Below, in pieces: positions 1-64,000 of a stretch of 64,000 bases of DNA. Under the pieces are notes generated by a model that was not told the DNA's origin, made no database searches, and worked only from the letters and a program-made list of their open reading frames with translations. Numbering within the stretch: the first letter of the stretch is position 1; each line of letters begins with the position of its first letter. The DNA is taken from assembly GCA_047602425.1 (NCBI GenBank), contig JASGHG010000001.1:4864001-4928000 (forward strand), written 5' to 3'. Position numbers and translations under genes: made by a program. The stretch comes from Nibricoccus sp. GTDB taxonomy: Bacteria; Verrucomicrobiota; Verrucomicrobiia; Opitutales; Opitutaceae.

Positions 1-152
1 TCGGTGTGATCGAGCTGGGCCGGGGATTTCTCGCGGGGCTTGTGCTCAGGTTTGCGGCTCACGACGACATTGTCTCCGCTGCTGCGGAAGACGAGGTCGC
101 CAATGGCGCCGCTCATTTTTTCAACGACTGCATTCATTTTTACTTTAGCCAT
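1..152 (-). CDS. Hypothetical protein, N-terminal part only (runs off the window start)
   Basis: My translation from ATG at 152: MAKVKMNAVVEKMSGAIGDLVFRSSGDNVVVSRKPEHKPREKSPAQLDHT, open to the edge. The SGxIGDLVFR..VVSRKP pattern recalls an uncharacterised family I associate with Bacteroidetes/PVC genomes. Not in the ORF track because no stop lies in the window. Confidence 0.7.
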   Translation of the reverse strand, partial: MAKVKMNAVVEKMSGAIGDLVFRSSGDNVVVSRKPEHKPREKSPAQLDHT

Positions 153-212
153 ATGTGATGGTGGTCTCCCGGTCGTTACTGTTGCCAAAACCTCGCTCGC
201 TTCGGGCGATTT

Positions 213-267
213 CTCCTTATGGAGTGCCTATACGCTGCCTATACTGTGCCTATACGGAGGCTATAGT
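213..267. repeat. 11-bp-period imperfect tandem repeat (5 units)
   Basis: ctccttatgga / gtgcctatacg / ctgcctatact / gtgcctatacg / gaggctatagt; core gcctatac exact in three units. Confidence 0.75.
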
Positions 268-955
268 GGCCGTTTTCAGGCCCGCGCTGGCGCTCGGTGA
301 AGAGCTTCGCCGAAGCAAGTTTGGGTTGAGCTGACGCTGGATTTGCATGTGTGGTTTTAAGATGGCTCCCGCTTGGGGCACCTTCCAAACAAGGCGTTGT
401 TCAGATCGATGCCGGGTTGACCGAGACGCAGCAGAGGCACACTCCACACCCGTTTTCAACCGCCAAACCAAAACCATTCAATTGTAGTAAAAATGTAAAG
501 TCGTAAACGCCTGATGTCAGTAAAGCCTAGGCGATGCCTGATGGTTTCCCCGACAGTCGGTTCGTGGAAACGCGCAGGGCTGGAGAAGGGGCTGGGAAAG
601 CATACGTGGGGACTTAGGAGACAAGCTTAGTTTTGCTAAAGGGCCAATAGGGCTAAAATGCGGCGGCGCTTACTGCCCTACCGAACCAACGCATTGAGGT
701 CAACGCGTTCCACCTCGGAAAGGTCGGTTTCGTTATGGAAAGAGGTATATCACGCGTTGACGCCAATGCCTTGTAACCGGGAAAAACCGGCTCGGGCGGA
801 TTGCCATGAATTTCGATCCCGTGTTTGCAATCCCGTCTTTTGCTGCTCGCCCTCGCCTGCCTTATTGGCGGCCTTCGTGCCCTGAGAGACTAGCAACTGG
901 GATATTCGCAACGTCTCAGCAGAATGCGGCCATACAGTTCATCCTCCATGCAGAA

Positions 956-1063
956 GGCAGGGGCGGTCGACCGGGGCGTCCGTCGGTTTTTCCAAGGGAC
1001 GAGCATTCGATACCCCGGCGTTCCCTGACGGCGCTACAGCGACGTCAGGTGACCACCCCTGCC
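956..1063 (-). ncRNA. Candidate structured RNA (three-way junction), family unknown
   Basis: 13-bp closing stem 956-968/1051-1063 (one C-A on plus that becomes G-U on minus) enclosing stems 971-980/1009-1018 and 1024-1030/1043-1049. Confidence 0.35.
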
Positions 1064-1091
1064 AATCTAGCATCACGAACCAGTCCTCCCA

Positions 1092-1391
1092 CTACCAAGC
1101 CAAAGCATTGTGTTGGAGTTCATAGACCTCGACTCCAGGAAGTGTGAAGAGCAGTTGCTTCGATTCGATTTTCGGCGCGAGCAACTGTTCGCCTTCCGTC
1201 AGCCAGATCATTTCCCTGCCGCGCTTTCGCACTTCGAGCGCGTACAGCCGCCGGACTTTCGCCAGCTCTTCAAACGCCGTTTGAGCGGCATCGTCGTCGA
1301 GCATCGCAACCAAATCGACAAATTCTTCTGGCTCAGCCGCAGGCGCTGGCACGGCAAGAACCATCCCCCGCAAGACATATCGTGATTCCAT
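1092..1391 (-). CDS. Small hypothetical protein (~99 aa)
   Basis: ORF 1092..1442, more plausible start at MESRYVLRG (ATG 1391); protein-like helical composition; no family recognised. Confidence 0.45.
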   Translation of the reverse strand: MESRYVLRGMVLAVPAPAAEPEEFVDLVAMLDDDAAQTAFEELAKVRRLYALEVRKRGREMIWLTEGEQLLAPKIESKQLLFTLPGVEVYELQHNALAW

Positions 1392-1632
1392 GAACGGAGG
1401 AAAACATGCCGGCGTCGTCGCTGCAATACATGCGCCGGTCAATCTTTACCCTCGCCTAGGTACGCAGTTCACCTCGCGCTGGCAGCCTTCTACCGCAACT
1501 CTGGTAAAAGGTCGGCGGCAGTGGGGGAACGAACCGCGCTGTCGCGGGGTGTATTCACTATTCACAGACAGTATCCTTATTTCCAATACAACCAAAGCGT
1601 TGCCCAGCGCGACTCCTACGGCGCAGGTTTTG

Positions 1633-2232
1633 TCATTGCCAGAATTTCCACCAAGCCTTTGGTTTTTTCGGTTCGGAGGGAACATCCCAGCTCGAAAAAT
1701 CTGGACCGCGCAGGAATTCGCGCTTGTCGAGATCGAAGGCGAACGGTTCCTCCTCTCCCCCGGTGCCGACGACAGCGATTCCGGAGAGCACGCGGTCCGT
1801 CACTTTCATGTTATAGATGCCTTCGACCGAAATGCGACGACTCGTCCAGATTTCGCGGCCGTTTTCGACAATGCGCAATCGAACGTCGCCCGCGATGAAT
1901 TGGTTTTTCTTCGGATCGAAGGCGATGTCCTCCGCATAAGTGGCGACATACTGGTTGAGCACGGTTCGGCGCGTCGCATCGACAAGATAGGCGGCGCCGC
2001 CGGCGAGAACGAGGAAGCGATCGGGTTCCGCAGCCTTGGTGACGCGCATCGTCGGTGAAAAGCCACAGGCGAATTTTCCAATCCAGCCAACGACGTCGCC
2101 CTTGTCATGAAAACGCACCCAAAGCGTGTTACCACGATCCAAACCAAACGAAATCTCCTGCACGACACCCGTTGCAGGTTTCTCGTAGATAATTTCCGCC
2201 GCCTCAAGCGGCAGTAGCGATTCCCCAACCAT
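1633..2232 (-). CDS. Hypothetical protein with C-terminal KKPKAWWKFW tail
   Basis: 199-aa ORF with a strong Shine-Dalgarno (AAGGAGG-caaa-ATG); beta-rich body; aromatic/basic tail. Confidence 0.8.
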   Translation of the reverse strand: MVGESLLPLEAAEIIYEKPATGVVQEISFGLDRGNTLWVRFHDKGDVVGWIGKFACGFSPTMRVTKAAEPDRFLVLAGGAAYLVDATRRTVLNQYVATYAEDIAFDPKKNQFIAGDVRLRIVENGREIWTSRRISVEGIYNMKVTDRVLSGIAVVGTGGEEEPFAFDLDKREFLRGPDFSSWDVPSEPKKPKAWWKFWQ

Positions 2233-2517
2233 TTTGCCTCCTTTATATTTTTAAGTGATTCGAGGGTTACTCCCGTCGCTGTCTGCTATTGTGTTTCGAC
2301 TTAAGCGTCATCGTTTTTATACCGCGATCTCCGGCCGGAGCAACTCATCTGCCCGCAAATATTAAAAAATCGCAGAACGATGTTTCGAAGAGGTTACAGA
2401 CTGGGCGTGACTGGAAAACCGGAGGAGTGTCTTCACCGGATATTTCCCGGTGGCTCGATCGGAGAAATGGAGCGAGGGGATTTGAAATCGTCGATTCCCC
2501 TACCCTGGAGAAATTTT

Positions 2518-2594
2518 GGTCGACTTCTACGTCGACCGTGGGAGCGGGCGCGCTGGTTGGCGAAATAATGTCTCGGCCGACGTGGAAGTCGGCC
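2518..2594. repeat. Inverted pair of REP-like hairpins (type 1)
   Basis: ggtcgacttctacgtcgaccg (2518-2538) and cggccgacgtggaagtcggcc (2574-2594) are each hairpins and are reverse complements of each other with 3 differences. Confidence 0.7.
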
Positions 2595-2642
2595 CTCCAA
2601 TTTACTTCGTGTGGTCCAAATGCCCCGAAGCTCGCTTCGGCT

Positions 2643-2705
2643 TTGTAGGAGCGGGTTTATCCCGCGATGGTTCGGAAAAATCGCGGCGTAAAGCCGCTCC
2701 TACAA
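2643..2705. repeat. GTAG-type REP doublet (REPIN-like)
   Basis: ttGTAGgagcgggtttatcccgcgat ... atcgcggcgtaaagccgctcCTACaa: two GTAG-footed hairpins in inverted orientation. Confidence 0.8.
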
Positions 2706-2755
2706 TTTCGGCAATGCTTCGTGGCTTCGACGAGCGTGGAAGCGGCGAAATAAAC

Positions 2756-2784
2756 AAAAAGCCCGCACTGGAGTCTACGGGCTT
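2756..2784 (-). terminator. Rho-independent terminator
   Basis: Minus strand aagcccgta-gactccag-tgcgggctt followed by T-tract, 20 nt after the stop of 2805..4001. Confidence 0.75.
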
Positions 2785-2804
2785 GGGGGAAAGGCGAAGC
2801 GGGA

Positions 2805-4001
2805 TTAATTGCTCCAGAGTGCAAAGCTCATGAAGCCTCCCGGGCCGAAGGGCGCGACCAATTGGCGCCAGCGGGTGCTGCTGCTGACGTCGCCGCCTTC
2901 GATGTACGGGACAAAGGCCGAACCTTGCACCAGCAACACAAGGTCGAACTTCGGCGGATTTTGCACGAGCCGGGCAACATTGATGCCCATGCCGTTGATG
3001 ATGCGCCAGTGCGGGAGCAACTTCTTGCCGGCAAGAATCGCGTCGAGTTCGTTCAACACCGCGGTCCATCCGTCGATTTGTTCCTGTGTGATTCTGGCGC
3101 CGCGCGGTCCTTTTTGTTTTGGCGAGGGCAGCCATTCTTGATCGTCGTCGGTTTCGGCCTGAATACGCGTCCAGCAAAGGCGGCTGCACGCGATCATCGA
3201 ACGAAACTCAGCCAGCGCGCGCTTGAAGGCTTCGGCATCTTTTAGTTCGAGGCGCATGTCGTGCACGGCGGCAATCATGTCGGCCCAATCGCTCGGGCCC
3301 TGGCCTTGTCCCGAGACGGCATATTTCGCGAGAGGTGGCATCGGATTCGGCGAAGCGAAGAGTAGATACGCCATTTGGTTCCAGACCGGACTCCAGTCGT
3401 AGGCCATAAGAATTTCGAGCATGCCGGTGAGCAAGTGAGTGTAGCCTTTGAGCCAGACGGCGTCGGCGGAATCGAAGTTGACCACGATGTCTTGCTCGGA
3501 AGCGGCGTTCAATCCCATGATACGGCCAAGCGATTCGGCGAGCGGCATGCCGGGCGTGCCGGCATTATTTTCGAGGTAGGCCTGAGAGAGGTTGACCTGC
3601 ACCTTGAAGTCGGAATCGCCGACCTTGGCGAGCGTGGCGTTGGCCTTTTTTAGCGATTCACGAAGGTTGGTGAAAAGGGCGCGGACTTTTTCCGGCGTGG
3701 CGACTTCGGTCGGCGTGCCGGCCGGTTGGGTGGCGGGCAGAATGCGGAAAAACGGAAGATTGCGTCCAAGAGATTGCTTGATGCCAAGCTTGCCAGCACC
3801 GTCGCCAAACTGCTGAAGGCCCTGCAGTGTCTGCAATACCGCGAGGGAAAACCGTTCGCCGTCGTTGGCCGGCTTGGCGAAGGCATTGAGCCCGTCCTGC
3901 AATTTGCCGGAACGGAGATAGCCGTCGAGCTTGGTATCCTGAGCCTTCAAGAGCGACGTCAGCAACGCCAACGCCAGCACGAGTTTCATTAGTGATTTCA
4001 T
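2805..4001 (-). CDS. Secreted hypothetical protein
   Basis: 398-aa ORF, signal peptide MKSLMKLVLALALLTSLLKA-Q; helical; no function recognised. Confidence 0.85.
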   Translation of the reverse strand: MKSLMKLVLALALLTSLLKAQDTKLDGYLRSGKLQDGLNAFAKPANDGERFSLAVLQTLQGLQQFGDGAGKLGIKQSLGRNLPFFRILPATQPAGTPTEVATPEKVRALFTNLRESLKKANATLAKVGDSDFKVQVNLSQAYLENNAGTPGMPLAESLGRIMGLNAASEQDIVVNFDSADAVWLKGYTHLLTGMLEILMAYDWSPVWNQMAYLLFASPNPMPPLAKYAVSGQGQGPSDWADMIAAVHDMRLELKDAEAFKRALAEFRSMIACSRLCWTRIQAETDDDQEWLPSPKQKGPRGARITQEQIDGWTAVLNELDAILAGKKLLPHWRIINGMGINVARLVQNPPKFDLVLLVQGSAFVPYIEGGDVSSSTRWRQLVAPFGPGGFMSFALWSN

Positions 4002-4045
4002 GGGGTTCGTTTTGGGATTAGGAGAAAGTTTTTCGATGAGCGCCG

Positions 4046-7000
4046 TTATTTGCCGAAGAGATTGCCAAGGGGGCTGGCGGCGTTGGCGAGGAGTTTTTGG
4101 ACGAGCAGGTTCATCAGGGCCTCGGTGCCGACTTCGGAAAGCGTGCCATCGAGACGGATCGGCGCGAAAAGCGGCGTGTAGCCCAATGAATCGGAACCAG
4201 CCTGCAACATCCCCTGCTTGCCGAAGGCGTCCGCGACGTATCCGCGGGAACCCAGTTCCAGTTGGATCGTGAGCGGTTGTTTCAACAACGGCACGCCTTC
4301 CTGTTGCAGGATGGAGCCGGTGCCGGTCAGGCGCATCGTTGGCGAAATCAGCGTGAAGTCGTCGAGCGTCGTGCGCGCGGCGGTGGCCTCGTGTGTCGCA
4401 CGGACATTGAGTTGGTCGTAGGGAATCGCCACGAGAAGCCCGGCAATCTCGACCGCGGCCGCAGCGGTGGCGCCGTTTTTCTGTCCACCGGCCAAAGCGA
4501 CCACCGCACCGGTGACGGAACTCAACAGATTACCGGACTTGCCCTGAAAGCGATCCGAAAAGGCCTTCGGCAACGCGAGTCCGCGAAATACCCCGGTGCG
4601 GCTGGTGAGGTTGAGATCGGCCTTGAGTTTTTTGGTCAGCAGCGCGGCGTTGGGCGCCACGCCACTGAGATGGCCCTCGATGTCGAACTTGCCTTCAACG
4701 GTTGGCTCTTTCTGTGGGTTGGCGACGCGAAAGAAAGGAGCCGGATCGAAACTGTTCACCTTCGCATCGCCCTCGAACGCGTACGGTTCAGCCGCAGTCG
4801 CATTGAACGTCATGCGGCCATTGATGGTAGCCTCGCCGCCGGGAACGAGCACCGCCTTGATGGATTCGAGCTTGATCGCGCCAGCCTCAATTTTAAGCAA
4901 ACCGGTGACGCTGGTCTTCAAGTCGGGGGAATAAACGACCTCCTTGAGCGCGAGGTTGAGCTGGCCGGTGCAACCGTTCCAGAAAGGCAGTTTGTCGGCC
5001 ACGTGGTTGGGATTGGCGACAGATACAGGTTCGGCTTTGGCGGATTTGCCGTTGGTTTTGGCGGTGGAGGCAGGCTTTGGCTCGGACTCAAGCGAAGCAG
5101 CCAGAGCCTGCAATGGACGGAGATCCTCCACGAAGATGGCGTTGCTCACGACGTCGGCCTCGATTTCAACTGCGGGCAAAGTCTTGATGCGGGCGGCGAG
5201 CTCGATGTCGGATTTGCGGCCCGCGGCATCGAGCACGAGTGGAAGGCGGGCTTCGATGCGTCCTCCCGACTGAAGATCGAGGCGCAGACCGGCCTGAAGC
5301 TGCGGAAGTTTTTCAGCCTTTGGCGAAACGAGATCGGCAATGACCACCGTCGCGGAGAGTTGCTGCGTGGGGCCAACCTTGGCGGAAAAATCGGCTTTGA
5401 GCGCACCTTGACTGAGCAGTCCCGCGTAAGGCGCGGCGGCAGGTTGCGCGAGCAGAGCAGGCAGGTTGGCCTCGACGTTTCCGGTTGCGCTAATCAACTG
5501 CGTGGCACCGGCGGGCTGACCGGCTTTGAGGCTGGCATTCAGCAACGTCGCCGCGCCACTGCGCAGGACGATTTCGGAGAAGTCCGCCTGCCACCCCTGT
5601 TGCGTGGAGTCGGCGGCGAGTTTGACTGCCACGTCGAGCGCGCGAACGAGCGGCTTGCCCGCGCGGGAAAGATTGAGGTTGTTCAGCGTGATCGGCGCAG
5701 AAGGCCGGATCGCGAAACCTCCATTGCGGGCGCTGGCAAAAAATTCGCCGCGCACATCGTCGCCCGTCAGCGCGAGGTCCTTGACGTAAGGCTGCACCCA
5801 GGCGAGCGGCAATCCGTGAAGCGTGAGGCGCAGAAGCTCGGCCGCGGGATCGGCGACTTTCAGCGCGCGTGCGCCGACGTCGTAGTCGAATTTTTGCAAG
5901 GCTTGTACGGAGACAATGGGCTTGGCTCCGGAAATGGCCGCGGACAGGCGATCGACGCGCAGTAGGTCGCCTTTTTTGGCGAGATCGAAATCGATCTGCG
6001 TGCGAATTTTACCGATGGCGGAAAGTTCAGGACGGAAAACGGAGAGTTGTTCCACGGTGTTGTCCAACCGGCCGGCGGCGTGGATCATGGCAAAGGTTCG
6101 GTCCGCTTCGAAATAACCCTCCCCGACCACGCCGAACACCGGCAGCAGCAATCCGAGGGTAAAAGGCGCGAGATCGGTGTTGGCGACGTCGATTTTCCAT
6201 TTTCCGGCAAGCGTGGTCGCTCCGGCGGGATACGAGGCTTCGAGGCTGAAAAGGTTTTTCCACGCGTCCGCCAGCGGCGTCTGCGCGATCACGAGGTAGT
6301 TTTCGCCGGCGGCGTTGCTGTTGAGCACGATCTCGGCGTGAAGGCTGGCGCCGTTGGGGAATTTTGGGCCAAGCGCCCGGACATCGGTGACGATCGAAAC
6401 TTTTTGTAACGTGCGCGGCGTAGCCATCCGCACGGTGATCAAACTATCGACGGTCATTTCGCGGACCGGCGCGTCGGGATCGGGCAGCGTGATTTTCGAC
6501 GCATATTTAAACACGCCATCGCTACCCACACCAAGTTTTCCGCCGGAGAAAACCACGCTGGCGTGCGCCTTGGGGCGACCGGGTTGGGTGGCAAAAGTGA
6601 CATCGCCCGCCACATCGATTTCTTCGAGCGAAAAATCGACTGGAAGACTCAGGAGCTTCAGCCCGCCCTCAAAGGCGAAAGGTTGGGCCTCGGCGGGCGC
6701 GGATGATTGCGCGGGCGTTTGGGTGGACGGTGAAGTTGTGGCAGGCTTTTGTTGCGATGCTTCAGGCACGCTGAGGTCTATCGTCCAGCCGCGGGCGACG
6801 AGTTTCTTGACCTCGATTTTTTTGTTCGCGGCCGACATCAGTGGCATGTCGATCGTCAGCGAAGGCAGCTTGAGATCGAAGCCCGGCTTTGAAATGGCGA
6901 TATTGGTCAGCTCGGTCCGCTTCATGCCAGCGGACACGCGGCCTAATTCGGATTTAAGGCCGGGTTGCCCGACGAGAGCGCGCCGCGCGGCCCAGGTTTG

Positions 7001-7090
7001 CACGGAGGCGTTGAACGCCAGACCAAGCACCAAAACCAAGAGCGCTGCGACAACCGCCACGCACCACAGAATCGGACGGAGAATCTTCAT
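4046..7090 (-). CDS. AsmA-like envelope protein
   Basis: 1014 aa, single N-terminal TM anchor, long amphipathic beta-strand body, AsmA-like C-terminus (LDDFTLISPTMRLTGTGSI). Confidence 0.7.
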   Translation of the reverse strand: MKILRPILWCVAVVAALLVLVLGLAFNASVQTWAARRALVGQPGLKSELGRVSAGMKRTELTNIAISKPGFDLKLPSLTIDMPLMSAANKKIEVKKLVARGWTIDLSVPEASQQKPATTSPSTQTPAQSSAPAEAQPFAFEGGLKLLSLPVDFSLEEIDVAGDVTFATQPGRPKAHASVVFSGGKLGVGSDGVFKYASKITLPDPDAPVREMTVDSLITVRMATPRTLQKVSIVTDVRALGPKFPNGASLHAEIVLNSNAAGENYLVIAQTPLADAWKNLFSLEASYPAGATTLAGKWKIDVANTDLAPFTLGLLLPVFGVVGEGYFEADRTFAMIHAAGRLDNTVEQLSVFRPELSAIGKIRTQIDFDLAKKGDLLRVDRLSAAISGAKPIVSVQALQKFDYDVGARALKVADPAAELLRLTLHGLPLAWVQPYVKDLALTGDDVRGEFFASARNGGFAIRPSAPITLNNLNLSRAGKPLVRALDVAVKLAADSTQQGWQADFSEIVLRSGAATLLNASLKAGQPAGATQLISATGNVEANLPALLAQPAAAPYAGLLSQGALKADFSAKVGPTQQLSATVVIADLVSPKAEKLPQLQAGLRLDLQSGGRIEARLPLVLDAAGRKSDIELAARIKTLPAVEIEADVVSNAIFVEDLRPLQALAASLESEPKPASTAKTNGKSAKAEPVSVANPNHVADKLPFWNGCTGQLNLALKEVVYSPDLKTSVTGLLKIEAGAIKLESIKAVLVPGGEATINGRMTFNATAAEPYAFEGDAKVNSFDPAPFFRVANPQKEPTVEGKFDIEGHLSGVAPNAALLTKKLKADLNLTSRTGVFRGLALPKAFSDRFQGKSGNLLSSVTGAVVALAGGQKNGATAAAAVEIAGLLVAIPYDQLNVRATHEATAARTTLDDFTLISPTMRLTGTGSILQQEGVPLLKQPLTIQLELGSRGYVADAFGKQGMLQAGSDSLGYTPLFAPIRLDGTLSEVGTEALMNLLVQKLLANAASPLGNLFGK

Positions 7091-7315
7091 GTACTAGTTG
7101 GGGGACGGCGGTTAGACGCACAAAATCCCGGAATGTTGCGAAAATGCAGAAGGTTGTGCGCGACGTCGATTGATTTCCGGCTCGGCAAATCGAATTCGGC
7201 GATGAAAGGCCGCGGCGTCCTGAGCCGTTGCCCCCATGGCAAATCGTGGACGTGAGAAAATTGGCTCGACAGCACAACCTAACCGTCTGTCCTAACTTTT
7301 CTCCCGCTTGCGACT

Positions 7316-7843
7316 ATGACGGAACAAGAATCTGATGCGTCGGACTGGTATGCAGACGAAGTGCACGCGCACCGGGAGACGCTTCACCGCTGGCTGCAAG
7401 GGAAATTCTCCGCGGGTATCGATCTCGACGACATTGTCCAGGAAGCGATGACCCGCGTCTGGAACGCCCGCAGGCAAGGCTCGGTGGAATCCCCCAAGGC
7501 CCTTCTCTTCACCGTCGCGCACAACCTCGCACTGGATCGCCTGCGGCGGGAACGCATTGTTTCGTTTGAACCTATAACGGAGAACGACAACTCAACCGTC
7601 TATGCAGATGGCCGCTCGCCTGCGGAGGCCGCGGCGCACCAACAGGAGCTCAACCTTTTGACCCAGGCCATCCAATCTCTTCCCGACCGCTGCCGCCAAG
7701 TGCTCACTTTGCGGAAGATCTATGGTTTGCCCCAGAAGGAGATCGCAAAACAACTCGGCATATCCGAAAACACGGTCGAAGTTCAGGTCGCCATTGGCAT
7801 GAGGCGTTGCGCGGCTTTTCTTTCCCGCTTTAACCTTCCATAA
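7316..7843 (+). CDS. ECF sigma-70 factor, FecI-like
   Basis: DDIVQEA region 2, LFTVAHNLALDRLRR, and LPDRCRQVLTLRKIYGLPQKEIAKQLGISENTVE region 4; followed by fecR. Confidence 0.93.
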   Translation: MTEQESDASDWYADEVHAHRETLHRWLQGKFSAGIDLDDIVQEAMTRVWNARRQGSVESPKALLFTVAHNLALDRLRRERIVSFEPITENDNSTVYADGRSPAEAAAHQQELNLLTQAIQSLPDRCRQVLTLRKIYGLPQKEIAKQLGISENTVEVQVAIGMRRCAAFLSRFNLP

Positions 7844-7844
7844 A

Positions 7845-8888
7845 GTGCGCGATCCGAACCAAAACCTTCCGTTTGAGGAAACGGCCGCCGAATGGCTCGC
7901 GCGCCGCGACCGGGGCATGACCGCCGCCGAGCAAGATTCCTATCTGCAATGGTTGAGTGAGCGCCCGGAACACGGCAAGGCGATGGCCCAGATGGAAAAA
8001 AGCTGGAATGCCCTGAACAAATTGAGCGAATGGCGGCCAGCGCACAGTCCCACGCCCAACCCCGATCTGCTCGCGCCGGCCCACAAATACAATTTTCCCT
8101 GGAAACGCCTGCTGGCCGTGGCCGCAATTCTCGTCGTGGCAGCGTTCTGTTGGTTTCAGTTCCCAACCGGCCATCGTCCGAAATCGCATCAAGCCATCAT
8201 TCACCCGGGACCGGAGCGCTTGACGCTCGAAGATGGTTCGGTGGTGGAACTGAATGTCGGCGCCAAGGTCGACGTGCGGTTTACGCCGCAGGAGCGCCGG
8301 GTGCAATTGGTGCGCGGGGAGGCGCATTTCGCCGTGGCGAAGAATCCTGCCCGCCCGTTTGTGGTCAGCGCCGACAAGTTTGCCGTGCGCGCGGTGGGCA
8401 CCGCTTTCAGCGTGGCTTTGGACCACGACGCCGTCTCGGTCCTTGTTACGGAAGGCAAGGTTCGGCTCGGCGAATCGTCGCAAAGGGGACAGGTGCCCGA
8501 GGCCGAGGAAACCAGCCGCGAGCTTTCCCATTTGGTCGCAGGCCAGAAGGCCATCATCACACTTGGCGCGGCGATCCAGTCCGGCGCGGCAACGAGCGAG
8601 CAACACGTCCAGATCAGCGAAGTTACGCCGGCGGAAATGGAGCGCGCGCTTTCCTGGCAGGGCTTGCGCCTTGAATTTGTCAACATGCCGCTGGGCGACG
8701 TCGTCGCCGAATTTAATCGCTACAACGTCCATAAACTCGTCGTGGCCGATCCTGAAACCGCGGCCATCGTGGTGGGCGGAAATTTTCGCGCGGACAATAT
8801 CAACGCGTTTGTGCGTTTGCTCGACGCGGGCTTCGGCGTGAGCGCCCGAACGAGCGGAAACATTATCCTGCTGCAACGTTCGCGCTGA
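7845..8888 (+). CDS. fecR: FecR-family anti-sigma/transmembrane sensor
   Basis: AAEWLARR N-domain, one TM helix, LTLEDGSVVELN..RRVQLVRGEAHFAVAKNPARPFVV..AVGTAFSV FecR motifs. Confidence 0.93.
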   Translation: MRDPNQNLPFEETAAEWLARRDRGMTAAEQDSYLQWLSERPEHGKAMAQMEKSWNALNKLSEWRPAHSPTPNPDLLAPAHKYNFPWKRLLAVAAILVVAAFCWFQFPTGHRPKSHQAIIHPGPERLTLEDGSVVELNVGAKVDVRFTPQERRVQLVRGEAHFAVAKNPARPFVVSADKFAVRAVGTAFSVALDHDAVSVLVTEGKVRLGESSQRGQVPEAEETSRELSHLVAGQKAIITLGAAIQSGAATSEQHVQISEVTPAEMERALSWQGLRLEFVNMPLGDVVAEFNRYNVHKLVVADPETAAIVVGGNFRADNINAFVRLLDAGFGVSARTSGNIILLQRSR

Positions 8889-8996
8889 CGAATGCCCGCC
8901 GCGCCCACAGTCGCGGTGGAATGCCAAAATATTTTTAACGGAACGCATCGGGTTGTCCGTCTAAGCCAGCGACCCCCAACACAAACCTCCCTGAAA

Positions 8997-11900
8997 ATGC
9001 GTATTGTCGTATCCCTACGGCCCCGCGTGGCCTTATCACGCCTGTTCGTTGCCCTTGCGTTTATGTTTGCCGCCACGCTGCCAGCTTCAGCCGACAGCAA
9101 CACCAAGAAACATTTCAACCTGCCAGCCGGCGACGCGGCAGTGACACTCAAGGCGTTCGCCGATCAATCTGGCGAACAGATTATTTATCCCGCCGAACAG
9201 GTTCGCGGACTTCAAACCAAGGCGGTCCAGGGCGAGTTGACCGCTCACAGCGCGCTTGAAGCGATGCTCGCCGACACAGGGCTCACCACGGTGCAGGACA
9301 AGGAAACCGGCGCCTTGGTCGTGCGGAGAACAGTGCCGGAAAAAGCGGTGCCATCCCCTTCCGTCGAGAAAGCTTTACCTGCCGAAGCGCTCAACACCAA
9401 GCCGGAGCCCGGCGAGGAAATTGTCGTTCTCTCCCCCTTCGAGATTCAAGAGACCAATAAAGGTTACTACGCCTCAAACTCGCTCTCCGGCACCCGCATC
9501 AATTCCAACCTCGAAGATCTCGCCTCGTCCATTTCCGTCGTCACGCGTCAGCAAATTATGGATACCGGCGCGCTGGATATAAACGACATCTTCAAATATG
9601 AGGCCAACACCGAGGGCATGTCGCAATATACTGAATACACAATCGACCGAAGTTTCTACAAGGAGACCACCACCCTCGCGCCCCAGTCCGCCAATCGCAT
9701 TCGCGGCATCAGCTCCGCCAACCGAACGGTCAACAATTTCGCCGTAAGCTCGGTCGTGCCCCTGGACGCCTACAATACTGAATCGATCGAAATCAGCCGC
9801 GGTCCCAACGCCAATATCTTCGGACTCGGCAACGCATCCGGCACGGTCAACGTGAACACCACCCGCGCCAGCGTCACGCGCGACAAGACTCAGATCATTG
9901 GCCGAACCGATAACAATGGACAAAGGCGCGCCAGCTTCACCCTCAACCGCGTGCTCTGGAAAAATCGCGCGGCTCTTTTGGTCCAAGGAGTCTACGACGA
10001 CAAAGGTTTCGTGCGCCAGCCTGCCTACGAAAAAATCAAACGTCTGACTGTCGGTACCACGATCAAACCTCTGCAAAGCACTACGCTGAGAGGTTCGTTC
10101 GAAACCTATCGCACCAGTTTTAGCCGCGCCAACACCACGCTGCCCCGCGATGCGTTCACCGAGTGGAACGATACTGGTCGTCCCGTCTGGAACCCTGTGA
10201 CCAGCACTTGGCGTTACCTCGACAATAGCGCGTCGGGAACAGTTTTGACCGCCAACGAAAGTCGTCTTCCGGCGGCGGGGGGATTGCCATTGGGCCTGTT
10301 TCCCCAGGGCAGCGGCTTCTGGCAAAGCCCGAGCGTGTACATCGAACCCGATGGCACCGTCTCGTACTACAGCACCAATGGCATTTCCAACTCCGCTACG
10401 GCGCCCACCGTCGCAACGCCCGCCATTCGCTACGTCGAAACAGGGACGATGTATCGTCGCACTACCGACATTACAACCATCCCCACTCCCGGCCAGCCTC
10501 TTTCGCTTCCACTTTATCAAGCGCTGAGCATCACCTCGAAATCGATCTATGATCGCGACAAGATCAATTTCCTAGCGCCAAATTTCGGCAAAGATCGCGC
10601 CGATCTCGCACAAGTGGAATTGGAACAATGGTTTTTGCGCACGGATCGGCACCAAATTGGCCTGCAAGTCGGGCTCTATAAAGAACGCATCAACACCTAC
10701 AGTCACAGCGTCTTTGCCGACTCGGACAGCGCCGCGCCCTTTCTTGCGGTCGACGTGAATGAGTTCCTCATCGATGGCAGCCCGAATCCGTATTTTCTAC
10801 GCCCTTATCTCGGCGGTTCCGCCCCAACCATCAAGTATGGCAAAGAGGACAACACCGACGCGCGAGCCACCCTTGTCTACTTGCTCGACATGACAAAAAA
10901 CAAAGGTTGGTCGAAATGGTTAGGGAAGCATAATTTCGTCGCTTACGGAGAACGCCGCGACATGCGCACGACCGCCGCGACGGCTCGCGATATAAATGTC
11001 GCCGACTACGCCTGGTCCTCGAATAACGAAAAAGCCAGTCTTCCTGTTCGCGGTAATATATATCGTCAGTTTCCTCGGTATTATCTCGGCGATGCCGTGA
11101 CCAATCCCGGTCCAATCGTCGATTATGCACCTGCCACAAACTACTCGCTGGGAAACACGCCGCTGAGTTGGTATCAGGCAACGACTCGTACCCGCGTCAA
11201 CGAAAACGCCCAAATTATGGAGGTCATCCAGTCGGCGACGCCGGGCGTCAAGGACCGCGAAATTCGCACCCAAGGAGTAACCTGGCAGGGATTTTTCTGG
11301 AAGGATCGGATCGTCACGACCTGGGGCTGGCGCTATGATCGCAATCGCGAACGCTCCACGCGTAATCTGAATTCAAATCCTTATGGCCCAAGCCAGCTGA
11401 CATCCACCGTCAATCCGGCCACCCGACTCAATGACTTCAGTTTGCTCGAATATTTCCCATTTCCGTGGGAACAAAAAGTCGGCAAGTCCCGCAACGAAGG
11501 CATCGTTTTCAAAGCGACGAAATGGCTAAACCTTAACTATAGCCAATCCAACAGCTTCAAGCCCGAGCTCCTCGCGTATGACATCAATACCAACATCCTT
11601 CCCAACCCAACCGGCAAGAGCAAGGACTACGGTTTCACGCTAAAACTTTTTAATGACAAACTGGTCGCGCGCGTCACCCGCTACGAAACAGTTGAGAAGA
11701 ATTCCCGCAACGGCTCGATCACCAGCGCAGCCGTTACGCGCACTTTACGCCTACTTTTCGATCCAGCATCTTCAAACGCTCTTACCTCGCAGACCGCGAC
11801 AGTGAGTCATCCTACCAACGATCCTAACGTCTACAACGTCACCTTTGGCAGCAACGGTCAGGACGGTTTCGATCTCGAGCAACTTGCCGCTCAGTGGTAC

Positions 11901-12809
11901 ATGCAATCCTGGGCACAAACCAACTCGATTCCAGCAGGCCCTGTCCCGGCCACCGTGATCGCCGCGTCCCAGCAATATGCGGTCAACACCTACCTCGCGC
12001 CGCTCGGCATAGACCAGGCCTATATCGATCGAATCCGTGCGCTCGGGGCCAGTGCGTTCACCGATGTAAACACTGTTACGTCCAAAGGCATGGAGGTTGA
12101 ACTTTCCTTCAATCCGAATCGCTACTGGACACTTAAGGTCACAGGAGCCGAACAAAAAGCCATCGACAGCGAGCTTGGCCACGCGGTGACGGACTTCATA
12201 AACACCCGCGTTGTGCCTGCCGAAACCATCGTCGTACCCACCACCACCGCAACCACTGCCAATGGTACAGCCGGTCAGCCTTGGTGGAAAACCGGCGCCA
12301 CCGGGACTGCGTCGGGCACCAATACTCCCTCCGGATTTTATATCGCCAATGTCAAATCGGTGATCGGCCTCGCCACGGCCAATGCCGGCAAGCCACGCGC
12401 CCAAACCCGCAGATATCAGGTGAACATGACCACCAACTATCAATTGGCAGGCGCCTTCGATAACAAGTACCTCAAGCGCACCTCCGTGGGCGGCTCGTTG
12501 CGTTGGGCCAGTCAATCAGCTGTAGGCTATTACGGAGCCGCTCCCGATCCTGCCTATAATTACGCTGTAGTTGACTACGATGCTAACCGACCGATCTACG
12601 ACAAGGCGCGCACTTACGTCGATTTCAAGTTGTCCCACGACCTGCCGCTCTGGAGCAACAAGGTGAAATGCAGGATCCAACTCAACGTGAACAACGTTTT
12701 CGAAAACGGCCATTTGCAGCCGATTGCCTATAACCCCGACGGTCGAGCCTGGGGCTATCGCATCGTCGATCCGCGCCAGTTTATTTTAACCGTCAGTTTC
12801 GATCTTTAA
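8997..12809 (+). CDS. TonB-dependent receptor/transducer with N-terminal STN signalling domain
   Basis: Signal peptide, FNLPAGDAAVTLKAFADQSGEQI (STN), IVVLSPFEI TonB-box region, plug IEISRGPNANIFGLG, C-terminal ..TVSFDL. ORF track starts at 8892; ATG 8997 fits the signal peptide better. Confidence 0.92.
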   Translation: MRIVVSLRPRVALSRLFVALAFMFAATLPASADSNTKKHFNLPAGDAAVTLKAFADQSGEQIIYPAEQVRGLQTKAVQGELTAHSALEAMLADTGLTTVQDKETGALVVRRTVPEKAVPSPSVEKALPAEALNTKPEPGEEIVVLSPFEIQETNKGYYASNSLSGTRINSNLEDLASSISVVTRQQIMDTGALDINDIFKYEANTEGMSQYTEYTIDRSFYKETTTLAPQSANRIRGISSANRTVNNFAVSSVVPLDAYNTESIEISRGPNANIFGLGNASGTVNVNTTRASVTRDKTQIIGRTDNNGQRRASFTLNRVLWKNRAALLVQGVYDDKGFVRQPAYEKIKRLTVGTTIKPLQSTTLRGSFETYRTSFSRANTTLPRDAFTEWNDTGRPVWNPVTSTWRYLDNSASGTVLTANESRLPAAGGLPLGLFPQGSGFWQSPSVYIEPDGTVSYYSTNGISNSATAPTVATPAIRYVETGTMYRRTTDITTIPTPGQPLSLPLYQALSITSKSIYDRDKINFLAPNFGKDRADLAQVELEQWFLRTDRHQIGLQVGLYKERINTYSHSVFADSDSAAPFLAVDVNEFLIDGSPNPYFLRPYLGGSAPTIKYGKEDNTDARATLVYLLDMTKNKGWSKWLGKHNFVAYGERRDMRTTAATARDINVADYAWSSNNEKASLPVRGNIYRQFPRYYLGDAVTNPGPIVDYAPATNYSLGNTPLSWYQATTRTRVNENAQIMEVIQSATPGVKDREIRTQGVTWQGFFWKDRIVTTWGWRYDRNRERSTRNLNSNPYGPSQLTSTVNPATRLNDFSLLEYFPFPWEQKVGKSRNEGIVFKATKWLNLNYSQSNSFKPELLAYDINTNILPNPTGKSKDYGFTLKLFNDKLVARVTRYETVEKNSRNGSITSAAVTRTLRLLFDPASSNALTSQTATVSHPTNDPNVYNVTFGSNGQDGFDLEQLAAQWYMQSWAQTNSIPAGPVPATVIAASQQYAVNTYLAPLGIDQAYIDRIRALGASAFTDVNTVTSKGMEVELSFNPNRYWTLKVTGAEQKAIDSELGHAVTDFINTRVVPAETIVVPTTTATTANGTAGQPWWKTGATGTASGTNTPSGFYIANVKSVIGLATANAGKPRAQTRRYQVNMTTNYQLAGAFDNKYLKRTSVGGSLRWASQSAVGYYGAAPDPAYNYAVVDYDANRPIYDKARTYVDFKLSHDLPLWSNKVKCRIQLNVNNVFENGHLQPIAYNPDGRAWGYRIVDPRQFILTVSFDL

Positions 12810-12833
12810 GGGCGGTTTTTGATGGGAGTATCC

Positions 12834-12868
12834 AGCCGCTGTCTCCCACGAGACAGCGGCTTTGCTTT
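12834..12868 (+). terminator. Rho-independent terminator after the TonB receptor
   Basis: agccgctgtctc-ccac-gagacagcggct perfect 12-bp stem followed by ttgcttt. Confidence 0.7.
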
Positions 12869-12983
12869 ACACGAATCACGAGTGCACGGGACTCTTCCCT
12901 TAGCCGCTCGATCTCGTGGTGCCCTTCCGATCGCTTCGCTACGACCGCGCTCCACAAGATGGGTCACTGCGCGCAGGATGCCT

Positions 12984-13850
12984 TTACTCCGCCAGTTCGT
13001 GCCGCAGCCGGTACTCGCGCGGCGTGCAGCCGCAGGCCCGGCGAAAGGCTTCGTTGAAACGACTGATCGAGTTAAACCCAGAACCAAATGCTATCTCCAC
13101 AATCTTCTTCTCCGTGGTGGCGAGCAGCCGCTGCGCATGGGAAATGCGGTGATGCGTGAGGTAATCGATCAGCGTCGTGCCAAAGGTTTTTTTGAAAAGA
13201 TTCATCGCGTAGTTCGGATGCAATCCGACTTTTTGACCTATCTGATCGACCGTGAGTGGTTCGGTGTAGCGTTGGGCGATCAGGCAGGCCATCTGCTCGA
13301 CCTTGTTAAGGCCTCCGCCTTGCAAGGCTTTTTGGCGGCGTGTGGTGGTTTTGCCGGTGGGATTCTGAAGCTCGCGCTGCCCGGCTGCGAGCCGCATGAG
13401 CCGCGCCTCTATCTCTGTCATCACGATTTCCGCGGTCGTTTTGCGAGGTTGGCGCAGGTCGCTTTCCCATTCGGAAAAGAGCATGTGGTCGGCGCGACTC
13501 CGCTGGGCGGACGGTTCTTGTTGCACTTCTCCCCGCAGCAAGGCCTGCACAAAACCTTCCGGCAGGCGAAACTGCAAAAACCAGGAAAACGGAACCGTCG
13601 CCACGAAATATTCGGTCTTGGGCGCGTAGTCCAAAATCTGATGTGGAATCGCCGCCCAAAATACGCTGAGCCGGCCGGCTTCCAGGCGGATTTTCCGGCC
13701 GCCAAGGAGGTACGAAACCCAACCGCTTCCCAGGAAATTGAGCTCCACTTCGTTATGATGATCCGGGCGACGCATCGGCGACGGATTCCAACGGACACAG
13801 GTCAGCCCATACGGCGAAAAATCAGGACGATTGGGATCGAATGTGACCAT
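12984..13850 (-). CDS. AraC-family regulator (MelR-like), divergent from the catabolic operon
   Basis: Cupin PDHHNEVELN..FWAAIPHQ and C-terminal IVEIAFGSGFNSISRFNEAFRRACGCTPREYR. Confidence 0.93.
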   Translation of the reverse strand: MVTFDPNRPDFSPYGLTCVRWNPSPMRRPDHHNEVELNFLGSGWVSYLLGGRKIRLEAGRLSVFWAAIPHQILDYAPKTEYFVATVPFSWFLQFRLPEGFVQALLRGEVQQEPSAQRSRADHMLFSEWESDLRQPRKTTAEIVMTEIEARLMRLAAGQRELQNPTGKTTTRRQKALQGGGLNKVEQMACLIAQRYTEPLTVDQIGQKVGLHPNYAMNLFKKTFGTTLIDYLTHHRISHAQRLLATTEKKIVEIAFGSGFNSISRFNEAFRRACGCTPREYRLRHELAE

Positions 13851-13981
13851 GGCGATCTTAGGATTCCGTTATAAACTGACATAATCACGGAAGAATTGAG
13901 CCAAAAGTCACCTTATATTTGCCGCTTTCGGTTTCCGCCCGTCGGGATCCGCCTTGGTCCAACCCCAATAAACCTCCTCTC

Positions 13982-15406
13982 ATGCGTTCGACGAAATTCT
14001 CCATCGGTGTCATCTTCGGCAACCGCGATTTCTTCCCCGATCATCTGGTCACGGAAGCTCGCGCTGATCTCGGCAAGCTCTTCGCCGAGCTCGGTGTGAC
14101 CGCCGTCATGCTCAGTCCCGAAGACTCCAAGCTCGGTGGCGTCGAGACCCACGCCGAGGCCCGCAAATGCGCGGATCTCTTCGCCAAAAACCGCGACGAC
14201 ATCGCCGGCGTGCTCGTGTGCCTGCCGAATTTCGGCGACGAAAAGGGCGTGGCCGACACGCTAAAACTCTCCGGCCTCAATGTGCCCGTGCTCGTGCAGG
14301 GTTATCCCGACGATCTCGATCGCCTCGACGTCGTCCGCCGCCGCGATGCGTTCTGTGGAAAAATTTCCGTCTGCAACAATCTCCGCCAGGCCGGCATCCC
14401 CTACTCGCTCACGACCAAGCACGTCGTCCGTCCGACCGACCCGAGCTTCCGCGCCGACTTCGCGAAGTTTCTTGGCGTCTGTCGCGTGGTTCGTGGTTTG
14501 CAGAATGTCCGCATCGGCGCCGTCGGCGCCCGTCCCGGTGCGTTCAACACGGTTCGTTATTCGGAAAAGATCCTCGAGAAAAACGGCATCAGCGTCACCA
14601 CCGTCGATCTCTCCGAAATCCTCGGCCAGGCCGCCAAGCTCGAAGCCACGCATAAACGCGTCGTCGCCAAGACCGACGAAATCAAAGCCTATGCCAACTC
14701 CACCGCCGTCCCGCCGGCCAAGCTTCTTCAGATGGCCCGTCTCGGCGTGGTGCTCGACGATTTTGTTTCTGCGCAACAACTCGATGCCACCGCCATCCAG
14801 TGCTGGACATCCCTGCAGGCCAACCACGGTTGCAACGTCTGCACGAGCATGAGCATGATGAGCGAGGCCATGTTGCCCAGCGCCTGCGAAGTCGATGTCA
14901 CCGGCGTGCTAACCATGTACGTGATGCAACTCGCCTCCAATTCGCCGAGCGCGCTCGTTGATTGGAACAACAACTACGGCGCGGAAGACGACAAATGCGT
15001 GCTCTTCCACTGTGGCAATTGGGCAAAAACTTTCCTGCCCGACATCAAGGTCCTCAACGCGCCGATTCTCGGCTCCACGCTCGGCGTCGAAAACACCTGG
15101 GGTGCCCTCGACGGACGCACCACCGCCCGCCCGCTCACTTACGGGCGCATCACAACCGACGACTGCAATGGCGTCATGCGCGCTTACGTTGGCGAAGGCC
15201 AACTGACCAACGACGATCTCAAGACCTTCGGCAATCGCGCCGTCGCGCACGTTCCAAAATTGCAGAAGCTCATGCGCCATGTTTGTCGCGAAGGTTTCGA
15301 ACACCACGTCGTCATGAACGGCTCGCACACGGCCGATATTCTCGCCGAGGCTTTCCAAACTTATCTGGGTTGGGAAACCTACCACCACGAAGCTCCTGAC
15401 GCCTGA
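13982..15406 (+). CDS. L-fucose/L-arabinose isomerase-family protein (candidate apiose isomerase)
   Basis: NFGDEKG, RDAFCGKISVCNNL, AIQCW, PSACEVD, FHCG, GFEHH motifs; first gene of the operon. Start set at ATG 13982. Confidence 0.85.
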   Translation: MRSTKFSIGVIFGNRDFFPDHLVTEARADLGKLFAELGVTAVMLSPEDSKLGGVETHAEARKCADLFAKNRDDIAGVLVCLPNFGDEKGVADTLKLSGLNVPVLVQGYPDDLDRLDVVRRRDAFCGKISVCNNLRQAGIPYSLTTKHVVRPTDPSFRADFAKFLGVCRVVRGLQNVRIGAVGARPGAFNTVRYSEKILEKNGISVTTVDLSEILGQAAKLEATHKRVVAKTDEIKAYANSTAVPPAKLLQMARLGVVLDDFVSAQQLDATAIQCWTSLQANHGCNVCTSMSMMSEAMLPSACEVDVTGVLTMYVMQLASNSPSALVDWNNNYGAEDDKCVLFHCGNWAKTFLPDIKVLNAPILGSTLGVENTWGALDGRTTARPLTYGRITTDDCNGVMRAYVGEGQLTNDDLKTFGNRAVAHVPKLQKLMRHVCREGFEHHVVMNGSHTADILAEAFQTYLGWETYHHEAPDA

Positions 15407-15415
15407 CCTCCGACC

Positions 15416-15441
15416 TTGTAGGAGTGGCTTTACACCGCGAT
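15416..15441. repeat. Single GTAG-type REP
   Basis: ttgtaggagtggctttacaccgcgat differs at 2 positions from the reverse complement of 2680-2705. Confidence 0.8.
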
Positions 15442-15486
15442 CCCATCCGCTCCGTTTACTCACTACTCGCTCCTTCCGCGCCGCCC

Positions 15487-16326
15487 ATGCTCACCGACCA
15501 GCAGCTCGCTCTCAAATCGCTCCGTTACCGGCGCAAGATCATCGACGTGATCAAGCAAGCCGGCGCCGGCCACACCGGCGGCGACCTCTCGTGCACGGAC
15601 ATCCTGAACGTATTGTATAACCGGATACTCCGCGTCTCGCCCGCCACGTTTGCCGACCCGAAGCGCGACCGCTACGTCCAGAGCAAGGGGCACTGCGCCG
15701 AAGCTTTGTTCACCGTGCTTGCCGACTGCGGCTTTTTCCCCGCCTCCGATCTCGACACGGTCTGCCACTACCAGTCGCACTATGTCGGCCATCCGACGCG
15801 CCACGTGAACGGCGTCGAGCAAAACACCGGCGGCCTCGGCCACGGCTTGCCGATATGTGTTGGTATGGCCATCGCAGGAAAACTCGACCACGCCAGCTAC
15901 CGCGTTTTCACGCTGCTCGGTGACGGAGAACTCGCCGAAGGCTCCAACTGGGAGGCCGCCATGTGCGCCGCCCACTACAAACTCGACAACCTCACCGCCA
16001 TCGTGGACTGCAACACGCTTCAAATCTCCGGCCGCACCCGCGACGTCATGAGCAACGAGCCGCTCGCGGAAAAACTCGCCGCCTTCGGCTGGGCCGTCCG
16101 CACGATCGACGGTCACAGTATCCCCGAGCTTACCGCCGCGCTCCAACAACCGCTCGAAACCGGCAAACCATCCGCCATCATCGCCCGCACCGTGAAGGGC
16201 AAAGGCGTCAGCTTCATGGAGGACGTCGCCAAATGGCATCACGGCGTGCCGACTGACGAAGAGTATAAAAACGCCCTCGCCGAGCTCGACGCCGCAATCG
16301 CCAAAATGGAAGGAGCCGCCAAATGA
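15487..16326 (+). CDS. Transketolase N-terminal (ThDP-binding) subunit, AptA-like
   Basis: GHTGGDLS, RDRYVQSKGH, TGGLGHGL, GDGELAEGSNWEA ThDP motif. Confidence 0.93.
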   Translation: MLTDQQLALKSLRYRRKIIDVIKQAGAGHTGGDLSCTDILNVLYNRILRVSPATFADPKRDRYVQSKGHCAEALFTVLADCGFFPASDLDTVCHYQSHYVGHPTRHVNGVEQNTGGLGHGLPICVGMAIAGKLDHASYRVFTLLGDGELAEGSNWEAAMCAAHYKLDNLTAIVDCNTLQISGRTRDVMSNEPLAEKLAAFGWAVRTIDGHSIPELTAALQQPLETGKPSAIIARTVKGKGVSFMEDVAKWHHGVPTDEEYKNALAELDAAIAKMEGAAK

Positions 16327-17324
16327 GCGCACCCGCCCCGTCAATGTACAGCGAAGCCGCCAAACACGCCGCGGCCTCCATCGGACTGAAAATGGGCCGC
16401 GCCAACCTCGACGAATTCGCCGCCACGCTGCAGTCGCTCGCCCAGGCCGATCGCAACGTCCTCGCCGTCACCAGCGACTCCCGCGGCTCCGGCAAGCTTG
16501 CACCTTACGGCAAAGCTCTGCCGAACCAGATCGTTGAGGTAGGCATCGCCGAACAAAATCTCGTCGGTGTCGCCGCCGGCCTCGCCTCCTGCGGCAAGAC
16601 CGTTTTCGCCGTCTCGCCCGCGTGTTTCCTCACCGCGCGTTCGCTTGAGCAGATCAAAAACGACGTCGCCTACTCCGACAATCCCGTGACGCTCGTCGGC
16701 ATCAGCGCTGGCGTGAGCTACGGCGCGCTCGGCTCGACGCACCACTCGTTGCACGACCTCGCCGTTCTCCGCGCAATCAACAATCTCGTCGTCGTCGCTC
16801 CGGCCGACAACTTTGAAACCCGCGAAGCCGTCAAAGCCGCCGCCGCTTCGAAAGTCCCCGTTTACCTCCGCTTCGGCAAGGCCCCGCTGTACGACCTGCC
16901 CGTCTCCAACGAACCATTCCAGTTTGGCAAAGCCCGCATTCTCCACGAAGGCACCGACGTCGCGTTCATCGCCACGGGCGAAACCGTCGTCCACGCTTTG
17001 CTCGCGGCCATCCACCTTGAGCAAACCGCCAATCGACGCTGCCGTGTTATCAGCATGCCTACGGTGAAACCGCTCGATACCGAAGCCATCCTCGCCGCCG
17101 CCCGCGATTGCGACGCGATTATCACCGTCGAAGAACACATGGTTCACGGCGGACTCGGCGAAGCCGTCGCCAGCGTGCTCGCGCAATCTGGCGTGCCTCT
17201 GAATTTCAAAATCGTCGGCATCCCCGACGAATACACGGTGACCGGCAGCCAGGCCGACATCTTCCGTCACTACGGTCTCTCGATGGAGTCCCTCGCCAAA
17301 ACCGCCCGCGCCCTTCTTCCTTAA
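16323..17324 (+). CDS. Transketolase C-terminal subunit, AptB-like
   Basis: VGIAEQNLVGVAAGLA, RSLEQIKND, YGALGSTHHSLHD, ITVEEHMVHGGLGEAV; ATGA overlap with the previous gene. Confidence 0.93.
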   Translation: MSAPAPSMYSEAAKHAAASIGLKMGRANLDEFAATLQSLAQADRNVLAVTSDSRGSGKLAPYGKALPNQIVEVGIAEQNLVGVAAGLASCGKTVFAVSPACFLTARSLEQIKNDVAYSDNPVTLVGISAGVSYGALGSTHHSLHDLAVLRAINNLVVVAPADNFETREAVKAAAASKVPVYLRFGKAPLYDLPVSNEPFQFGKARILHEGTDVAFIATGETVVHALLAAIHLEQTANRRCRVISMPTVKPLDTEAILAAARDCDAIITVEEHMVHGGLGEAVASVLAQSGVPLNFKIVGIPDEYTVTGSQADIFRHYGLSMESLAKTARALLP

Positions 17325-17350
17325 CTATCGCCTTGGTCTACGGATTTCCG

Positions 17351-17388
17351 ATCTCAAATCGAAAATCGAAACTCAAAAATCGTAAATC
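17351..17388. repeat. Heptamer-period repeat (atcgaaa-like x5)
   Basis: atctcaa atcgaaa atcgaaa ctcaaaa atcgtaa atc immediately before the kinase start. Confidence 0.7.
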
Positions 17389-17391
17389 CCT

Positions 17392-18879
17392 ATGCCCCTC
17401 GTCCTCGCGGTTGATCAAAGCACCTCGGCCACCAAGGCGCTGCTCTTCGACGAAACGGGTCGCTCGCTCGACCGCGAATCGCGCGAGCACAAACAAATCT
17501 ATCCGCAGCCCGGCTGGGTCGAACACGACGCCGAGGAAATCTGGCAGAATACTCTCACAACCCTGAGAGCCATCGTGCAACGGCAACAGGTGCGACTCGC
17601 CGAAGTCGCCTGCCTGAGCATCACCAATCAGCGCGAAACCATCGTCGTTTTCGAACGCGGCACCGGCAAACCGCTGCACAATGCCCTCGTCTGGCAGGAC
17701 CGCCGCGGCGATCCACTTTGTGCCGAACAATCAAAAACCGGCCACGAGCCCGCCATTCACGCCCGCACCGGCCTCAAGCTCGACGCCTATTTCTCGGGTT
17801 CGAAACTCCAATGGCTCGTCCGCCACAACGCTGAAATCGCCCGCCGTCTCGCCAGCGGTTCCGCCCTGATCGGTACAATCGACGCCTACCTCATCTACCG
17901 CCTGACTAACGGCGCGGTCTTTGCCACCGACTCCACCAACGCTTCCCGCACACTGCTCTTCGATATCGGCAAACTCCGCTGGGACGAAGAACTTTGTTCC
18001 TGGTGGCAGGTTCCGCCCAAGGCCCTGCCCGAGGTCCGCGATTCCTCGGCCCGCTTCGGCGAAACCACGCTCGGCGGCGCGCTCGGCAAACCTTTGCCGA
18101 TCTGCGGTGTCATCGGTGATTCGCAGGCCTCGCTCTTCGCCCAACGTTGTTACCGCCCGGGCTCGGCCAAAGTCACTTTCGGCACCGGTTCGTCGGTTCT
18201 CCTCAACATTGGGCCATCGCCAAAATTCTCGCAGCGTGGCGTCGTCACCGCCCTCGCGTGGGTTATCAACGGCGCCCCAACCTATGCTTTTGAGGGGATA
18301 ATCATTAGTTCGGCAGCCACACTTTCCTGGTTGCGCGAGCAACTCGGCATGTTCGCCAATGTCGCCGAACTCGACCGCCTTGCCCTTGAAGTCGAAAGCA
18401 ACGAGGGCGTTTACCTCGTACCCGCATTTTCGGGGCTCGGACTGCCGCACTGGCAGCCGGCCGCGCGGGCCGCGATTGTCGGCCTGAGCAATCATAGCGA
18501 TCGCCGACACATCGCCCGCGCGGGCATCGAATCGATTGCCTACCAGATCGCCGATGCGCTTAACGCCATGGAAGCCGAAGCGGGCGTCCCGTTGAAAGCG
18601 TTGCACGGCGACGGCGGCACGACCGCCAATAAATTCCTCATGCAGTTCACCGCCGATCTCACCGGCGTCAATCTGCGCGTCTCGACCATGTCCGATTGCT
18701 CGCCGCTCGGCGCCGCTTTGGCGGGATTGATTGGCATGGGAATCTACCGTTCGCTCGACGACATCGACGCGATAAAGACCGGCGAAACCATTTATCAGCC
18801 AGCGAAAGAATCGACCAAAGCCGCCGACGCTTATGCTGGCTGGCAACACGCCGTCAGCCAGGTCCTTCCCCGGACGTAG
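17392..18879 (+). CDS. FGGY carbohydrate kinase, glycerol-kinase-like (candidate apulose kinase, AplK-like)
   Basis: [61 protein letters not shown]. Confidence 0.9.
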
Positions 18880-18910
18880 CCGAACCCTTCAAGTCCCAAT
18901 ACCCTGCCCC

Positions 18911-19885
18911 ATGATCCACCCAAAACGACTCCTCACGTTTGTTCGCGCTTCGCTTCTTTTCGTTTTCGCCGTCGCATTTTTCTCCACGCCGTCGTTCGCC
19001 GCGGACACCAAGCGTGTCGCTGTCGTTGTCTCCACGCTCAACAACCCGTGGTTCGTCGTGCTCGCCAACACCGCCCGCGACGAAGCGATCAAGCTCGGCT
19101 ATGAAGCCACGATTTTCGATTCGCAAAACGATCCCGCCAAGGAAGCCGCCACGTTTGAAAACGTCATCGCCTCCGGTTACTCCGCGATTCTTTTCAACTG
19201 CACCGACAAGGACGGCTCCGTCGCCAACGTCCGTCGGGCCAAAGCCGCGAACATTCCCGTCTTCTGCATGGATCGCGAGATCAACGCCACCGACGCCGCC
19301 GTTTCGCAGATTCTCTCCGACAACTATTCCGGCTGCATCACGCTGGGAAAATATTTCGTGAAGCAGGTCGGCCAGAGTGGGAAGTACGTCGAACTGCTCG
19401 GTCTCGTCGGTGACGCCAACACGTGGAACCGCTCCAAAGGCTTTCACTCCGTCGTCGACCGTTTTCCCGGTTTGAAGATGGTTGCGCAGCAATCCGCCGA
19501 CTTCGACCGCGGTCGCGCTATGGAGGTGCTTGAGTCGATTTTGCAATCCAATCCCGACATCGACGCCGTCTTCTGCGGCAACGACGCCATGGCCATGGGC
19601 GCGTATCAAGCGCTGCTGGCCGCGGGCAAGGCGGAGAAGGTCAAAGTCTTCGGCTTCGATGGCGCCGACGATGTCGTGAAGTCGATCGCCGAAGGAAAAA
19701 TCGTCGCGACGGGGATGCAGTTTCCAAAGCTCATGGCGAAAACCGCTGCCATCTCGGCCGACAAATATCTCAAGGGCGAGCGCAGCCTTCCTCAACGAAT
19801 CCCGGTCGCCGTGGAACTGGTGACCCGCGACAACGTCGCCAAGTATGGCGACTACGGCAAAAATGAGTCCAAAGAGTCCAAGTAG
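18911..19885 (+). CDS. Sugar ABC transporter substrate-binding protein (RbsB fold; apiose-type context)
   Basis: Signal peptide, [36 protein letters not shown]. Confidence 0.92.
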
Positions 19886-20543
19886 TCCCGCGAAGCCTTC
19901 GTCGGGCCAATGGATCTTCCAGGCAGCGCTCATCGCGCTTGCCGTGGTTCCTTTCGTCGTTTTTCCGCCGGTTCGCTGCAAAACCAAGGCCGCTCCCGGC
20001 GCCGCGACTGCGCGTCAGGTTTTCGACCCACAAACTTTCGCCCGCCGTTTTTGGGCGGAGAAACTAGTTCCTGCCGCGAAGTCCGCCACCAGCGTCGCCG
20101 ATCTTTACGCGGCGATTCAGGCTAATCCCGCCACAGCTGCCGCAAAATACGCGCACCCGGTCGGACTCGGTGGCACATCGTATTATTTCGTAGCAGGCCG
20201 AGGTGTTGTCACCGCCGTCAGCGACGAGAGCATCACGCTTTCTCTCCCCGACAATCCGACAGCGACCGTTGTAATTGAAACCGGACTCGTCTTCGGCAAC
20301 GCCGTCCGCGATGGCTCCGGTCTTCTCGACGTGAACGCGTTCGCCAACTCCGAGGAATTCAACGCCGTCGCCTCCGCCCTCAATACGATCGTCGAAATCG
20401 AAATCATCCCGACAGCGCGAAAGGCCGGTGTCGTCGGAAGCCCGCTCCGTTTTTCAGGCATCGCCGAACTCGCAAACACCGACAGCGATCCGCGTCCTCT
20501 GAGCCTCGTGCCCGTAAGTGTAAGCATGGAGGCGGCGCCATGA
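19863..20543 (+). CDS. DUF2291-family periplasmic protein
   Basis: N-terminal [40 protein letters not shown]; lies between SBP and ATPase. Confidence 0.82.
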
Positions 20544-22063
20544 ACGAACCAGGCGACATCGTTCTTGCCGCGCGCGGAATCACGAAATCCTTCCCCGGAG
20601 TTCGTGCACTCAATGATGTCAGCCTGACGCTCCGTCGCGGCCGGTTGATGGCGCTCCTTGGCGAAAATGGCGCAGGTAAATCCACGTTGATGAATATCCT
20701 CGCCGGCGTTTTTCCGCCCGACGCAGGGGAAATCACGCTCGGCGGTCGCAAGGTCGTTTTCGGCAATCCGCGTCAGGCCCGCGAACATGGCGTCGGCATC
20801 ATTTTTCAGGAGCTGAGCCTGCTTTCCAATCTCACGATCGCCGAAAATATTTTTCTCGGCCGCGAACCGCGCAACGCTCTCGGCTTTGTCGATTACGCAC
20901 GCATGAATCGCGAAACCGCGGATTTGTTGCAACGCGTGTCGCTCTCCCTGCCGCCGACGACGCCGGCCAGTGAACTCCGTGTCGGCCAGCAACAGCTTGT
21001 GGAAATCGCGCGTGCCCTGTCGATGGACGTCCGCGTGCTCATCATGGACGAGCCGACTTCGGCGCTTTCCGAAAACGAAGTGAATTTGTTATTCACTCTC
21101 ATCGCCGACCTCAAGAAGCGAGGCGTCGCCATCGTCTATATCACTCACAAGTTTGAAGAACTCGGTCCTCTGGCTGACGACGTGACCGTGCTCCGCGACG
21201 GCTGCTTCGTCGGAGCCGCCGCATTCCACGAACTCACTTTGCCGCAAATCATTTCGATGATGGTCGGCCGCGAGTCCGGCGAATTGTATCAGAAAGCTCC
21301 CGGTTCTCCGCGCGACGAAGTGCTCCGCGTCGAGGGCGCGAGTTTGCGTCATTCGCAACGTCACGGCGATTTTCTCGTGCAGGACGTTTCCTTCTCCGTC
21401 CGCCGTGGCGAGATTCTCGGTATATTCGGACTAATGGGTGCCGGACGCACCGAACTGCTTGAAACAATCTTCGGCCTCCATCCATCGTCAGGCCGCGCCC
21501 GGATCACGATCGAAGGGAAACCTATTGCCATCGCCAATCCGGCCGATGCCATCGCCGCAGGCCTCGCCCTTGCGCCAGAGGATCGCAAACGAGACGGGCT
21601 TGTTCTCGAAATGAGCGTGCAGGAAAACGCCTCGCTCGCGTGCCTCGCTCAGACCCGTCGCTTCGGATTTCTCAGTTCCCAGCGCGAGGAAGCCGCCACC
21701 AAGCCCTTCATCGAGCGTTTCCGCGTGAAAACCCCGAGTCCGCGACAGATCATCCGCAACCTCTCGGGCGGCAACCAGCAAAAGGTCATTCTCGCCAAGT
21801 GGCTCGCCATCGGCCCGAAGGTTTTGCTGCTCGACGAACCCACGCGCGGCATCGACATCGGCGCCAAAAAAGAAATTTACACGCTGATCGAAGAGTTTGC
21901 CCGCGAAGGTTTGGGTGTGGTGGTTGTTTCGTCAGAGTTGCCTGAAGTCCTCGCCGTCTCCGATCGCGTCGTCGTCATGTGCGAAGGCCGCAAAACCGCT
22001 GAGTTTGCCCGCGCCGAAGCCACTCCGGAAAAAATGCTCCACGCCGCCCTGCCCCGCAATTGA
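20540..22063 (+). CDS. Sugar ABC transporter ATP-binding protein (double ATPase, RbsA-like)
   Basis: GENGAGKSTL, MDEPTSAL, LSGGNQQKV, LLDEPTRGID. Confidence 0.96.
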   Translation: MNEPGDIVLAARGITKSFPGVRALNDVSLTLRRGRLMALLGENGAGKSTLMNILAGVFPPDAGEITLGGRKVVFGNPRQAREHGVGIIFQELSLLSNLTIAENIFLGREPRNALGFVDYARMNRETADLLQRVSLSLPPTTPASELRVGQQQLVEIARALSMDVRVLIMDEPTSALSENEVNLLFTLIADLKKRGVAIVYITHKFEELGPLADDVTVLRDGCFVGAAAFHELTLPQIISMMVGRESGELYQKAPGSPRDEVLRVEGASLRHSQRHGDFLVQDVSFSVRRGEILGIFGLMGAGRTELLETIFGLHPSSGRARITIEGKPIAIANPADAIAAGLALAPEDRKRDGLVLEMSVQENASLACLAQTRRFGFLSSQREEAATKPFIERFRVKTPSPRQIIRNLSGGNQQKVILAKWLAIGPKVLLLDEPTRGIDIGAKKEIYTLIEEFAREGLGVVVVSSELPEVLAVSDRVVVMCEGRKTAEFARAEATPEKMLHAALPRN

Positions 22064-22080
22064 ATCGACGCCGCGCCCCC

Positions 22081-23067
22081 ATGCTTTCGCCAAAACAAAA
22101 AGCCCTCCTCGCCCGTTCGCAGTCGCTGGTCGCCCTGCTGGTTATGGTCGTCGCACTCAGTCTGCTCTCGGATAAATTTCTGACGCCTGAAAATGGCTGG
22201 AATATTCTCAAACAGATTTCGATGAACCTCTGTCTGTCGATTGGCATGACCCTGGTGATCATCACGGGCGGCATCGATTTGTCGGTCGGCTCCATGCTCG
22301 CGCTTTCGGGAGCCATCGCGGCCGGACTTCTGAAAAACGGCCTCAGCATTCCCTTCCTCGGCGTGGACCTCGACGTCACGGTGAGCGGCGCGATCCTCGC
22401 CGGCATTGGCGTCGGCGCTTTGCTCGGCGCTTTCAATGGCACTGTCATCACGCGCTTCAAGCTGCCTCCTTTCATTGCCACCTTGGGCATGCTCAGCATC
22501 GGGCGCGGCTTGACCGAGCTTTGGACAAAAGGTTTTCCGATCACCGGTCTTGGCGAAGCCTTCGGTTTTATTGGCACTGGCTTTTGGTTTGGTGTTCCGA
22601 TGCCCGTCTGGATCATGGCCGGACTTGTCGCGATCTTTGTGGTCGTCACGCAGCGCACCCGCTTTGGCCGCCACGTCTACGCGGTCGGCGGCAGCGAGCG
22701 TGCCGCCATGCTGACCGGCCTCAACGTCGACCGCATCAAGCTGGCTGTCTATACGATTTGCGGTGCGCTCAGCGGCGTAGCCGGGCTCATTTTCACCGCC
22801 CGACTCGACTCCGCTCAGCCCAATGCCGGCAACAGTTTCGAACTCGACGCCATCGCGGCAGTCGTGATCGGTGGGACTTCGCTCTCCGGCGGACGCGGCA
22901 GCATCGGCGGCACTGTTCTCGGCTGTCTCATCATCGGCGTTTTGAACAATGGACTTTTCCTCCTTAACGTTTCCCCGTTCTGGCAAAAGGTGATCAAGGG
23001 CTTCGTCATCCTTCTCGCTGTCATCATCGACCGCGCCAGTGCAAAACGCGCCGCTGCATCCAAATGA
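22081..23067 (+). CDS. Sugar ABC transporter permease (RbsC-like)
   Basis: GGIDLSVGS, LPPFIATLG, FELDAIAAVVIGGTSLSGGRG. Confidence 0.96.
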   Translation: MLSPKQKALLARSQSLVALLVMVVALSLLSDKFLTPENGWNILKQISMNLCLSIGMTLVIITGGIDLSVGSMLALSGAIAAGLLKNGLSIPFLGVDLDVTVSGAILAGIGVGALLGAFNGTVITRFKLPPFIATLGMLSIGRGLTELWTKGFPITGLGEAFGFIGTGFWFGVPMPVWIMAGLVAIFVVVTQRTRFGRHVYAVGGSERAAMLTGLNVDRIKLAVYTICGALSGVAGLIFTARLDSAQPNAGNSFELDAIAAVVIGGTSLSGGRGSIGGTVLGCLIIGVLNNGLFLLNVSPFWQKVIKGFVILLAVIIDRASAKRAAASK

Positions 23068-24386
23068 AAACAATCCAGTTTGCGTCTTTTATTTTCGCCG
23101 TCGGTGGTCTTTTCCTTTCCGCCTTTGCCTCGGAAAACTCCTCTGAGCCGCGTCATCGCATCCTGGTATCCACCGATGTCGGCGGGACGGACTTCGACGA
23201 CTATCAGTCGCTCGTTCATCTTTTTGTCTACGCAGACAGGTTCGACCTTGAGGGAATCGTCTCCTCACCGATGGGTGGCCCTGGCCGTCTTTCGCAGATT
23301 TTGCGCGTGATCGACGTTTACGAGAAAGACTATCCCACCCTTCGCACTTATTCGCCGCTTTATCCCGCACCGGACGCGCTGCGCTCCATCTCCAAACAGG
23401 GTGCGACCTCGGCCGCGGGATTGCGTGGCTTCGAAAAGCCCACGGAAGGATCGGAGTGGATCATCCGCTGCGCCAAACGCGACGATCCTCGTCCGCTCTG
23501 GCTGCTGTTGTGGGGCGGAATGGACGACCTCGCTCAGGCTTTGCATGACGATCCCAGCATAAAGCCCAAACTGCGCGTTTACTATATTGGTGGCCCAAAT
23601 AAAAAATGGAATCCCACGGCCTACGACTATGTCGCCCGCGAGCATCCTGATCTGTGGATGATTGAAGCCAATTCCACCTACTACGGTTGGTTCATGGGTG
23701 GAAACCAAACCGGCGAATGGGGCAATACCGCCTTCGTCGCCAAACATATCGCGGGTCGCGGCGCGCTCGGCGATTTTTTTGCCGGTTTTAATTGGGATGG
23801 CAAAGTCCGCAATACCCTCAAAATGGGCGATTCCCCTTCGCTCGCTTATCTGCTCAACGGCACACCGGAGGATCCAGTGAAGACCCGTTCATGGGGCGGC
23901 TCGTTTGTACGAGCCTGGGATCGGCCGCGAAAAGTATTTGATCACGCGGAAAAGACTCCGCCCACAACCGATGACAAGGTGGAAACCTACTCTGTCGTCG
24001 ACATCGTCTACCGCCTCCCCGCACCGGTTCCGCCGGACACTCAATGCACGCTGCTGGTCGACAACCAGGAATTCCCTGCGTTTGTCGACGAGTCCGGTGC
24101 GGCTCATTTTGTCTATTGCCCCAAGTTAGCGAAGTCCTGGCTCTACAAAACAAAAAGCACTTTCCCCGCTCTCGACGGGCTGACGGGCGGTTTCACCTCG
24201 ATCGATCCGACGTCTGAACTGGCCGCCCATCCCGCGGCCCGCTATCCCCAGTGGTGGACCGACAATCCCGCGCCTGAACTGGCTGAAGGCAGCCAGCAAG
24301 GCGCCAAAACCATCAACCGCTGGCGCGAGGATCTTCTCCGCGATTTCGCCACCCGCATGCTGCGCTGCGCCTCTCCTAAACCATGA
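23064..24386 (+). CDS. Secreted DUF1593 / nucleoside-hydrolase-like protein 1
   Basis: Signal peptide; [46 protein letters not shown]. Confidence 0.82.
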
Positions 24387-25807
24387 AACCGCTCCAACTC
24401 ATCCTCGTCTTCATCGGTCTGATCGCGGCATCCTGGTCGTTCGCTGCTGACAAACCGCGTGTTTTCGTCCTCACCGATATCGAAAACGAACCCGATGATA
24501 CCATGTCGATGGTTCGTTTTTTGGTGTATTCAAATAACTACGACGTCGAAGGCCTCGTCGCCACCACGTCCGTTCATCAAAGATCCCGCGTCGCTCCCCA
24601 ACGCATCCGTCAGGTTGTGGATGCGTACGCCAAGGTTCGCGACAACCTGGAGCAGCACGAAGCAGGTTTTCCCACGGCCGACTACCTTCGCGAGCGCATC
24701 AGCGAAGGCCTGCCCGTTTGCGGAATGCAGGGAGTCGGAGAAGGCAAAGATTCGCCTGGCTCTGAGTTGCTGATCCGCGCGGCCGACCGCGATGATCCGC
24801 GTCCACTTTGGGTTCCCGTCTGGGGCGGCCCCAATGTGCTCGCGCAGGCTTTGTGGAAGATTCGCGCCACGCGTTCCCCGGAAGCGTTGGCAAAATTCGT
24901 CGCCAAGCTGCATGTTTATACGATCTCCGACCAGGACGACAGCGGTCCCTGGATCCGAAAAGAGTTTCCCGAACTGTTTTATATCACCAGCCCCGGCGTC
25001 CACGCTGGCGGCGCCTATCATCACGCCACGTGGAGCGGCATCAGCGGCGACAATTTCCACGGTCGTTTTGCCGGCGCGGATTTTTCTGTGGTCACCAACG
25101 AATGGCTCGAGCAAAACATTCACCGCAAAGGCCCGCTCGGCGCCGAATATCCTCGTTGGGAATTTTTGATGGAAGGCGACACGCCGTCGTTTCTCAATCT
25201 CATCAACAACGGGCTGAACTCGCCCGAACATCCCAATTGGGGCGGCTGGGGTGGCCGCTACGAACTGTATACGCCGAGGTTCGAAAAATGGCATCTCATG
25301 CCGGAGACCCGCCCCATCTGGACCAATGCGCAGGACGAGGTCTTTGGCACCGACAGCAAATGGCACACCGGGAATCACGAAACGATCTGGCGCTGGCGCG
25401 GCGCGTTTCAAAACGATTTCGCCGCCCGCATGGACTGGACAATCAAGGCCTACAAGGACGCTAATCACCCGCCCGGGCCCAAGCTCGGCCATGCCGCGCG
25501 GCTCACTGCAAAATTTGGCCAGCGGGTCGATCTCAGCGCCGAAGGATCGAGCGATCCCGATGGTGACGCGCTTTCGTACGAGTGGTTTTACTACGACGAA
25601 GCCGGCACCCTCGCTCTTTCCAGTGGCAGCTCGGGCCAGCCGCTCGCCATTCACAACTCCGACCAGCAAAAAGCTTGGTTCACTGTTCCAACTTCACGCA
25701 TCATGCCTGAGAAAGGTGGCGAAATGCACGTCATCCTTGCCGTCACCGACCACGGATCGCCTCGCCTTACCCGTTACCAACGGGTGATCATCACCGTCAG
25801 TCCTTGA
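24383..25807 (+). CDS. Secreted DUF1593 / nucleoside-hydrolase-like protein 2 with C-terminal beta domain
   Basis: [78 protein letters not shown]. Confidence 0.88.
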
Positions 25808-25813
25808 TCTCCC

Positions 25814-27889
25814 ATGCGCCTGCTCATCATTCCCGCCGTTCTCCTCGCCGTCGTGTTTTCGCTCTCCGCCCGCGCTGGAGAAAAATCCCTCATCGACACG
25901 ACTCGTTCGCCGAATGCCAAAATGTACATGGTCGATCTCGGCGACGTCCACTGGACCAGTGGCTTCTGGGCCGAGCGTTTCGATGTTTGTCGCACAACCA
26001 TGGTTCCCCATCTCTGGGAAATCTTTCGCAACCCAAAGGAAAGCCACGCCTGGGACAATTTCCTCATGGCCGCCGGACTCGGCGAAGGTCGCGGCGACGG
26101 CAAACCGCACGGTCCTCCATTCAACGACGGTGATTTTCTGAAATGGCTTGAGGCGCTCGCACAGATCTACGCCGTCACCCGCGATCCCGCGATCGACAAG
26201 CAGATGGACGACATCATTGCCGTGGTCGCAAAAGCCCAGCGCGAGGATGGCTACCTTCACACGCACAAGATTGTGCCACAGCGCCGCGGTCAGTCCGGTG
26301 CAGCCGCCAAGGAGTTCGAGGATCGCGAACACTTCGAAACCTACAATATGGGCCACCTGATTACGACGGCCTGTATTCATTATCGCGTTACAGGAAAAAC
26401 CACGTTGCTCGACTGCGCCCGCAAAGCGGCCGATTACATCGAGCGCCTCTGCAAAAACGTGCCCGCCGATCTCGCGCGCAATGCCATTTGCCCTTCGCAC
26501 TACATGGCCGTGGTGGAACTCTACCGCACGACTCGCGAGCCGCGTTATCTCGAACTCGCCAAACAGCTCATCGAAATCCGCAATCTCGTCGGCGGAAAAG
26601 AGGGCTCCGATCACAATCAGGATCGTACGCCCTTCCGCGAAACGTTCGAAGCCGTCGGCCACGCAGTTCGCGCGAACTATCTCTATGCCGGCGTCACGGA
26701 TCTCGTTACCGAAAATGGCGACCAAACGCTTTTCAAGCCGCTCGACGCCATCGGACACGATGTTGCCGAACAAAAACTCTACATCACCGGCATGACCGGG
26801 GCGCTTTATGATGGCGCTTCGCCCGATGGCGCCGAAAACAAACTCTACGCCCAAATCAAACCCGTCCACCAAGCCTACGGCCGCGATTTTCAATTGCCCA
26901 ATCTCACGGCCTACAACGAAACCTGCGCAACGATTGGTTACGCAATGTGGACCTGGCGCATGCTCGAACTCACCGGTGAAGCGCGCTACGCCGATCTTTT
27001 CGAGCAAACGCTCTACAACGGCGTCCTCCCCGGCATCAGCCTCGATGGAAAACTCTATTTTTACGTCAATCCGCTGCGCAAATCCGCCGACTTCAAGTGG
27101 CCAATGCGCTGGTCGCGTACTCGCGTCGCCAACATCCCTTCGTCTTTCTGCTGTCCGCCCAATGTTGTCCGAACCATCGCCGAGGCGCACAATTACGTGT
27201 ATTCACTTTCCCCCGACACGCTTTGGGTCCACCTCTACGCCGCCAACACGCTCGACACGGCCTGGATTGATGGCAGCCGCATCAAATTGAAACAAGAGAC
27301 CGATTATCCCTGGGATGGTATGGTCAAAATCACCATCGCCGAAGCTCCCCCGCGACCGATCACGTTGAAGCTGCGCATCCCCGCTTGGCTCCGCGCCGGA
27401 ACCGCAACCGTCAAAGTGAAGGGCAAACCCGTCGACGGCACACCGCGACCGGGAAACTATTTCGAAATCAAACGCGAATGGAAATCGGGTGATCAAATCG
27501 AAATCGCGATGTCGTTTACCCCAATCCTCATGGAATCCAATCCCATGGTTGAGGAAACGGTCAACCAGGTCGCTGTGAAATTCGGTCCTCTTGTGTACTG
27601 CCTCGAAGGCGATGATGTCCCGAAGGGCGTTCCCATGTCCGATCTCGCACTGTCGCTCTCAGACAAGTTGCCGGAGTTTGAAAAGAAGTCTGAGGAAATT
27701 GCCGGAGCCCACGTCATCACCTTGGCGACAAAAGCCCGGCACTATCCGCGCAAACCCTGGGCCTCCGACTCCCTCTACCGGGAAGCCGAACTACTCAAGC
27801 CACTTCGGCTTAACATCAAACTCGTCCCCTACTACACGTGGGGCAACCGCAGCGACTCCGACATGACCGTCTGGCTTCCCGCCCGGTAA
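25814..27889 (+). CDS. GH127 glycoside hydrolase, aceric-acid-hydrolase-like
   Basis: Signal peptide; VGHAVRANYLY, YNETCA, FCCPPNVVRT GH127 motifs. The N-terminal SPNAK..DVHWTSGFWAERF..GPPFNDGDF..ICPSHYM pattern resembles my recollection of the BT1003-type clade. Confidence 0.88.
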   Translation: MRLLIIPAVLLAVVFSLSARAGEKSLIDTTRSPNAKMYMVDLGDVHWTSGFWAERFDVCRTTMVPHLWEIFRNPKESHAWDNFLMAAGLGEGRGDGKPHGPPFNDGDFLKWLEALAQIYAVTRDPAIDKQMDDIIAVVAKAQREDGYLHTHKIVPQRRGQSGAAAKEFEDREHFETYNMGHLITTACIHYRVTGKTTLLDCARKAADYIERLCKNVPADLARNAICPSHYMAVVELYRTTREPRYLELAKQLIEIRNLVGGKEGSDHNQDRTPFRETFEAVGHAVRANYLYAGVTDLVTENGDQTLFKPLDAIGHDVAEQKLYITGMTGALYDGASPDGAENKLYAQIKPVHQAYGRDFQLPNLTAYNETCATIGYAMWTWRMLELTGEARYADLFEQTLYNGVLPGISLDGKLYFYVNPLRKSADFKWPMRWSRTRVANIPSSFCCPPNVVRTIAEAHNYVYSLSPDTLWVHLYAANTLDTAWIDGSRIKLKQETDYPWDGMVKITIAEAPPRPITLKLRIPAWLRAGTATVKVKGKPVDGTPRPGNYFEIKREWKSGDQIEIAMSFTPILMESNPMVEETVNQVAVKFGPLVYCLEGDDVPKGVPMSDLALSLSDKLPEFEKKSEEIAGAHVITLATKARHYPRKPWASDSLYREAELLKPLRLNIKLVPYYTWGNRSDSDMTVWLPAR

Positions 27890-27958
27890 TAAATCCTTCT
27901 CTTTACTCATTCTCTTTATCTTTCTCCTCCAGCCCATCCGTCCAACTCCCCGAAATCC

Positions 27959-29261
27959 ATGAGCCAACCAATACCAGCCCCAACCTCTAAAGCCGAGGCC
28001 GCCCAGGCCGTCCAGATCACTCGCCAGCAATGGAAATGGTCCGCCCTTGCCGGCATGGCCTCCTACCTCGATGCCGGCTCCATCGTCGCCCTCGGTGCGG
28101 GTCTCGCGATTTTTCAGAAGCAATTTGGCATGAGCGATGGAGCGGTTGGCACGCTTCAAGCCATCGGCCCCAACGCCTTTGGTTGCGCAGCGGGCGCTTT
28201 GCTGGGCGGTTGGCTCGGCGACAAACTCGGTCGAAAACGCATCTACCAGTATGACCTCATCGTCTATGCCATTGGCATTCTGCTGATCGCATTTTCAATG
28301 AATAAGGAGATGCTTTTTGGCGGCACGTTCATCGTCGGACCTCGCGGTTGGCGCCGACATTCCCACGTCGCTCGCCCTCGTCGGCGAACTCGCCCCGGAC
28401 AAAGCGCGTGGCAAACTTCTCGGCTTCACCCAAGTCGCCTGGTGTCTCGGGCCGGCAATCGTGCTCTGGCTCGCTCTCGCTCTTTCCGGCATCGGACTGC
28501 TCGGTGTCCGCATTGTTTTCCTCCATCTGTTTGTGGTCGCTTTTGTGACTTGGGCACTCCGACGCGGCTTGGCTGAATCGGCTCGCTGGAAAGATGCCAA
28601 GGCCGCCTACCAAATCACCCGCTCCAAGGCGGCCGAAACCGCCGCGCTCTTTTCCGGCGCGAATTTCCGCGCGTTGGTTTGGACTGCCACTATCTATACG
28701 TTTTGGAACCTTGCTGCAGGCACAGCCGGCGCGTTTAATTCCTACCTGATCACAAAGCACAACGCCGACAATCAGGCCCTTGGCGTCGGCCTGCCGAGTG
28801 CGGCCTTTGTCAGCATGATGCTCGTGACTCTCACGGTCTTCATGCCTTACTCGGATCGCAACCATCGCACGAGAAAATGGCTCTGGGCTATTGGTTCGCT
28901 CACGCAAATTTTTGCCTACGCGCTCTTGATCGTCATGCCCTTCAGCATTCCGGTCATCGTGGCCAACATTGTGCTCTTTGCGGGTGGCGCTGCGCTCGCC
29001 GGCGAGGCCTTCTATAAGGTTTTCAGCCAGGAACTCTTTCCCACCATGTTGCGCGGCACGGCCCAAGGCTTCACGTTTGGCTTCGCGCGCATCGCGGTCG
29101 GTGTATGGAGTGTCTTCGTGCCAAAACTCGCCCACGATGGTGTCGGCACGCTCGCGACTTTCCTCACACTTTTCCTCGTGATCAGCGGCGCCGTCGGTTT
29201 CTTCCTCATGCCCAACACCTCCGGAAAATCACTGGAGCAGATCGAAACCGAGCGCTCCTAA
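27959..29261 (+). CDS. MFS sugar transporter, interrupted by one extra base near 28340
   Basis: ORFs 27959..28576 (SYLDAGSIVA, GWLGDKLGRKRI) and 28317..29261 join as GTFIVG|LAVGADIPTS if one C of 28340-28341 is removed. Confidence 0.88.
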
Positions 29262-29295
29262 TTACACTAATCCCATCGCACTTCACTCGTTCCGC

Positions 29296-32064
29296 ATGTC
29301 CACCGATCTTCGTGTTGTCCATCTCCGCTGCGAATATCTCGTCAATCCACTCGGGATTGATGAACGCGTCCCGCGCCTGAGCTGGCAGCTTGAATCTTCC
29401 CGACGCGGCGCCCGTCAAGTCGCGTACCGTCTTCACGTGGCAAGCAAACCTGAACTGCTCGCCACCGCCAAGTCCGATCGTTGGGATACAGGCCGCGTCG
29501 AAAGCAGCCAAACCACGCATATTGCCTATGCAGGGAGCCCGTTGCATTCACGCGATGTTTGCCACTGGCAGGTGGAAGTCTGGGATGAAACCGGAGTCAG
29601 CATCAAATCCGAACCGAGTCTTTGGTCCATGGGGCTTTTGGAAAAATCCGAGTGGCTCGCCCAATGGATTACCCATGATCCGGAAATCATCCGGCGCGAT
29701 CCAGAAGCCATCGTAGCTACTCTCATCGAGCCCGGCACCCCTGCGATTTTCCGCAAAGAGTTTGAAATTCCTGCGACAATCAAGCGTGCCACTATCTACG
29801 CCAGCGCTCGCGGCGTTTTCGAACTTCGCGCAAATGGCCAGCGAATCGGTGAAGATCTTTTTGCCCCGGAGTGGACTGACTACGACAAGCGGATTCACTA
29901 CCGAACCTACGACGTTACCCAACTTCTTTCACCTGGCCTCAATGTAATCGGTGCCACGCTTGGCGATGGCTGGTGGTCCGGCTACGTCGGCTGGCAGGAA
30001 ACGCGCTGTCGCTACGGATCGCTGATCAATAGCTTTGTTGCCCAACTCGAAATCGAACTTGCCGATGGTCGCCGCCTCACCATCGGCACCGACGGCTCTT
30101 GGACCTGCAACACCGGCCCCATCCTCTCTTCCGACTGGATGATGGGCGAAACCTACGACGCCCGACGTGAACGCACTGGTTGGGATCGTCCGGGTTTTGA
30201 AATCGATAACCAAAAGTCGAACAGCAAAAATTCCACACCCTGGCTTTCCGCCCTCGAGGTCGCCGCACCCACGGTTCCTCTCGTCGCCCAACGCGCCGAA
30301 CCCGTTCGCATTACCGAATTCCTCAAGCCCGTTTCGCTGACCGAAATCAAACCGGGAGTCTGGATCTACGACCTCGCCCAAAACATTTCCGGTTGGGTCC
30401 GCCTGAAACTTCCGCCACTTCCCGCTGGTACCAAAATAACGGTTCGGCAAGGCGAACGCCTCTCCCCGGATGGCACGCTCTACGTCGAAAATCTCCGTCG
30501 TGCCAAAGCCACCGACATCTACATCGTCCGAGGCAACCCAGCTGGCGAAACCTACGAGCCTCACTTTACCTTCCACGGTTTCCAATACGTTGAACTCACC
30601 GCTGTCGACCCAGCAGCCTGTCATCTATTAAATGACAAATTCCGCCCTAACCTCGCCACGGTGACCGGCTGTGCCATCCATTCCGCCACGCCGCCGGCCG
30701 GCCATTTCGAATGTTCGCATCCCGGTGTGAATCGCCTCTGGCTCAATGGTGTCTGGTCGCAGCGCGACAATTTTCTCACAGTGCCGACCGATTGCCCGCA
30801 ACGCGACGAGCGCCTCGGGTGGATGGGCGATGCGCAGGTTTTTCTTCGCACCGCCTCGTACAATATGGACGTCGCGGCGTTCTTCACAAAGTGGATGATC
30901 GATGTCGAAGACGCGCAGACTCCCGAGGGCATTTTTCCGGACACCGCCCCGCGTCTCCGCGAAGGCGAAAACTTCATCGGCCTCGGCAATTTGGGCGGCT
31001 CTGCTGGTTGGGCTGACGCCGGTGTGATTATTCCCCATACGATCTGGCGCGTCTACGGCGACCGTCGCATTCTTGAGCGGCACTACAACGCCATGGTCAA
31101 ATGGGTCGATTGGATCGCCCGCCACAACTCCAACGGCCTTCGCGTCAATCAACTGGCAAATAACTACGGCGATTGGTTATGCATTCCGAGCGATACCTCC
31201 TTCGGCACGCATTCGCCGATGAAGAATTTGCTCGCCACCGCCTATTGGGCCGACGATTGCACAAAACTCTCGCAGATCGCGCGCGAGTTGGGACGCGACA
31301 CCGATGCTGCGCGTTTCCAAAAAATGTTCGAATACGTCCGAACCGCCTTCCAGAAGGAATGGTTGCGTCCCGACGGCCGCATCACCACCGAAACGCAAAC
31401 AGGCTACCTCCTCGCCCTCGCCTTTGACCTTCTCCCTGAAAACTTGAGGGCCGCCGCCACCGAACACCTTGTGGCGAACATCCGCGATCTCGATTGGCAT
31501 CTGAGCACCGGTTTCATCGGCATCAGCCACCTCAATCCCCAGCTCACGCTCGCGGGCCGCGCCGACGTCGCCTACAAGCTTCTCCTTCGCGACGATTATC
31601 CCTCGTGGCTCTACCCGGTGAAACATGGCGCGACCACCATCTGGGAACGCTGGAATGGCTGGACGCACCAGGACGGATTTTTCAATCCGCACATGAATTC
31701 CTTCAACCACTACTCCCTCGGCTCCGTCGGCGAGTGGCTCTTCCGTCACGTCGCGGGTATTGAACTCGATCCCCTCGTTACCGGTTTTAAAAAGTTCGTC
31801 TTGCGTCCCTTTGTCGGCACCGGCCTTGATCATGCCCGCGGGACTTACCGCACACAGCACGGCGAAATCGAAAGCGCGTGGAAACGCTCCGGCAACAAGC
31901 TCACGTGGAAAATCCGCGTTCCTCCCAACACCGCGGCCCACGTTTACATTCCCGGCGCCGCAACAAACACGGATGGCCTCAAAATCGTTTCACAGGAAAA
32001 AGATTTCACCCTTTGCGAAGCTCCGGCGGGTTGTTATGAACTGTCCTCCAACCTTTCGACTTAG
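29296..32064 (+). CDS. GH78 alpha-L-rhamnosidase, no signal peptide
   Basis: LRCEYLVNPLGID, PHFTFHGFQYVE, PTDCPQRDERLGWMGD, GATTIWERWN, MNSFNHYSLG. Confidence 0.95.
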   Translation: MSTDLRVVHLRCEYLVNPLGIDERVPRLSWQLESSRRGARQVAYRLHVASKPELLATAKSDRWDTGRVESSQTTHIAYAGSPLHSRDVCHWQVEVWDETGVSIKSEPSLWSMGLLEKSEWLAQWITHDPEIIRRDPEAIVATLIEPGTPAIFRKEFEIPATIKRATIYASARGVFELRANGQRIGEDLFAPEWTDYDKRIHYRTYDVTQLLSPGLNVIGATLGDGWWSGYVGWQETRCRYGSLINSFVAQLEIELADGRRLTIGTDGSWTCNTGPILSSDWMMGETYDARRERTGWDRPGFEIDNQKSNSKNSTPWLSALEVAAPTVPLVAQRAEPVRITEFLKPVSLTEIKPGVWIYDLAQNISGWVRLKLPPLPAGTKITVRQGERLSPDGTLYVENLRRAKATDIYIVRGNPAGETYEPHFTFHGFQYVELTAVDPAACHLLNDKFRPNLATVTGCAIHSATPPAGHFECSHPGVNRLWLNGVWSQRDNFLTVPTDCPQRDERLGWMGDAQVFLRTASYNMDVAAFFTKWMIDVEDAQTPEGIFPDTAPRLREGENFIGLGNLGGSAGWADAGVIIPHTIWRVYGDRRILERHYNAMVKWVDWIARHNSNGLRVNQLANNYGDWLCIPSDTSFGTHSPMKNLLATAYWADDCTKLSQIARELGRDTDAARFQKMFEYVRTAFQKEWLRPDGRITTETQTGYLLALAFDLLPENLRAAATEHLVANIRDLDWHLSTGFIGISHLNPQLTLAGRADVAYKLLLRDDYPSWLYPVKHGATTIWERWNGWTHQDGFFNPHMNSFNHYSLGSVGEWLFRHVAGIELDPLVTGFKKFVLRPFVGTGLDHARGTYRTQHGEIESAWKRSGNKLTWKIRVPPNTAAHVYIPGAATNTDGLKIVSQEKDFTLCEAPAGCYELSSNLST

Positions 32065-32076
32065 TATTTTTTAACC

Positions 32077-33732
32077 ATGCGTCGCCGTCACAACATTGGT
32101 TCGAGGAGGAGCACGTTGTCCCTAACGCGCTTTTGCCCGCTATCCGTCGTTTTATTCCAGTTTTTCTTCGGCACAATTCTCACTCTCAATCTTTCCAGCG
32201 CGGAAGCGGCAGCCGATATCGTTCCGCGTAACGAACCGCTTGCCACCACTAGTTCCGGTCCAATCAGCGGCTATATCGACCAAGGGATCAACGCCTTCAA
32301 AGGCATTCCTTACGGCGGTGATACTGCCCTTCGTCGTTTCAAAGCCCCGGTTCCACCCGATCCGTGGGCCGAGGTGCGACGCTGTGTCGAGTTCGGTCCG
32401 ATGGCGGTCCAGCCGAATGGTTATCATGCGGATCGCGCCGATCGGCCCGCGTATCAGCAAAGCGAAGATTGCCTTCGACTCAACGTGTGGACGCCCGCTC
32501 TGCGTGACGGAAAGAAGCGCCCGGTCCTCGTCTATTTTCACGGTGGCGCTTACAACGGTGGTTCGGTTAACTCCGATCTCTACGACGGCGTGCGCCTTTG
32601 CAAAAAAGGCGACGTTGTTGTCGTGACCGTTAACCACCGTCTCAACGGCTTCGGTTATCTTTTCCTCGCCGACTTTGGCGGCCCAGCCTACGCGGAGTCC
32701 GGGAACGCCGGCATGCTCGATCTCGTTCTCGCGCTTAAATGGGTGCGCGATAATATCACGGAGTTCGGCGGCGATCCTGGCTGCGTGACCATTTTCGGTC
32801 AATCGGGTGGCGGTGCCAAATGCGCGACACTCATGGCCATGCCTGCGGCTCATGGACTTTTTCACCGAGTCTGGACCATGAGCGGTCAGCAAATCACCGG
32901 CCGCATGCGTAAAAACGCCAATGACACCGCGCGCAATTTTCTCCAAAAGCTCAATCTCACGCCCAGCGAGATTGGACGCCTAAATACACTTTCGACCGAA
33001 CAACTTGTCACCGCCATGGCCGGTGGATCCTGGACGCCGGTTGTCGACGGAAAAGTGCTGCCACGCGATCCCTTTGCCCCCGATGCCTCGCCGCTTTCCG
33101 CTGACATTCCCATGGTCATGGGTAACACCCACGATGAAACCACCAACCTCATCGGCGGCAGCAATTCCGCGCTTTTCACTCTCACTTGGGAAACACTGCC
33201 CGAGGCGCTCACTAAAACCATCAAGCAATTCATGGGCGAACTCACTCCCGCTGCAATCGTGGCGGAGTACCGCAAGCTTTACCCAAACTACTCGCCATCG
33301 GACATTTTCTTCGCCGCCACGACTGCCGCCCGTTCGTGGAAAAGCATGGTGGTCGAATGCGAAAGCCGCACCCGCCAGGGCGGCGCGCCAACGTACGTCT
33401 ATTATGTGGATTGGCCCTCGCCGGTTGACGGCGGAAAATGGAAGGCGCCGCACATGATCGATATCCCTCTCGTGTTCGACAATGCCGCCCAAGACAAGCT
33501 CACCAAAGGTTTTCCTGAAGCCCAAAAGCTCGCCGATCAAATGAGCGATGCACTGATCGCTTTTGCCCGTACTGGAAATCCAAATACGACCAGTCTTCCC
33601 GCCTGGCCGCGATTCGATCTCGATGCACGCCCAACCATGCTGTTCGACACCAAGGTCCGCGTCGAAAACGATCCTCGCGGCGCGGAGCGCAAGCTCTTCG
33701 CCCCGGCTGTCTACGTTCAACCCGGCACCTGA
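32077..33732 (+). CDS. Type-B carboxylesterase
   Basis: FKGIPYG, SEDCLRLNVWTP, FHGGAY, FGGDPGCVTIFGQSGGG (GxSxG), APHMIDIPLVF. Confidence 0.93.
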   Translation: MRRRHNIGSRRSTLSLTRFCPLSVVLFQFFFGTILTLNLSSAEAAADIVPRNEPLATTSSGPISGYIDQGINAFKGIPYGGDTALRRFKAPVPPDPWAEVRRCVEFGPMAVQPNGYHADRADRPAYQQSEDCLRLNVWTPALRDGKKRPVLVYFHGGAYNGGSVNSDLYDGVRLCKKGDVVVVTVNHRLNGFGYLFLADFGGPAYAESGNAGMLDLVLALKWVRDNITEFGGDPGCVTIFGQSGGGAKCATLMAMPAAHGLFHRVWTMSGQQITGRMRKNANDTARNFLQKLNLTPSEIGRLNTLSTEQLVTAMAGGSWTPVVDGKVLPRDPFAPDASPLSADIPMVMGNTHDETTNLIGGSNSALFTLTWETLPEALTKTIKQFMGELTPAAIVAEYRKLYPNYSPSDIFFAATTAARSWKSMVVECESRTRQGGAPTYVYYVDWPSPVDGGKWKAPHMIDIPLVFDNAAQDKLTKGFPEAQKLADQMSDALIAFARTGNPNTTSLPAWPRFDLDARPTMLFDTKVRVENDPRGAERKLFAPAVYVQPGT

Positions 33733-33734
33733 CC

Positions 33735-35401
33735 ATGCGCCCACTCGTCCAGCGTCTGCTTGCCATTGCACTTTTTCTGCTTGGCTTTGCAGTTCGTGCC
33801 GACGAAACAAAACCATCGATCAGCACTAACCCCATCATTCGTGGCGATTGGTCCGATCCGGCGCTGATTCGAGTAGGCGACGATTACTACACCTGCCGTT
33901 CCTCCTTCGGCTGGCAACCTGGCATTCCCATCGCGCATAGCCGCGATCTCATTCACTGGGAATATATCGGCCACGCTTTCACCACGCATCCCAAATTGAC
34001 CCCCGGCGATACTCGCGGTGGCATCTGGGGCGTCGACATGGGCTATAATCCCAACACCCGGCAATTTCTCATCTACGCCCCTTGCCGCGATCATTCGGTT
34101 TATGTTTTCAGCTCACCGCGTCCCGAAGGGCCGTATAAAATGACTTTCCTCGGCGACGACCTCGGCATCGATCCGGGATTCTTCGCCGATGACGACGGTA
34201 AACTCTACCTCGTGCTTAGTCACGGAACGATTCACGAACTTACACCCGACGGGCTCTCCATCAAACGCACGGCCAGCCGCATCGATCGTTCGCGGTATAA
34301 ACTTTTCGAGGGTCCGGCGATTTTTAAACGCAGCGACTGGTATTACCTCCTCTTTTCCGACGGCGGCACTCTCCCTCATGAACCAAGCACCATCTCCACA
34401 CTTCGCGCTCGCAGCCTTTCCGGCCCTTGGACGGAAGATCCCGGCAATCCCGTGATGTTTTCCACTGGGAAGGGTGCGCGATTTGAAGCACCCGCTCATG
34501 GCACGCTGCTTCAAACGCCGGATGGCCAGTGGTTCCTTGCTTATCACGCGCACGAAACCGCTTTCTACACACTGGCCGCCAGATGCTGATGCAGCCAGTC
34601 GAGTGGACCGACGATGGCTGGTGGCGACCAACCACCGGCAAGGTGCCAACCGATACGTTCGGCAGTCCGGCACTCCCTATCGGCAATTTTAAATTCGCCC
34701 AGTCCGACGAATTCGAGTCCGAAAAACTCGGCCTGCAATGGTTCTTCACCTGCCCGCCTGACTTTGGCGGCAAATCGTGGTCACTATCCGAAAAATCGGG
34801 CGTTCTCTGTCTTCGCACGCAGCCTGGCGATTTGACAATTCTCACTGCCTTGCCGGTTGTTTTCCAACAACGCGTCATCGATAAAACTTTCTCGTTCGAA
34901 ACGAAACTTACCTTTGCGGCGCATGAAGGACACGAAGCGGCCGGCTTGCATATGTTTCACGATCCACGGATGAACTTCTGGCTCGTCTCCACCGTTCGCG
35001 ATGGAAAAGCCGTCATCTCTGTTGGCAAAACCAATCTCGGCCAGCGTGCCGATCTCTGGTCAATGCCCAACCCGCACGGCGATACCGTCCACCTGAAGAT
35101 CGTGGTCAACGGCGAGGAGCGTGCCACGTTTTTCTTTGGACCCGACGGCGAACAATGGACGAAACTTGGCGATAGCATTTATTTCGGAGCCAGCGCCCAC
35201 CACCTGCGCGGCAACCTCAAAGGCGACCCCGACCTCGGCTGGGTCGGCACTTACAAGACACGCGCGCCCGATGGCGAACAAATCCGCGAGGGCAACGTCT
35301 GGACCGCCGCGACCTTCGGCGTCTTCGCCATACGCGATGGAGCCAAAGCCACGCGCAATGCCGATTTCGAGTATTTCCGCGTCACGCCCGCCGTGCCCTA
35401 A
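33735..35401 (+). CDS. GH43 xylosidase/arabinofuranosidase with C-terminal beta-sandwich, interrupted by a missing base near 34575
   Basis: NPIIRGDWSDPALIRVGDDYY, IDPGFF, EGPAIFK, HGTLLQT; joins ORF 34529..35401 as FYTL|GRQMLMQPVEW if GG at 34574-34575 is GGG. Confidence 0.88.
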
Positions 35402-35412
35402 CCTTTTCCTCC

Positions 35413-36666
35413 ATGGAACGTCTCACCGCCAAATACTATATCGAAACGCCACTCCCCGTCGCCAAGGCCGCCGCTTCGCTCGCCGGCGAACAATCTTCCG
35501 GTACATTTGTTGAGGTACCCGGAGAGACCGCCGAGTTGAAACAGCGTTTCGCCGCACGGGTCGAAAAAATCGTCGAGCTCGATTCCTCTCCAGTCCCTGC
35601 GATTCCCACCGGCCGCCCCGCTCCAGCCAACGCCGTTTATCGTCGTGCCGAGATCACGGTTTCCTGGTCCATCGAAAATTTCGGCTACAATCTACCGACG
35701 ATCGTTTCCACCATTCAGGGCAACCTTTACGAGCTCGCGCAGTTTTCCGGCCTCAAATTGATGGAGATCGAGGTGCCGCACTCCTTTGCCGAACGTTTTA
35801 GCGGACCTAAATTCGGCGTCGCTGGCTGCCGTCGACTCACGGGCGTCCAGGCCCGTCCGCTCATCGGCACCATCATCAAGCCCAGCATCGGCCTCACGGT
35901 CGCGCAGACGGCCGAACTCGTGAAAACGCTCGTGGAAGCCGGCATCGATTTTCTCAAAGACGATGAACTCATGGCCAACCCGCCGCATTCGCCGTTCGAC
36001 GAACGCGTTGATGCCATCATGCGGGTGATCAATGACCACGCCGAACGAACCGGAAGAAAGGCGATGTATGCGTTCAACATCAGCGACGAGGTCGATGCCA
36101 TGCAGCGCCATTACGACAAGATCGTTTCCACCGGCGGCACCTGTGCGATGGTTAGCCTCAACAGCGTTGGTCTTTCCGCCACCAAGAAAATCTGCGATCA
36201 CGGCCAACTCGCCATCCACGGCCACCGCAATGGTTGGGGCATGTTTAATCGTCACCCGCTACTCGGCATAGAGTTTCCTGCTTACCAAGTCCTCTGGCGT
36301 CTCGCCGGCATCGATCAACTCCACGTCAACGGTATCGCCAATAAATTCTGGGAATCCGACGACTCGGTCGTCCGCTCGATTGAAGCCTGTCGTCGTCCGC
36401 TCCTCGGCGGTATGTCAGTCTTGCCGGTTGTTTCCTCCGGACAATGGGGAGGCCAGGCACCCGAAACCTATCGCCGTACCCAAACGACTGATCTCCTGTA
36501 TATGGCCGGGGGCGGCATCATGGCCCACCCCGACGGCCCAGCGGCGGGTGTCCACGCGCTTCGCAAATGGTGGGACGCCGCCGTCGAAGGCCTCACGTTG
36601 GAACAAGCAGCCACAAAATACCCCGAGCTCGCAAAGTCGGTGGCAAAATTTGGAAAATCGAAATAG
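35413..36666 (+). CDS. RuBisCO-like protein (form IV), OiaT/OiaX-like
   Basis: AGEQSSGTF, GPKFGV, GTIIKPSIGL, GIDFLKDDELM (carbamylated Lys motif), HGHRNGWG, GGGIMAHPDGPAAG; KPS replaces the RuBisCO KPK; no small subunit nearby. Confidence 0.93.
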   Translation: MERLTAKYYIETPLPVAKAAASLAGEQSSGTFVEVPGETAELKQRFAARVEKIVELDSSPVPAIPTGRPAPANAVYRRAEITVSWSIENFGYNLPTIVSTIQGNLYELAQFSGLKLMEIEVPHSFAERFSGPKFGVAGCRRLTGVQARPLIGTIIKPSIGLTVAQTAELVKTLVEAGIDFLKDDELMANPPHSPFDERVDAIMRVINDHAERTGRKAMYAFNISDEVDAMQRHYDKIVSTGGTCAMVSLNSVGLSATKKICDHGQLAIHGHRNGWGMFNRHPLLGIEFPAYQVLWRLAGIDQLHVNGIANKFWESDDSVVRSIEACRRPLLGGMSVLPVVSSGQWGGQAPETYRRTQTTDLLYMAGGGIMAHPDGPAAGVHALRKWWDAAVEGLTLEQAATKYPELAKSVAKFGKSK

Positions 36667-36743
36667 TCCACAAATAATACTGCGGGAATTTTGGGTATTA
36701 CACTTCGTTTCATTTCAACCAACTCTCTGCATTCGTTGACACC

Positions 36744-38070
36744 ATGACCGCAAAAAACGACCTCCTTCTTGCTTATTATGGCGACGACTTCACCGGTTCC
36801 ACGGATGCCTTGGAGTTTTTGACGAGAGCCGGCATCAGCACCACGCTGTTTCTCGATCCACCTGGTCCCGACAAGCTCAAACTCTACCCTGGCATCCAAG
36901 CGGTGGGAGTCGCCGGTTTTACGCGTTCACTCGCACCAGAAGCGATGGAAAAGGAACTGCGTCCCGCTTTCGAAGCGCTGCGAACACTGGGCGCACGGCA
37001 TGTGCACTACAAGGTCTGCTCGACTTTCGATTCGTCGCCCGAAGTCGGTAGCATTGGACGCGCGATCGATGTTGGTTCTTCGGTGTTCAGTGCGGCGTTT
37101 GTCCCCTTGCTCGTTGCTGCACCCGCGCTGGGGCGTCATTGCGTGTTTGGAAATCTTTTTGCGCGAATGGGCATAGGCAGTCAGGGCGAAATTTTCCGGC
37201 TCGACCGGCACCCCTCAATGAGTCGCCATCCAGTGACTCCGGCTCGACGAAAGCGACCTGCGTCTGCATCTGGCCAAACAAACAGCCAAGACCATTGCCC
37301 TTTTCGACATTCTCAAGCTCGGACTGCCCGTGCCGGAAGCGCGTAACGAACTTGAGAAATTGCTCAGCGGGAAACCCGGGATCGTTTTATTCGATGGATT
37401 GTATGCCGAGCAACTGACGATCGTCGGCGAGTTGATCGACGCTTACGCGAAACCTCAGCAGCCGCTCTTTTCGGTGGGTTCATCCGGCATCGAAATGGCC
37501 CTGGGCGCGCATTGGACCAAAACCATGAAGCTCACCTCGCCGTCGACCTGGCTACAACCGTTGTCCACCACCCCGCTTCTTGTCATCTCAGGCAGTTGCT
37601 CTCCAGTGACAGCGGCACAAATCGCTTTTGCCGGTAACACCGGGTTTGGGCACGTGCCACTTGACGTCGCGGCGCTTACGCGCGGTGAGAGCGTGGAAAC
37701 GACGATTCGCATCATTGTTTCCCATTTGCGAGCTGGACGGCATGTCGTAGCCTACACCAGTCGCGGCCCCGTCGATACGCCACTTTCTCGCGACGGCGCC
37801 CGTACCCTTGGGACGACGCTCGGCGTGATTGCCCAAGCTGCCATCGCTCAGGGCAAAGTCCGAAGGGTGATGTTTGCCGGAGGAGACACATCGAGTTACG
37901 CCGCGCGTTCGCTCGGAATTGACGCGATCGAAATGATCGCACCGCTTGCACCCGGTGCCCCCCTTTGTCGCGCGCATTCCTCCGATCCACTCATCGAGGG
38001 CCTGGCCGTCAATTTCAAAGGTGGGCAAGTTGGCGCCGAAGATTATTTCGCTTCAGTCGCATTCGCCTGA
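36744..38070 (+). CDS. DUF1537 four-carbon acid-sugar kinase (OiaK-like), interrupted by one extra base near 37243
   Basis: YYGDDFTGSTD, HYKVCSTFDSS, RLDRHPSMSRHPVTP|DESDLRLHLAKQT, VGSSGIE, SGSCSPVT, AGGDTS, KGGQVG; the halves join on deleting one base at 37242-37245. Confidence 0.88.
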
Positions 38071-38081
38071 ACATATCCGCC

Positions 38082-38243
38082 GTAGAGAACACAGAGCTTT
38101 GACACAGAGTTCACAGAGTAAAACCAAACCTAACCTTTATCCTCTCTTCCTTCTACATCAATGACCATGAGTGAAAATGCGTGGTTAAGACTCCTTCTCC
38201 ATCCTCCGTGTTCTCTGTGTCCGAGCTCCGTGCCCTCTGTGAT
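38082..38243. repeat. Imperfect inverted-repeat element built from cacagag units
   Basis: Left gtagagaacacagagctttgacacagagttcacagag (38082-38118); right ctccgtgttctctgtgtccgagctccgtgccctctgtgat (38204-38243). Confidence 0.8.
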
Positions 38244-38300
38244 CCACTCCGAATAATCCCGTCATCCTATATTCTTCGTTCTCCATCCTAAATTTTCCAC

Positions 38301-38957
38301 ATGCCCACCCTCGCTCTCATCCATACCTCCGCCACGCTCGTCCCGGTCTTTGCCGCGCTCACCAAGGAAAAGCTGCCTGGCGTCGCCACGTTCAACATTG
38401 TCGATGACAGTCTGGTCGGCGGCATTCGCAAAAAAGGTTCTCTCACCGCCGATATCGCTCGCCGCGTTGCCAGTTACATCCAATCTGCCGAAGCTAGCGG
38501 TGCCAATCATATCCTCGTGACCTGCTCCTCGATCGGCCCCGCGGTCGAAGCCGCCGCACCCTTCAGTGCAGTCCCTGTTCTTCGGGTCGATCAACCCATG
38601 ATCGACAAAGCCATTCAGGCCGGCACACGCATCGGCGTCATCGCGACGCTCGCTACCACACTTAATCCCACCACCGACCTCCTTCTGCGGCGTGCTGCTC
38701 TTGCCGGCAAAAAAATCGATCACACCGCCCGCCTCGTCGACGGCGCCTTCGAGGCACTTATGAGTGGCGACGCAGCCAAGCATGATAACCTCGTCGCATC
38801 CGCGCTCCGCGAACTCTCAACGCAGGTCGACGTCATCCTCCTCGCCCAAGCTTCAATGGCCCGCGTCGTCGATACGCTCGCCCCAGCCGACCGCCGGATC
38901 CCCATTTTTGCCAGTCCACCTATTGCGATCGAACACCTCGCCACCGTAATCAAATAA
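38301..38957 (+). CDS. Asp/Glu/hydantoin racemase-superfamily protein (single Cys)
   Basis: LIHT, ILVTCSSIGPAVE, PVLRVDQPM, IGVIATLATTLNPT, DVILLAQASMA. Confidence 0.85.
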   Translation: MPTLALIHTSATLVPVFAALTKEKLPGVATFNIVDDSLVGGIRKKGSLTADIARRVASYIQSAEASGANHILVTCSSIGPAVEAAAPFSAVPVLRVDQPMIDKAIQAGTRIGVIATLATTLNPTTDLLLRRAALAGKKIDHTARLVDGAFEALMSGDAAKHDNLVASALRELSTQVDVILLAQASMARVVDTLAPADRRIPIFASPPIAIEHLATVIK

Positions 38958-38970
38958 CCGTTCTGCCCCG

Positions 38971-39064
38971 TGAGCGTTAAAAGTTAAGCGTTGAACATCG
39001 AGCGTTCTGCATCGTTTCCCATCCTCGACTCGATGTTAAATGTTCGATGTTCAGCGTTGGATGT
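38971..39064. repeat. Two arrays of heptamer repeats
   Basis: tgagcgt taaaagt taagcgt tgaacat cgagcgt, then tcgatgt taaatgt tcgatgt tcagcgt tggatgt. Confidence 0.8.
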
Positions 39065-39085
39065 TTCCCCCTGTTCCCCCTTCCT

Positions 39086-40423
39086 ATGCCCCAACTCCGC
39101 AAACTCTGTCTTGGCCTCGCCGCCGTCACATTTCTCGTTCTCCTGGTCGGCCTCTTCTTCAACCAATCGAACTTTTGGCAACCAGCGGCTGTAATAGCAG
39201 CGGTTGGGCTTGCAATTGGTCTGGGTGCAGTGCCTTCGCTCAAAGGCTATCAATTCACCGCGTGGATCGCCGCCGCGGTTGTTGCCGCGATGATTTATCC
39301 CTCGGGATTCCAGCGCTGGGGCAGCTTCGATCTACGCAATAAATGGCTCATTCTTCTGGTTGTGCAGATGGTGATGTTCGGCATGGGCACGCAAATGAGC
39401 CTGCGTGATTTTGCCGGGATCGTTAAAACGCCGCGCGGCGTGCTGGTTGGTATCATCTGCCATTTCACTGTCATGCCTTTCGTCGGCCTTGCCCTCACTA
39501 AAATCTTCCACTTCGAACCCGAAATCGCCGCCGGCATCATTCTCATCGGTTCCTGTTCCAGCGGACTTGCCTCGAACGTCATGGCCTATATCGCCAAGTC
39601 GAACCTTGTGCTATCGGTTACCGTGACGGCCATCACCACCATGGTCGCTCCGCTCATGACTCCGCTGCTCATGAAGCTTCTCGCTGGCACCATGGTCGAA
39701 GTGAAGTTCTTCAACATGATGATGGAGATCATCAAAATCGTTCTCGTGCCAATCGGCGCTGCGCTGTTGCATGATTATCTCAAAACGGCCACGCTTCGCG
39801 GCCGCCGGGTAACGATGGTCATTGGTTTCTTGAGCGCCCTTTGGTTATTGGCTCTGCCACTTGGCAGTTGGTCTTGGTTCGCCGCCCACGTTGATCTTGA
39901 ACCGCTTCACTGGATTGGAGCTTTTGGATTTTTCCTCGCCGCCGTCGTATTCGGCCTCGTTTATCACACCGCCACACGATTGATCCCGAAACTCGATCAG
40001 TGGACGCCACTGGCTTCGATGTTCGGTATTGTCTATTTCACTACAGTAACAACCGCCGCAGGACGCGATAACCTCCTCAAAATCGGCGGACTGCTTTTCC
40101 TGGCCGCCGCCATTCACAATGCCGCCGGTTACTTTTTCGGCTACTGGCTGAGCCGCGGTGCCGGGCTCGACAAAAACTCCGCCCGCTCCGTCGCTTTCGA
40201 AGTCGGCCTGCAAAACGGCGGCATGGCCTCCGGCCTCGCCGGCGGCATGGGCAAACTCGCCACCGTCGGCCTCGCCGCCGCCATCTTCAGCCCGTGGATG
40301 AACATCTCCGGCTCCATCCTCGCGAACTATTGGCGCCGCAAGCCCGCCGACGACTCCACCACGCCACCATCGGACTCCTTGCCAAAACCCGTCGCCGAAC
40401 CGCATAGTTCTCCGGTTCGTTAA
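39086..40423 (+). CDS. Bile acid:sodium symporter (BASS/SBF) family transporter
   Basis: MFGMGTQMSLRDF, GIILIGSCSSGLASNVMAY, AFEVGLQNGGMA, FSPWMNISGSILA. Confidence 0.92.
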   Translation: MPQLRKLCLGLAAVTFLVLLVGLFFNQSNFWQPAAVIAAVGLAIGLGAVPSLKGYQFTAWIAAAVVAAMIYPSGFQRWGSFDLRNKWLILLVVQMVMFGMGTQMSLRDFAGIVKTPRGVLVGIICHFTVMPFVGLALTKIFHFEPEIAAGIILIGSCSSGLASNVMAYIAKSNLVLSVTVTAITTMVAPLMTPLLMKLLAGTMVEVKFFNMMMEIIKIVLVPIGAALLHDYLKTATLRGRRVTMVIGFLSALWLLALPLGSWSWFAAHVDLEPLHWIGAFGFFLAAVVFGLVYHTATRLIPKLDQWTPLASMFGIVYFTTVTTAAGRDNLLKIGGLLFLAAAIHNAAGYFFGYWLSRGAGLDKNSARSVAFEVGLQNGGMASGLAGGMGKLATVGLAAAIFSPWMNISGSILANYWRRKPADDSTTPPSDSLPKPVAEPHSSPVR

Positions 40424-40437
40424 TTCCAGCCGAACTC

Positions 40438-41622
40438 ATGCCTCGCGGGTTAAAAATCATTCTGGCGGTGTCCCTGCTAGCCAATCTCGGGCTTGCCGCT
40501 GTCTACTTTCATGCCCGCCACGCCCCATCTCTGGTTTCATCCCGCACGACAACCATCAATCACGCCCAAACAACCCCGCTCGCCTCCAACTGGCAGGCCC
40601 TCGCCGCCGCCACCGCCAGCGATGATCAAGCTTACGTTGCACGCCTCCGCGCCGAGGGTTTTCCGGCCAACGTTCTCCGTGCCTTTATGAAGGCAGAGCT
40701 TGCCGAGCGTTTTGCCGAACAGCGCCGCATCGCCAGAAAGGCCACTGGCAAGGACGACTACTGGCGCGACTACAATGCTCGATACCGCGCCAATCCCGAG
40801 GCCCAAGCCGCGCTCCGAGCTCTCGACCGTCAACAGGACGAACTCCTCCACCGGCTCCTCGGTCCCGATGCACTCAGCCCGCTTGAGACCGCCCGCCGCA
40901 TCCGTCGATTTGGCAATTTATCCGCCGATAAGCTCCACCAGCTTCAGCTCTTGAGTCAGGATTATAACGATATGTCCCAGCAAATCCGCCAAACAGCCGG
41001 CACCCTGCAACTGAAGGAGGATAAAGATGAAATCGAGTACCTTTACAAAGAACGCGATGCCGACATCGCCGCCCTCCTCGCCCCCGACGAACTCATTGCA
41101 TATCAGCTGCGCGAAAGCCCGACGGCTTTCAACCTCCAGTGGAAAATCCGCGCGTTCGATGCCACCGAGCAGGAGTATGAAACCCTCTACTCCCTCCAAA
41201 AATCCTACGAGGACCAAAACAAGACAGCCAATCCCGAGGAAAGGAAAAAGGCCGAGCAATTGCTGATACAAAGCATCGAGGCAGCCCTCGGCTCCGAACG
41301 CTACACCGAGTACAAGATCACCACCGACGGTTCCTTCGTTGGCGTTGTCGAGGTCACCAACAATCAGGGACTACCTCCTGCCATCGCCAAAGAAGCCGTC
41401 GCCTACAAACTCGACGTCATCCAGCGCTGGACAGCGATCAAACAGGACCCCGTGCTCACGCAGGCCGACCGCGATGCCAAAATCGCCGCGCTCGTCGCCG
41501 AAGCCAAAGCCGCGCTCAGTCAAAAACTCGGCCCCGCTGGCTTCACTGAATACTGCAAAAACAACAACATCAGCTCGTGGATCGACAACGTTGCGAAATC
41601 CACCGGCCCGTCCAAGCCATGA
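40438..41622 (+). CDS. Membrane-anchored helical hypothetical protein (paralog A)
   Basis: 394 aa; ILAVSLLANLGL anchor; ALLAPDELIAYQLRESPTA..FDATEQEY..ALGSERYTEY. Confidence 0.85.
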   Translation: MPRGLKIILAVSLLANLGLAAVYFHARHAPSLVSSRTTTINHAQTTPLASNWQALAAATASDDQAYVARLRAEGFPANVLRAFMKAELAERFAEQRRIARKATGKDDYWRDYNARYRANPEAQAALRALDRQQDELLHRLLGPDALSPLETARRIRRFGNLSADKLHQLQLLSQDYNDMSQQIRQTAGTLQLKEDKDEIEYLYKERDADIAALLAPDELIAYQLRESPTAFNLQWKIRAFDATEQEYETLYSLQKSYEDQNKTANPEERKKAEQLLIQSIEAALGSERYTEYKITTDGSFVGVVEVTNNQGLPPAIAKEAVAYKLDVIQRWTAIKQDPVLTQADRDAKIAALVAEAKAALSQKLGPAGFTEYCKNNNISSWIDNVAKSTGPSKP

Positions 41623-42857
41623 AAGCGATCGCCTACAGCCTCCTTTGTGCCTCGCTTGGACTTAATATCCTATTCGGCTCCGTCATCCTTCGCAGAAATT
41701 CGTCCTCGACTACAACTACCACACAGCACCAATCTTCACCTCAGCCTTTCCGCTTGGAGCCCCCTCCTTCGGCATCCCCAATCTCATCCACACGTCCCCT
41801 CTGGCAGCTCCTCGGCTCCGACGACCTCCCTCAACTCGTTGCAAATCTGCGAGTAGCGGGCCTCCCACCCCGCAAGATCGCATACATCGTTCTACATTTG
41901 CTTCGGGAAAAATACGCAGCACTCCAGGACGAGAATGACGTTGGCAAAGAACCTCCGCCCTACTGGCGCAATTCCGACATCATCTCTGACAATAGTTATA
42001 ACAATCGCCAAAAGCGTGCCCGCCGCGAAGACCTGTGGCAGCAAAATCGCACCGAGGAAGCCCAGCTTCTCGGCGATGATCGTTGGCTCGCGGAGGGAAT
42101 TCCTCTCATCGATCACATCCGCCAGGCCAATGGGAATATTCTTTCCAATAAAAAACTCTCCGCGCTCGCTGAGCTTGAATCCGAATACTCAATATTGACC
42201 CGCCCGCTGGATCTCAACTCCAGCGACCCAGCCACCCGCGAGAAATTAAAACTGCTCGAAAAGGAGTTCAAGAAGGACGTCGCTCTCATCCTGACTCCTG
42301 AGGAAATGCTGGAGCGCGATCTCCGCTACAGCAACGCCGCCGGCCTGCTTCAGAACCGTTGCAACTATTTTGTCGCCACCGAGGCAGAATACCGCGCACT
42401 TTTCCCAATCTACCAGCAAATCGACCAAGCCGCGCCATACTCCGACTGGGACCAGGTCGACGAAAAAACAAAGTCCGCCCGCAAGGAAGCCGAAACCCGC
42501 GCCCAGGCCCAAATCGAGGCGATCCTCGGCCCGGCTCGCTACGCTGAATTCAAGCAAGCCAATGACGAAACGGCACGAAAGGAAAACCAGCTCGTTACCC
42601 GCCTTGGCCTTCCATTGGCATCCGCTGCTCAGCTCGTCTCGATCAAAGCCGATATTTTGTCCCGTGCCGAACAAGTGCGCAAGGACAACGCAAACAATCC
42701 AGCTGAACGCTCCTCCCGCCTTGCCGCACTTCGCACCGAGGCCGAATCCCGGATCTCCGCCACTCTCGGAGCCGCTGGCCTCACCGCCTACCGGGAACAT
42801 GCCGGCGGATGGTTAAAAATTGCGCAAGAATCCGGTCCGAAAAATACTTCTCCATGA
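41619..42857 (+). CDS. Membrane-anchored helical hypothetical protein (paralog B)
   Basis: LLCASLGLNILF anchor; LILTPEEMLERDLRYSNAA..FVATEAEY..ILGPARYAEF; ATGA overlaps at both ends. Confidence 0.85.
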   Translation: MKAIAYSLLCASLGLNILFGSVILRRNSSSTTTTTQHQSSPQPFRLEPPPSASPISSTRPLWQLLGSDDLPQLVANLRVAGLPPRKIAYIVLHLLREKYAALQDENDVGKEPPPYWRNSDIISDNSYNNRQKRARREDLWQQNRTEEAQLLGDDRWLAEGIPLIDHIRQANGNILSNKKLSALAELESEYSILTRPLDLNSSDPATREKLKLLEKEFKKDVALILTPEEMLERDLRYSNAAGLLQNRCNYFVATEAEYRALFPIYQQIDQAAPYSDWDQVDEKTKSARKEAETRAQAQIEAILGPARYAEFKQANDETARKENQLVTRLGLPLASAAQLVSIKADILSRAEQVRKDNANNPAERSSRLAALRTEAESRISATLGAAGLTAYREHAGGWLKIAQESGPKNTSP

Positions 42858-44233
42858 TCGACGAACTCAAACGCCTGCTGGGCGAAAAAAACGTCCTCAC
42901 TTCCGCCGAGGATATCATCCCCTACGGCTTCGATGGCACCGCGACGTTGAAACAGCGTCCCCTCGCCGTCGTTTTTCCCGCCAACACCGCCGAAGTTGTC
43001 GCCGTCGTCAAACTCGCCCGTTCACACAAAACGCCCATCGTTACGCGCGGCAACGGCACTGGCCTCAGCGGCGGCAGCGTGCCTGTCGCCGGCGGCATCG
43101 TTCTTTGCCTCATACGACTGGATAAGGTTATCGAACTCGACCTCGCCAATCTCACGCTCACCGCCGAAGCCGGTGTCGTGACCCAAAAAATCTACGAAAC
43201 CGCCGAGGCCGCGGGACTTTTTTATCCGCCCGATCCCGGCTCGATGAAAATCAGTACGATCGGTGGCAACGTCGCTGAAAACTCCGGCGGCCTGCGCGGC
43301 CTGAAATACGGCGTCACCCGCGACTACGTAATGGGTCTTGAAGTGGTTCTGGCCGACGGTACGGTTTGCTGGCTCGGCAGCAAATGCGTGAAAGACGTCG
43401 CCGGCTACAACCTCCGCGACCTCTTCATCGGCAGCGAAGGCACGCTTGGCATCATCACAAAAGTTCTACTCAAGCTCCTACCCAAACCCGCCGCGCGCCA
43501 GACCCTGCTCGCCACCTTCGCCGCGATGGACACCGCCGCTGCCACCGTCTCCGCTATCATCGCGGCGAAAATCATTCCATGCACGCTGGAGTTTCTCGAC
43601 CGCCGCACGCTCCAATGCGTCGAAGATTTCGCCAAAGTTGGACTTCCACGTGATGCTGAAGCTGTGCTCCTCATTGAGACAGACGGACACCCCGCCGCAG
43701 TCACCGAGGAAGCCGCCAAGATCGAGGAAATCCTCCACACCCACGGTGCCAAGACCGTCGCCCGTGCCGCCAACGCTGAGGAAGCCACGCGCCTCGCCAC
43801 CGCCCGCCGCAGCGCTTTTTCGGCTCTCGCGCGGCTACGCCCTACGACGATCCTCGAAGACATCACCGTGCCGCGCAGCAAACTCGCCGAGATGATCCGT
43901 CTCGTCAGCGAAGTCGCAACCAAGCACAACCTCCAGATCGCCACCTTCGGCCACTTCGGCGACGGAAACCTACACCCCACGATCCTCACCGACGAACGCG
44001 ACACCGCCGAAATGCACCGCGTCGAAGAGGCCTTGAAGGATATCTTCAACCATGCCCTCGCCCTCGGCGGCACCATCACCGGCGAACACGGCGTCGGCCT
44101 CGCGAAAAAAGCGTTCCTCAAGCAACAACTCGGTGACAGCAGCTACGCGTTGCTTCAACAAATCAAACGCACGCTCGATCCGGCGAACCTGCTAAATCCT
44201 GGGAAGATTTTAACCACAGATCACACGGATTAA
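42854..44233 (+). CDS. glcD: FAD-linked glycolate/lactate oxidase subunit
   Basis: RGNGTGLSGG, FYPPDPGS..STIGGNVAENSGG..LKYGVTRDYV, GSEGTLG, GHFGDGNLHP, GTITGEHGVG, LNPGKI. Confidence 0.9.
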   Translation: MIDELKRLLGEKNVLTSAEDIIPYGFDGTATLKQRPLAVVFPANTAEVVAVVKLARSHKTPIVTRGNGTGLSGGSVPVAGGIVLCLIRLDKVIELDLANLTLTAEAGVVTQKIYETAEAAGLFYPPDPGSMKISTIGGNVAENSGGLRGLKYGVTRDYVMGLEVVLADGTVCWLGSKCVKDVAGYNLRDLFIGSEGTLGIITKVLLKLLPKPAARQTLLATFAAMDTAAATVSAIIAAKIIPCTLEFLDRRTLQCVEDFAKVGLPRDAEAVLLIETDGHPAAVTEEAAKIEEILHTHGAKTVARAANAEEATRLATARRSAFSALARLRPTTILEDITVPRSKLAEMIRLVSEVATKHNLQIATFGHFGDGNLHPTILTDERDTAEMHRVEEALKDIFNHALALGGTITGEHGVGLAKKAFLKQQLGDSSYALLQQIKRTLDPANLLNPGKILTTDHTD

Positions 44234-44399
44234 CACGGATAAATCCTCATACTTCCTTGGCTGAAACTCTCTTCATAAAACAACTCTGCCGAATACAAGA
44301 ACCTCCTTCCAACAGCCGGATCTTCGTTTCCTTCGTTACCTTCTGTAAAATGGTTTCAGGTTCCGAATCCGTGCCCATCCGTAAAATCCGTGGTTAAAA
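44208..44399. repeat. Inverted-repeat element of cacggat units spanning the glcD-glcF junction
   Basis: Left ttttaaccacagatcacacggattaacacggat (44208-44240); right atccgtgcccatccgtaaaatccgtggttaaaa (44367-44399); internal cttcgtttccttcgttaccttctgt repeat. Confidence 0.85.
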
Positions 44400-45796
44400 A
44401 TTCTCTTCAGACACTCGATTATTCAGTGCTTCAGCAATGCATGCACTGCGGCATGTGTCTGCCCAGTTGCCCGACCTTTGCCGAGACCGGACGCGACCGA
44501 AATTCCCCGCGCGGTCGCATCGCCCTTATGCGCGCCGTGGCGGACGGCGAACTGCCTTTCAGCCGCAATTTCGCAGAAGAGATGAGCTACTGCCTTGGTT
44601 GCCTCGCGTGCACCACAGCCTGCCCTGCCGGTGTCGACTACGCTCATCTGCTGGAGACCGCCCGTTCCGAAGCCGAACAACGCGGCCTGCTCCAAACTCC
44701 GACACGCCGCTTCATCCGCTGGTTCACGATGCGTTTCCTGTTTGTGCACCCGCGCGCCATGCGCACCGTCGGCCGTCTGCTTTGGTTGTACCAAACTCTC
44801 GGGCTGCAAACGCTGGCACGCAGGCTGAAACTCACCGCATTGCTCCCACGCCGAATCCGCGAACTCGAACCTGCCACGCCAGAAATTCGCCCTCCGTTTT
44901 CTGACGCGCTCATCGCCAAAGTCGAACCTTCCCGTAGAGCTAAACGTTATCGCGTCGCCCTGCTCACTGGCTGTGTATCCGACTTGATCCTGGCCGAAGT
45001 CAACCGTGCCACCGTCGACGTGCTGATCGAAAACGGCTGCGAGGTCTTCACACCACGCAACCAACACTGCTGCGGCTCGCTCCACGAGCATAACGGTGAC
45101 CTCGGCACCGCCCGCCGCCTCGCCCGCATTCAGCTCGACACAATTGATCCATTTTCCGTTGACGCGATCATCAGCAACGCCGGCGGCTGCGGCTCGCATC
45201 TCAAGCATTACGACCGGCTCCTCGCCGACGATCCGGCTTACGCCGCTCGCGCCCTTGAGTGGACACGCAAGACCCGCGATATCTCGGAATGGCTCGTCGA
45301 AATTGGCTTCCGGAAACCGTCAGAAGAACGCTCCACACTCAACATTCAACGCTCAACGCTCAATGAGACGAGCGGCTCCCCCTTGAGCGTTCAGCGTTCA
45401 ACGTTAAACATTGAACGTTCCGCGCCGAAGGCGCGGCCGCTTCTCACTTATCACGAGTCCTGCCATCTCGCTCACGGACAGAAAATCTCCTCCGCTCCCC
45501 GCGCCATCTTGCGTTCGCTTCCCGACTACGAGTTTCGCGAACTCGCCGAAGCCACGTGGTGCTGCGGCAGCGCCGGGATCTATAACATCACGCAACCGGC
45601 AACCGCCACGTGGCTCCAGCAACGCAAAGTCGGCCACCTCCGCGCGACGAATGCAACGGTCGTTGCCATCGCCAACCCAGGCTGCCACCTGCAAATCTTG
45701 AACGGCCTCCGCGCCGCCGGCCTAGACGCTGTCCGCGTGGTACATCCCATCGTGCTCCTCGCAGAAGCCTACAAAGATAAAGCGCCTCTCGACTAA
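44390..45796 (+). CDS. glcF: Glycolate oxidase iron-sulfur subunit
   Basis: CMHCGMCLPSCP and CLGCLACTTACP ferredoxin motifs, SPRGRI, two CCG domains (HCCGSLH; YHESCHL..WCCGSAGIYN..ANPGCHLQI). Confidence 0.9.
   Translation: MVKNSLQTLDYSVLQQCMHCGMCLPSCPTFAETGRDRNSPRGRIALMRAVADGELPFSRNFAEEMSYCLGCLACTTACPAGVDYAHLLETARSEAEQRGLLQTPTRRFIRWFTMRFLFVHPRAMRTVGRLLWLYQTLGLQTLARRLKLTALLPRRIRELEPATPEIRPPFSDALIAKVEPSRRAKRYRVALLTGCVSDLILAEVNRATVDVLIENGCEVFTPRNQHCCGSLHEHNGDLGTARRLARIQLDTIDPFSVDAIISNAGGCGSHLKHYDRLLADDPAYAARALEWTRKTRDISEWLVEIGFRKPSEERSTLNIQRSTLNETSGSPLSVQRSTLNIERSAPKARPLLTYHESCHLAHGQKISSAPRAILRSLPDYEFRELAEATWCCGSAGIYNITQPATATWLQQRKVGHLRATNATVVAIANPGCHLQILNGLRAAGLDAVRVVHPIVLLAEAYKDKAPLD
45326..45420. 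repeat. Heptamer-based palindromic element lying in frame within glcF
   Basis: 38-bp arms 45326-45363 and 45383-45420, 29/38 complementary by my count; read as ERSTLNIQRSTLNETSGSPLSVQRSTLNIERS. Confidence 0.85.
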
Positions 45797-45854
45797 TCTC
45801 ACGTCTACGTATCTTCAGCACATTCCAATAAATACGTCTGAAACGTATTTAAGG

Positions 45855-45883
45855 TGTAAACAGATTGAGGCGTCTCCGCGTTT
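45855..45883 (+). promoter_or_regulatory. Putative ECF-type (autoregulatory) promoter
   Basis: TGTAAAC-N17-CGTTT about 33 nt upstream of the ECF sigma start; fits the general AAC-N16/17-CGT ECF pattern. Confidence 0.45.
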
Positions 45884-45915
45884 CCCTGCTAGCAATCCGC
45901 TTTACCTAATGCCCT

Positions 45916-46467
45916 ATGCCGCCGGATGACTTTTCACGATGGATCGCACCCGTCCAATCACGCATGATCAATTGCACCTGGAGGATCGTACGCTGTGCGG
46001 CCGATACAGACGACGTCATTCAGGAAGTATTACTACATGTTTTCCGGCGATTCGACGAAGTGCGCGCCCATCCGAATCCCACGGCGCTACTACTTCGCAT
46101 TTGCACTCAAAAATCGCTCGATCATTTGCGTCGCGGAAAAGCGCGTGGCGGACCGCCTGGTACACTCTCGCCCAATATTTCGGAAAAAACACCTTCGCCT
46201 CATCAGCAACTGGCCAATGCAGAGCTTCGCGATCAACTTATCGCGTTTATCGGTCAATTGCCGCCGCGCGAAGCCGAAGCCATCACCTTATTTGCCCTCG
46301 AGGATCTCGGGTATCCAGACGTGGCGGAAGCAATGAATTGCAGCGAGCCGACAGTGCGGGTTCTCGTCAGCCGTGCGCGCGAAAGATTCCGCACGGAGTT
46401 TAAAAACAAGCGTTCAATCACGAGCGAGCGCGATCTGACCTCTCCGTTAAAATTTCAAAAGGATTGA
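45916..46467 (+). CDS. ECF sigma-70 factor
   Basis: DTDDVIQEV, ICTQKSLDHLRR, LPPREAEAITLFALEDLGYPDVAEAMNCSEPTVRVLVSRARERF. Confidence 0.92.
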   Translation: MPPDDFSRWIAPVQSRMINCTWRIVRCAADTDDVIQEVLLHVFRRFDEVRAHPNPTALLLRICTQKSLDHLRRGKARGGPPGTLSPNISEKTPSPHQQLANAELRDQLIAFIGQLPPREAEAITLFALEDLGYPDVAEAMNCSEPTVRVLVSRARERFRTEFKNKRSITSERDLTSPLKFQKD

Positions 46468-46470
46468 GCT

Positions 46471-48324
46471 ATGGACAACGATGATCTCGACAACCATTTA
46501 AAGGCCCATCTCCGCGACGATGCCCCATCTGAAGTGCATGTCCAGGCCTCATTGCACTTTGGTGACTTTGCCGCGTCATTGTCAAAACAACGCGCCACCG
46601 CCAAAAATCCGCGCGGCCCCCTCCTTTGGTTTTGGGCCGGGGCGGGATTGTCCGGCGGCATCGCTCTCGTCGCTTTAGCCGTCGCTTTACTTTTCTCGCC
46701 AGCACCATCCTGGGCGCAGGTCGCCGAACGTTTCCGCAGTCTGAAGTTTTTTAACGCAACCGTCTTCTACACGGAAAATAGCGGCCAAGCACCGGAAAAA
46801 ATCGATCTTTGGGTTGCGCAGGATCGACGTATGCGGGCTCATTATAGGGGCCTTATTTTCTTCGGCGCCGAAGGCCGTTTGACCAAGGTTATCTCCGCCG
46901 AGAAAGGCCTGGAAATCCCGCTCGACGAATTGCAGTACCAACTGCGTGGCCGCGATGGCATGCCTGCCCTTCCCTTGGTGCGTGGCATCGCTCGTTTTAG
47001 CGAAGAGCCTAACTTTTCAATCGATAAGCTGCTTGGCTTGCTCAGTGGCAAACGCGAACAACTTCAGCCCACACCCAATACCGACGCAGTCACAAGCAAC
47101 GACCTGCAGGTTTTCGATTTCACCGACAAAAACAATCCCGAATGGGTGCGCTTGTGGGCGCTCAAAAAAAGCGAACTTCCCGTTCGCCTGCGCATCTGGG
47201 ATCCATGCGACGGAGGTCAAACTGATCTCGTCTTCGACTATGCCACCCAAATGCCCGAGGTCGCCTTCGCACCCGAGCGCGTGCAGATGGCTTTGCAGGA
47301 AAAACAAGGCGCGACCAATCGTCTTTATGCCATGTTGCCCGATTCCGGCGGCCAGCCGATTACCCCTGAACACTTGTTCGCTATTCGCGGTTACCACCTG
47401 CCAGAAATTGACACAGTTGGACGCACGCCGGAAGGGGTGGTCTGGGTGCTAAGTCGCAATGTCGAGAATCGCCGTCCGGATGGTGAACGTATCTACGGCT
47501 GGAACCAACTGAATGATAATCTTGGGCAAACCTACACCCACCGTGTCATCGGCTGGCTGACCGAAAATAACACACTGCTGGAATATTTTGTACCAGAAAA
47601 TCTGGATTCGAGTTTTCATTTGCCCGCCAGCTACACCCTCATCTGCCAAGACTCCCCATCCAGTTCCTCCTCGATCGATCAAATATCCGCCAAAATAATC
47701 GGTTCGGTCGCCGTCGGCGCCTGGCAGGAAACCGCTTTCATTCCCGATTTGGTTCGTGCGAAACAAAATGAAATCGACGGCCGCACCAACTGGCAATTGA
47801 TGGCCATGGATGACGCCGCCGGAAAACAGGATTGGAAAAAGTTCGAGGAGATTGCTACGTCGATTCCCGGCAATCCTGAAACCGATCTCGTCGCATTGAC
47901 ACGCGACGTTAAGCGGGCGCACAAACTTTTCTATACCCGCGAGCAAAAGGCCATGGCTGCACTTTGTGCCCGTCTGTACCCACTGGTTTCTGCCGGCGTA
48001 AAACAAGGCCAACCCTATTATAGCAATATCGTGCGGTGGCACGTCGCCAGTCTTCTACGCGAGGGACAACGCGTCGAGGCCCGCGTATTGGCTAATCGTC
48101 ACGCCACCGAAGCGCTCGCACGCAGTAGGATCGAAGGCCCCCAATTCGTCGTCAATTTGATGTTCGATCTTCGACTTGCTGGCCTTTCCGAGGCTGAAAC
48201 GGAGTCCTTTTTCGACCGCACCATTATCAGTCAACAATCGGTCCGCCGTCAGTTGGACAAAACGAGAATTTTTCTCGACCCCACTGCAGAGTTACCCACA
48301 GGCAGACCCTCCGTCGCACTTTAA
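46471..48324 (+). CDS. Putative anti-sigma factor with large periplasmic region
   Basis: Follows the sigma by 3 nt; short cytoplasmic N-terminus, one TM helix, SWAQVAERF, then a beta-rich segment and a helical C-terminus. Confidence 0.7.
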   Translation: MDNDDLDNHLKAHLRDDAPSEVHVQASLHFGDFAASLSKQRATAKNPRGPLLWFWAGAGLSGGIALVALAVALLFSPAPSWAQVAERFRSLKFFNATVFYTENSGQAPEKIDLWVAQDRRMRAHYRGLIFFGAEGRLTKVISAEKGLEIPLDELQYQLRGRDGMPALPLVRGIARFSEEPNFSIDKLLGLLSGKREQLQPTPNTDAVTSNDLQVFDFTDKNNPEWVRLWALKKSELPVRLRIWDPCDGGQTDLVFDYATQMPEVAFAPERVQMALQEKQGATNRLYAMLPDSGGQPITPEHLFAIRGYHLPEIDTVGRTPEGVVWVLSRNVENRRPDGERIYGWNQLNDNLGQTYTHRVIGWLTENNTLLEYFVPENLDSSFHLPASYTLICQDSPSSSSSIDQISAKIIGSVAVGAWQETAFIPDLVRAKQNEIDGRTNWQLMAMDDAAGKQDWKKFEEIATSIPGNPETDLVALTRDVKRAHKLFYTREQKAMAALCARLYPLVSAGVKQGQPYYSNIVRWHVASLLREGQRVEARVLANRHATEALARSRIEGPQFVVNLMFDLRLAGLSEAETESFFDRTIISQQSVRRQLDKTRIFLDPTAELPTGRPSVAL

Positions 48325-48336
48325 ATTCTCAACGCC

Positions 48337-50745
48337 ATGAAAAGAATATGTACCTTATTTCTGGTTATAGTCGCTGGCTTACGAAATCCATGTGCTAGGG
48401 CGGTTGATAATACATCGCCGCCAGCCTCGGGAAACACAAAAATCACCGAGCGGTTCCTCGATATCTTCCAGCCCTTCCGGACTACAACTGCCGCACTTTC
48501 CCCCGACGGTAAATGTCTGGCTTACTCCGTGCGTGAAGGAGAAAAAACCTGGGTTGTCACGGTCGATCTGGCAAATCCGAGCGTGCTAAAAGGGGCGGTG
48601 GTTGTCGGTACGGACGATGCCGCCAATGCCATGTTTTCCGAAAACGATGAAAAGATACCGCTTTTAGTTCTGTGGTTGGGTTGGGTCACATCCAACCGCC
48701 TCGTGATCATGACGAACCAGGCCGCTATTTACACGCAGGCTGCACTTTGGCGTACACTCGAGGCCCCTGAACCATCCTCACTTTCCGATACAGACTGGCT
48801 GAACACTCAGTTTGCGCAGGATAGGCTCGCCAGACTGGACTCTGCCGCGGGATGGACGAGCACATCAGGCACGATCTTTTCCATGGACGCCGATGGAAAA
48901 AATGGCCGCATGTTGCTCAACGGCTACTCCTTGAGCCTCGAGATTCCCAATGCCGATCCTTTTTTCGGCCGATCCACCCCCACGGAACAACCATATGCCA
49001 TGCCACAAGCTCCGATGGGGCTGGCGCACGTTGTCGCACCCAACATTTTCGACTATAGCTCCGACAATCCGGAATGCCTGATCATCCGGGCTCAAGTGAA
49101 TGGTCGAGGAAATTATTTCTGCGAACTCAATGCTATATCCGGCAAAGTCGAGCTGCTAAATAACGACTATGCCAGCAGGGGGTACCTCCCGCTATACGAT
49201 CGACAGAGACATTTACGGATCGGGCTGGAGGCCGAACCCTCGTCCTATCCGATATCGTATTTGTTGCATAAGGAAGGGTTCACCTTGGGTCATTGGAAAA
49301 AGCTCGATGACGCGGTGCAAGTTCCGGGTAAGACTCGCTTTTCACTTTCACCAGAAAACTTCTTCACAGAACGGTCATTCCCCCTTGGTTTCGACGAGAA
49401 TGCATCGATTCTTTTTTATGCCTCCAATGTCGGCCGCGATACCTATGGAATATTCGGCTATGATTTAAAAACCAACCAGCCAACTGACTTCGCCATTGAA
49501 AGCCCAGGAATCGATCTCGTGGCGGCGCCTTCTTCCAACTATGCAAACGCCAATCTTGTTTTCGACCGCTTCTCACGCAGCCTTGTAGGTGTTCGGTACC
49601 TGGATACCTCTCGGCAAACCGCCATTTGGATAAAGCCTGAGCTGACAAGGGCACAAAAAGCCCTGGAGGCTCGCTTCCCCTTGCACAATGTCGAAATCGT
49701 CGAATGGGACAAAACTTTCAGCGAGATTCTTGCGCTTATACACAATGCAGCGGATGCCGGCTCATTCATTATTTATAACCCTGAAAAAAATTCCGCCGTC
49801 GATCTCGTCCGGCGCAGCCCGCTCATGGAAACACGCCCGACGCACCGGGTGATGCCCTTTTCACTCAACGCTCCCGAGGGCAATAAAATCAATGGCTTGT
49901 TGACCTTTCCTGTCAGCGGACGTTTCGACAAGGTTCCGATCGTCGTGCGTTGCCCCATTCAGCCATGGCTGCGGACTTCGCTGACGTTTCAGCCCGAAAC
50001 AATCGCGCTTGCCGACATGGGATTTGCCGTCCTTCAAATTGACAGTCGCGGCGCCTGGGGTTTTGGCGTTAAGCGACGTGAGTCGATTAAAGATGGTTAT
50101 GAAAAAACAATTGTTGCTGACGCAGTCTACGCCATCGAGAACCTCTCCAAAACCTATCGCATCAATCCTCAGCGTGTTGCCTTGCTTGGCGAAGGTTATG
50201 GCGGTTATGTTGCTCTGCGCGCACTGCAGCTGGAACCAGACCGTTTCCGTTGCGCAGTCACCATCAATGCCCCGCTCGACCTATATTCATGGATTGAAAA
50301 TGACCGATGGACACGCCGCTCAAAGGCGGTCTATCTCACCCGCGCCTATTACGGCCCCAGGGACTTGTTGAAGGAATCTGCACTCGACCGTCATCCCGAA
50401 AAAATCACCAAACCTGTCTGCCTGCTCGCTTGGCCTGGGCCGGAGGGCGCGCCTCGCACGCCGACTTACCTTGAGACACGTCAGTTTGCCTATGCACTTC
50501 GCAGGCAAGGCACGCCCGTCGAACTCAACGAACTCGACAAACGTTTCACGGGCAGCGTCGACAATATAGAAGGCGCCCCAAGTGCCAAATCAACGATGCT
50601 TGAGCTAGACCGCGAATTCACTCAACGCCTGCCGCATGCCCAAGCTGCTGCGTATCGACATATCGAATACTTCCTCAACGCGTACATCTATGACTATCAG
50701 GTGAAGCTTGGACCGCTCAAAGAACTCCCTGATCCATCAAATTGA
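48337..50745 (+). CDS. S9 prolyl-oligopeptidase-like protein lacking the catalytic Ser
   Basis: Signal peptide, ALSPDGK propeller start, LADMGFAVLQIDSRGAWGFG, INPQRVALLGEGYGGY (GxGxG instead of GxSxG). Confidence 0.85.
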   Translation: MKRICTLFLVIVAGLRNPCARAVDNTSPPASGNTKITERFLDIFQPFRTTTAALSPDGKCLAYSVREGEKTWVVTVDLANPSVLKGAVVVGTDDAANAMFSENDEKIPLLVLWLGWVTSNRLVIMTNQAAIYTQAALWRTLEAPEPSSLSDTDWLNTQFAQDRLARLDSAAGWTSTSGTIFSMDADGKNGRMLLNGYSLSLEIPNADPFFGRSTPTEQPYAMPQAPMGLAHVVAPNIFDYSSDNPECLIIRAQVNGRGNYFCELNAISGKVELLNNDYASRGYLPLYDRQRHLRIGLEAEPSSYPISYLLHKEGFTLGHWKKLDDAVQVPGKTRFSLSPENFFTERSFPLGFDENASILFYASNVGRDTYGIFGYDLKTNQPTDFAIESPGIDLVAAPSSNYANANLVFDRFSRSLVGVRYLDTSRQTAIWIKPELTRAQKALEARFPLHNVEIVEWDKTFSEILALIHNAADAGSFIIYNPEKNSAVDLVRRSPLMETRPTHRVMPFSLNAPEGNKINGLLTFPVSGRFDKVPIVVRCPIQPWLRTSLTFQPETIALADMGFAVLQIDSRGAWGFGVKRRESIKDGYEKTIVADAVYAIENLSKTYRINPQRVALLGEGYGGYVALRALQLEPDRFRCAVTINAPLDLYSWIENDRWTRRSKAVYLTRAYYGPRDLLKESALDRHPEKITKPVCLLAWPGPEGAPRTPTYLETRQFAYALRRQGTPVELNELDKRFTGSVDNIEGAPSAKSTMLELDREFTQRLPHAQAAAYRHIEYFLNAYIYDYQVKLGPLKELPDPSN

Positions 50746-50771
50746 CGCGGACGTCTGCTAGATAAAACCAG

Positions 50772-50805
50772 AAGGCCTGCGCTGTAGGGGCGCAGGCCTT
50801 TTTTT
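50772..50805 (+). terminator. Rho-independent terminator
   Basis: aaggcctgcgc-tgtaggg-gcgcaggcctt followed by T-tract, between convergent genes. Confidence 0.9.
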
Positions 50806-50825
50806 GTTGTTCGAAAAAAGTCTCT

Positions 50826-51242
50826 TCAACCAACCAATTCCTCCGCCTTAAAGAACCGCGCGATCTCGGCCTTCGCGCTTTCGACGCCGTCCGATGCGTG
50901 TAGAATGTTCACCCGGTTGTCCGTGCCGAAGTCACCGCGGATTGTGCCTTTTGCCGCTTTGCGCGAATCGGTCGGCCCGAGCATTTCGCGGACTTTGGCG
51001 ATGACGCCTTCACCTTGCAACGCCATGACGATAACCGGTCCGGAAAGCATGAAGGCCTCCAGCGGCGGATAATAGGGCTGAGTTGCGATGTGCGCATAAT
51101 GCTCCTTAAGCAACGGCGCATTTAACCGCGTCATTTTGCAGCCAAGAATTTTGAAGCCGGCGTTTTCGAAACGCTCGAGCACATTGCCGACGCGCTTTTT
51201 CTCGATGCAATCCGGTTTGAAAATAATTAGGGTGTTTTCCAT
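50826..51242 (-). CDS. ndk: Nucleoside diphosphate kinase
   Basis: TLIIFKPD, SGPVIVM, LGPTD..AKGTIRGDFG, NILHASD (catalytic His). Confidence 0.97.
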   Translation of the reverse strand: MENTLIIFKPDCIEKKRVGNVLERFENAGFKILGCKMTRLNAPLLKEHYAHIATQPYYPPLEAFMLSGPVIVMALQGEGVIAKVREMLGPTDSRKAAKGTIRGDFGTDNRVNILHASDGVESAKAEIARFFKAEELVG

Positions 51243-51308
51243 CCGCCAACCAAGGCATCCGGCGCTGCTTTTTGGAAGCCTGTTTTTCGAAACGTTTCCT
51301 TCGCCAAA

Positions 51309-51794
51309 TCAGCGGGCAGGAGCCGCCAAGGCCGAGGGAACGGTTGTCGCAACGGAAGCCATTTCAGTGGCGCCGCTCGAATGGAAAGTCGCGTAAACCA
51401 CACCGATAAGGTTGTCGGCGTTGACCGGCGTGCTGTCGGCCGCGTCGTTGTTGTATCCCTGCGCCACCCAGCCAGCAGCGGTGGCGGAGACGAGACGGTG
51501 AGCCACCGTCTCGCCGAACCGATTTGTATATACAACCACCATGCCAGCGCGGAGTTTTGCCGGATCGATTTTTTTAATGACCACGACAGAACCCTCGCCG
51601 AAAAACGGGAGCATCGACTTGCCTTCGATGCGCATCACCTGCGATCCGGGACGCAACTCGGCCAGGTTCATCGCGTCGGCCAGCACCCTATCGAACGAAA
51701 TCGCGGTGGTGGGCCGCGTAGTGAACTCCGCCCGCACGCTCCCCGCGCCAAAAACCGCGGTGAAAATCAGGAGAGCTCGGAGCATCGCTTTCAT
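51309..51794 (-). CDS. S24/S26 peptidase (signal peptidase I-like, Ser-His type)
   Basis: GKSMLP, VAHRLV, VAQGYNN..D motifs; N-terminal signal/anchor. Confidence 0.78.
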   Translation of the reverse strand: MKAMLRALLIFTAVFGAGSVRAEFTTRPTTAISFDRVLADAMNLAELRPGSQVMRIEGKSMLPFFGEGSVVVIKKIDPAKLRAGMVVVYTNRFGETVAHRLVSATAAGWVAQGYNNDAADSTPVNADNLIGVVYATFHSSGATEMASVATTVPSALAAPAR

Positions 51795-52010
51795 GGCCTA
51801 GAGCGTAGCAGTTCATTCGATTCCCTTGTATTGAGTGGGTCCCCCAATCGCACGAGCACTTTAACTCACCGCCTCTTTCTTCTCAACCGGGAGTCCCTGA
51901 GTATTTCCCCTCATCAGAGGAGGAAATACCCTAGTCGCAACCGGGATGATCCGCGGCGGACCACCGCGCTTCTGCGCTTCATAGGTCGGTCCGATTCTGC
52001 AAATCTTAAC

Positions 52011-52961
52011 TTAAACGACGACTTCCTCGCGTGCTTTTTCCGCCAACGGCGTACTCAAGTAACGTTCGCCGAAACTGCACGCCATGGTGACAATCACTTT
52101 GCCGGCAAACTCCGGCCGCGCGGCCACCCGTAGTGCCGCAGAGACGTTCGCACCGGTGGAAATGCCGGCTAAAATCCCTTCCTGGACGGCGAGTTGACGC
52201 GCCGTTTCAAAGGCCTCGTCATCCGTTACGGTCACCACTTCGTCGATGATCGCCGTGTTCAAGTTCTTAGGGATAAAACCCGCGCCAATTCCTTGGATTT
52301 TGTGCCGACCGGGTTTGCCTCCGGACAGAATCGAACTCGCCGCCGGCTCGACAGCGATCGTTCGCATCGCGCGTCGGGCTTTGATCACTTCCGATACTCC
52401 CGTAATCGTACCGCCCGTGCCAACGCCCGCAACGAAGGCGTCGATCTTTCCTTCGGTGGCGGTCCAGATTTCTTCCGCCGTGGTGCGACGGTGAATTTCC
52501 GGGTTCGCTGGATTCTCAAACTGCTGCGGCATAAAACCGCCGTCACCATGTTTCGCCAAAATCTCGGTCGCCCGCCGAATCGCGCCGGGCATGCCCTCCG
52601 TGCCTGGGGTCAAAACGATTTCCGCCCCGAGCATGCGCAACAACACACGGCGCTCCACCGACATCGTCTCCGGCATGGTCAGAATTAATTTGTATCCACG
52701 TTGTGCACACACGAAGGCCAGCGCGATGCCTGTGTTTCCCGACGTTGGTTCGATAATCACCGTGTCTGCTTTGATGCGGCCTTCTCGCTCAGCAGCCTCG
52801 ATCATCGCGCGGCCGATGCGGTCTTTGACGCTCGCAAGCGGGTTAAAAAATTCTGTCTTTACATACACTGCGCCCGGAAGTCCCGCCGCAATACGATTAA
52901 GTTTCACCAACGGCGTGTTGCCGATCGTTTCGACGATGTTGGAAAATGCGAGCGCGCCCAT
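52011..52961 (-). CDS. cysK: Cysteine synthase A
   Basis: [59 protein letters not shown]. Confidence 0.96.
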
Positions 52962-52991
52962 GACGTCACGCTTGCCGCCCTTCGCCACGAG

Positions 52992-54377
52992 TCAAGCCGC
53001 GGTCCCGATGGATAGACCGAGCACGTGACGCAATGCATGCTCCAGTCGTTCGTATCGAAAAACATAACGGGCCTCGTCGAGTTTGCCCGGCAGTACACGC
53101 TGACTCGCCAGCAACGTTTCGTCAGCCATCGCACCGAAGGCTGCGCGGAGCGCAACCACAGGCACCGGCAACATGGCCGGGCGTCCCAATACGTGAGCCA
53201 GCGTGGAGGTGAACTCAGCATTCGTCACGGGTTCTGGCGACACGGCGTTGACCGGGCCACTGCATCGCTGATCCAAGACCGCGTGGTAAATCGCGCCGAT
53301 TAAATCGTCGATGCTGATCCAGCTCATCCATTGCTCGCCGGAACCAATGCGGCCACCCAAACCTTTTGAAAATATCGGAAGCAGTTTCGCCAAGGCACCG
53401 CCCGCCGGTGTCAGCACAACGCCGGTGCGTAGTTTAGCCACGCGAATGCCAAAGCCACGCGCCACCGCCGCTTCGCGTTCCCAAGCCTCGCAAACTTCCG
53501 CGAGAAAACCGGCTCCGCGTTTGGCATCCTCGAAAAGCTTGTCGCTCCCCGCACCGCCGTAAAAACCGGTGGCCGATGCCGTCACCAGCACGTACGGACG
53601 ATGCCGCAGTCTGTCCAACGCAGTCACGAGTGTGCGCGTGCCCAGCACGCGGCTTGCGCGAATGGCCTCGCGCCGCGATGCCGTCCATCGGCCGTCCGCG
53701 ATATTCTCGCCTGCCAGATGCACGACGGCATCGAACGGTCGCGCATGCGCCAGATCGAGCACGCCTTTGAGAGGGTCCCAGAAAATCTCATCCGCCGCAC
53801 GTGTCTTGTTCCGTACCAGACGAATCACTTCATGCCCCTGACTTCGCAAGAATGGCGTGAGCGCTCGCCCGACTGTTCCTGACGCGCCGGAAACTAGGAA
53901 ACGCAGGTTGCGCACCGAACCATAACTCGTATACATCGCTAAATCCTGGGCCAAGATCTCGTGTCGGTAAGCGAACAATCGTTCCAGTTTGCGTTGAGCC
54001 ACGCCCGAACCAATTCGACCCAGCCAGCCAAAAGGAAGTTCGTAGTCGATCGTGTCCGTCAGGGTGCAATCGGCCGGTCCATCGGCGCGAAAACGATGTT
54101 CGTGCTCCCAAGAGGAAAATGGCCCGCTGCGCAGCACATCGTAAAAAACTCGGCCTTCATCGTAGCCTCGATGTTCCACGTTCCACTGAGTCCAGAATGG
54201 CCCGATCTTGGAGCGCAACTCCACGCGTCCTCCGTCACGTATCCCGCCGTTTTGCCTCAAAATCTCGATGCGCTCCCACGGTGGCGTTAGGCGCTCCAGT
54301 GCGCCCGGCCGTTCGTGCCATGCAAAAACTTCGCGCACCGGGCGCGGCAGTGAGACGGTTCGACGAAACACAGGCAT
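52992..54377 (-). CDS. SRPBCC domain fused to TIGR01777/YfcH-family NAD-dependent epimerase
   Basis: VFAWHERPGALERLTPPW..GPFSSWEHEH, then VSGASGTVG, VHLAGENIADGRWT, GSGEQWMSWISIDD, LLASQRVLP. Confidence 0.92.
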   Translation of the reverse strand: MPVFRRTVSLPRPVREVFAWHERPGALERLTPPWERIEILRQNGGIRDGGRVELRSKIGPFWTQWNVEHRGYDEGRVFYDVLRSGPFSSWEHEHRFRADGPADCTLTDTIDYELPFGWLGRIGSGVAQRKLERLFAYRHEILAQDLAMYTSYGSVRNLRFLVSGASGTVGRALTPFLRSQGHEVIRLVRNKTRAADEIFWDPLKGVLDLAHARPFDAVVHLAGENIADGRWTASRREAIRASRVLGTRTLVTALDRLRHRPYVLVTASATGFYGGAGSDKLFEDAKRGAGFLAEVCEAWEREAAVARGFGIRVAKLRTGVVLTPAGGALAKLLPIFSKGLGGRIGSGEQWMSWISIDDLIGAIYHAVLDQRCSGPVNAVSPEPVTNAEFTSTLAHVLGRPAMLPVPVVALRAAFGAMADETLLASQRVLPGKLDEARYVFRYERLEHALRHVLGLSIGTAA

Positions 54378-54396
54378 GAGGCTATTTTCCCTACGT

Positions 54397-55854
54397 CTAT
54401 CCACCTCGCAACGCTTTAAACGCCGCCAATGCTTCAGCCCGAGCCTGCCCATGATCCACGATCGGCTTTGGATAGTTTTTGCCCAAAATTACTCCGGCAT
54501 TCGCCAACAACTCCGCCGGCGCTTCCCATGGCGAATGCAAAAACTTCGCCGGAACCTTGGCCAACTCGGGCACCCATCGACGCACATAGTTGCCCTCAAG
54601 ATCGAATTTCGTTCCCTGCGCAACCGGTGCAAAGATCCTAAAATACGGAGCAGCATCCGCTCCACACCCCGCGCTCCATTGCCAGCCAAGCGTGTTGTTT
54701 GCGAGATCCGCGTCGACCAGCGTGTCCCAAAACCATGCGGCGCCGTGCGGCCACGAAAGTCGCAGATGCTTAACCAGGAACGATGCAACAATCATGCGAA
54801 CACGATTGTGCATCCAGCCCGTTTTCCAAAGCTGCCGCATGCCCGCGTCGACAATCGGATATCCCGTTTGCCCTTGCTGCCAGGCCCGAAGCTTCGCGCC
54901 GTCCCGGTCGTCCGCCCAAGCGAATTTTTCGAATTGTTTTCGCAGGGGCCGCTCCGGTGTATCTGGAAAATGATATAACAAATGATGAGCAAATTCCCGC
55001 CAGCCCACTTCAGTGAGGAAGCGCTGCACACCGTGATTAAGCGGAAAAATCCCCGAGTCATCCGATAATGTCCGGGCCGCCGCCCAAATCTGCCGCGGCC
55101 CGATTTCGCCAAAATGCAAATGAGGCGAAAGTGCCGACGTCGCATCCATGCCTGGAACATCTCGCGCCTTGTCATAGGCGGCGGCTTTATTTTTCAGGAA
55201 ATCCACCAATCGCTTTCGCGCAGCCATTTCTCCCGGCGTCCATACTTCGGCAAAACCATCAGCCCAGCCTAAACGGGGCAATAACTTTAAATCCTCCAGT
55301 TGTAATGAATCCGGCCATTTCGCCGGTGCCGGAAGCCGGGCTCGCGCGGACAAGACGATTTCAGTTTCGACTGGTTGCGCAAGACAGTGCCGCCAGTAGG
55401 GTGTGAATACTTGAAAAGGGTTTCCTTGTTTATTGGCGATGTTTTGTGGTTCGAAAAGCAGTGCGCTATTGAAACTTTTTACTTCAATGCTTTTCGCCGC
55501 CAAGCCGGCCTTTATTCGTTTGTCGCGGACGATTGAGTTCGGTTCGTAACAGCGGTTCCAATACACTGAAGTTGCTTTTGTTTTTGCCAGTAATGCTTCG
55601 ATCACGTTTAGCGATTCCCCTCGCGCCAAAATCAGACGGGAACTTCGTTCGCGCAGGCTCGCTTCCAATGCGGCCAGCGAATGATGCAGCCACCAACGTG
55701 AAGCCGCACCCGGCGCCCATCGTCCGTCGTTCCGCTCGTCTAAAATATAAACAGGGATAATCGACGCGCGTGCGGCAAGCGCGGCCTGCAACGCTGCGTT
55801 GTCAGACAACCGCAAATCCTTTCTAAACCAAAGAATCACTGTTGAATTGGACAC
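54397..55854 (-). CDS. phrB: Deoxyribodipyrimidine photolyase
   Basis: WFRKDLRLSDN, TSALSPHLHFGEI, WREF, GQTGYPIVDAGMRQL..GWMHNRVRMIVASFL, DAAPYFRIF. Start set at GTG 55854. Confidence 0.95.
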   Translation of the reverse strand: MSNSTVILWFRKDLRLSDNAALQAALAARASIIPVYILDERNDGRWAPGAASRWWLHHSLAALEASLRERSSRLILARGESLNVIEALLAKTKATSVYWNRCYEPNSIVRDKRIKAGLAAKSIEVKSFNSALLFEPQNIANKQGNPFQVFTPYWRHCLAQPVETEIVLSARARLPAPAKWPDSLQLEDLKLLPRLGWADGFAEVWTPGEMAARKRLVDFLKNKAAAYDKARDVPGMDATSALSPHLHFGEIGPRQIWAAARTLSDDSGIFPLNHGVQRFLTEVGWREFAHHLLYHFPDTPERPLRKQFEKFAWADDRDGAKLRAWQQGQTGYPIVDAGMRQLWKTGWMHNRVRMIVASFLVKHLRLSWPHGAAWFWDTLVDADLANNTLGWQWSAGCGADAAPYFRIFAPVAQGTKFDLEGNYVRRWVPELAKVPAKFLHSPWEAPAELLANAGVILGKNYPKPIVDHGQARAEALAAFKALRGG

Positions 55855-56039
55855 GCCGCCAGCATGTCCAGCACCTCGACCAACGCAAGCGGCACAGGCC
55901 GCCTGAAGATTCCTTCCCCCTCTCAAAAACCATTTCGTTTCTTCGTATAAACCGCCAAATGTCACATAATACGCGACCCATTTTTATAGCTCAAAGAGTC
56001 TGTTTTTAACGTCTGGCATCGCGGAAAAATATTCAAAAC

Positions 56040-58004
56040 TTGCCGCGCCGGGCGTTTCCGACACGTTTCCACCAGCTTCCTACCCCTTTGGATTCCGTTC
56101 AGCCCACTTCAGTTCGGTCGGCGCGCATCGCGCCTGTGTACAATCTGCCGCTCGCGGTGCTTTTGATTGTTCTCACTTTCGTCGTGTACTGGCCGGCATT
56201 ACGTGGCGATTTTGTCATCGATGATGCCGCCAACGTCACGAAGGCTGAGTTGCGTTCGCTCCAAGGTCTGGGACGCATCTGGTGCGAACTAGGCGTCACT
56301 CAGCAATACTACCCCGTGCTTTACACCGGCTTCTGGCTGGAGCATTGCTTATGGGGCGACTCAACCATCGGCTATCACCTAGCCAACGTTGTGCAACACC
56401 TCGTCGCGGCCGGGCTTCTGATCTTAATTGTGCGGAGATTGTCGCTCCCGGGCGCTTGGTTGGCCGGATTTCTCTTCGCGCTGCATCCCGTGTCCGTAGA
56501 ATCTGTGGCATGGATCGCCGAACAAAAGAATACCCTTTCCACGGTTTTCTTTCTTGCCTCAGCGCTGGTGTATTTCGATTTCGCGGAGACGCGAAAGAGG
56601 TCGGCATATTGCCTCGCGCTCGCCTTTTTCGTTCTCGCGCTCCTTTCCAAAACAGTAACGGCAACGCTGCCTGCCGCTTTGCTGGTCGTGATTTGGTGGC
56701 AACGCGGACGTCTCGATGTCCGGCGGGATTTTTTACCACTCCTTCCCTGGTTCGTCATTGGAGCCACCGTCGGACTTTTTTCCGCCTGGGTTGAACACCG
56801 TTTTGTGGGTGCCCAAGGCGAGGATTTTTCACTCAATTTCCTCGAACGTACGTTGGTTGCCGGGCGCGCAGTCTGGTTTTATCTCGGCAAACTGGTTTGG
56901 CCTGCCGACCTAATGTTCATGTATCCGCGCTGGACGATCGACGCCGGCGTCTGGTGGCAATTTCTATTTCCCTTGGGCGTGATCGGCTTAATAGTCGCGG
57001 CACTCGTCGTTGCGCGCCGCCATCCAGGGCCACTTGCCAGTCTCCTTCTATTTTGCGGACTGCTGTTTCCAACCGCCGGATTTCTCAATATTTATTGGTT
57101 TAAAATCTCCTATGTCGCGGACCACTTCGCCTATTTGGCATCGATTGCCGTTATAGTACCGACGGCGGGGCTGCTGACCTCCACGTTTCACCGCATGAGA
57201 TCAGGCGCTTGGTTCGGTCCTACGTTTAACGCAACGCTGGTGATTTCTTTGGGGATACTGAGTTGGCAGCGCAGCCACATCTATCGTGATCACAAAACGC
57301 TTTGCGAACACACCCTCACACAAAACCCCGAGGCTTGGATGATGCACAACAATCTCGGCTTCATTCTTGGGGAGCAGTTCAACCAGATCCCGGAAGCCAT
57401 CGAACATTTCAAAACAGCTGTACGCCTAAAGCCGAATTTTGCCGATGCGCATTTTAATCTTGGACGTGGCTGGGAGCGCATGCCAAACCATCTACAAGAA
57501 GCCCTGTCTGAATATCGGGAATCGGTGCGGCTTCAACCCAACGATGTCGAGAGTCAATTTCGCCTCGGCTGTGTGCTCGGCAACCTAAACCAGGTAGCAG
57601 AGGCAATGAAATGCTTTCAGGCTGCGGTTGTTTTACGCCCGGATCATGCCGAGGCTCATTTCAATCTCGCCTTGGCCCTTGGTGAAATCTCACGCGACGT
57701 TGGGGAAATCATCGCTCATCTCGCTGCCGCCATTCGGGCGAAACCTGACTATGTTGACGCGTATTATCTCTTGGGAAATACGCTCGCGGGAAATGGACGC
57801 TTGCCGGAAGCGGTTGAGGCCTATCGTGCGGCGTTGCGCTTCGCGCCTGATTTTGTCGAGGGACATTTTAACTTGGGTTGTGTGCTAACCGATTTGCAGC
57901 ATCCGGCGGAAGCCTTGGCCGAGTTCGAAACAGTTTTGCGACTACAGCCCGGTTTCGAAGCCGCGCGAGACATGCGGACCAAGCTAATCTCTGCCAAACA
58001 ATAG
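56040..58004 (+). CDS. TMTC-like GT-C membrane glycosyltransferase with C-terminal TPRs
   Basis: YWPALRGDFVIDD, YHLANVVQH, LFALHPVSVESVAWIAEQK, ALLSK, VADHFAYL, multiple TPRs (PNFADAHFNLG). Start uncertain. Confidence 0.88.
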   Translation: MPRRAFPTRFHQLPTPLDSVQPTSVRSARIAPVYNLPLAVLLIVLTFVVYWPALRGDFVIDDAANVTKAELRSLQGLGRIWCELGVTQQYYPVLYTGFWLEHCLWGDSTIGYHLANVVQHLVAAGLLILIVRRLSLPGAWLAGFLFALHPVSVESVAWIAEQKNTLSTVFFLASALVYFDFAETRKRSAYCLALAFFVLALLSKTVTATLPAALLVVIWWQRGRLDVRRDFLPLLPWFVIGATVGLFSAWVEHRFVGAQGEDFSLNFLERTLVAGRAVWFYLGKLVWPADLMFMYPRWTIDAGVWWQFLFPLGVIGLIVAALVVARRHPGPLASLLLFCGLLFPTAGFLNIYWFKISYVADHFAYLASIAVIVPTAGLLTSTFHRMRSGAWFGPTFNATLVISLGILSWQRSHIYRDHKTLCEHTLTQNPEAWMMHNNLGFILGEQFNQIPEAIEHFKTAVRLKPNFADAHFNLGRGWERMPNHLQEALSEYRESVRLQPNDVESQFRLGCVLGNLNQVAEAMKCFQAAVVLRPDHAEAHFNLALALGEISRDVGEIIAHLAAAIRAKPDYVDAYYLLGNTLAGNGRLPEAVEAYRAALRFAPDFVEGHFNLGCVLTDLQHPAEALAEFETVLRLQPGFEAARDMRTKLISAKQ

Positions 58005-58078
58005 CCTGCCTGCAGGCGCCTGGAATCATCCGCGCTTTTGACGGGTTTCGGATGGTTTAGGTGTTTTGGTTATTAATC

Positions 58079-59248
58079 ATGAACCACAACCCGCTCCGTT
58101 TTGCGCGCGCAGCCGTCGCCGCTGCGTTCCTCTGTCTGCATGCTTTCAGCCACGCAGCCGCACCAACGCCATCCATTTCCAATCCAGCCGTCCTTTGGAA
58201 ATTTTCCACCGGCAAAGACGTCACGGCGGCGCCAATGGTGGATCGCGGCGTGGTTTACTGCGGCAGCACCAACGGTCAATTTTTTGCGCTCAACGCTGAC
58301 ACGGGGCAACAGCTTTGGAAATTTCAAGCCAACTTCCCGATATCCAGTCGCGCAGCATGCGAGGGCGACACAGTCTGTTTCGAAAGTGGCAATACCCTCT
58401 ACGCGCTCGATCGGGCCACTGGCCTCGAAAAGTGGCTCTACGTTGCCAAACCCTATCGTCCAATCGCCTCAATGGACCTCACCGATTACCATCGCTCCTC
58501 TCCTGTGATCGCCGACGGTATTGTTTATTTTGGCGACGATTGGGGGAATCTCAACGGCGTTTCTCTTACAGATGGTTCCCCTGTATTTGGATACACTACG
58601 CCTGCTGCACGGCCGATCCGGTGCGCGCCCGCGATTCATGACGGCGTTGTTTATTTTGGCGACTGGGAAGGCGATGTCTTCGCTGTTTCGCTGTCGGACA
58701 AAAAGCTCCGTTGGCAATATCGCGCGCCCAATGTCCGTCCCTATTATGGCGCGGTTGTTTCAGATTTCCTAGTTAGCGACGGCGTTTTGTATTTCGGAAG
58801 TCAGCATGACACTTTTGCTCCACTCGACATTGTCACCGGTAAACCCGTGTGGAGTTACACCGATCCAAATAAAACCTACCTGCCGTCGACTCCGCTCGTG
58901 CACAAGGGTCGCGTGATCATCGGCACCACGATTTTCACGAACTCCGTGCTCTGCCTTGAACGCGGTCAACTTGCGTGGACTTTCAAAGCTGAAGGCATCT
59001 TTTTCACACGACCGGCAATCGCCGGACGCACATTGATCGTCAATAGTTCGAATTTTGGCAAAACCGGCTGGCTTTACCTCCTCGACGTGGAAACAGGCGC
59101 ACTGCTTAACAAGCTCCCGATCGACAAAGCCATGCCTTCCGCGCCTGTAGTGGCCGACGGGAAAATCTACCTCGGCGCGGGCGATGGATGCATTTACGCA
59201 CTTTCGTTGTCCACATTGACCACAACCACAACAGAGGCACAAAAATAG
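58079..59248 (+). CDS. Secreted PQQ-like beta-propeller repeat protein
   Basis: Signal peptide; repeated SSPVIADGIVYFG..ALNADTGQQLWKF blades. Confidence 0.9.
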   Translation: MNHNPLRFARAAVAAAFLCLHAFSHAAAPTPSISNPAVLWKFSTGKDVTAAPMVDRGVVYCGSTNGQFFALNADTGQQLWKFQANFPISSRAACEGDTVCFESGNTLYALDRATGLEKWLYVAKPYRPIASMDLTDYHRSSPVIADGIVYFGDDWGNLNGVSLTDGSPVFGYTTPAARPIRCAPAIHDGVVYFGDWEGDVFAVSLSDKKLRWQYRAPNVRPYYGAVVSDFLVSDGVLYFGSQHDTFAPLDIVTGKPVWSYTDPNKTYLPSTPLVHKGRVIIGTTIFTNSVLCLERGQLAWTFKAEGIFFTRPAIAGRTLIVNSSNFGKTGWLYLLDVETGALLNKLPIDKAMPSAPVVADGKIYLGAGDGCIYALSLSTLTTTTTEAQK

Positions 59249-59275
59249 AACGCGCGCCTTTTACGGCGCGCGTTC
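59241..59275 (-). terminator. Hairpin terminator between convergent genes
   Basis: gaacgcgcgcc-ttttac-ggcgcgcgttc, followed on the minus strand by tattttt. Confidence 0.75.
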
Positions 59276-59322
59276 CCCACACAGTCTACACTTACTGCTA
59301 AACCAAAATCCGCGAAGGAGGC

Positions 59323-61821
59323 TCAGGGTTTCAACCTGAGAATCGTGAAAGACCAGGGCGGCAGCGTTCGGTCAAATTGCGGACCTTTCACGGCCACCGC
59401 TTCCACGCTGGGCTGCACACGATTCGGTTCTTCGAAAGTATTGTCGTGTTCGGGCTCGGCGCCCGTCAGCAGCGTGGCCGTGCCGGTGAGATTCTTTGCG
59501 GCGATCCCGGCAAGATTGATTCGCACCGTTTGGGCCTTTTCGGTGGTATTGGTGATGCCAACGACGATCTCGCCCGTTGCGGCAATCCGTCCGGCCGACG
59601 CGAAGACGCTACTGTAAGGTTGGCAGTCGGCTTCCTGGATGAACTGGCCGTCCTGATAGCATTTCACCGACGATCCCTTAACCTCAATACGGTACTCGTG
59701 CCATTGCCCAACCACCACGTTTCCTGGCACGTAGGGATCGGTCGCGCCGGGGATTTCCAAGCGATCCTGCACGCCGCCGATGACACCGACACGCCAGGTG
59801 GATTCCCGACCACCCTGACCGGCAAAATTGATCATGAACCCATCGTTACCACCAATCTTGCGGGCTTTGAGCGTAAGGGTGTAATTAGACCAGCTCGGAT
59901 CGCCTGCATATGCGCAATGTTCGCCCATCGGATTCGATTGCCTGAAGGCGCCATCTTCAATCGACCAATCGCCGCTGCGCGGTGTCCAGCCGTCGGCGTT
60001 TTTGGAAAAATCGCTTTCGAGCAGCGTCTTGCCGTCCTTGACTACTTTGACGTCCTTGAATTCGGCCTGGCTGAAGGTCGTGCCAAATCCAATACGTCCG
60101 GTCAAAGCGGGTGGCACGACCGTGGGCGCTTGCACTTGCACCGGCACGACTGTATCCGGACGGTTTTGCCCAAGCAAGGCCTGCACGTGGTAGCTCGGCG
60201 TGCGAATGACGTGGCTATTGTCGAACCAGATCAAATCGGGTCCCCACTGCACGTGATTCACGTTGGCGAGCAATGGCGCGTACGAGGACATCGCCACCAC
60301 GTCGGCATTGCGCCAAAGGCCCATGGCAAAGGAAGCTTCGGCAATGGCGGAGCGAAGATTGTTGCGCCGGTTGTGATCGTGCGCGGCATATTCGCCGACG
60401 AAGATTTTTGGACCTTTCCGATCATAGCTGTCGTAGCGGTTGTTGAATTGGAAAAACCACTGCGGTGGGCGATAGTAGTGTTCATCGACGATATCGGCGG
60501 GCGTGCCCGATTTGAATTTTCCCCAGGCGAACTTGAAAAACCCGTCGTTTTCCTGCGGACCGGCCGTCGTGATCAGCGCGATCTCGGGATGCTTCGCTTT
60601 CAGCGCCTTGTAGAAGATGTCGTAGCGATCGAAATACTCCTGCATCCATTGCTCGTTGCCCACGCCGAGATATTTTAAGTTGAACGGCGCGGGATGCCCC
60701 ATCTTCGCGCGGAGGGCGCCCCACTTCGTGCTCACGGGACCGTTGGCGAATTCGATCAGGTCGAGCGCATCTTGAACGTAAGGCTGAAGCTGATCGAGCG
60801 GGACGTGAGTGCCACCGCGAGCCTGGCAGCACATGCCGCAATTTAATACGGGGAGTGGTTCGGCACCGATATCCTCGCAGAATTGAAAGTATTCGTAGAA
60901 GCCGAGTCCGTAGGTTTGGTGATATTGCGGCGAAGCGTCGTTGGACCAAAGATTCCAGTTTTGTTTGCGCTCAGCGACGTCGCCCACGGTATCTTTCCAG
61001 CGGTACATGTCCGCGTGAGCCGAACCTTCAACCACGCAACCACCGGGAAAGCGCAGGAAGCCGGGCTTGATGTCGGCCAGCGTCTGCGCGAGGTCGGCGC
61101 GCAAGCCGTTGGCGCGGTTTTTAAAAGTCTTCGCTGGGAAAAGCGACGCCATGTCCACATCGACCTCGCCGGGGGTAGTAGCCACGACGACAAGGCAGGC
61201 TTTGGCTTCATCGACGGCCGTCTTTAAGTCGCATTCGTACTTTTTCCACTCCGTCCCGATCTCTTCGATATGCTGCACTGCGAGCATGCGACCTCGAGCG
61301 TCTTCAAGTATTATGCGAAGCGCAGTTTGTTTTCCCGTATAGCGACGTGCATAAACGGAGAAGTGGTAAGTTTCGCCGGCCTGAAGCCTGATGCCGTCGA
61401 AGCCCGAGTTCACTGCGGCCACGCCGCCCATGCCGGCCTTCGTAACTTCCAGGCGAAGGAAGTGCGGGTTGTTGGCGTTGAGCGCACGGTCGCTCATGAC
61501 CGCAATTTTACCCTCCGCGCCGCCCTGAAGGCTCTGGGTCCACGCGTACATCGCATCGCGGTGTTCAAATGACCGGTTTTGCACCAGTTCGGCATAAAGA
61601 CCGCCATCGGCACCATAATTAATGTCTTCGAAGAACAGGCCATGCAGCGTCGGCGCCACCGAAATACCCGGCTTGTCGGTTTGGATATTTAACGTCACTG
61701 GTTCCGCGACCGCGAGGCTGGCGGACAAGCCCACGATGGCCAAAAACGAGGCCGGGCAAAATGAACGACGAAGTTGAAGTGACGGAGTCATAATGGATCT
61801 TTTTGGTGTTTTGGGGGACAT
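59323..61821 (-). CDS. GH51 alpha-L-arabinofuranosidase
   Basis: GLFFEDINYGADGGLYAELVQNRSFE, FLRFPGGCVVEG, YLGVGNEQW, DEHYY, FVGEYA, MSSYAPLL. Confidence 0.95.
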   Translation of the reverse strand: MSPKTPKRSIMTPSLQLRRSFCPASFLAIVGLSASLAVAEPVTLNIQTDKPGISVAPTLHGLFFEDINYGADGGLYAELVQNRSFEHRDAMYAWTQSLQGGAEGKIAVMSDRALNANNPHFLRLEVTKAGMGGVAAVNSGFDGIRLQAGETYHFSVYARRYTGKQTALRIILEDARGRMLAVQHIEEIGTEWKKYECDLKTAVDEAKACLVVVATTPGEVDVDMASLFPAKTFKNRANGLRADLAQTLADIKPGFLRFPGGCVVEGSAHADMYRWKDTVGDVAERKQNWNLWSNDASPQYHQTYGLGFYEYFQFCEDIGAEPLPVLNCGMCCQARGGTHVPLDQLQPYVQDALDLIEFANGPVSTKWGALRAKMGHPAPFNLKYLGVGNEQWMQEYFDRYDIFYKALKAKHPEIALITTAGPQENDGFFKFAWGKFKSGTPADIVDEHYYRPPQWFFQFNNRYDSYDRKGPKIFVGEYAAHDHNRRNNLRSAIAEASFAMGLWRNADVVAMSSYAPLLANVNHVQWGPDLIWFDNSHVIRTPSYHVQALLGQNRPDTVVPVQVQAPTVVPPALTGRIGFGTTFSQAEFKDVKVVKDGKTLLESDFSKNADGWTPRSGDWSIEDGAFRQSNPMGEHCAYAGDPSWSNYTLTLKARKIGGNDGFMINFAGQGGRESTWRVGVIGGVQDRLEIPGATDPYVPGNVVVGQWHEYRIEVKGSSVKCYQDGQFIQEADCQPYSSVFASAGRIAATGEIVVGITNTTEKAQTVRINLAGIAAKNLTGTATLLTGAEPEHDNTFEEPNRVQPSVEAVAVKGPQFDRTLPPWSFTILRLKP

Positions 61822-61990
61822 ACATCCGCCCTGAATTGCCGATACTTATATAAGCGAAATCCACGGTCCAAACCCGACACCGTTTCTGCAAAATCCCGCA
61901 AATTGATCTCACCAAAATTCATTACCCGACGCGAACTATCGCATTTCTCGCTTTGCGGGCGCGCCTTTTCTGTTTTCCCTACCTGTTTAC

Positions 61991-64000
61991 ATGAGTAGCC
62001 GCCTTCTCAAACATGCGCTGGAACGCCTGAATTTCACGGGGGAAGTCCCCAAGGCCCAACGTCTTGCTGCGTGCAAAAATTTCCTTCAGCTCGAAGGCGC
62101 TCATATCGTCGCTCAGCACCAGGCTGGCGAGTCCGGCCTCGCCGTCGTCCGCGCCCGCTCCGCGATGATCGACGTGATGCTGCTACACCTTTTCGATTAC
62201 GCCGTGGCGGCTTGGAACCGCTCCAATGGTTCCCTCGCCTCCAACGTCTGCCTGGTCGCCTTGGGCGGTTATGGCCGCGGCGAACTCAGCCCGCTGAGCG
62301 ACATCGACATCATGTTCCTTTTTCCGTCGAAGGTTAAACCGACGGTCGTCAAGCCGCTGCAAGAGCATCTGATCAACGAAATCCTCTACATTCTCTGGGA
62401 CTGCGGCCTTAAGGTCGGTCATTCCACGCGCACCGTGGACGATGTCTTCACCGAGGCGCGCGCGGAAATTCAGTCCAAAACAGCCTTGCTGGAATCCCGC
62501 CTGATCGCTGGTTCTCAGGAGTTGTTCGGTACGTTCGCCCAGGCCTACGAAAATTTCTACCGCAACGAGAATCCCCGCGGCTACATCGCCGCGCGCCTCG
62601 AGGATCAGTCGACCCGCCGCGCCAAATACGGCAACACGGTCTTCCTTCAGGAGCCGGACATCAAAAACGGCGTCGGCGCGCTGCGTGACTATCAAAATAC
62701 TTTCTGGATGGCCCGGGTGAAGCTCGGCATCACGTCCATCGACGATCTGGCGACGCAAAATTACCTCACGCGAAACGACGCGCGCGATTTCCAACGCGCC
62801 TACGATTTTCTCCTGCGCGTCCGCAACGAACTACATTTCAGCACCAAACATCCGACCGATACGCTCAGCCTCGACGCCCAGCCCCGCGTAGGCCTTGGGC
62901 TTGGTTATACCGCGAACAATACCCTGCAACGCGTCGAGCTGTTCATGCACGATTATTATCGTGCAGCGCAAAAGATCTATCGCGTTTCTAAAACCCTGGA
63001 AAGCCGGCTCGCGCTCTCGCTCGAAAAACCCGAAGGCTTGCGCGGCTCCTTCCGCGAGGTCCTGCGCTCGTACCGTTTTCAACGCAGCAAACGCCTCGAC
63101 GGTTTCGTCCTGCGCGGTCGCGAACTCACCGCCGAAACACCCGAGGTTTTTAAAGAAGATCCCGCGCGGCTCATCCGTGTTTTCCGCCACTGCCAGCAGC
63201 TCGACGCCCTGCCCGATTTTGCGTTGCAAACGCTCATCCGTGAGTCGCTTCCGCTCATCACCGAACAGATCACCGAATCGGCCGATGCCAACACGAGTTT
63301 TAAAGCCATTCTCAGTGAAGCAGGCTCGGTGTATCCCATTCTGGAGCTCATGCACGAGTTGGGCGTGCTCGGTCGTTATATTCCCGAATTCGACGCCCTC
63401 ACCTGCCTTGTCCAACACGAGTTTTATCATCGTTACACGGCCGACATTCACACGCTTCACGCCATCCGTGAACTCGACCGGATTTTCGCCGTCGCCGAAC
63501 CGATGTGCGCGAAGTACCGCGAAGTGCTCCACGAAACGCCGGACCCGACGCTACTCTATTTGATTTTGCTTCTTCACGACATCGGCAAGGCCAAGGGCAT
63601 CAAAGGCCACGCCGAGTTTGGAGTGGAAATCGCGCTCCCACTGCTCAAACGCCTTCAAATCGACCCGGCGAGTAGCGAAATCGTTACGTTTATCATCAAA
63701 AATCATCTCATTATGGCACGCTTTTGGCAGAGGCGGGATGTTGATGATCCGCAAACTGCCATCGCTTTCGCCGAACAGGTGGACTCCGCCGATAAATTGC
63801 GCTATCTCTATGTCCATACTTTTTGCGACGCACGCGGGACGTCCGCCGGCCTCTGGAACAGCTACAAAGACACTCTCCATTCCTCCCTCTTTCGCACGAC
63901 TCTCGAACGTCTGATTCACGGTCAGGCCACCGAAACCCGGAATTCTGAACGCACCCAAATGAAGCACCAGGAACTGATCTCCAAGACCATCCCCGGCATC
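61991..64000 (+). CDS. glnD: [Protein-PII] uridylyltransferase, truncated by the window end
   Basis: My translation from ATG 61991: ALGGYGRGELSPLSDIDIMFL (NTase), GLKVGHSTRT, EPDIKNGVGALRDY, YHRYTADIHTL, LLHDIGK (HD). Absent from the ORF track because no stop lies in the window. Confidence 0.95.
   Translation, partial: MSSRLLKHALERLNFTGEVPKAQRLAACKNFLQLEGAHIVAQHQAGESGLAVVRARSAMIDVMLLHLFDYAVAAWNRSNGSLASNVCLVALGGYGRGELSPLSDIDIMFLFPSKVKPTVVKPLQEHLINEILYILWDCGLKVGHSTRTVDDVFTEARAEIQSKTALLESRLIAGSQELFGTFAQAYENFYRNENPRGYIAARLEDQSTRRAKYGNTVFLQEPDIKNGVGALRDYQNTFWMARVKLGITSIDDLATQNYLTRNDARDFQRAYDFLLRVRNELHFSTKHPTDTLSLDAQPRVGLGLGYTANNTLQRVELFMHDYYRAAQKIYRVSKTLESRLALSLEKPEGLRGSFREVLRSYRFQRSKRLDGFVLRGRELTAETPEVFKEDPARLIRVFRHCQQLDALPDFALQTLIRESLPLITEQITESADANTSFKAILSEAGSVYPILELMHELGVLGRYIPEFDALTCLVQHEFYHRYTADIHTLHAIRELDRIFAVAEPMCAKYREVLHETPDPTLLYLILLLHDIGKAKGIKGHAEFGVEIALPLLKRLQIDPASSEIVTFIIKNHLIMARFWQRRDVDDPQTAIAFAEQVDSADKLRYLYVHTFCDARGTSAGLWNSYKDTLHSSLFRTTLERLIHGQATETRNSERTQMKHQELISKTIPGI

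Follow-up and report, generated by a model that had tools for sequence, protein, structure and literature searches.

A cassette of four genes in the genome of Nibricoccus sp., encoding a RuBisCO-like protein (RLP), a DUF1537 acid-sugar kinase, an Asp/Glu-racemase-fold protein and an anion carrier of the BASS/SBF family, is the best candidate for a bacterial route that consumes the rare branched pectin sugar aceric acid (3-C-carboxy-5-deoxy-L-xylose). The four genes are one unit, which is tied to an aceric-acid-hydrolase-like GH127 glycosidase and is not tied to ApnO. With slightly better than even confidence, the sequences point to the breakdown of an acid sugar of rhamnogalacturonan-II side chain B, with L-aceric acid the likeliest.

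The window, the whole stretch of 64,000 nucleotides that was analysed, was searched with Pfam and NCBIfam profiles, and all of the genes identified are on the + strand. The RLP (35413-36666; Pfam RuBisCO_large and RuBisCO_large_N) is the core enzyme of the cassette. It is followed by the OiaK-like kinase, which is frameshifted (36744-38070; SBD_N and NBD_C), by the racemase-fold protein with its single catalytic Cys (38301-38957; PF01177), and by the BASS carrier (39047-40423; SBF), which has eight hydrophobic segments and finds its best NCBIfam match in PanS, at 202 bits against a cut-off of 400. Upstream is the exported GH127 (25814-27889; GH127 catalytic, middle and C-terminal domains), followed by two accessory genes, a split MFS transporter (27959-29261; MFS_1/Sugar_tr on both pieces) and a GH78 alpha-L-rhamnosidase without a signal peptide (29296-32064; five GH78 domains). 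A GlcD-like gene (42809-44233; NCBIfam score 514, cut-off 567.9) and a GlcF-like gene (44390-45796; 235.6, cut-off 333) are found downstream. The first-pass annotation had named the GH127, the cassette genes and GlcD/GlcF at these places, with two corrections to be made: the BASS reading frame begins at 39047, not 39086, and the kinase, although rightly identified at 36744, is two open reading frames, its frameshift having been overlooked. The N-terminus of the GH127 resembles a signal peptide. Those of the RLP, the kinase and the racemase-fold protein, unlike it, do not, and these three would act in the cytoplasm as a self-contained pathway with the BASS carrier.

Conservation of the cassette was assessed in 80 loci picked solely by RLP likeness (67–79% identity). 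These span the Verrucomicrobiota, Bacteroidota, Acidobacteriota and Planctomycetota, and several of them are incomplete. By tblastn, all 80 loci have the N-terminal half of the kinase; the C-terminal half and the racemase-fold gene were each matched in 77 and the BASS gene in 73. The order RLP, kinase, racemase-fold gene, BASS is conserved among the loci, and because it recurs across four phyla the arrangement is far beyond chance; the earlier view that the four genes belong together is thus upheld by synteny. Neither an aldolase nor a sugar-phosphate isomerase is a conserved neighbour of the cassette, in keeping with products that feed straight into central metabolism. The MFS pieces were matched by tblastn in 10 and 11 of the loci, clustered gene maps place the gene in 8 (8 taxon labels), and in Verrucomicrobiota loci it sits between GH127 and GH78. 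A homologue of the window GH78 was matched in 16/80.

Is the cassette intact in the window genome? A one-base insertion (+1) at ~37244 splits the kinase into open reading frames 36744-37346 and 37330-38070, with 217.9 and 154.6 bits on the OiaK model; the two tblastn matches meet there, offset by one base. With the frame broken, either the cassette is inactive here or the assembly is wrong at that base. A similar insertion at ~28339 splits the MFS gene, and an indel in a GH43 gene brings the single-base indels in this 9 kb to three (~28339, ~34573 and ~37244), none of them in a homopolymer. It is rather unlikely, in our estimate, that the frameshifts in the kinase, MFS and GH43 genes are real and that the locus is decaying, its pathway non-functional in this genome. 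The clustering of the indels argues for such decay, as do the intact kinase, MFS and GH43 genes of a genome of the same genus, G168, and the absence of frame breaks in rpoB, gyrA and secA; the kinase frame is also unbroken in 78 cluster members (median length 462 aa). However, the essential gene rpoC also changes frame near its 3' end (model positions 1089–1146 are in another frame), which indicates that indel errors exist in this single-contig assembly, and the remainder of the broken genes is well conserved, with amino-acid identities to G168 of 86–93% across the pieces of the kinase and the MFS gene and 74–80% across those of GH43. The kinase frameshift is possibly an assembly error.

GlcD and GlcF, which had been proposed to oxidise the hydroxy acid released by the module, are rejected as members of the cassette. 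GlcF was matched by tblastn in 0/80 loci and GlcD in 3, at about 25% identity, and their synteny with the cassette is confined to G168. There is no separate GlcE-like gene among the scanned open reading frames of the window, and the two that precede GlcD have no Pfam or NCBIfam match. By stereochemical derivation, the cleavage product of an aceric acid route would be L-lactate, which should not be a substrate of D-2-hydroxyacid oxidases of the GlcD type. Further upstream (13919-23067, + strand; Pfam, as context only) are a fucose-isomerase-like gene, a split transketolase, an FGGY kinase and an ABC transporter with DUF2291. These are probably the apiose transketolase route reportedly described by Carter et al. 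in 2018, a reading based on that description and on 43% identity between the upstream binding protein and its counterpart in a Rhizobium apiose cluster. Isomerase, split-transketolase or FGGY clusters each lie no more than 10 kb from the cassette in 4–5 of the 80 loci.

The substrate is suggested by the GH127. Against the NCBIfam 'aceric acid hydrolase' model NF049879 (AcerHdlse) it scores 918.1 bits, slightly under the curated cut-off of 950, and no other copy in the genome comes near this score, the remaining two reaching 81 and 46 bits. Its best solved relative is 5mqo, matched over the full length at 696 bits, versus 369 for the next GH127 structure. We take 5mqo, which carries the PDB title 'non-reducing end beta-L-arabinofuranosidase', to be BT1003, the GH127 aceric acid hydrolase of Bacteroides thetaiotaomicron. 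The families GH106, GH2, GH127 and GH78 are presumably those of BT0986, BT0993, BT1003 and BT1001, respectively. All of these are represented around the cassette in the 80 loci, where the neighbours include GH127, GH78, GH2, GH106, GH95, a GH140-like family, a SASA esterase and GH88. One preprint states that BT1003 releases L-aceric acid and counts all four BT proteins among the chain-B enzymes (bioRxiv 10.64898/2026.03.13.711244). Of 14 control genomes, B. thetaiotaomicron alone exceeds the NF049879 cut-off, and nothing in it matches the RLP model, so aceric acid release is possible in a genome without the cassette.

Co-occurrence was investigated in two samples of 301 genomes each, one of Verrucomicrobiota at least 90% complete and the other from the phylum Bacteroidota. 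In the pooled samples, 17/17 cassette genomes carry an aceric-acid-hydrolase-like GH127, versus 6/585 others. The RLP is present in 11 of the Verrucomicrobiota genomes, and all 11 have a GH127 of at least 869 bits, a line that was set post hoc, after the bimodal distribution of scores had been seen. Of the 290 genomes that lack the RLP, just 2 attain it; one of the 301 is above the curated cut-off, below which the window GH127 also falls. The GH127 and RLP of the 11 share a contig, within 8.2 kb of one another in 10 genomes and 19.5 kb apart in one. A cassette-type RLP is present in 6 Bacteroidota genomes, 6/6 of which have a hydrolase above the curated cut-off, versus 4/295 of those without this RLP. 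The cassette genomes are kin and not independent (10 of the 11 Verrucomicrobiota hits come from one family), and, whole degradation systems being co-inherited, the phyletic link cannot single out aceric acid among rhamnogalacturonan-II components. The predicted co-occurrence of this RLP subclade with GH127 is nonetheless borne out, GH127 being also the commonest neighbour in the gene maps (26/80 loci, 13/54 taxon labels).

Does the cassette act instead on another plant acid sugar that travels with pectin degradation, with GH127 merely a frequent neighbour? Candidates are another branched or keto acid, such as hamamelonate (2-carboxyarabinitol), or a compound formed from Dha or Kdo. Just 26–28 of the 80 loci have a GH127 within 10 kb, and the spread of GH78 (12 taxon labels) and of GH2 (10) as neighbours comes close to that of GH127; the phyletic result, as noted, does not tell which component is used. 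In addition, transporter-VOC-RLP-kinase modules in Alphaproteobacteria, without visible pectin context, suggest that the RLP-kinase pair serves more than one substrate. We nevertheless regard such a substrate as unlikely. The cassette was never seen without the aceric-acid-hydrolase-like GH127 in the 17 genomes, and in 19 loci the two lie side by side. Among characterised enzymes, those nearest to the RLP and kinase use a tertiary-carbinol beta-keto acid and, to our knowledge, a tertiary-carbinol branch is found in rhamnogalacturonan-II only in the apiose-derived acids and aceric acid.

The apiose-derived acids suggest a further possibility, that the cassette is a variant of the oxidative apiose/apionate pathway for which 3-oxo-isoapionate is made elsewhere, the racemase-fold protein being accessory. 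In NCBIfam the RLP and kinase match OiaX and OiaK best, the cassette RLPs form a clade that is sister to OiaX (support 98/96, with OiaX on a long branch), and apiose-route genes are near the cassette at several loci. Yet the RLP itself is not OiaX. It scores 506.9 bits against the OiaX model NF042437 (cut-off 700), on which a Rhizobium OiaX control reaches 785.6, and is 47.8% identical to a PGAP-named OiaX compared with 72–78% to four cassette RLPs. The equivalents of E60, N123, K175, K201, D203, E204, H294, R295, H327 and K334 are invariant in 74/74 cassette RLPs; in Rhizobium OiaX, E60, N123 and H327 are replaced by D, G and Q, respectively.

The genes that make 3-oxo-isoapionate are also largely lacking. 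As the first-pass annotation had stated for the window, ApnO, ApnL and a close ApsD are absent there, and they are absent from the 5.16 Mb genome (99.97% complete). With Rhizobium phaseoli oiaX-cluster proteins as tblastn queries (E<=1e-3), the ApnO candidate and ApnL have zero matches in the whole genome, the ApsD candidate has only Gfo/Idh/MocA matches of 22–33%, and a profile search of the genome for the ApnL family NF049900 gave no match. Homologues of the ApnO candidate, ApnL and the TIM-like and RpiB-like isomerases occur in 0/80 loci, so the RLP subclade does accompany the racemase-fold and BASS genes and not ApnO, as had been anticipated. ApnO and ApnL were not found in 18/19 cassette genomes. 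The other, G258, has an operon elsewhere with ApnO-like, ApsD-like and ApnL-like genes and without a kinase or RLP of its own, which favours the apionate variant; in G258 the cassette enzymes might take 3-oxo-isoapionate. Overall the variant is very doubtful, given also that the window already has its separate probable apiose route and that the cassette carrier is for anions, not sugars. According to PMC13753588, 3-oxo-isoapionate is formed from apionate by NAD-dependent oxidation, which a cofactor-free racemase fold cannot perform.

The racemase-fold protein is presumably a cofactor-free isomerase. As a single sequence it has no match in the PDB at E<=0.01, but its AF2 model (mean pLDDT 95.1) has as best Foldseek matches the allantoin, hydantoin, Asp and Glu racemases and arylmalonate decarboxylase, with query-normalised TM scores of 0.73 for allantoin racemase and 0.78 for aspartate racemase. 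In profile alignments to 2eq5, 1jfl and 2dwu, Cys75 takes the place of the first catalytic Cys in the hydantoin, Asp and Glu racemases, whereas the position of the second is occupied by Gln183, which is invariant among 39 sequences. This excludes a two-thiol racemase. Arylmalonate decarboxylase, which lacks the first catalytic Cys, is the mirror case. We know of no member of the superfamily that is an aldose-ketose isomerase.

For L-aceric acid, the reading that we prefer, we infer five steps and the substrate itself from the sequences. The exported GH127 would liberate aceric acid, and BASS would take up the anion. The racemase-fold enzyme, with its single thiol as the only base, would then catalyse a 1,2-proton shift from aldose to 2-ketose, giving HOCH2-CO-C(OH)(COO-)-CHOH-CH3, the methyl homologue of 3-oxo-isoapionate. 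The new primary hydroxyl would be phosphorylated by the DUF1537 kinase. That isomerisation comes first, as originally proposed, is chemically sound: the primary hydroxyl used by DUF1537 kinases arises only after the aldose-ketose shift. The resulting beta-keto acid phosphate would be the substrate of the RLP, which presumably carries out C-C cleavage or decarboxylation of a phosphorylated keto acid. Transcarboxylation/hydrolysis as by OiaT, to 3-phosphoglycerate and L-lactate, is slightly favoured; the alternative would be an OiaX-like decarboxylation to a 5-deoxypentulose 1-phosphate. The sister position to the decarboxylase OiaX weakens the OiaT-like reading, in a tree that covered the RLPs of the cassette, of OiaX and of modules in Alphaproteobacteria.

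Two known systems resemble the cassette. The LacI-TRAP-VOC-RLP-kinase modules of alphaproteobacterial plasmids (Azospirillum, Roseivivax, Paracoccus) likewise combine an acid transporter, a small cofactor-free enzyme, an RLP and a DUF1537 kinase, and their RLPs are 47–49% identical to that of the window and keep E60, N123 and H327. They differ in having a VOC fold for the racemase fold and TRAP for BASS, in RLPs that form a separate clade (support 100/99), and in that no glycosidase context is visible. The second system is the oxidative catabolism of D-apiose and D-apionate, reportedly described by Carter et al. 2018 in Nat Chem Biol. As summarised in PMC13753588 and PMC6302742, its routes 1 and 2 lead from ApnO through OiaK to OiaX, a decarboxylase, or OiaT, a transcarboxylase/hydrolase. 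The cassette shares with these routes the pairing of a DUF1537 kinase with an RLP of the same subfamily, and its presumed substrate, the methyl homologue of theirs, would also be phosphorylated before the RLP step. In contrast, ApnO, ApnL, ApsD and the erythrulose-phosphate isomerases are replaced in the 80 cassette loci by the one-Cys racemase-fold protein and BASS, and ABC sugar uptake gives way to a context of rhamnogalacturonan-II glycosidases.

Open reading frames and Pfam and NCBIfam matches show a long run of carbohydrate genes on the + strand of the window, and the genes that the first-pass annotation had named there were recovered at their positions. The source genome is a single contig of 5.16 Mb and is 99.97% complete; Nibricoccus and other Opitutaceae (Verrucomicrobiota) are the named genomes closest to it. 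At 7316–12809 (+), an ECF sigma factor and a FecR-like anti-sigma protein precede a TonB-dependent receptor of 1305 aa with an STN domain. Such a combination is the usual trans-envelope signalling set at glycan loci. A second ECF sigma factor is found at 45916–46467, and two ECF sigma factors thus bracket the locus. At 13919–23067 (+) are a fucose-isomerase-like gene, a split transketolase, an FGGY kinase and an ABC transporter with DUF2291, which, going by what we take to be the make-up of that pathway, form a probable apiose transketolase route. Between this apiose-type transporter and the GH127 gene are two exported Sde182 nucleoside-hydrolase-like proteins (23064–24386 and 24383–25807, +), homologues of which lie near the cassette in 5 of the 80 loci compared here.

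GH127 (25814–27889), an MFS transporter (27959–29261), GH78 (29296–32064), a carboxylesterase (32077–33732) and GH43 (33735–35401) follow, all on the + strand. The cassette itself, also on the + strand, comprises the RuBisCO-like protein (RLP, 35413–36666), the DUF1537 kinase (36744–38070), the Asp/Glu-racemase-fold protein (38301–38957) and the BASS carrier (39047–40423). Downstream of these are two paralogous proteins without a Pfam or NCBIfam family (40438–41622 and 41577–42857, +), each with a hydrophobic segment at its N-terminus and, after it, a stretch rich in Ser and Thr. Same-genus genome G168 has about four copies, one Nibricoccus locus has up to five, and their Atlas neighbours are Verrucomicrobiota hypotheticals only. 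The run continues with GlcD-like (42809–44233, +) and GlcF-like (44390–45796, +) genes.

Relatives of the RLP were sought with one genome per species; 583 were confirmed by tblastn, and the best 80 of these 583 loci, with 67–79% RLP identity, were analysed. They belong to Verrucomicrobiota, Bacteroidota (Pedobacter, Mucilaginibacter, Pontibacter, Adhaeribacter, Arcicella, Flavobacterium, Chitinophagaceae and others), one Acidobacteriota genome and one Planctomycetota genome. With the window proteins as tblastn queries, the N-terminal half of the kinase was found in 80/80 loci, its C-terminal half in 77, the racemase-fold gene in 77 and BASS in 73. Part of the misses are truncations, since several loci are only 2.5–7.6 kb long. 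The order RLP-kinase-racemase-BASS is fixed in the gene maps, and a Rufibacter plasmid also carries this set of four, annotated in RefSeq with generic names. GH127 was found in 28/80 loci, GH78 in 16, MFS in 10–11, GlcD in three at about 25% identity and GlcF in none. The co-occurrence proposed by the first-pass annotation, of the RLP with the racemase-fold gene and BASS and not with ApnO (0/80 loci with a homologue of the ApnO candidate), is seen, with GH127 present at the lower frequency given. Its inclusion of GlcD and GlcF in the pathway, as oxidants of the hydroxy acid, has to be dropped on these counts. Both genes are downstream of the cassette only in G168. Nor are they identifiable as a GlcDEF glycolate oxidase: GlcD-like scores 514 bits against a cut-off of 567.9, GlcF-like 235.6 against 333, and no separate GlcE-like gene is present among the window ORFs scanned.

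Is the cassette RLP a RuBisCO, or is it the decarboxylase OiaX (NF042437) of the apionate route? It retains the equivalents of RuBisCO E60, T65, N123, K175, K201, D203, E204, H294, R295, H327, K334, S379 and G403/G404, and has Ser, Trp and Gln in place of K177, H298 and G381; all of these positions, retained and substituted, are invariant in 74/74 cassette RLPs. The three substitutions, together with scores of 108–234 bits on the type III and form I/II models (cut-offs 438–497), reject a true RuBisCO of forms I–III. On the OiaX model the window RLP scores 506.9 bits and four cassette RLPs 499–527, below the cut-off of 700 that a Rhizobium phaseoli control passes with 785.6. No genome passes it, either among 301 Verrucomicrobiota or among the 301 of a Bacteroidota-phylum sample. 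Identity is 47.8% to Rhizobium OiaX and 47–51% to other ApnO-linked or VOC-linked RLPs. In contrast to the E, N and H of all 74 cassette RLPs at E60, N123 and H327, the one OiaX sequence compared has Asp, Gly and Gln. The score, this active-site pattern (against that one OiaX) and the lack, in the 80 loci, of any association with ApnO, ApnL or erythrulose-phosphate isomerases lead us to reject OiaX identity. A maximum-likelihood tree of 35 RLPs holds the cassette group together (94/95) as sister to OiaX (98/96), with OiaX on a long branch and the VOC-linked RLPs in a clade of their own (100/99). The 3-oxo-isoapionate-4-phosphate transcarboxylase/hydrolase OiaT, characterised in Xanthobacter, could not be placed by name: the 120 matches listed for an ApnO-linked RLP have generic names only, and no OiaT model was found in NCBIfam.

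The best match of the kinase is the OiaK model (NF042436, cut-off 700), on which its two pieces score 217.9 and 154.6 bits and intact cassette kinases 363–464. This cut-off does not discriminate, because the kinase beside a bona fide Rhizobium oiaX also fails it, with 469. The two pieces result from one of three single-base indels within 9 kb, none in a homopolymer, at about 28339 (MFS), 34573 (GH43) and 37244 (kinase). G168 has unbroken copies of all three, in a syntenic locus that is 74–93% identical in amino acids from GH127 to BASS. Of the four long essential genes compared, three (rpoB, gyrA and secA) are intact, and the fourth, rpoC, has a frame change near its 3' end (C1:3024257-3024273). 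Indel errors thus do occur in the assembly, and one of them may account for the broken kinase. Real decay of the locus, through breaks in kinase, MFS and GH43, is also a possible reading, as three breaks in 9 kb exceed the rate predicted from the essential-gene errors.

The racemase-fold protein matches PF01177 with 69.3 bits (cut-off 31). Its AF2 model has a pLDDT of 95, and the best Foldseek matches are allantoin, hydantoin, Asp and Glu racemases; it resembles arylmalonate decarboxylase too. As a single query sequence the protein had no PDB match at E<=0.01, and residues were mapped from a profile of 39 sequences. In that alignment Cys75 coincides with the first of the catalytic cysteines in three racemases, and Gln183, invariant in 39/39, takes the place of the second one in hydantoin racemase. 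The two-cysteine catalysis of Asp, Glu and hydantoin racemases is thereby rejected. We infer that an enzyme with one thiol base is better suited to a suprafacial 1,2-proton shift than to racemisation. Rhizobium homologues (45–48% identity), in a context of ABC transporter and FAD-oxidoreductase genes, gave no lead to function. On a Croceibacterium plasmid (L092:6157-9928) a 47%-identical protein is paired with an MFS carrier, near a DUF5060 (apiosidase-like) protein, a malectin-domain protein, a TonB receptor and a rhamnose mutarotase, with no RLP within 8 kb.

Could the cassette be part of an apionate route? The PGAP-named oiaX of a Rhizobium phaseoli plasmid is clustered with a kinase, TIM-like and RpiB-like isomerases, an ABC transporter, a Gfo/Idh/MocA oxidoreductase and an ApnL-type protein (1054 bits, NF049900). 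ApnO has a KARI/6PGDH-like fold (PMC13753588); no NCBIfam model of it turned up. Because of this fold and its position in the cluster, we take the 'phosphogluconate dehydrogenase C-terminal domain' protein there as the ApnO candidate. Homologues of the ApnO candidate, ApnL and the two isomerases are present in 0/80 cassette loci and were not found in 18 of 19 cassette genomes. The first-pass annotation had noted the absence of ApnO and ApnL from the window; searching the window's whole genome for the ApnO candidate and ApnL gave no match, so that this absence now extends to the genome. For the two isomerases, the only matches in this genome (TIM-like, 41% identity; RpiB-like, 31%) are some 1.5–1.8 Mb distant from the cassette. 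The exception is G258, an Opitutaceae genome with an operon of ApnO-like (48% identity), Gfo/Idh/MocA ApsD-like and ApnL-like (292 bits) genes (L100:8124-11856, contig 20). This operon is on another contig than the cassette and has no kinase or RLP beside it, and the only RLP of the genome is that of the cassette. As a caveat, the cassette enzymes of G258 might serve apionate as well.

The genes clustered around the cassette encode GH127, GH78, GH2, GH106, GH95, a GH140-like apiosidase, a SASA esterase, DUF5703 and GH88. Counted over 54 taxon labels taken from record titles, GH127 is the most widespread neighbour (26 loci, 13 labels), followed by GH78 (12 labels) and GH2 (10), and in 19 loci GH127 is the immediate neighbour of the cassette. 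We take BT0986, BT0993, BT1003 and BT1001 to be members of GH106, GH2, GH127 and GH78, respectively. A preprint describes these four as enzymes of rhamnogalacturonan-II side chain B and has BT1003 releasing L-aceric acid from AceA-Rha-Api (bioRxiv 10.64898/2026.03.13.711244). On the aceric acid hydrolase model NF049879 the window GH127 scores 918.1 bits, narrowly under the curated cut-off of 950, and the cassette-adjacent GH127s of Pedobacter and Paradesertivirga score 1183 and 1196. Its PDB match to 5mqo is 696 bits, against 369, 333 and 249 for other GH127 structures. This match, and its place in the top group of a bimodal score distribution over 301 genomes, put it nearer the aceric-acid-hydrolase type than the beta-L-arabinofuranosidase GH127s, which upholds the initial assignment.

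Signal-peptide-like N-termini are present on GH127, GH43, the esterase and the nucleoside-hydrolase-like proteins and on none of RLP, kinase, racemase-fold protein and GH78. The signal-less GH78 and the MFS gene between it and GH127 suggest that a rhamnosyl-apiose disaccharide is taken up and split in the cytoplasm. In Verrucomicrobiota, the Rha-Api left after aceric acid removal could be imported by MFS and split by GH78, feeding the probable apiose route upstream.

A further block is found upstream of some cassettes (e.g. L049:1-9989, L029, L043, L045, L068), with an SBP_bac_1-like protein, a Gfo/Idh/MocA oxidoreductase, a MaoC-like dehydratase and an MFS carrier. It is present in 19–21 of 80 loci (8–9 taxon labels per gene), is in some cases accompanied by a pair of CoA-transferase III genes and a further SBP-like protein, and may represent a second pathway, with a different pectin sugar as its substrate.

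Is the cassette tied to the hydrolase at the level of genomes? Among 301 Verrucomicrobiota genomes at least 90% complete, that of the window included, NF049879 scores are at least 869 bits in 13, 574–762 in seven and at most 476 in the rest; the 869-bit line was set after the distribution was seen. The RLP is present in 11 of the 301 (488–525 bits on the OiaX model). All 11 belong to the top hydrolase group and have RLP and GH127 on one contig; the two genes are adjacent in two genomes, at most 8.2 kb apart in 10, and separated by 19.5 kb in the eleventh. The remaining two genomes of the top group, G270 and G108, have no RLP. The 301 genomes of the Bacteroidota-phylum sample were centred on a Pedobacter genome chosen for having the cassette. 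Six carry a cassette-type RLP (491–509 bits); 63 more with weak RuBisCO-family matches of 205–230 bits were scored negative. Ten pass the hydrolase cut-off, all six cassette genomes among them, or five of five when the centre genome is excluded. In two more cassette genomes (Pontibacter and Flavobacterium), the loci of which have no GH127 within 10 kb, the hydrolase is elsewhere in the genome (1186 and 1109 bits). A Bacteroides thetaiotaomicron control passes the hydrolase cut-off and has no RLP-model match. In these samples the cassette implies the hydrolase, and the converse does not hold; these are counts over kin that are not independent, in which aceric acid is not separable from other parts of the same polysaccharide.

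In the pathway we propose, exported GH127 would free aceric acid and BASS would import it. The racemase-fold enzyme would then make the 2-ketose, a methyl homologue of 3-oxo-isoapionate, and so create the only primary hydroxyl that a DUF1537 kinase could use. The kinase would phosphorylate this hydroxyl, and the RLP would act on the product. Does the RLP cleave or decarboxylate it? Decarboxylation is a plausible alternative, consistent with the position of the cassette RLPs as sister to OiaX. We slightly favour cleavage to 3-phosphoglycerate and lactate, since the cassette RLP keeps carboxylase-type residues lost in OiaX and since the cassette, unlike the OiaX cluster with its two isomerases, has neither an aldolase nor an isomerase as a conserved neighbour. 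From the L-xylo configuration we derive that the lactate would be L-lactate, the oxidation of which by GlcD-type enzymes is not expected. The most far-reaching form of this reading is possible but doubtful: an RLP with a nearly whole carboxylase active site would perform transcarboxylation and hydrolysis of phosphorylated, isomerised aceric acid to 3-phosphoglycerate and L-lactate, fed by a one-Cys, cofactor-free aldose-ketose isomerase of the racemase fold.

Neither a description of the cassette nor a published route for aceric acid catabolism was found in the searchable literature, which leaves out most subscription journals. If the far-reaching form is true, four genes alone would channel a branched sugar acid of plants into central metabolism, with a new reaction type for both enzyme superfamilies. 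If our reading holds more generally, a gap would be closed in the mineralisation of the most complex plant pectin in soil and water. The pairing of RLP and DUF1537 kinase would gain a third substrate class and the racemase superfamily an isomerase member. Being widespread, as the 583 RLP relatives indicate, the cassette could be a genomic marker for aceric acid use. Degraders with the hydrolase and no RLP match, such as B. thetaiotaomicron, may leave aceric acid to others.

Two known arrangements resemble the cassette. A module of LacI, TRAP transporter, VOC, RLP and DUF1537 kinase genes recurs on alphaproteobacterial plasmids (L085:4415-10567, L095:4631-10483, L096:4650-10491). Its four-part logic matches that of the cassette, except that the enzyme is VOC-fold and the transporter TRAP, and its RLPs form their own clade. 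The oxidative apiose/apionate type likewise combines a DUF1537 kinase with an RLP, and from it the cassette differs in predicted substrate class, first-step enzyme and transporter.
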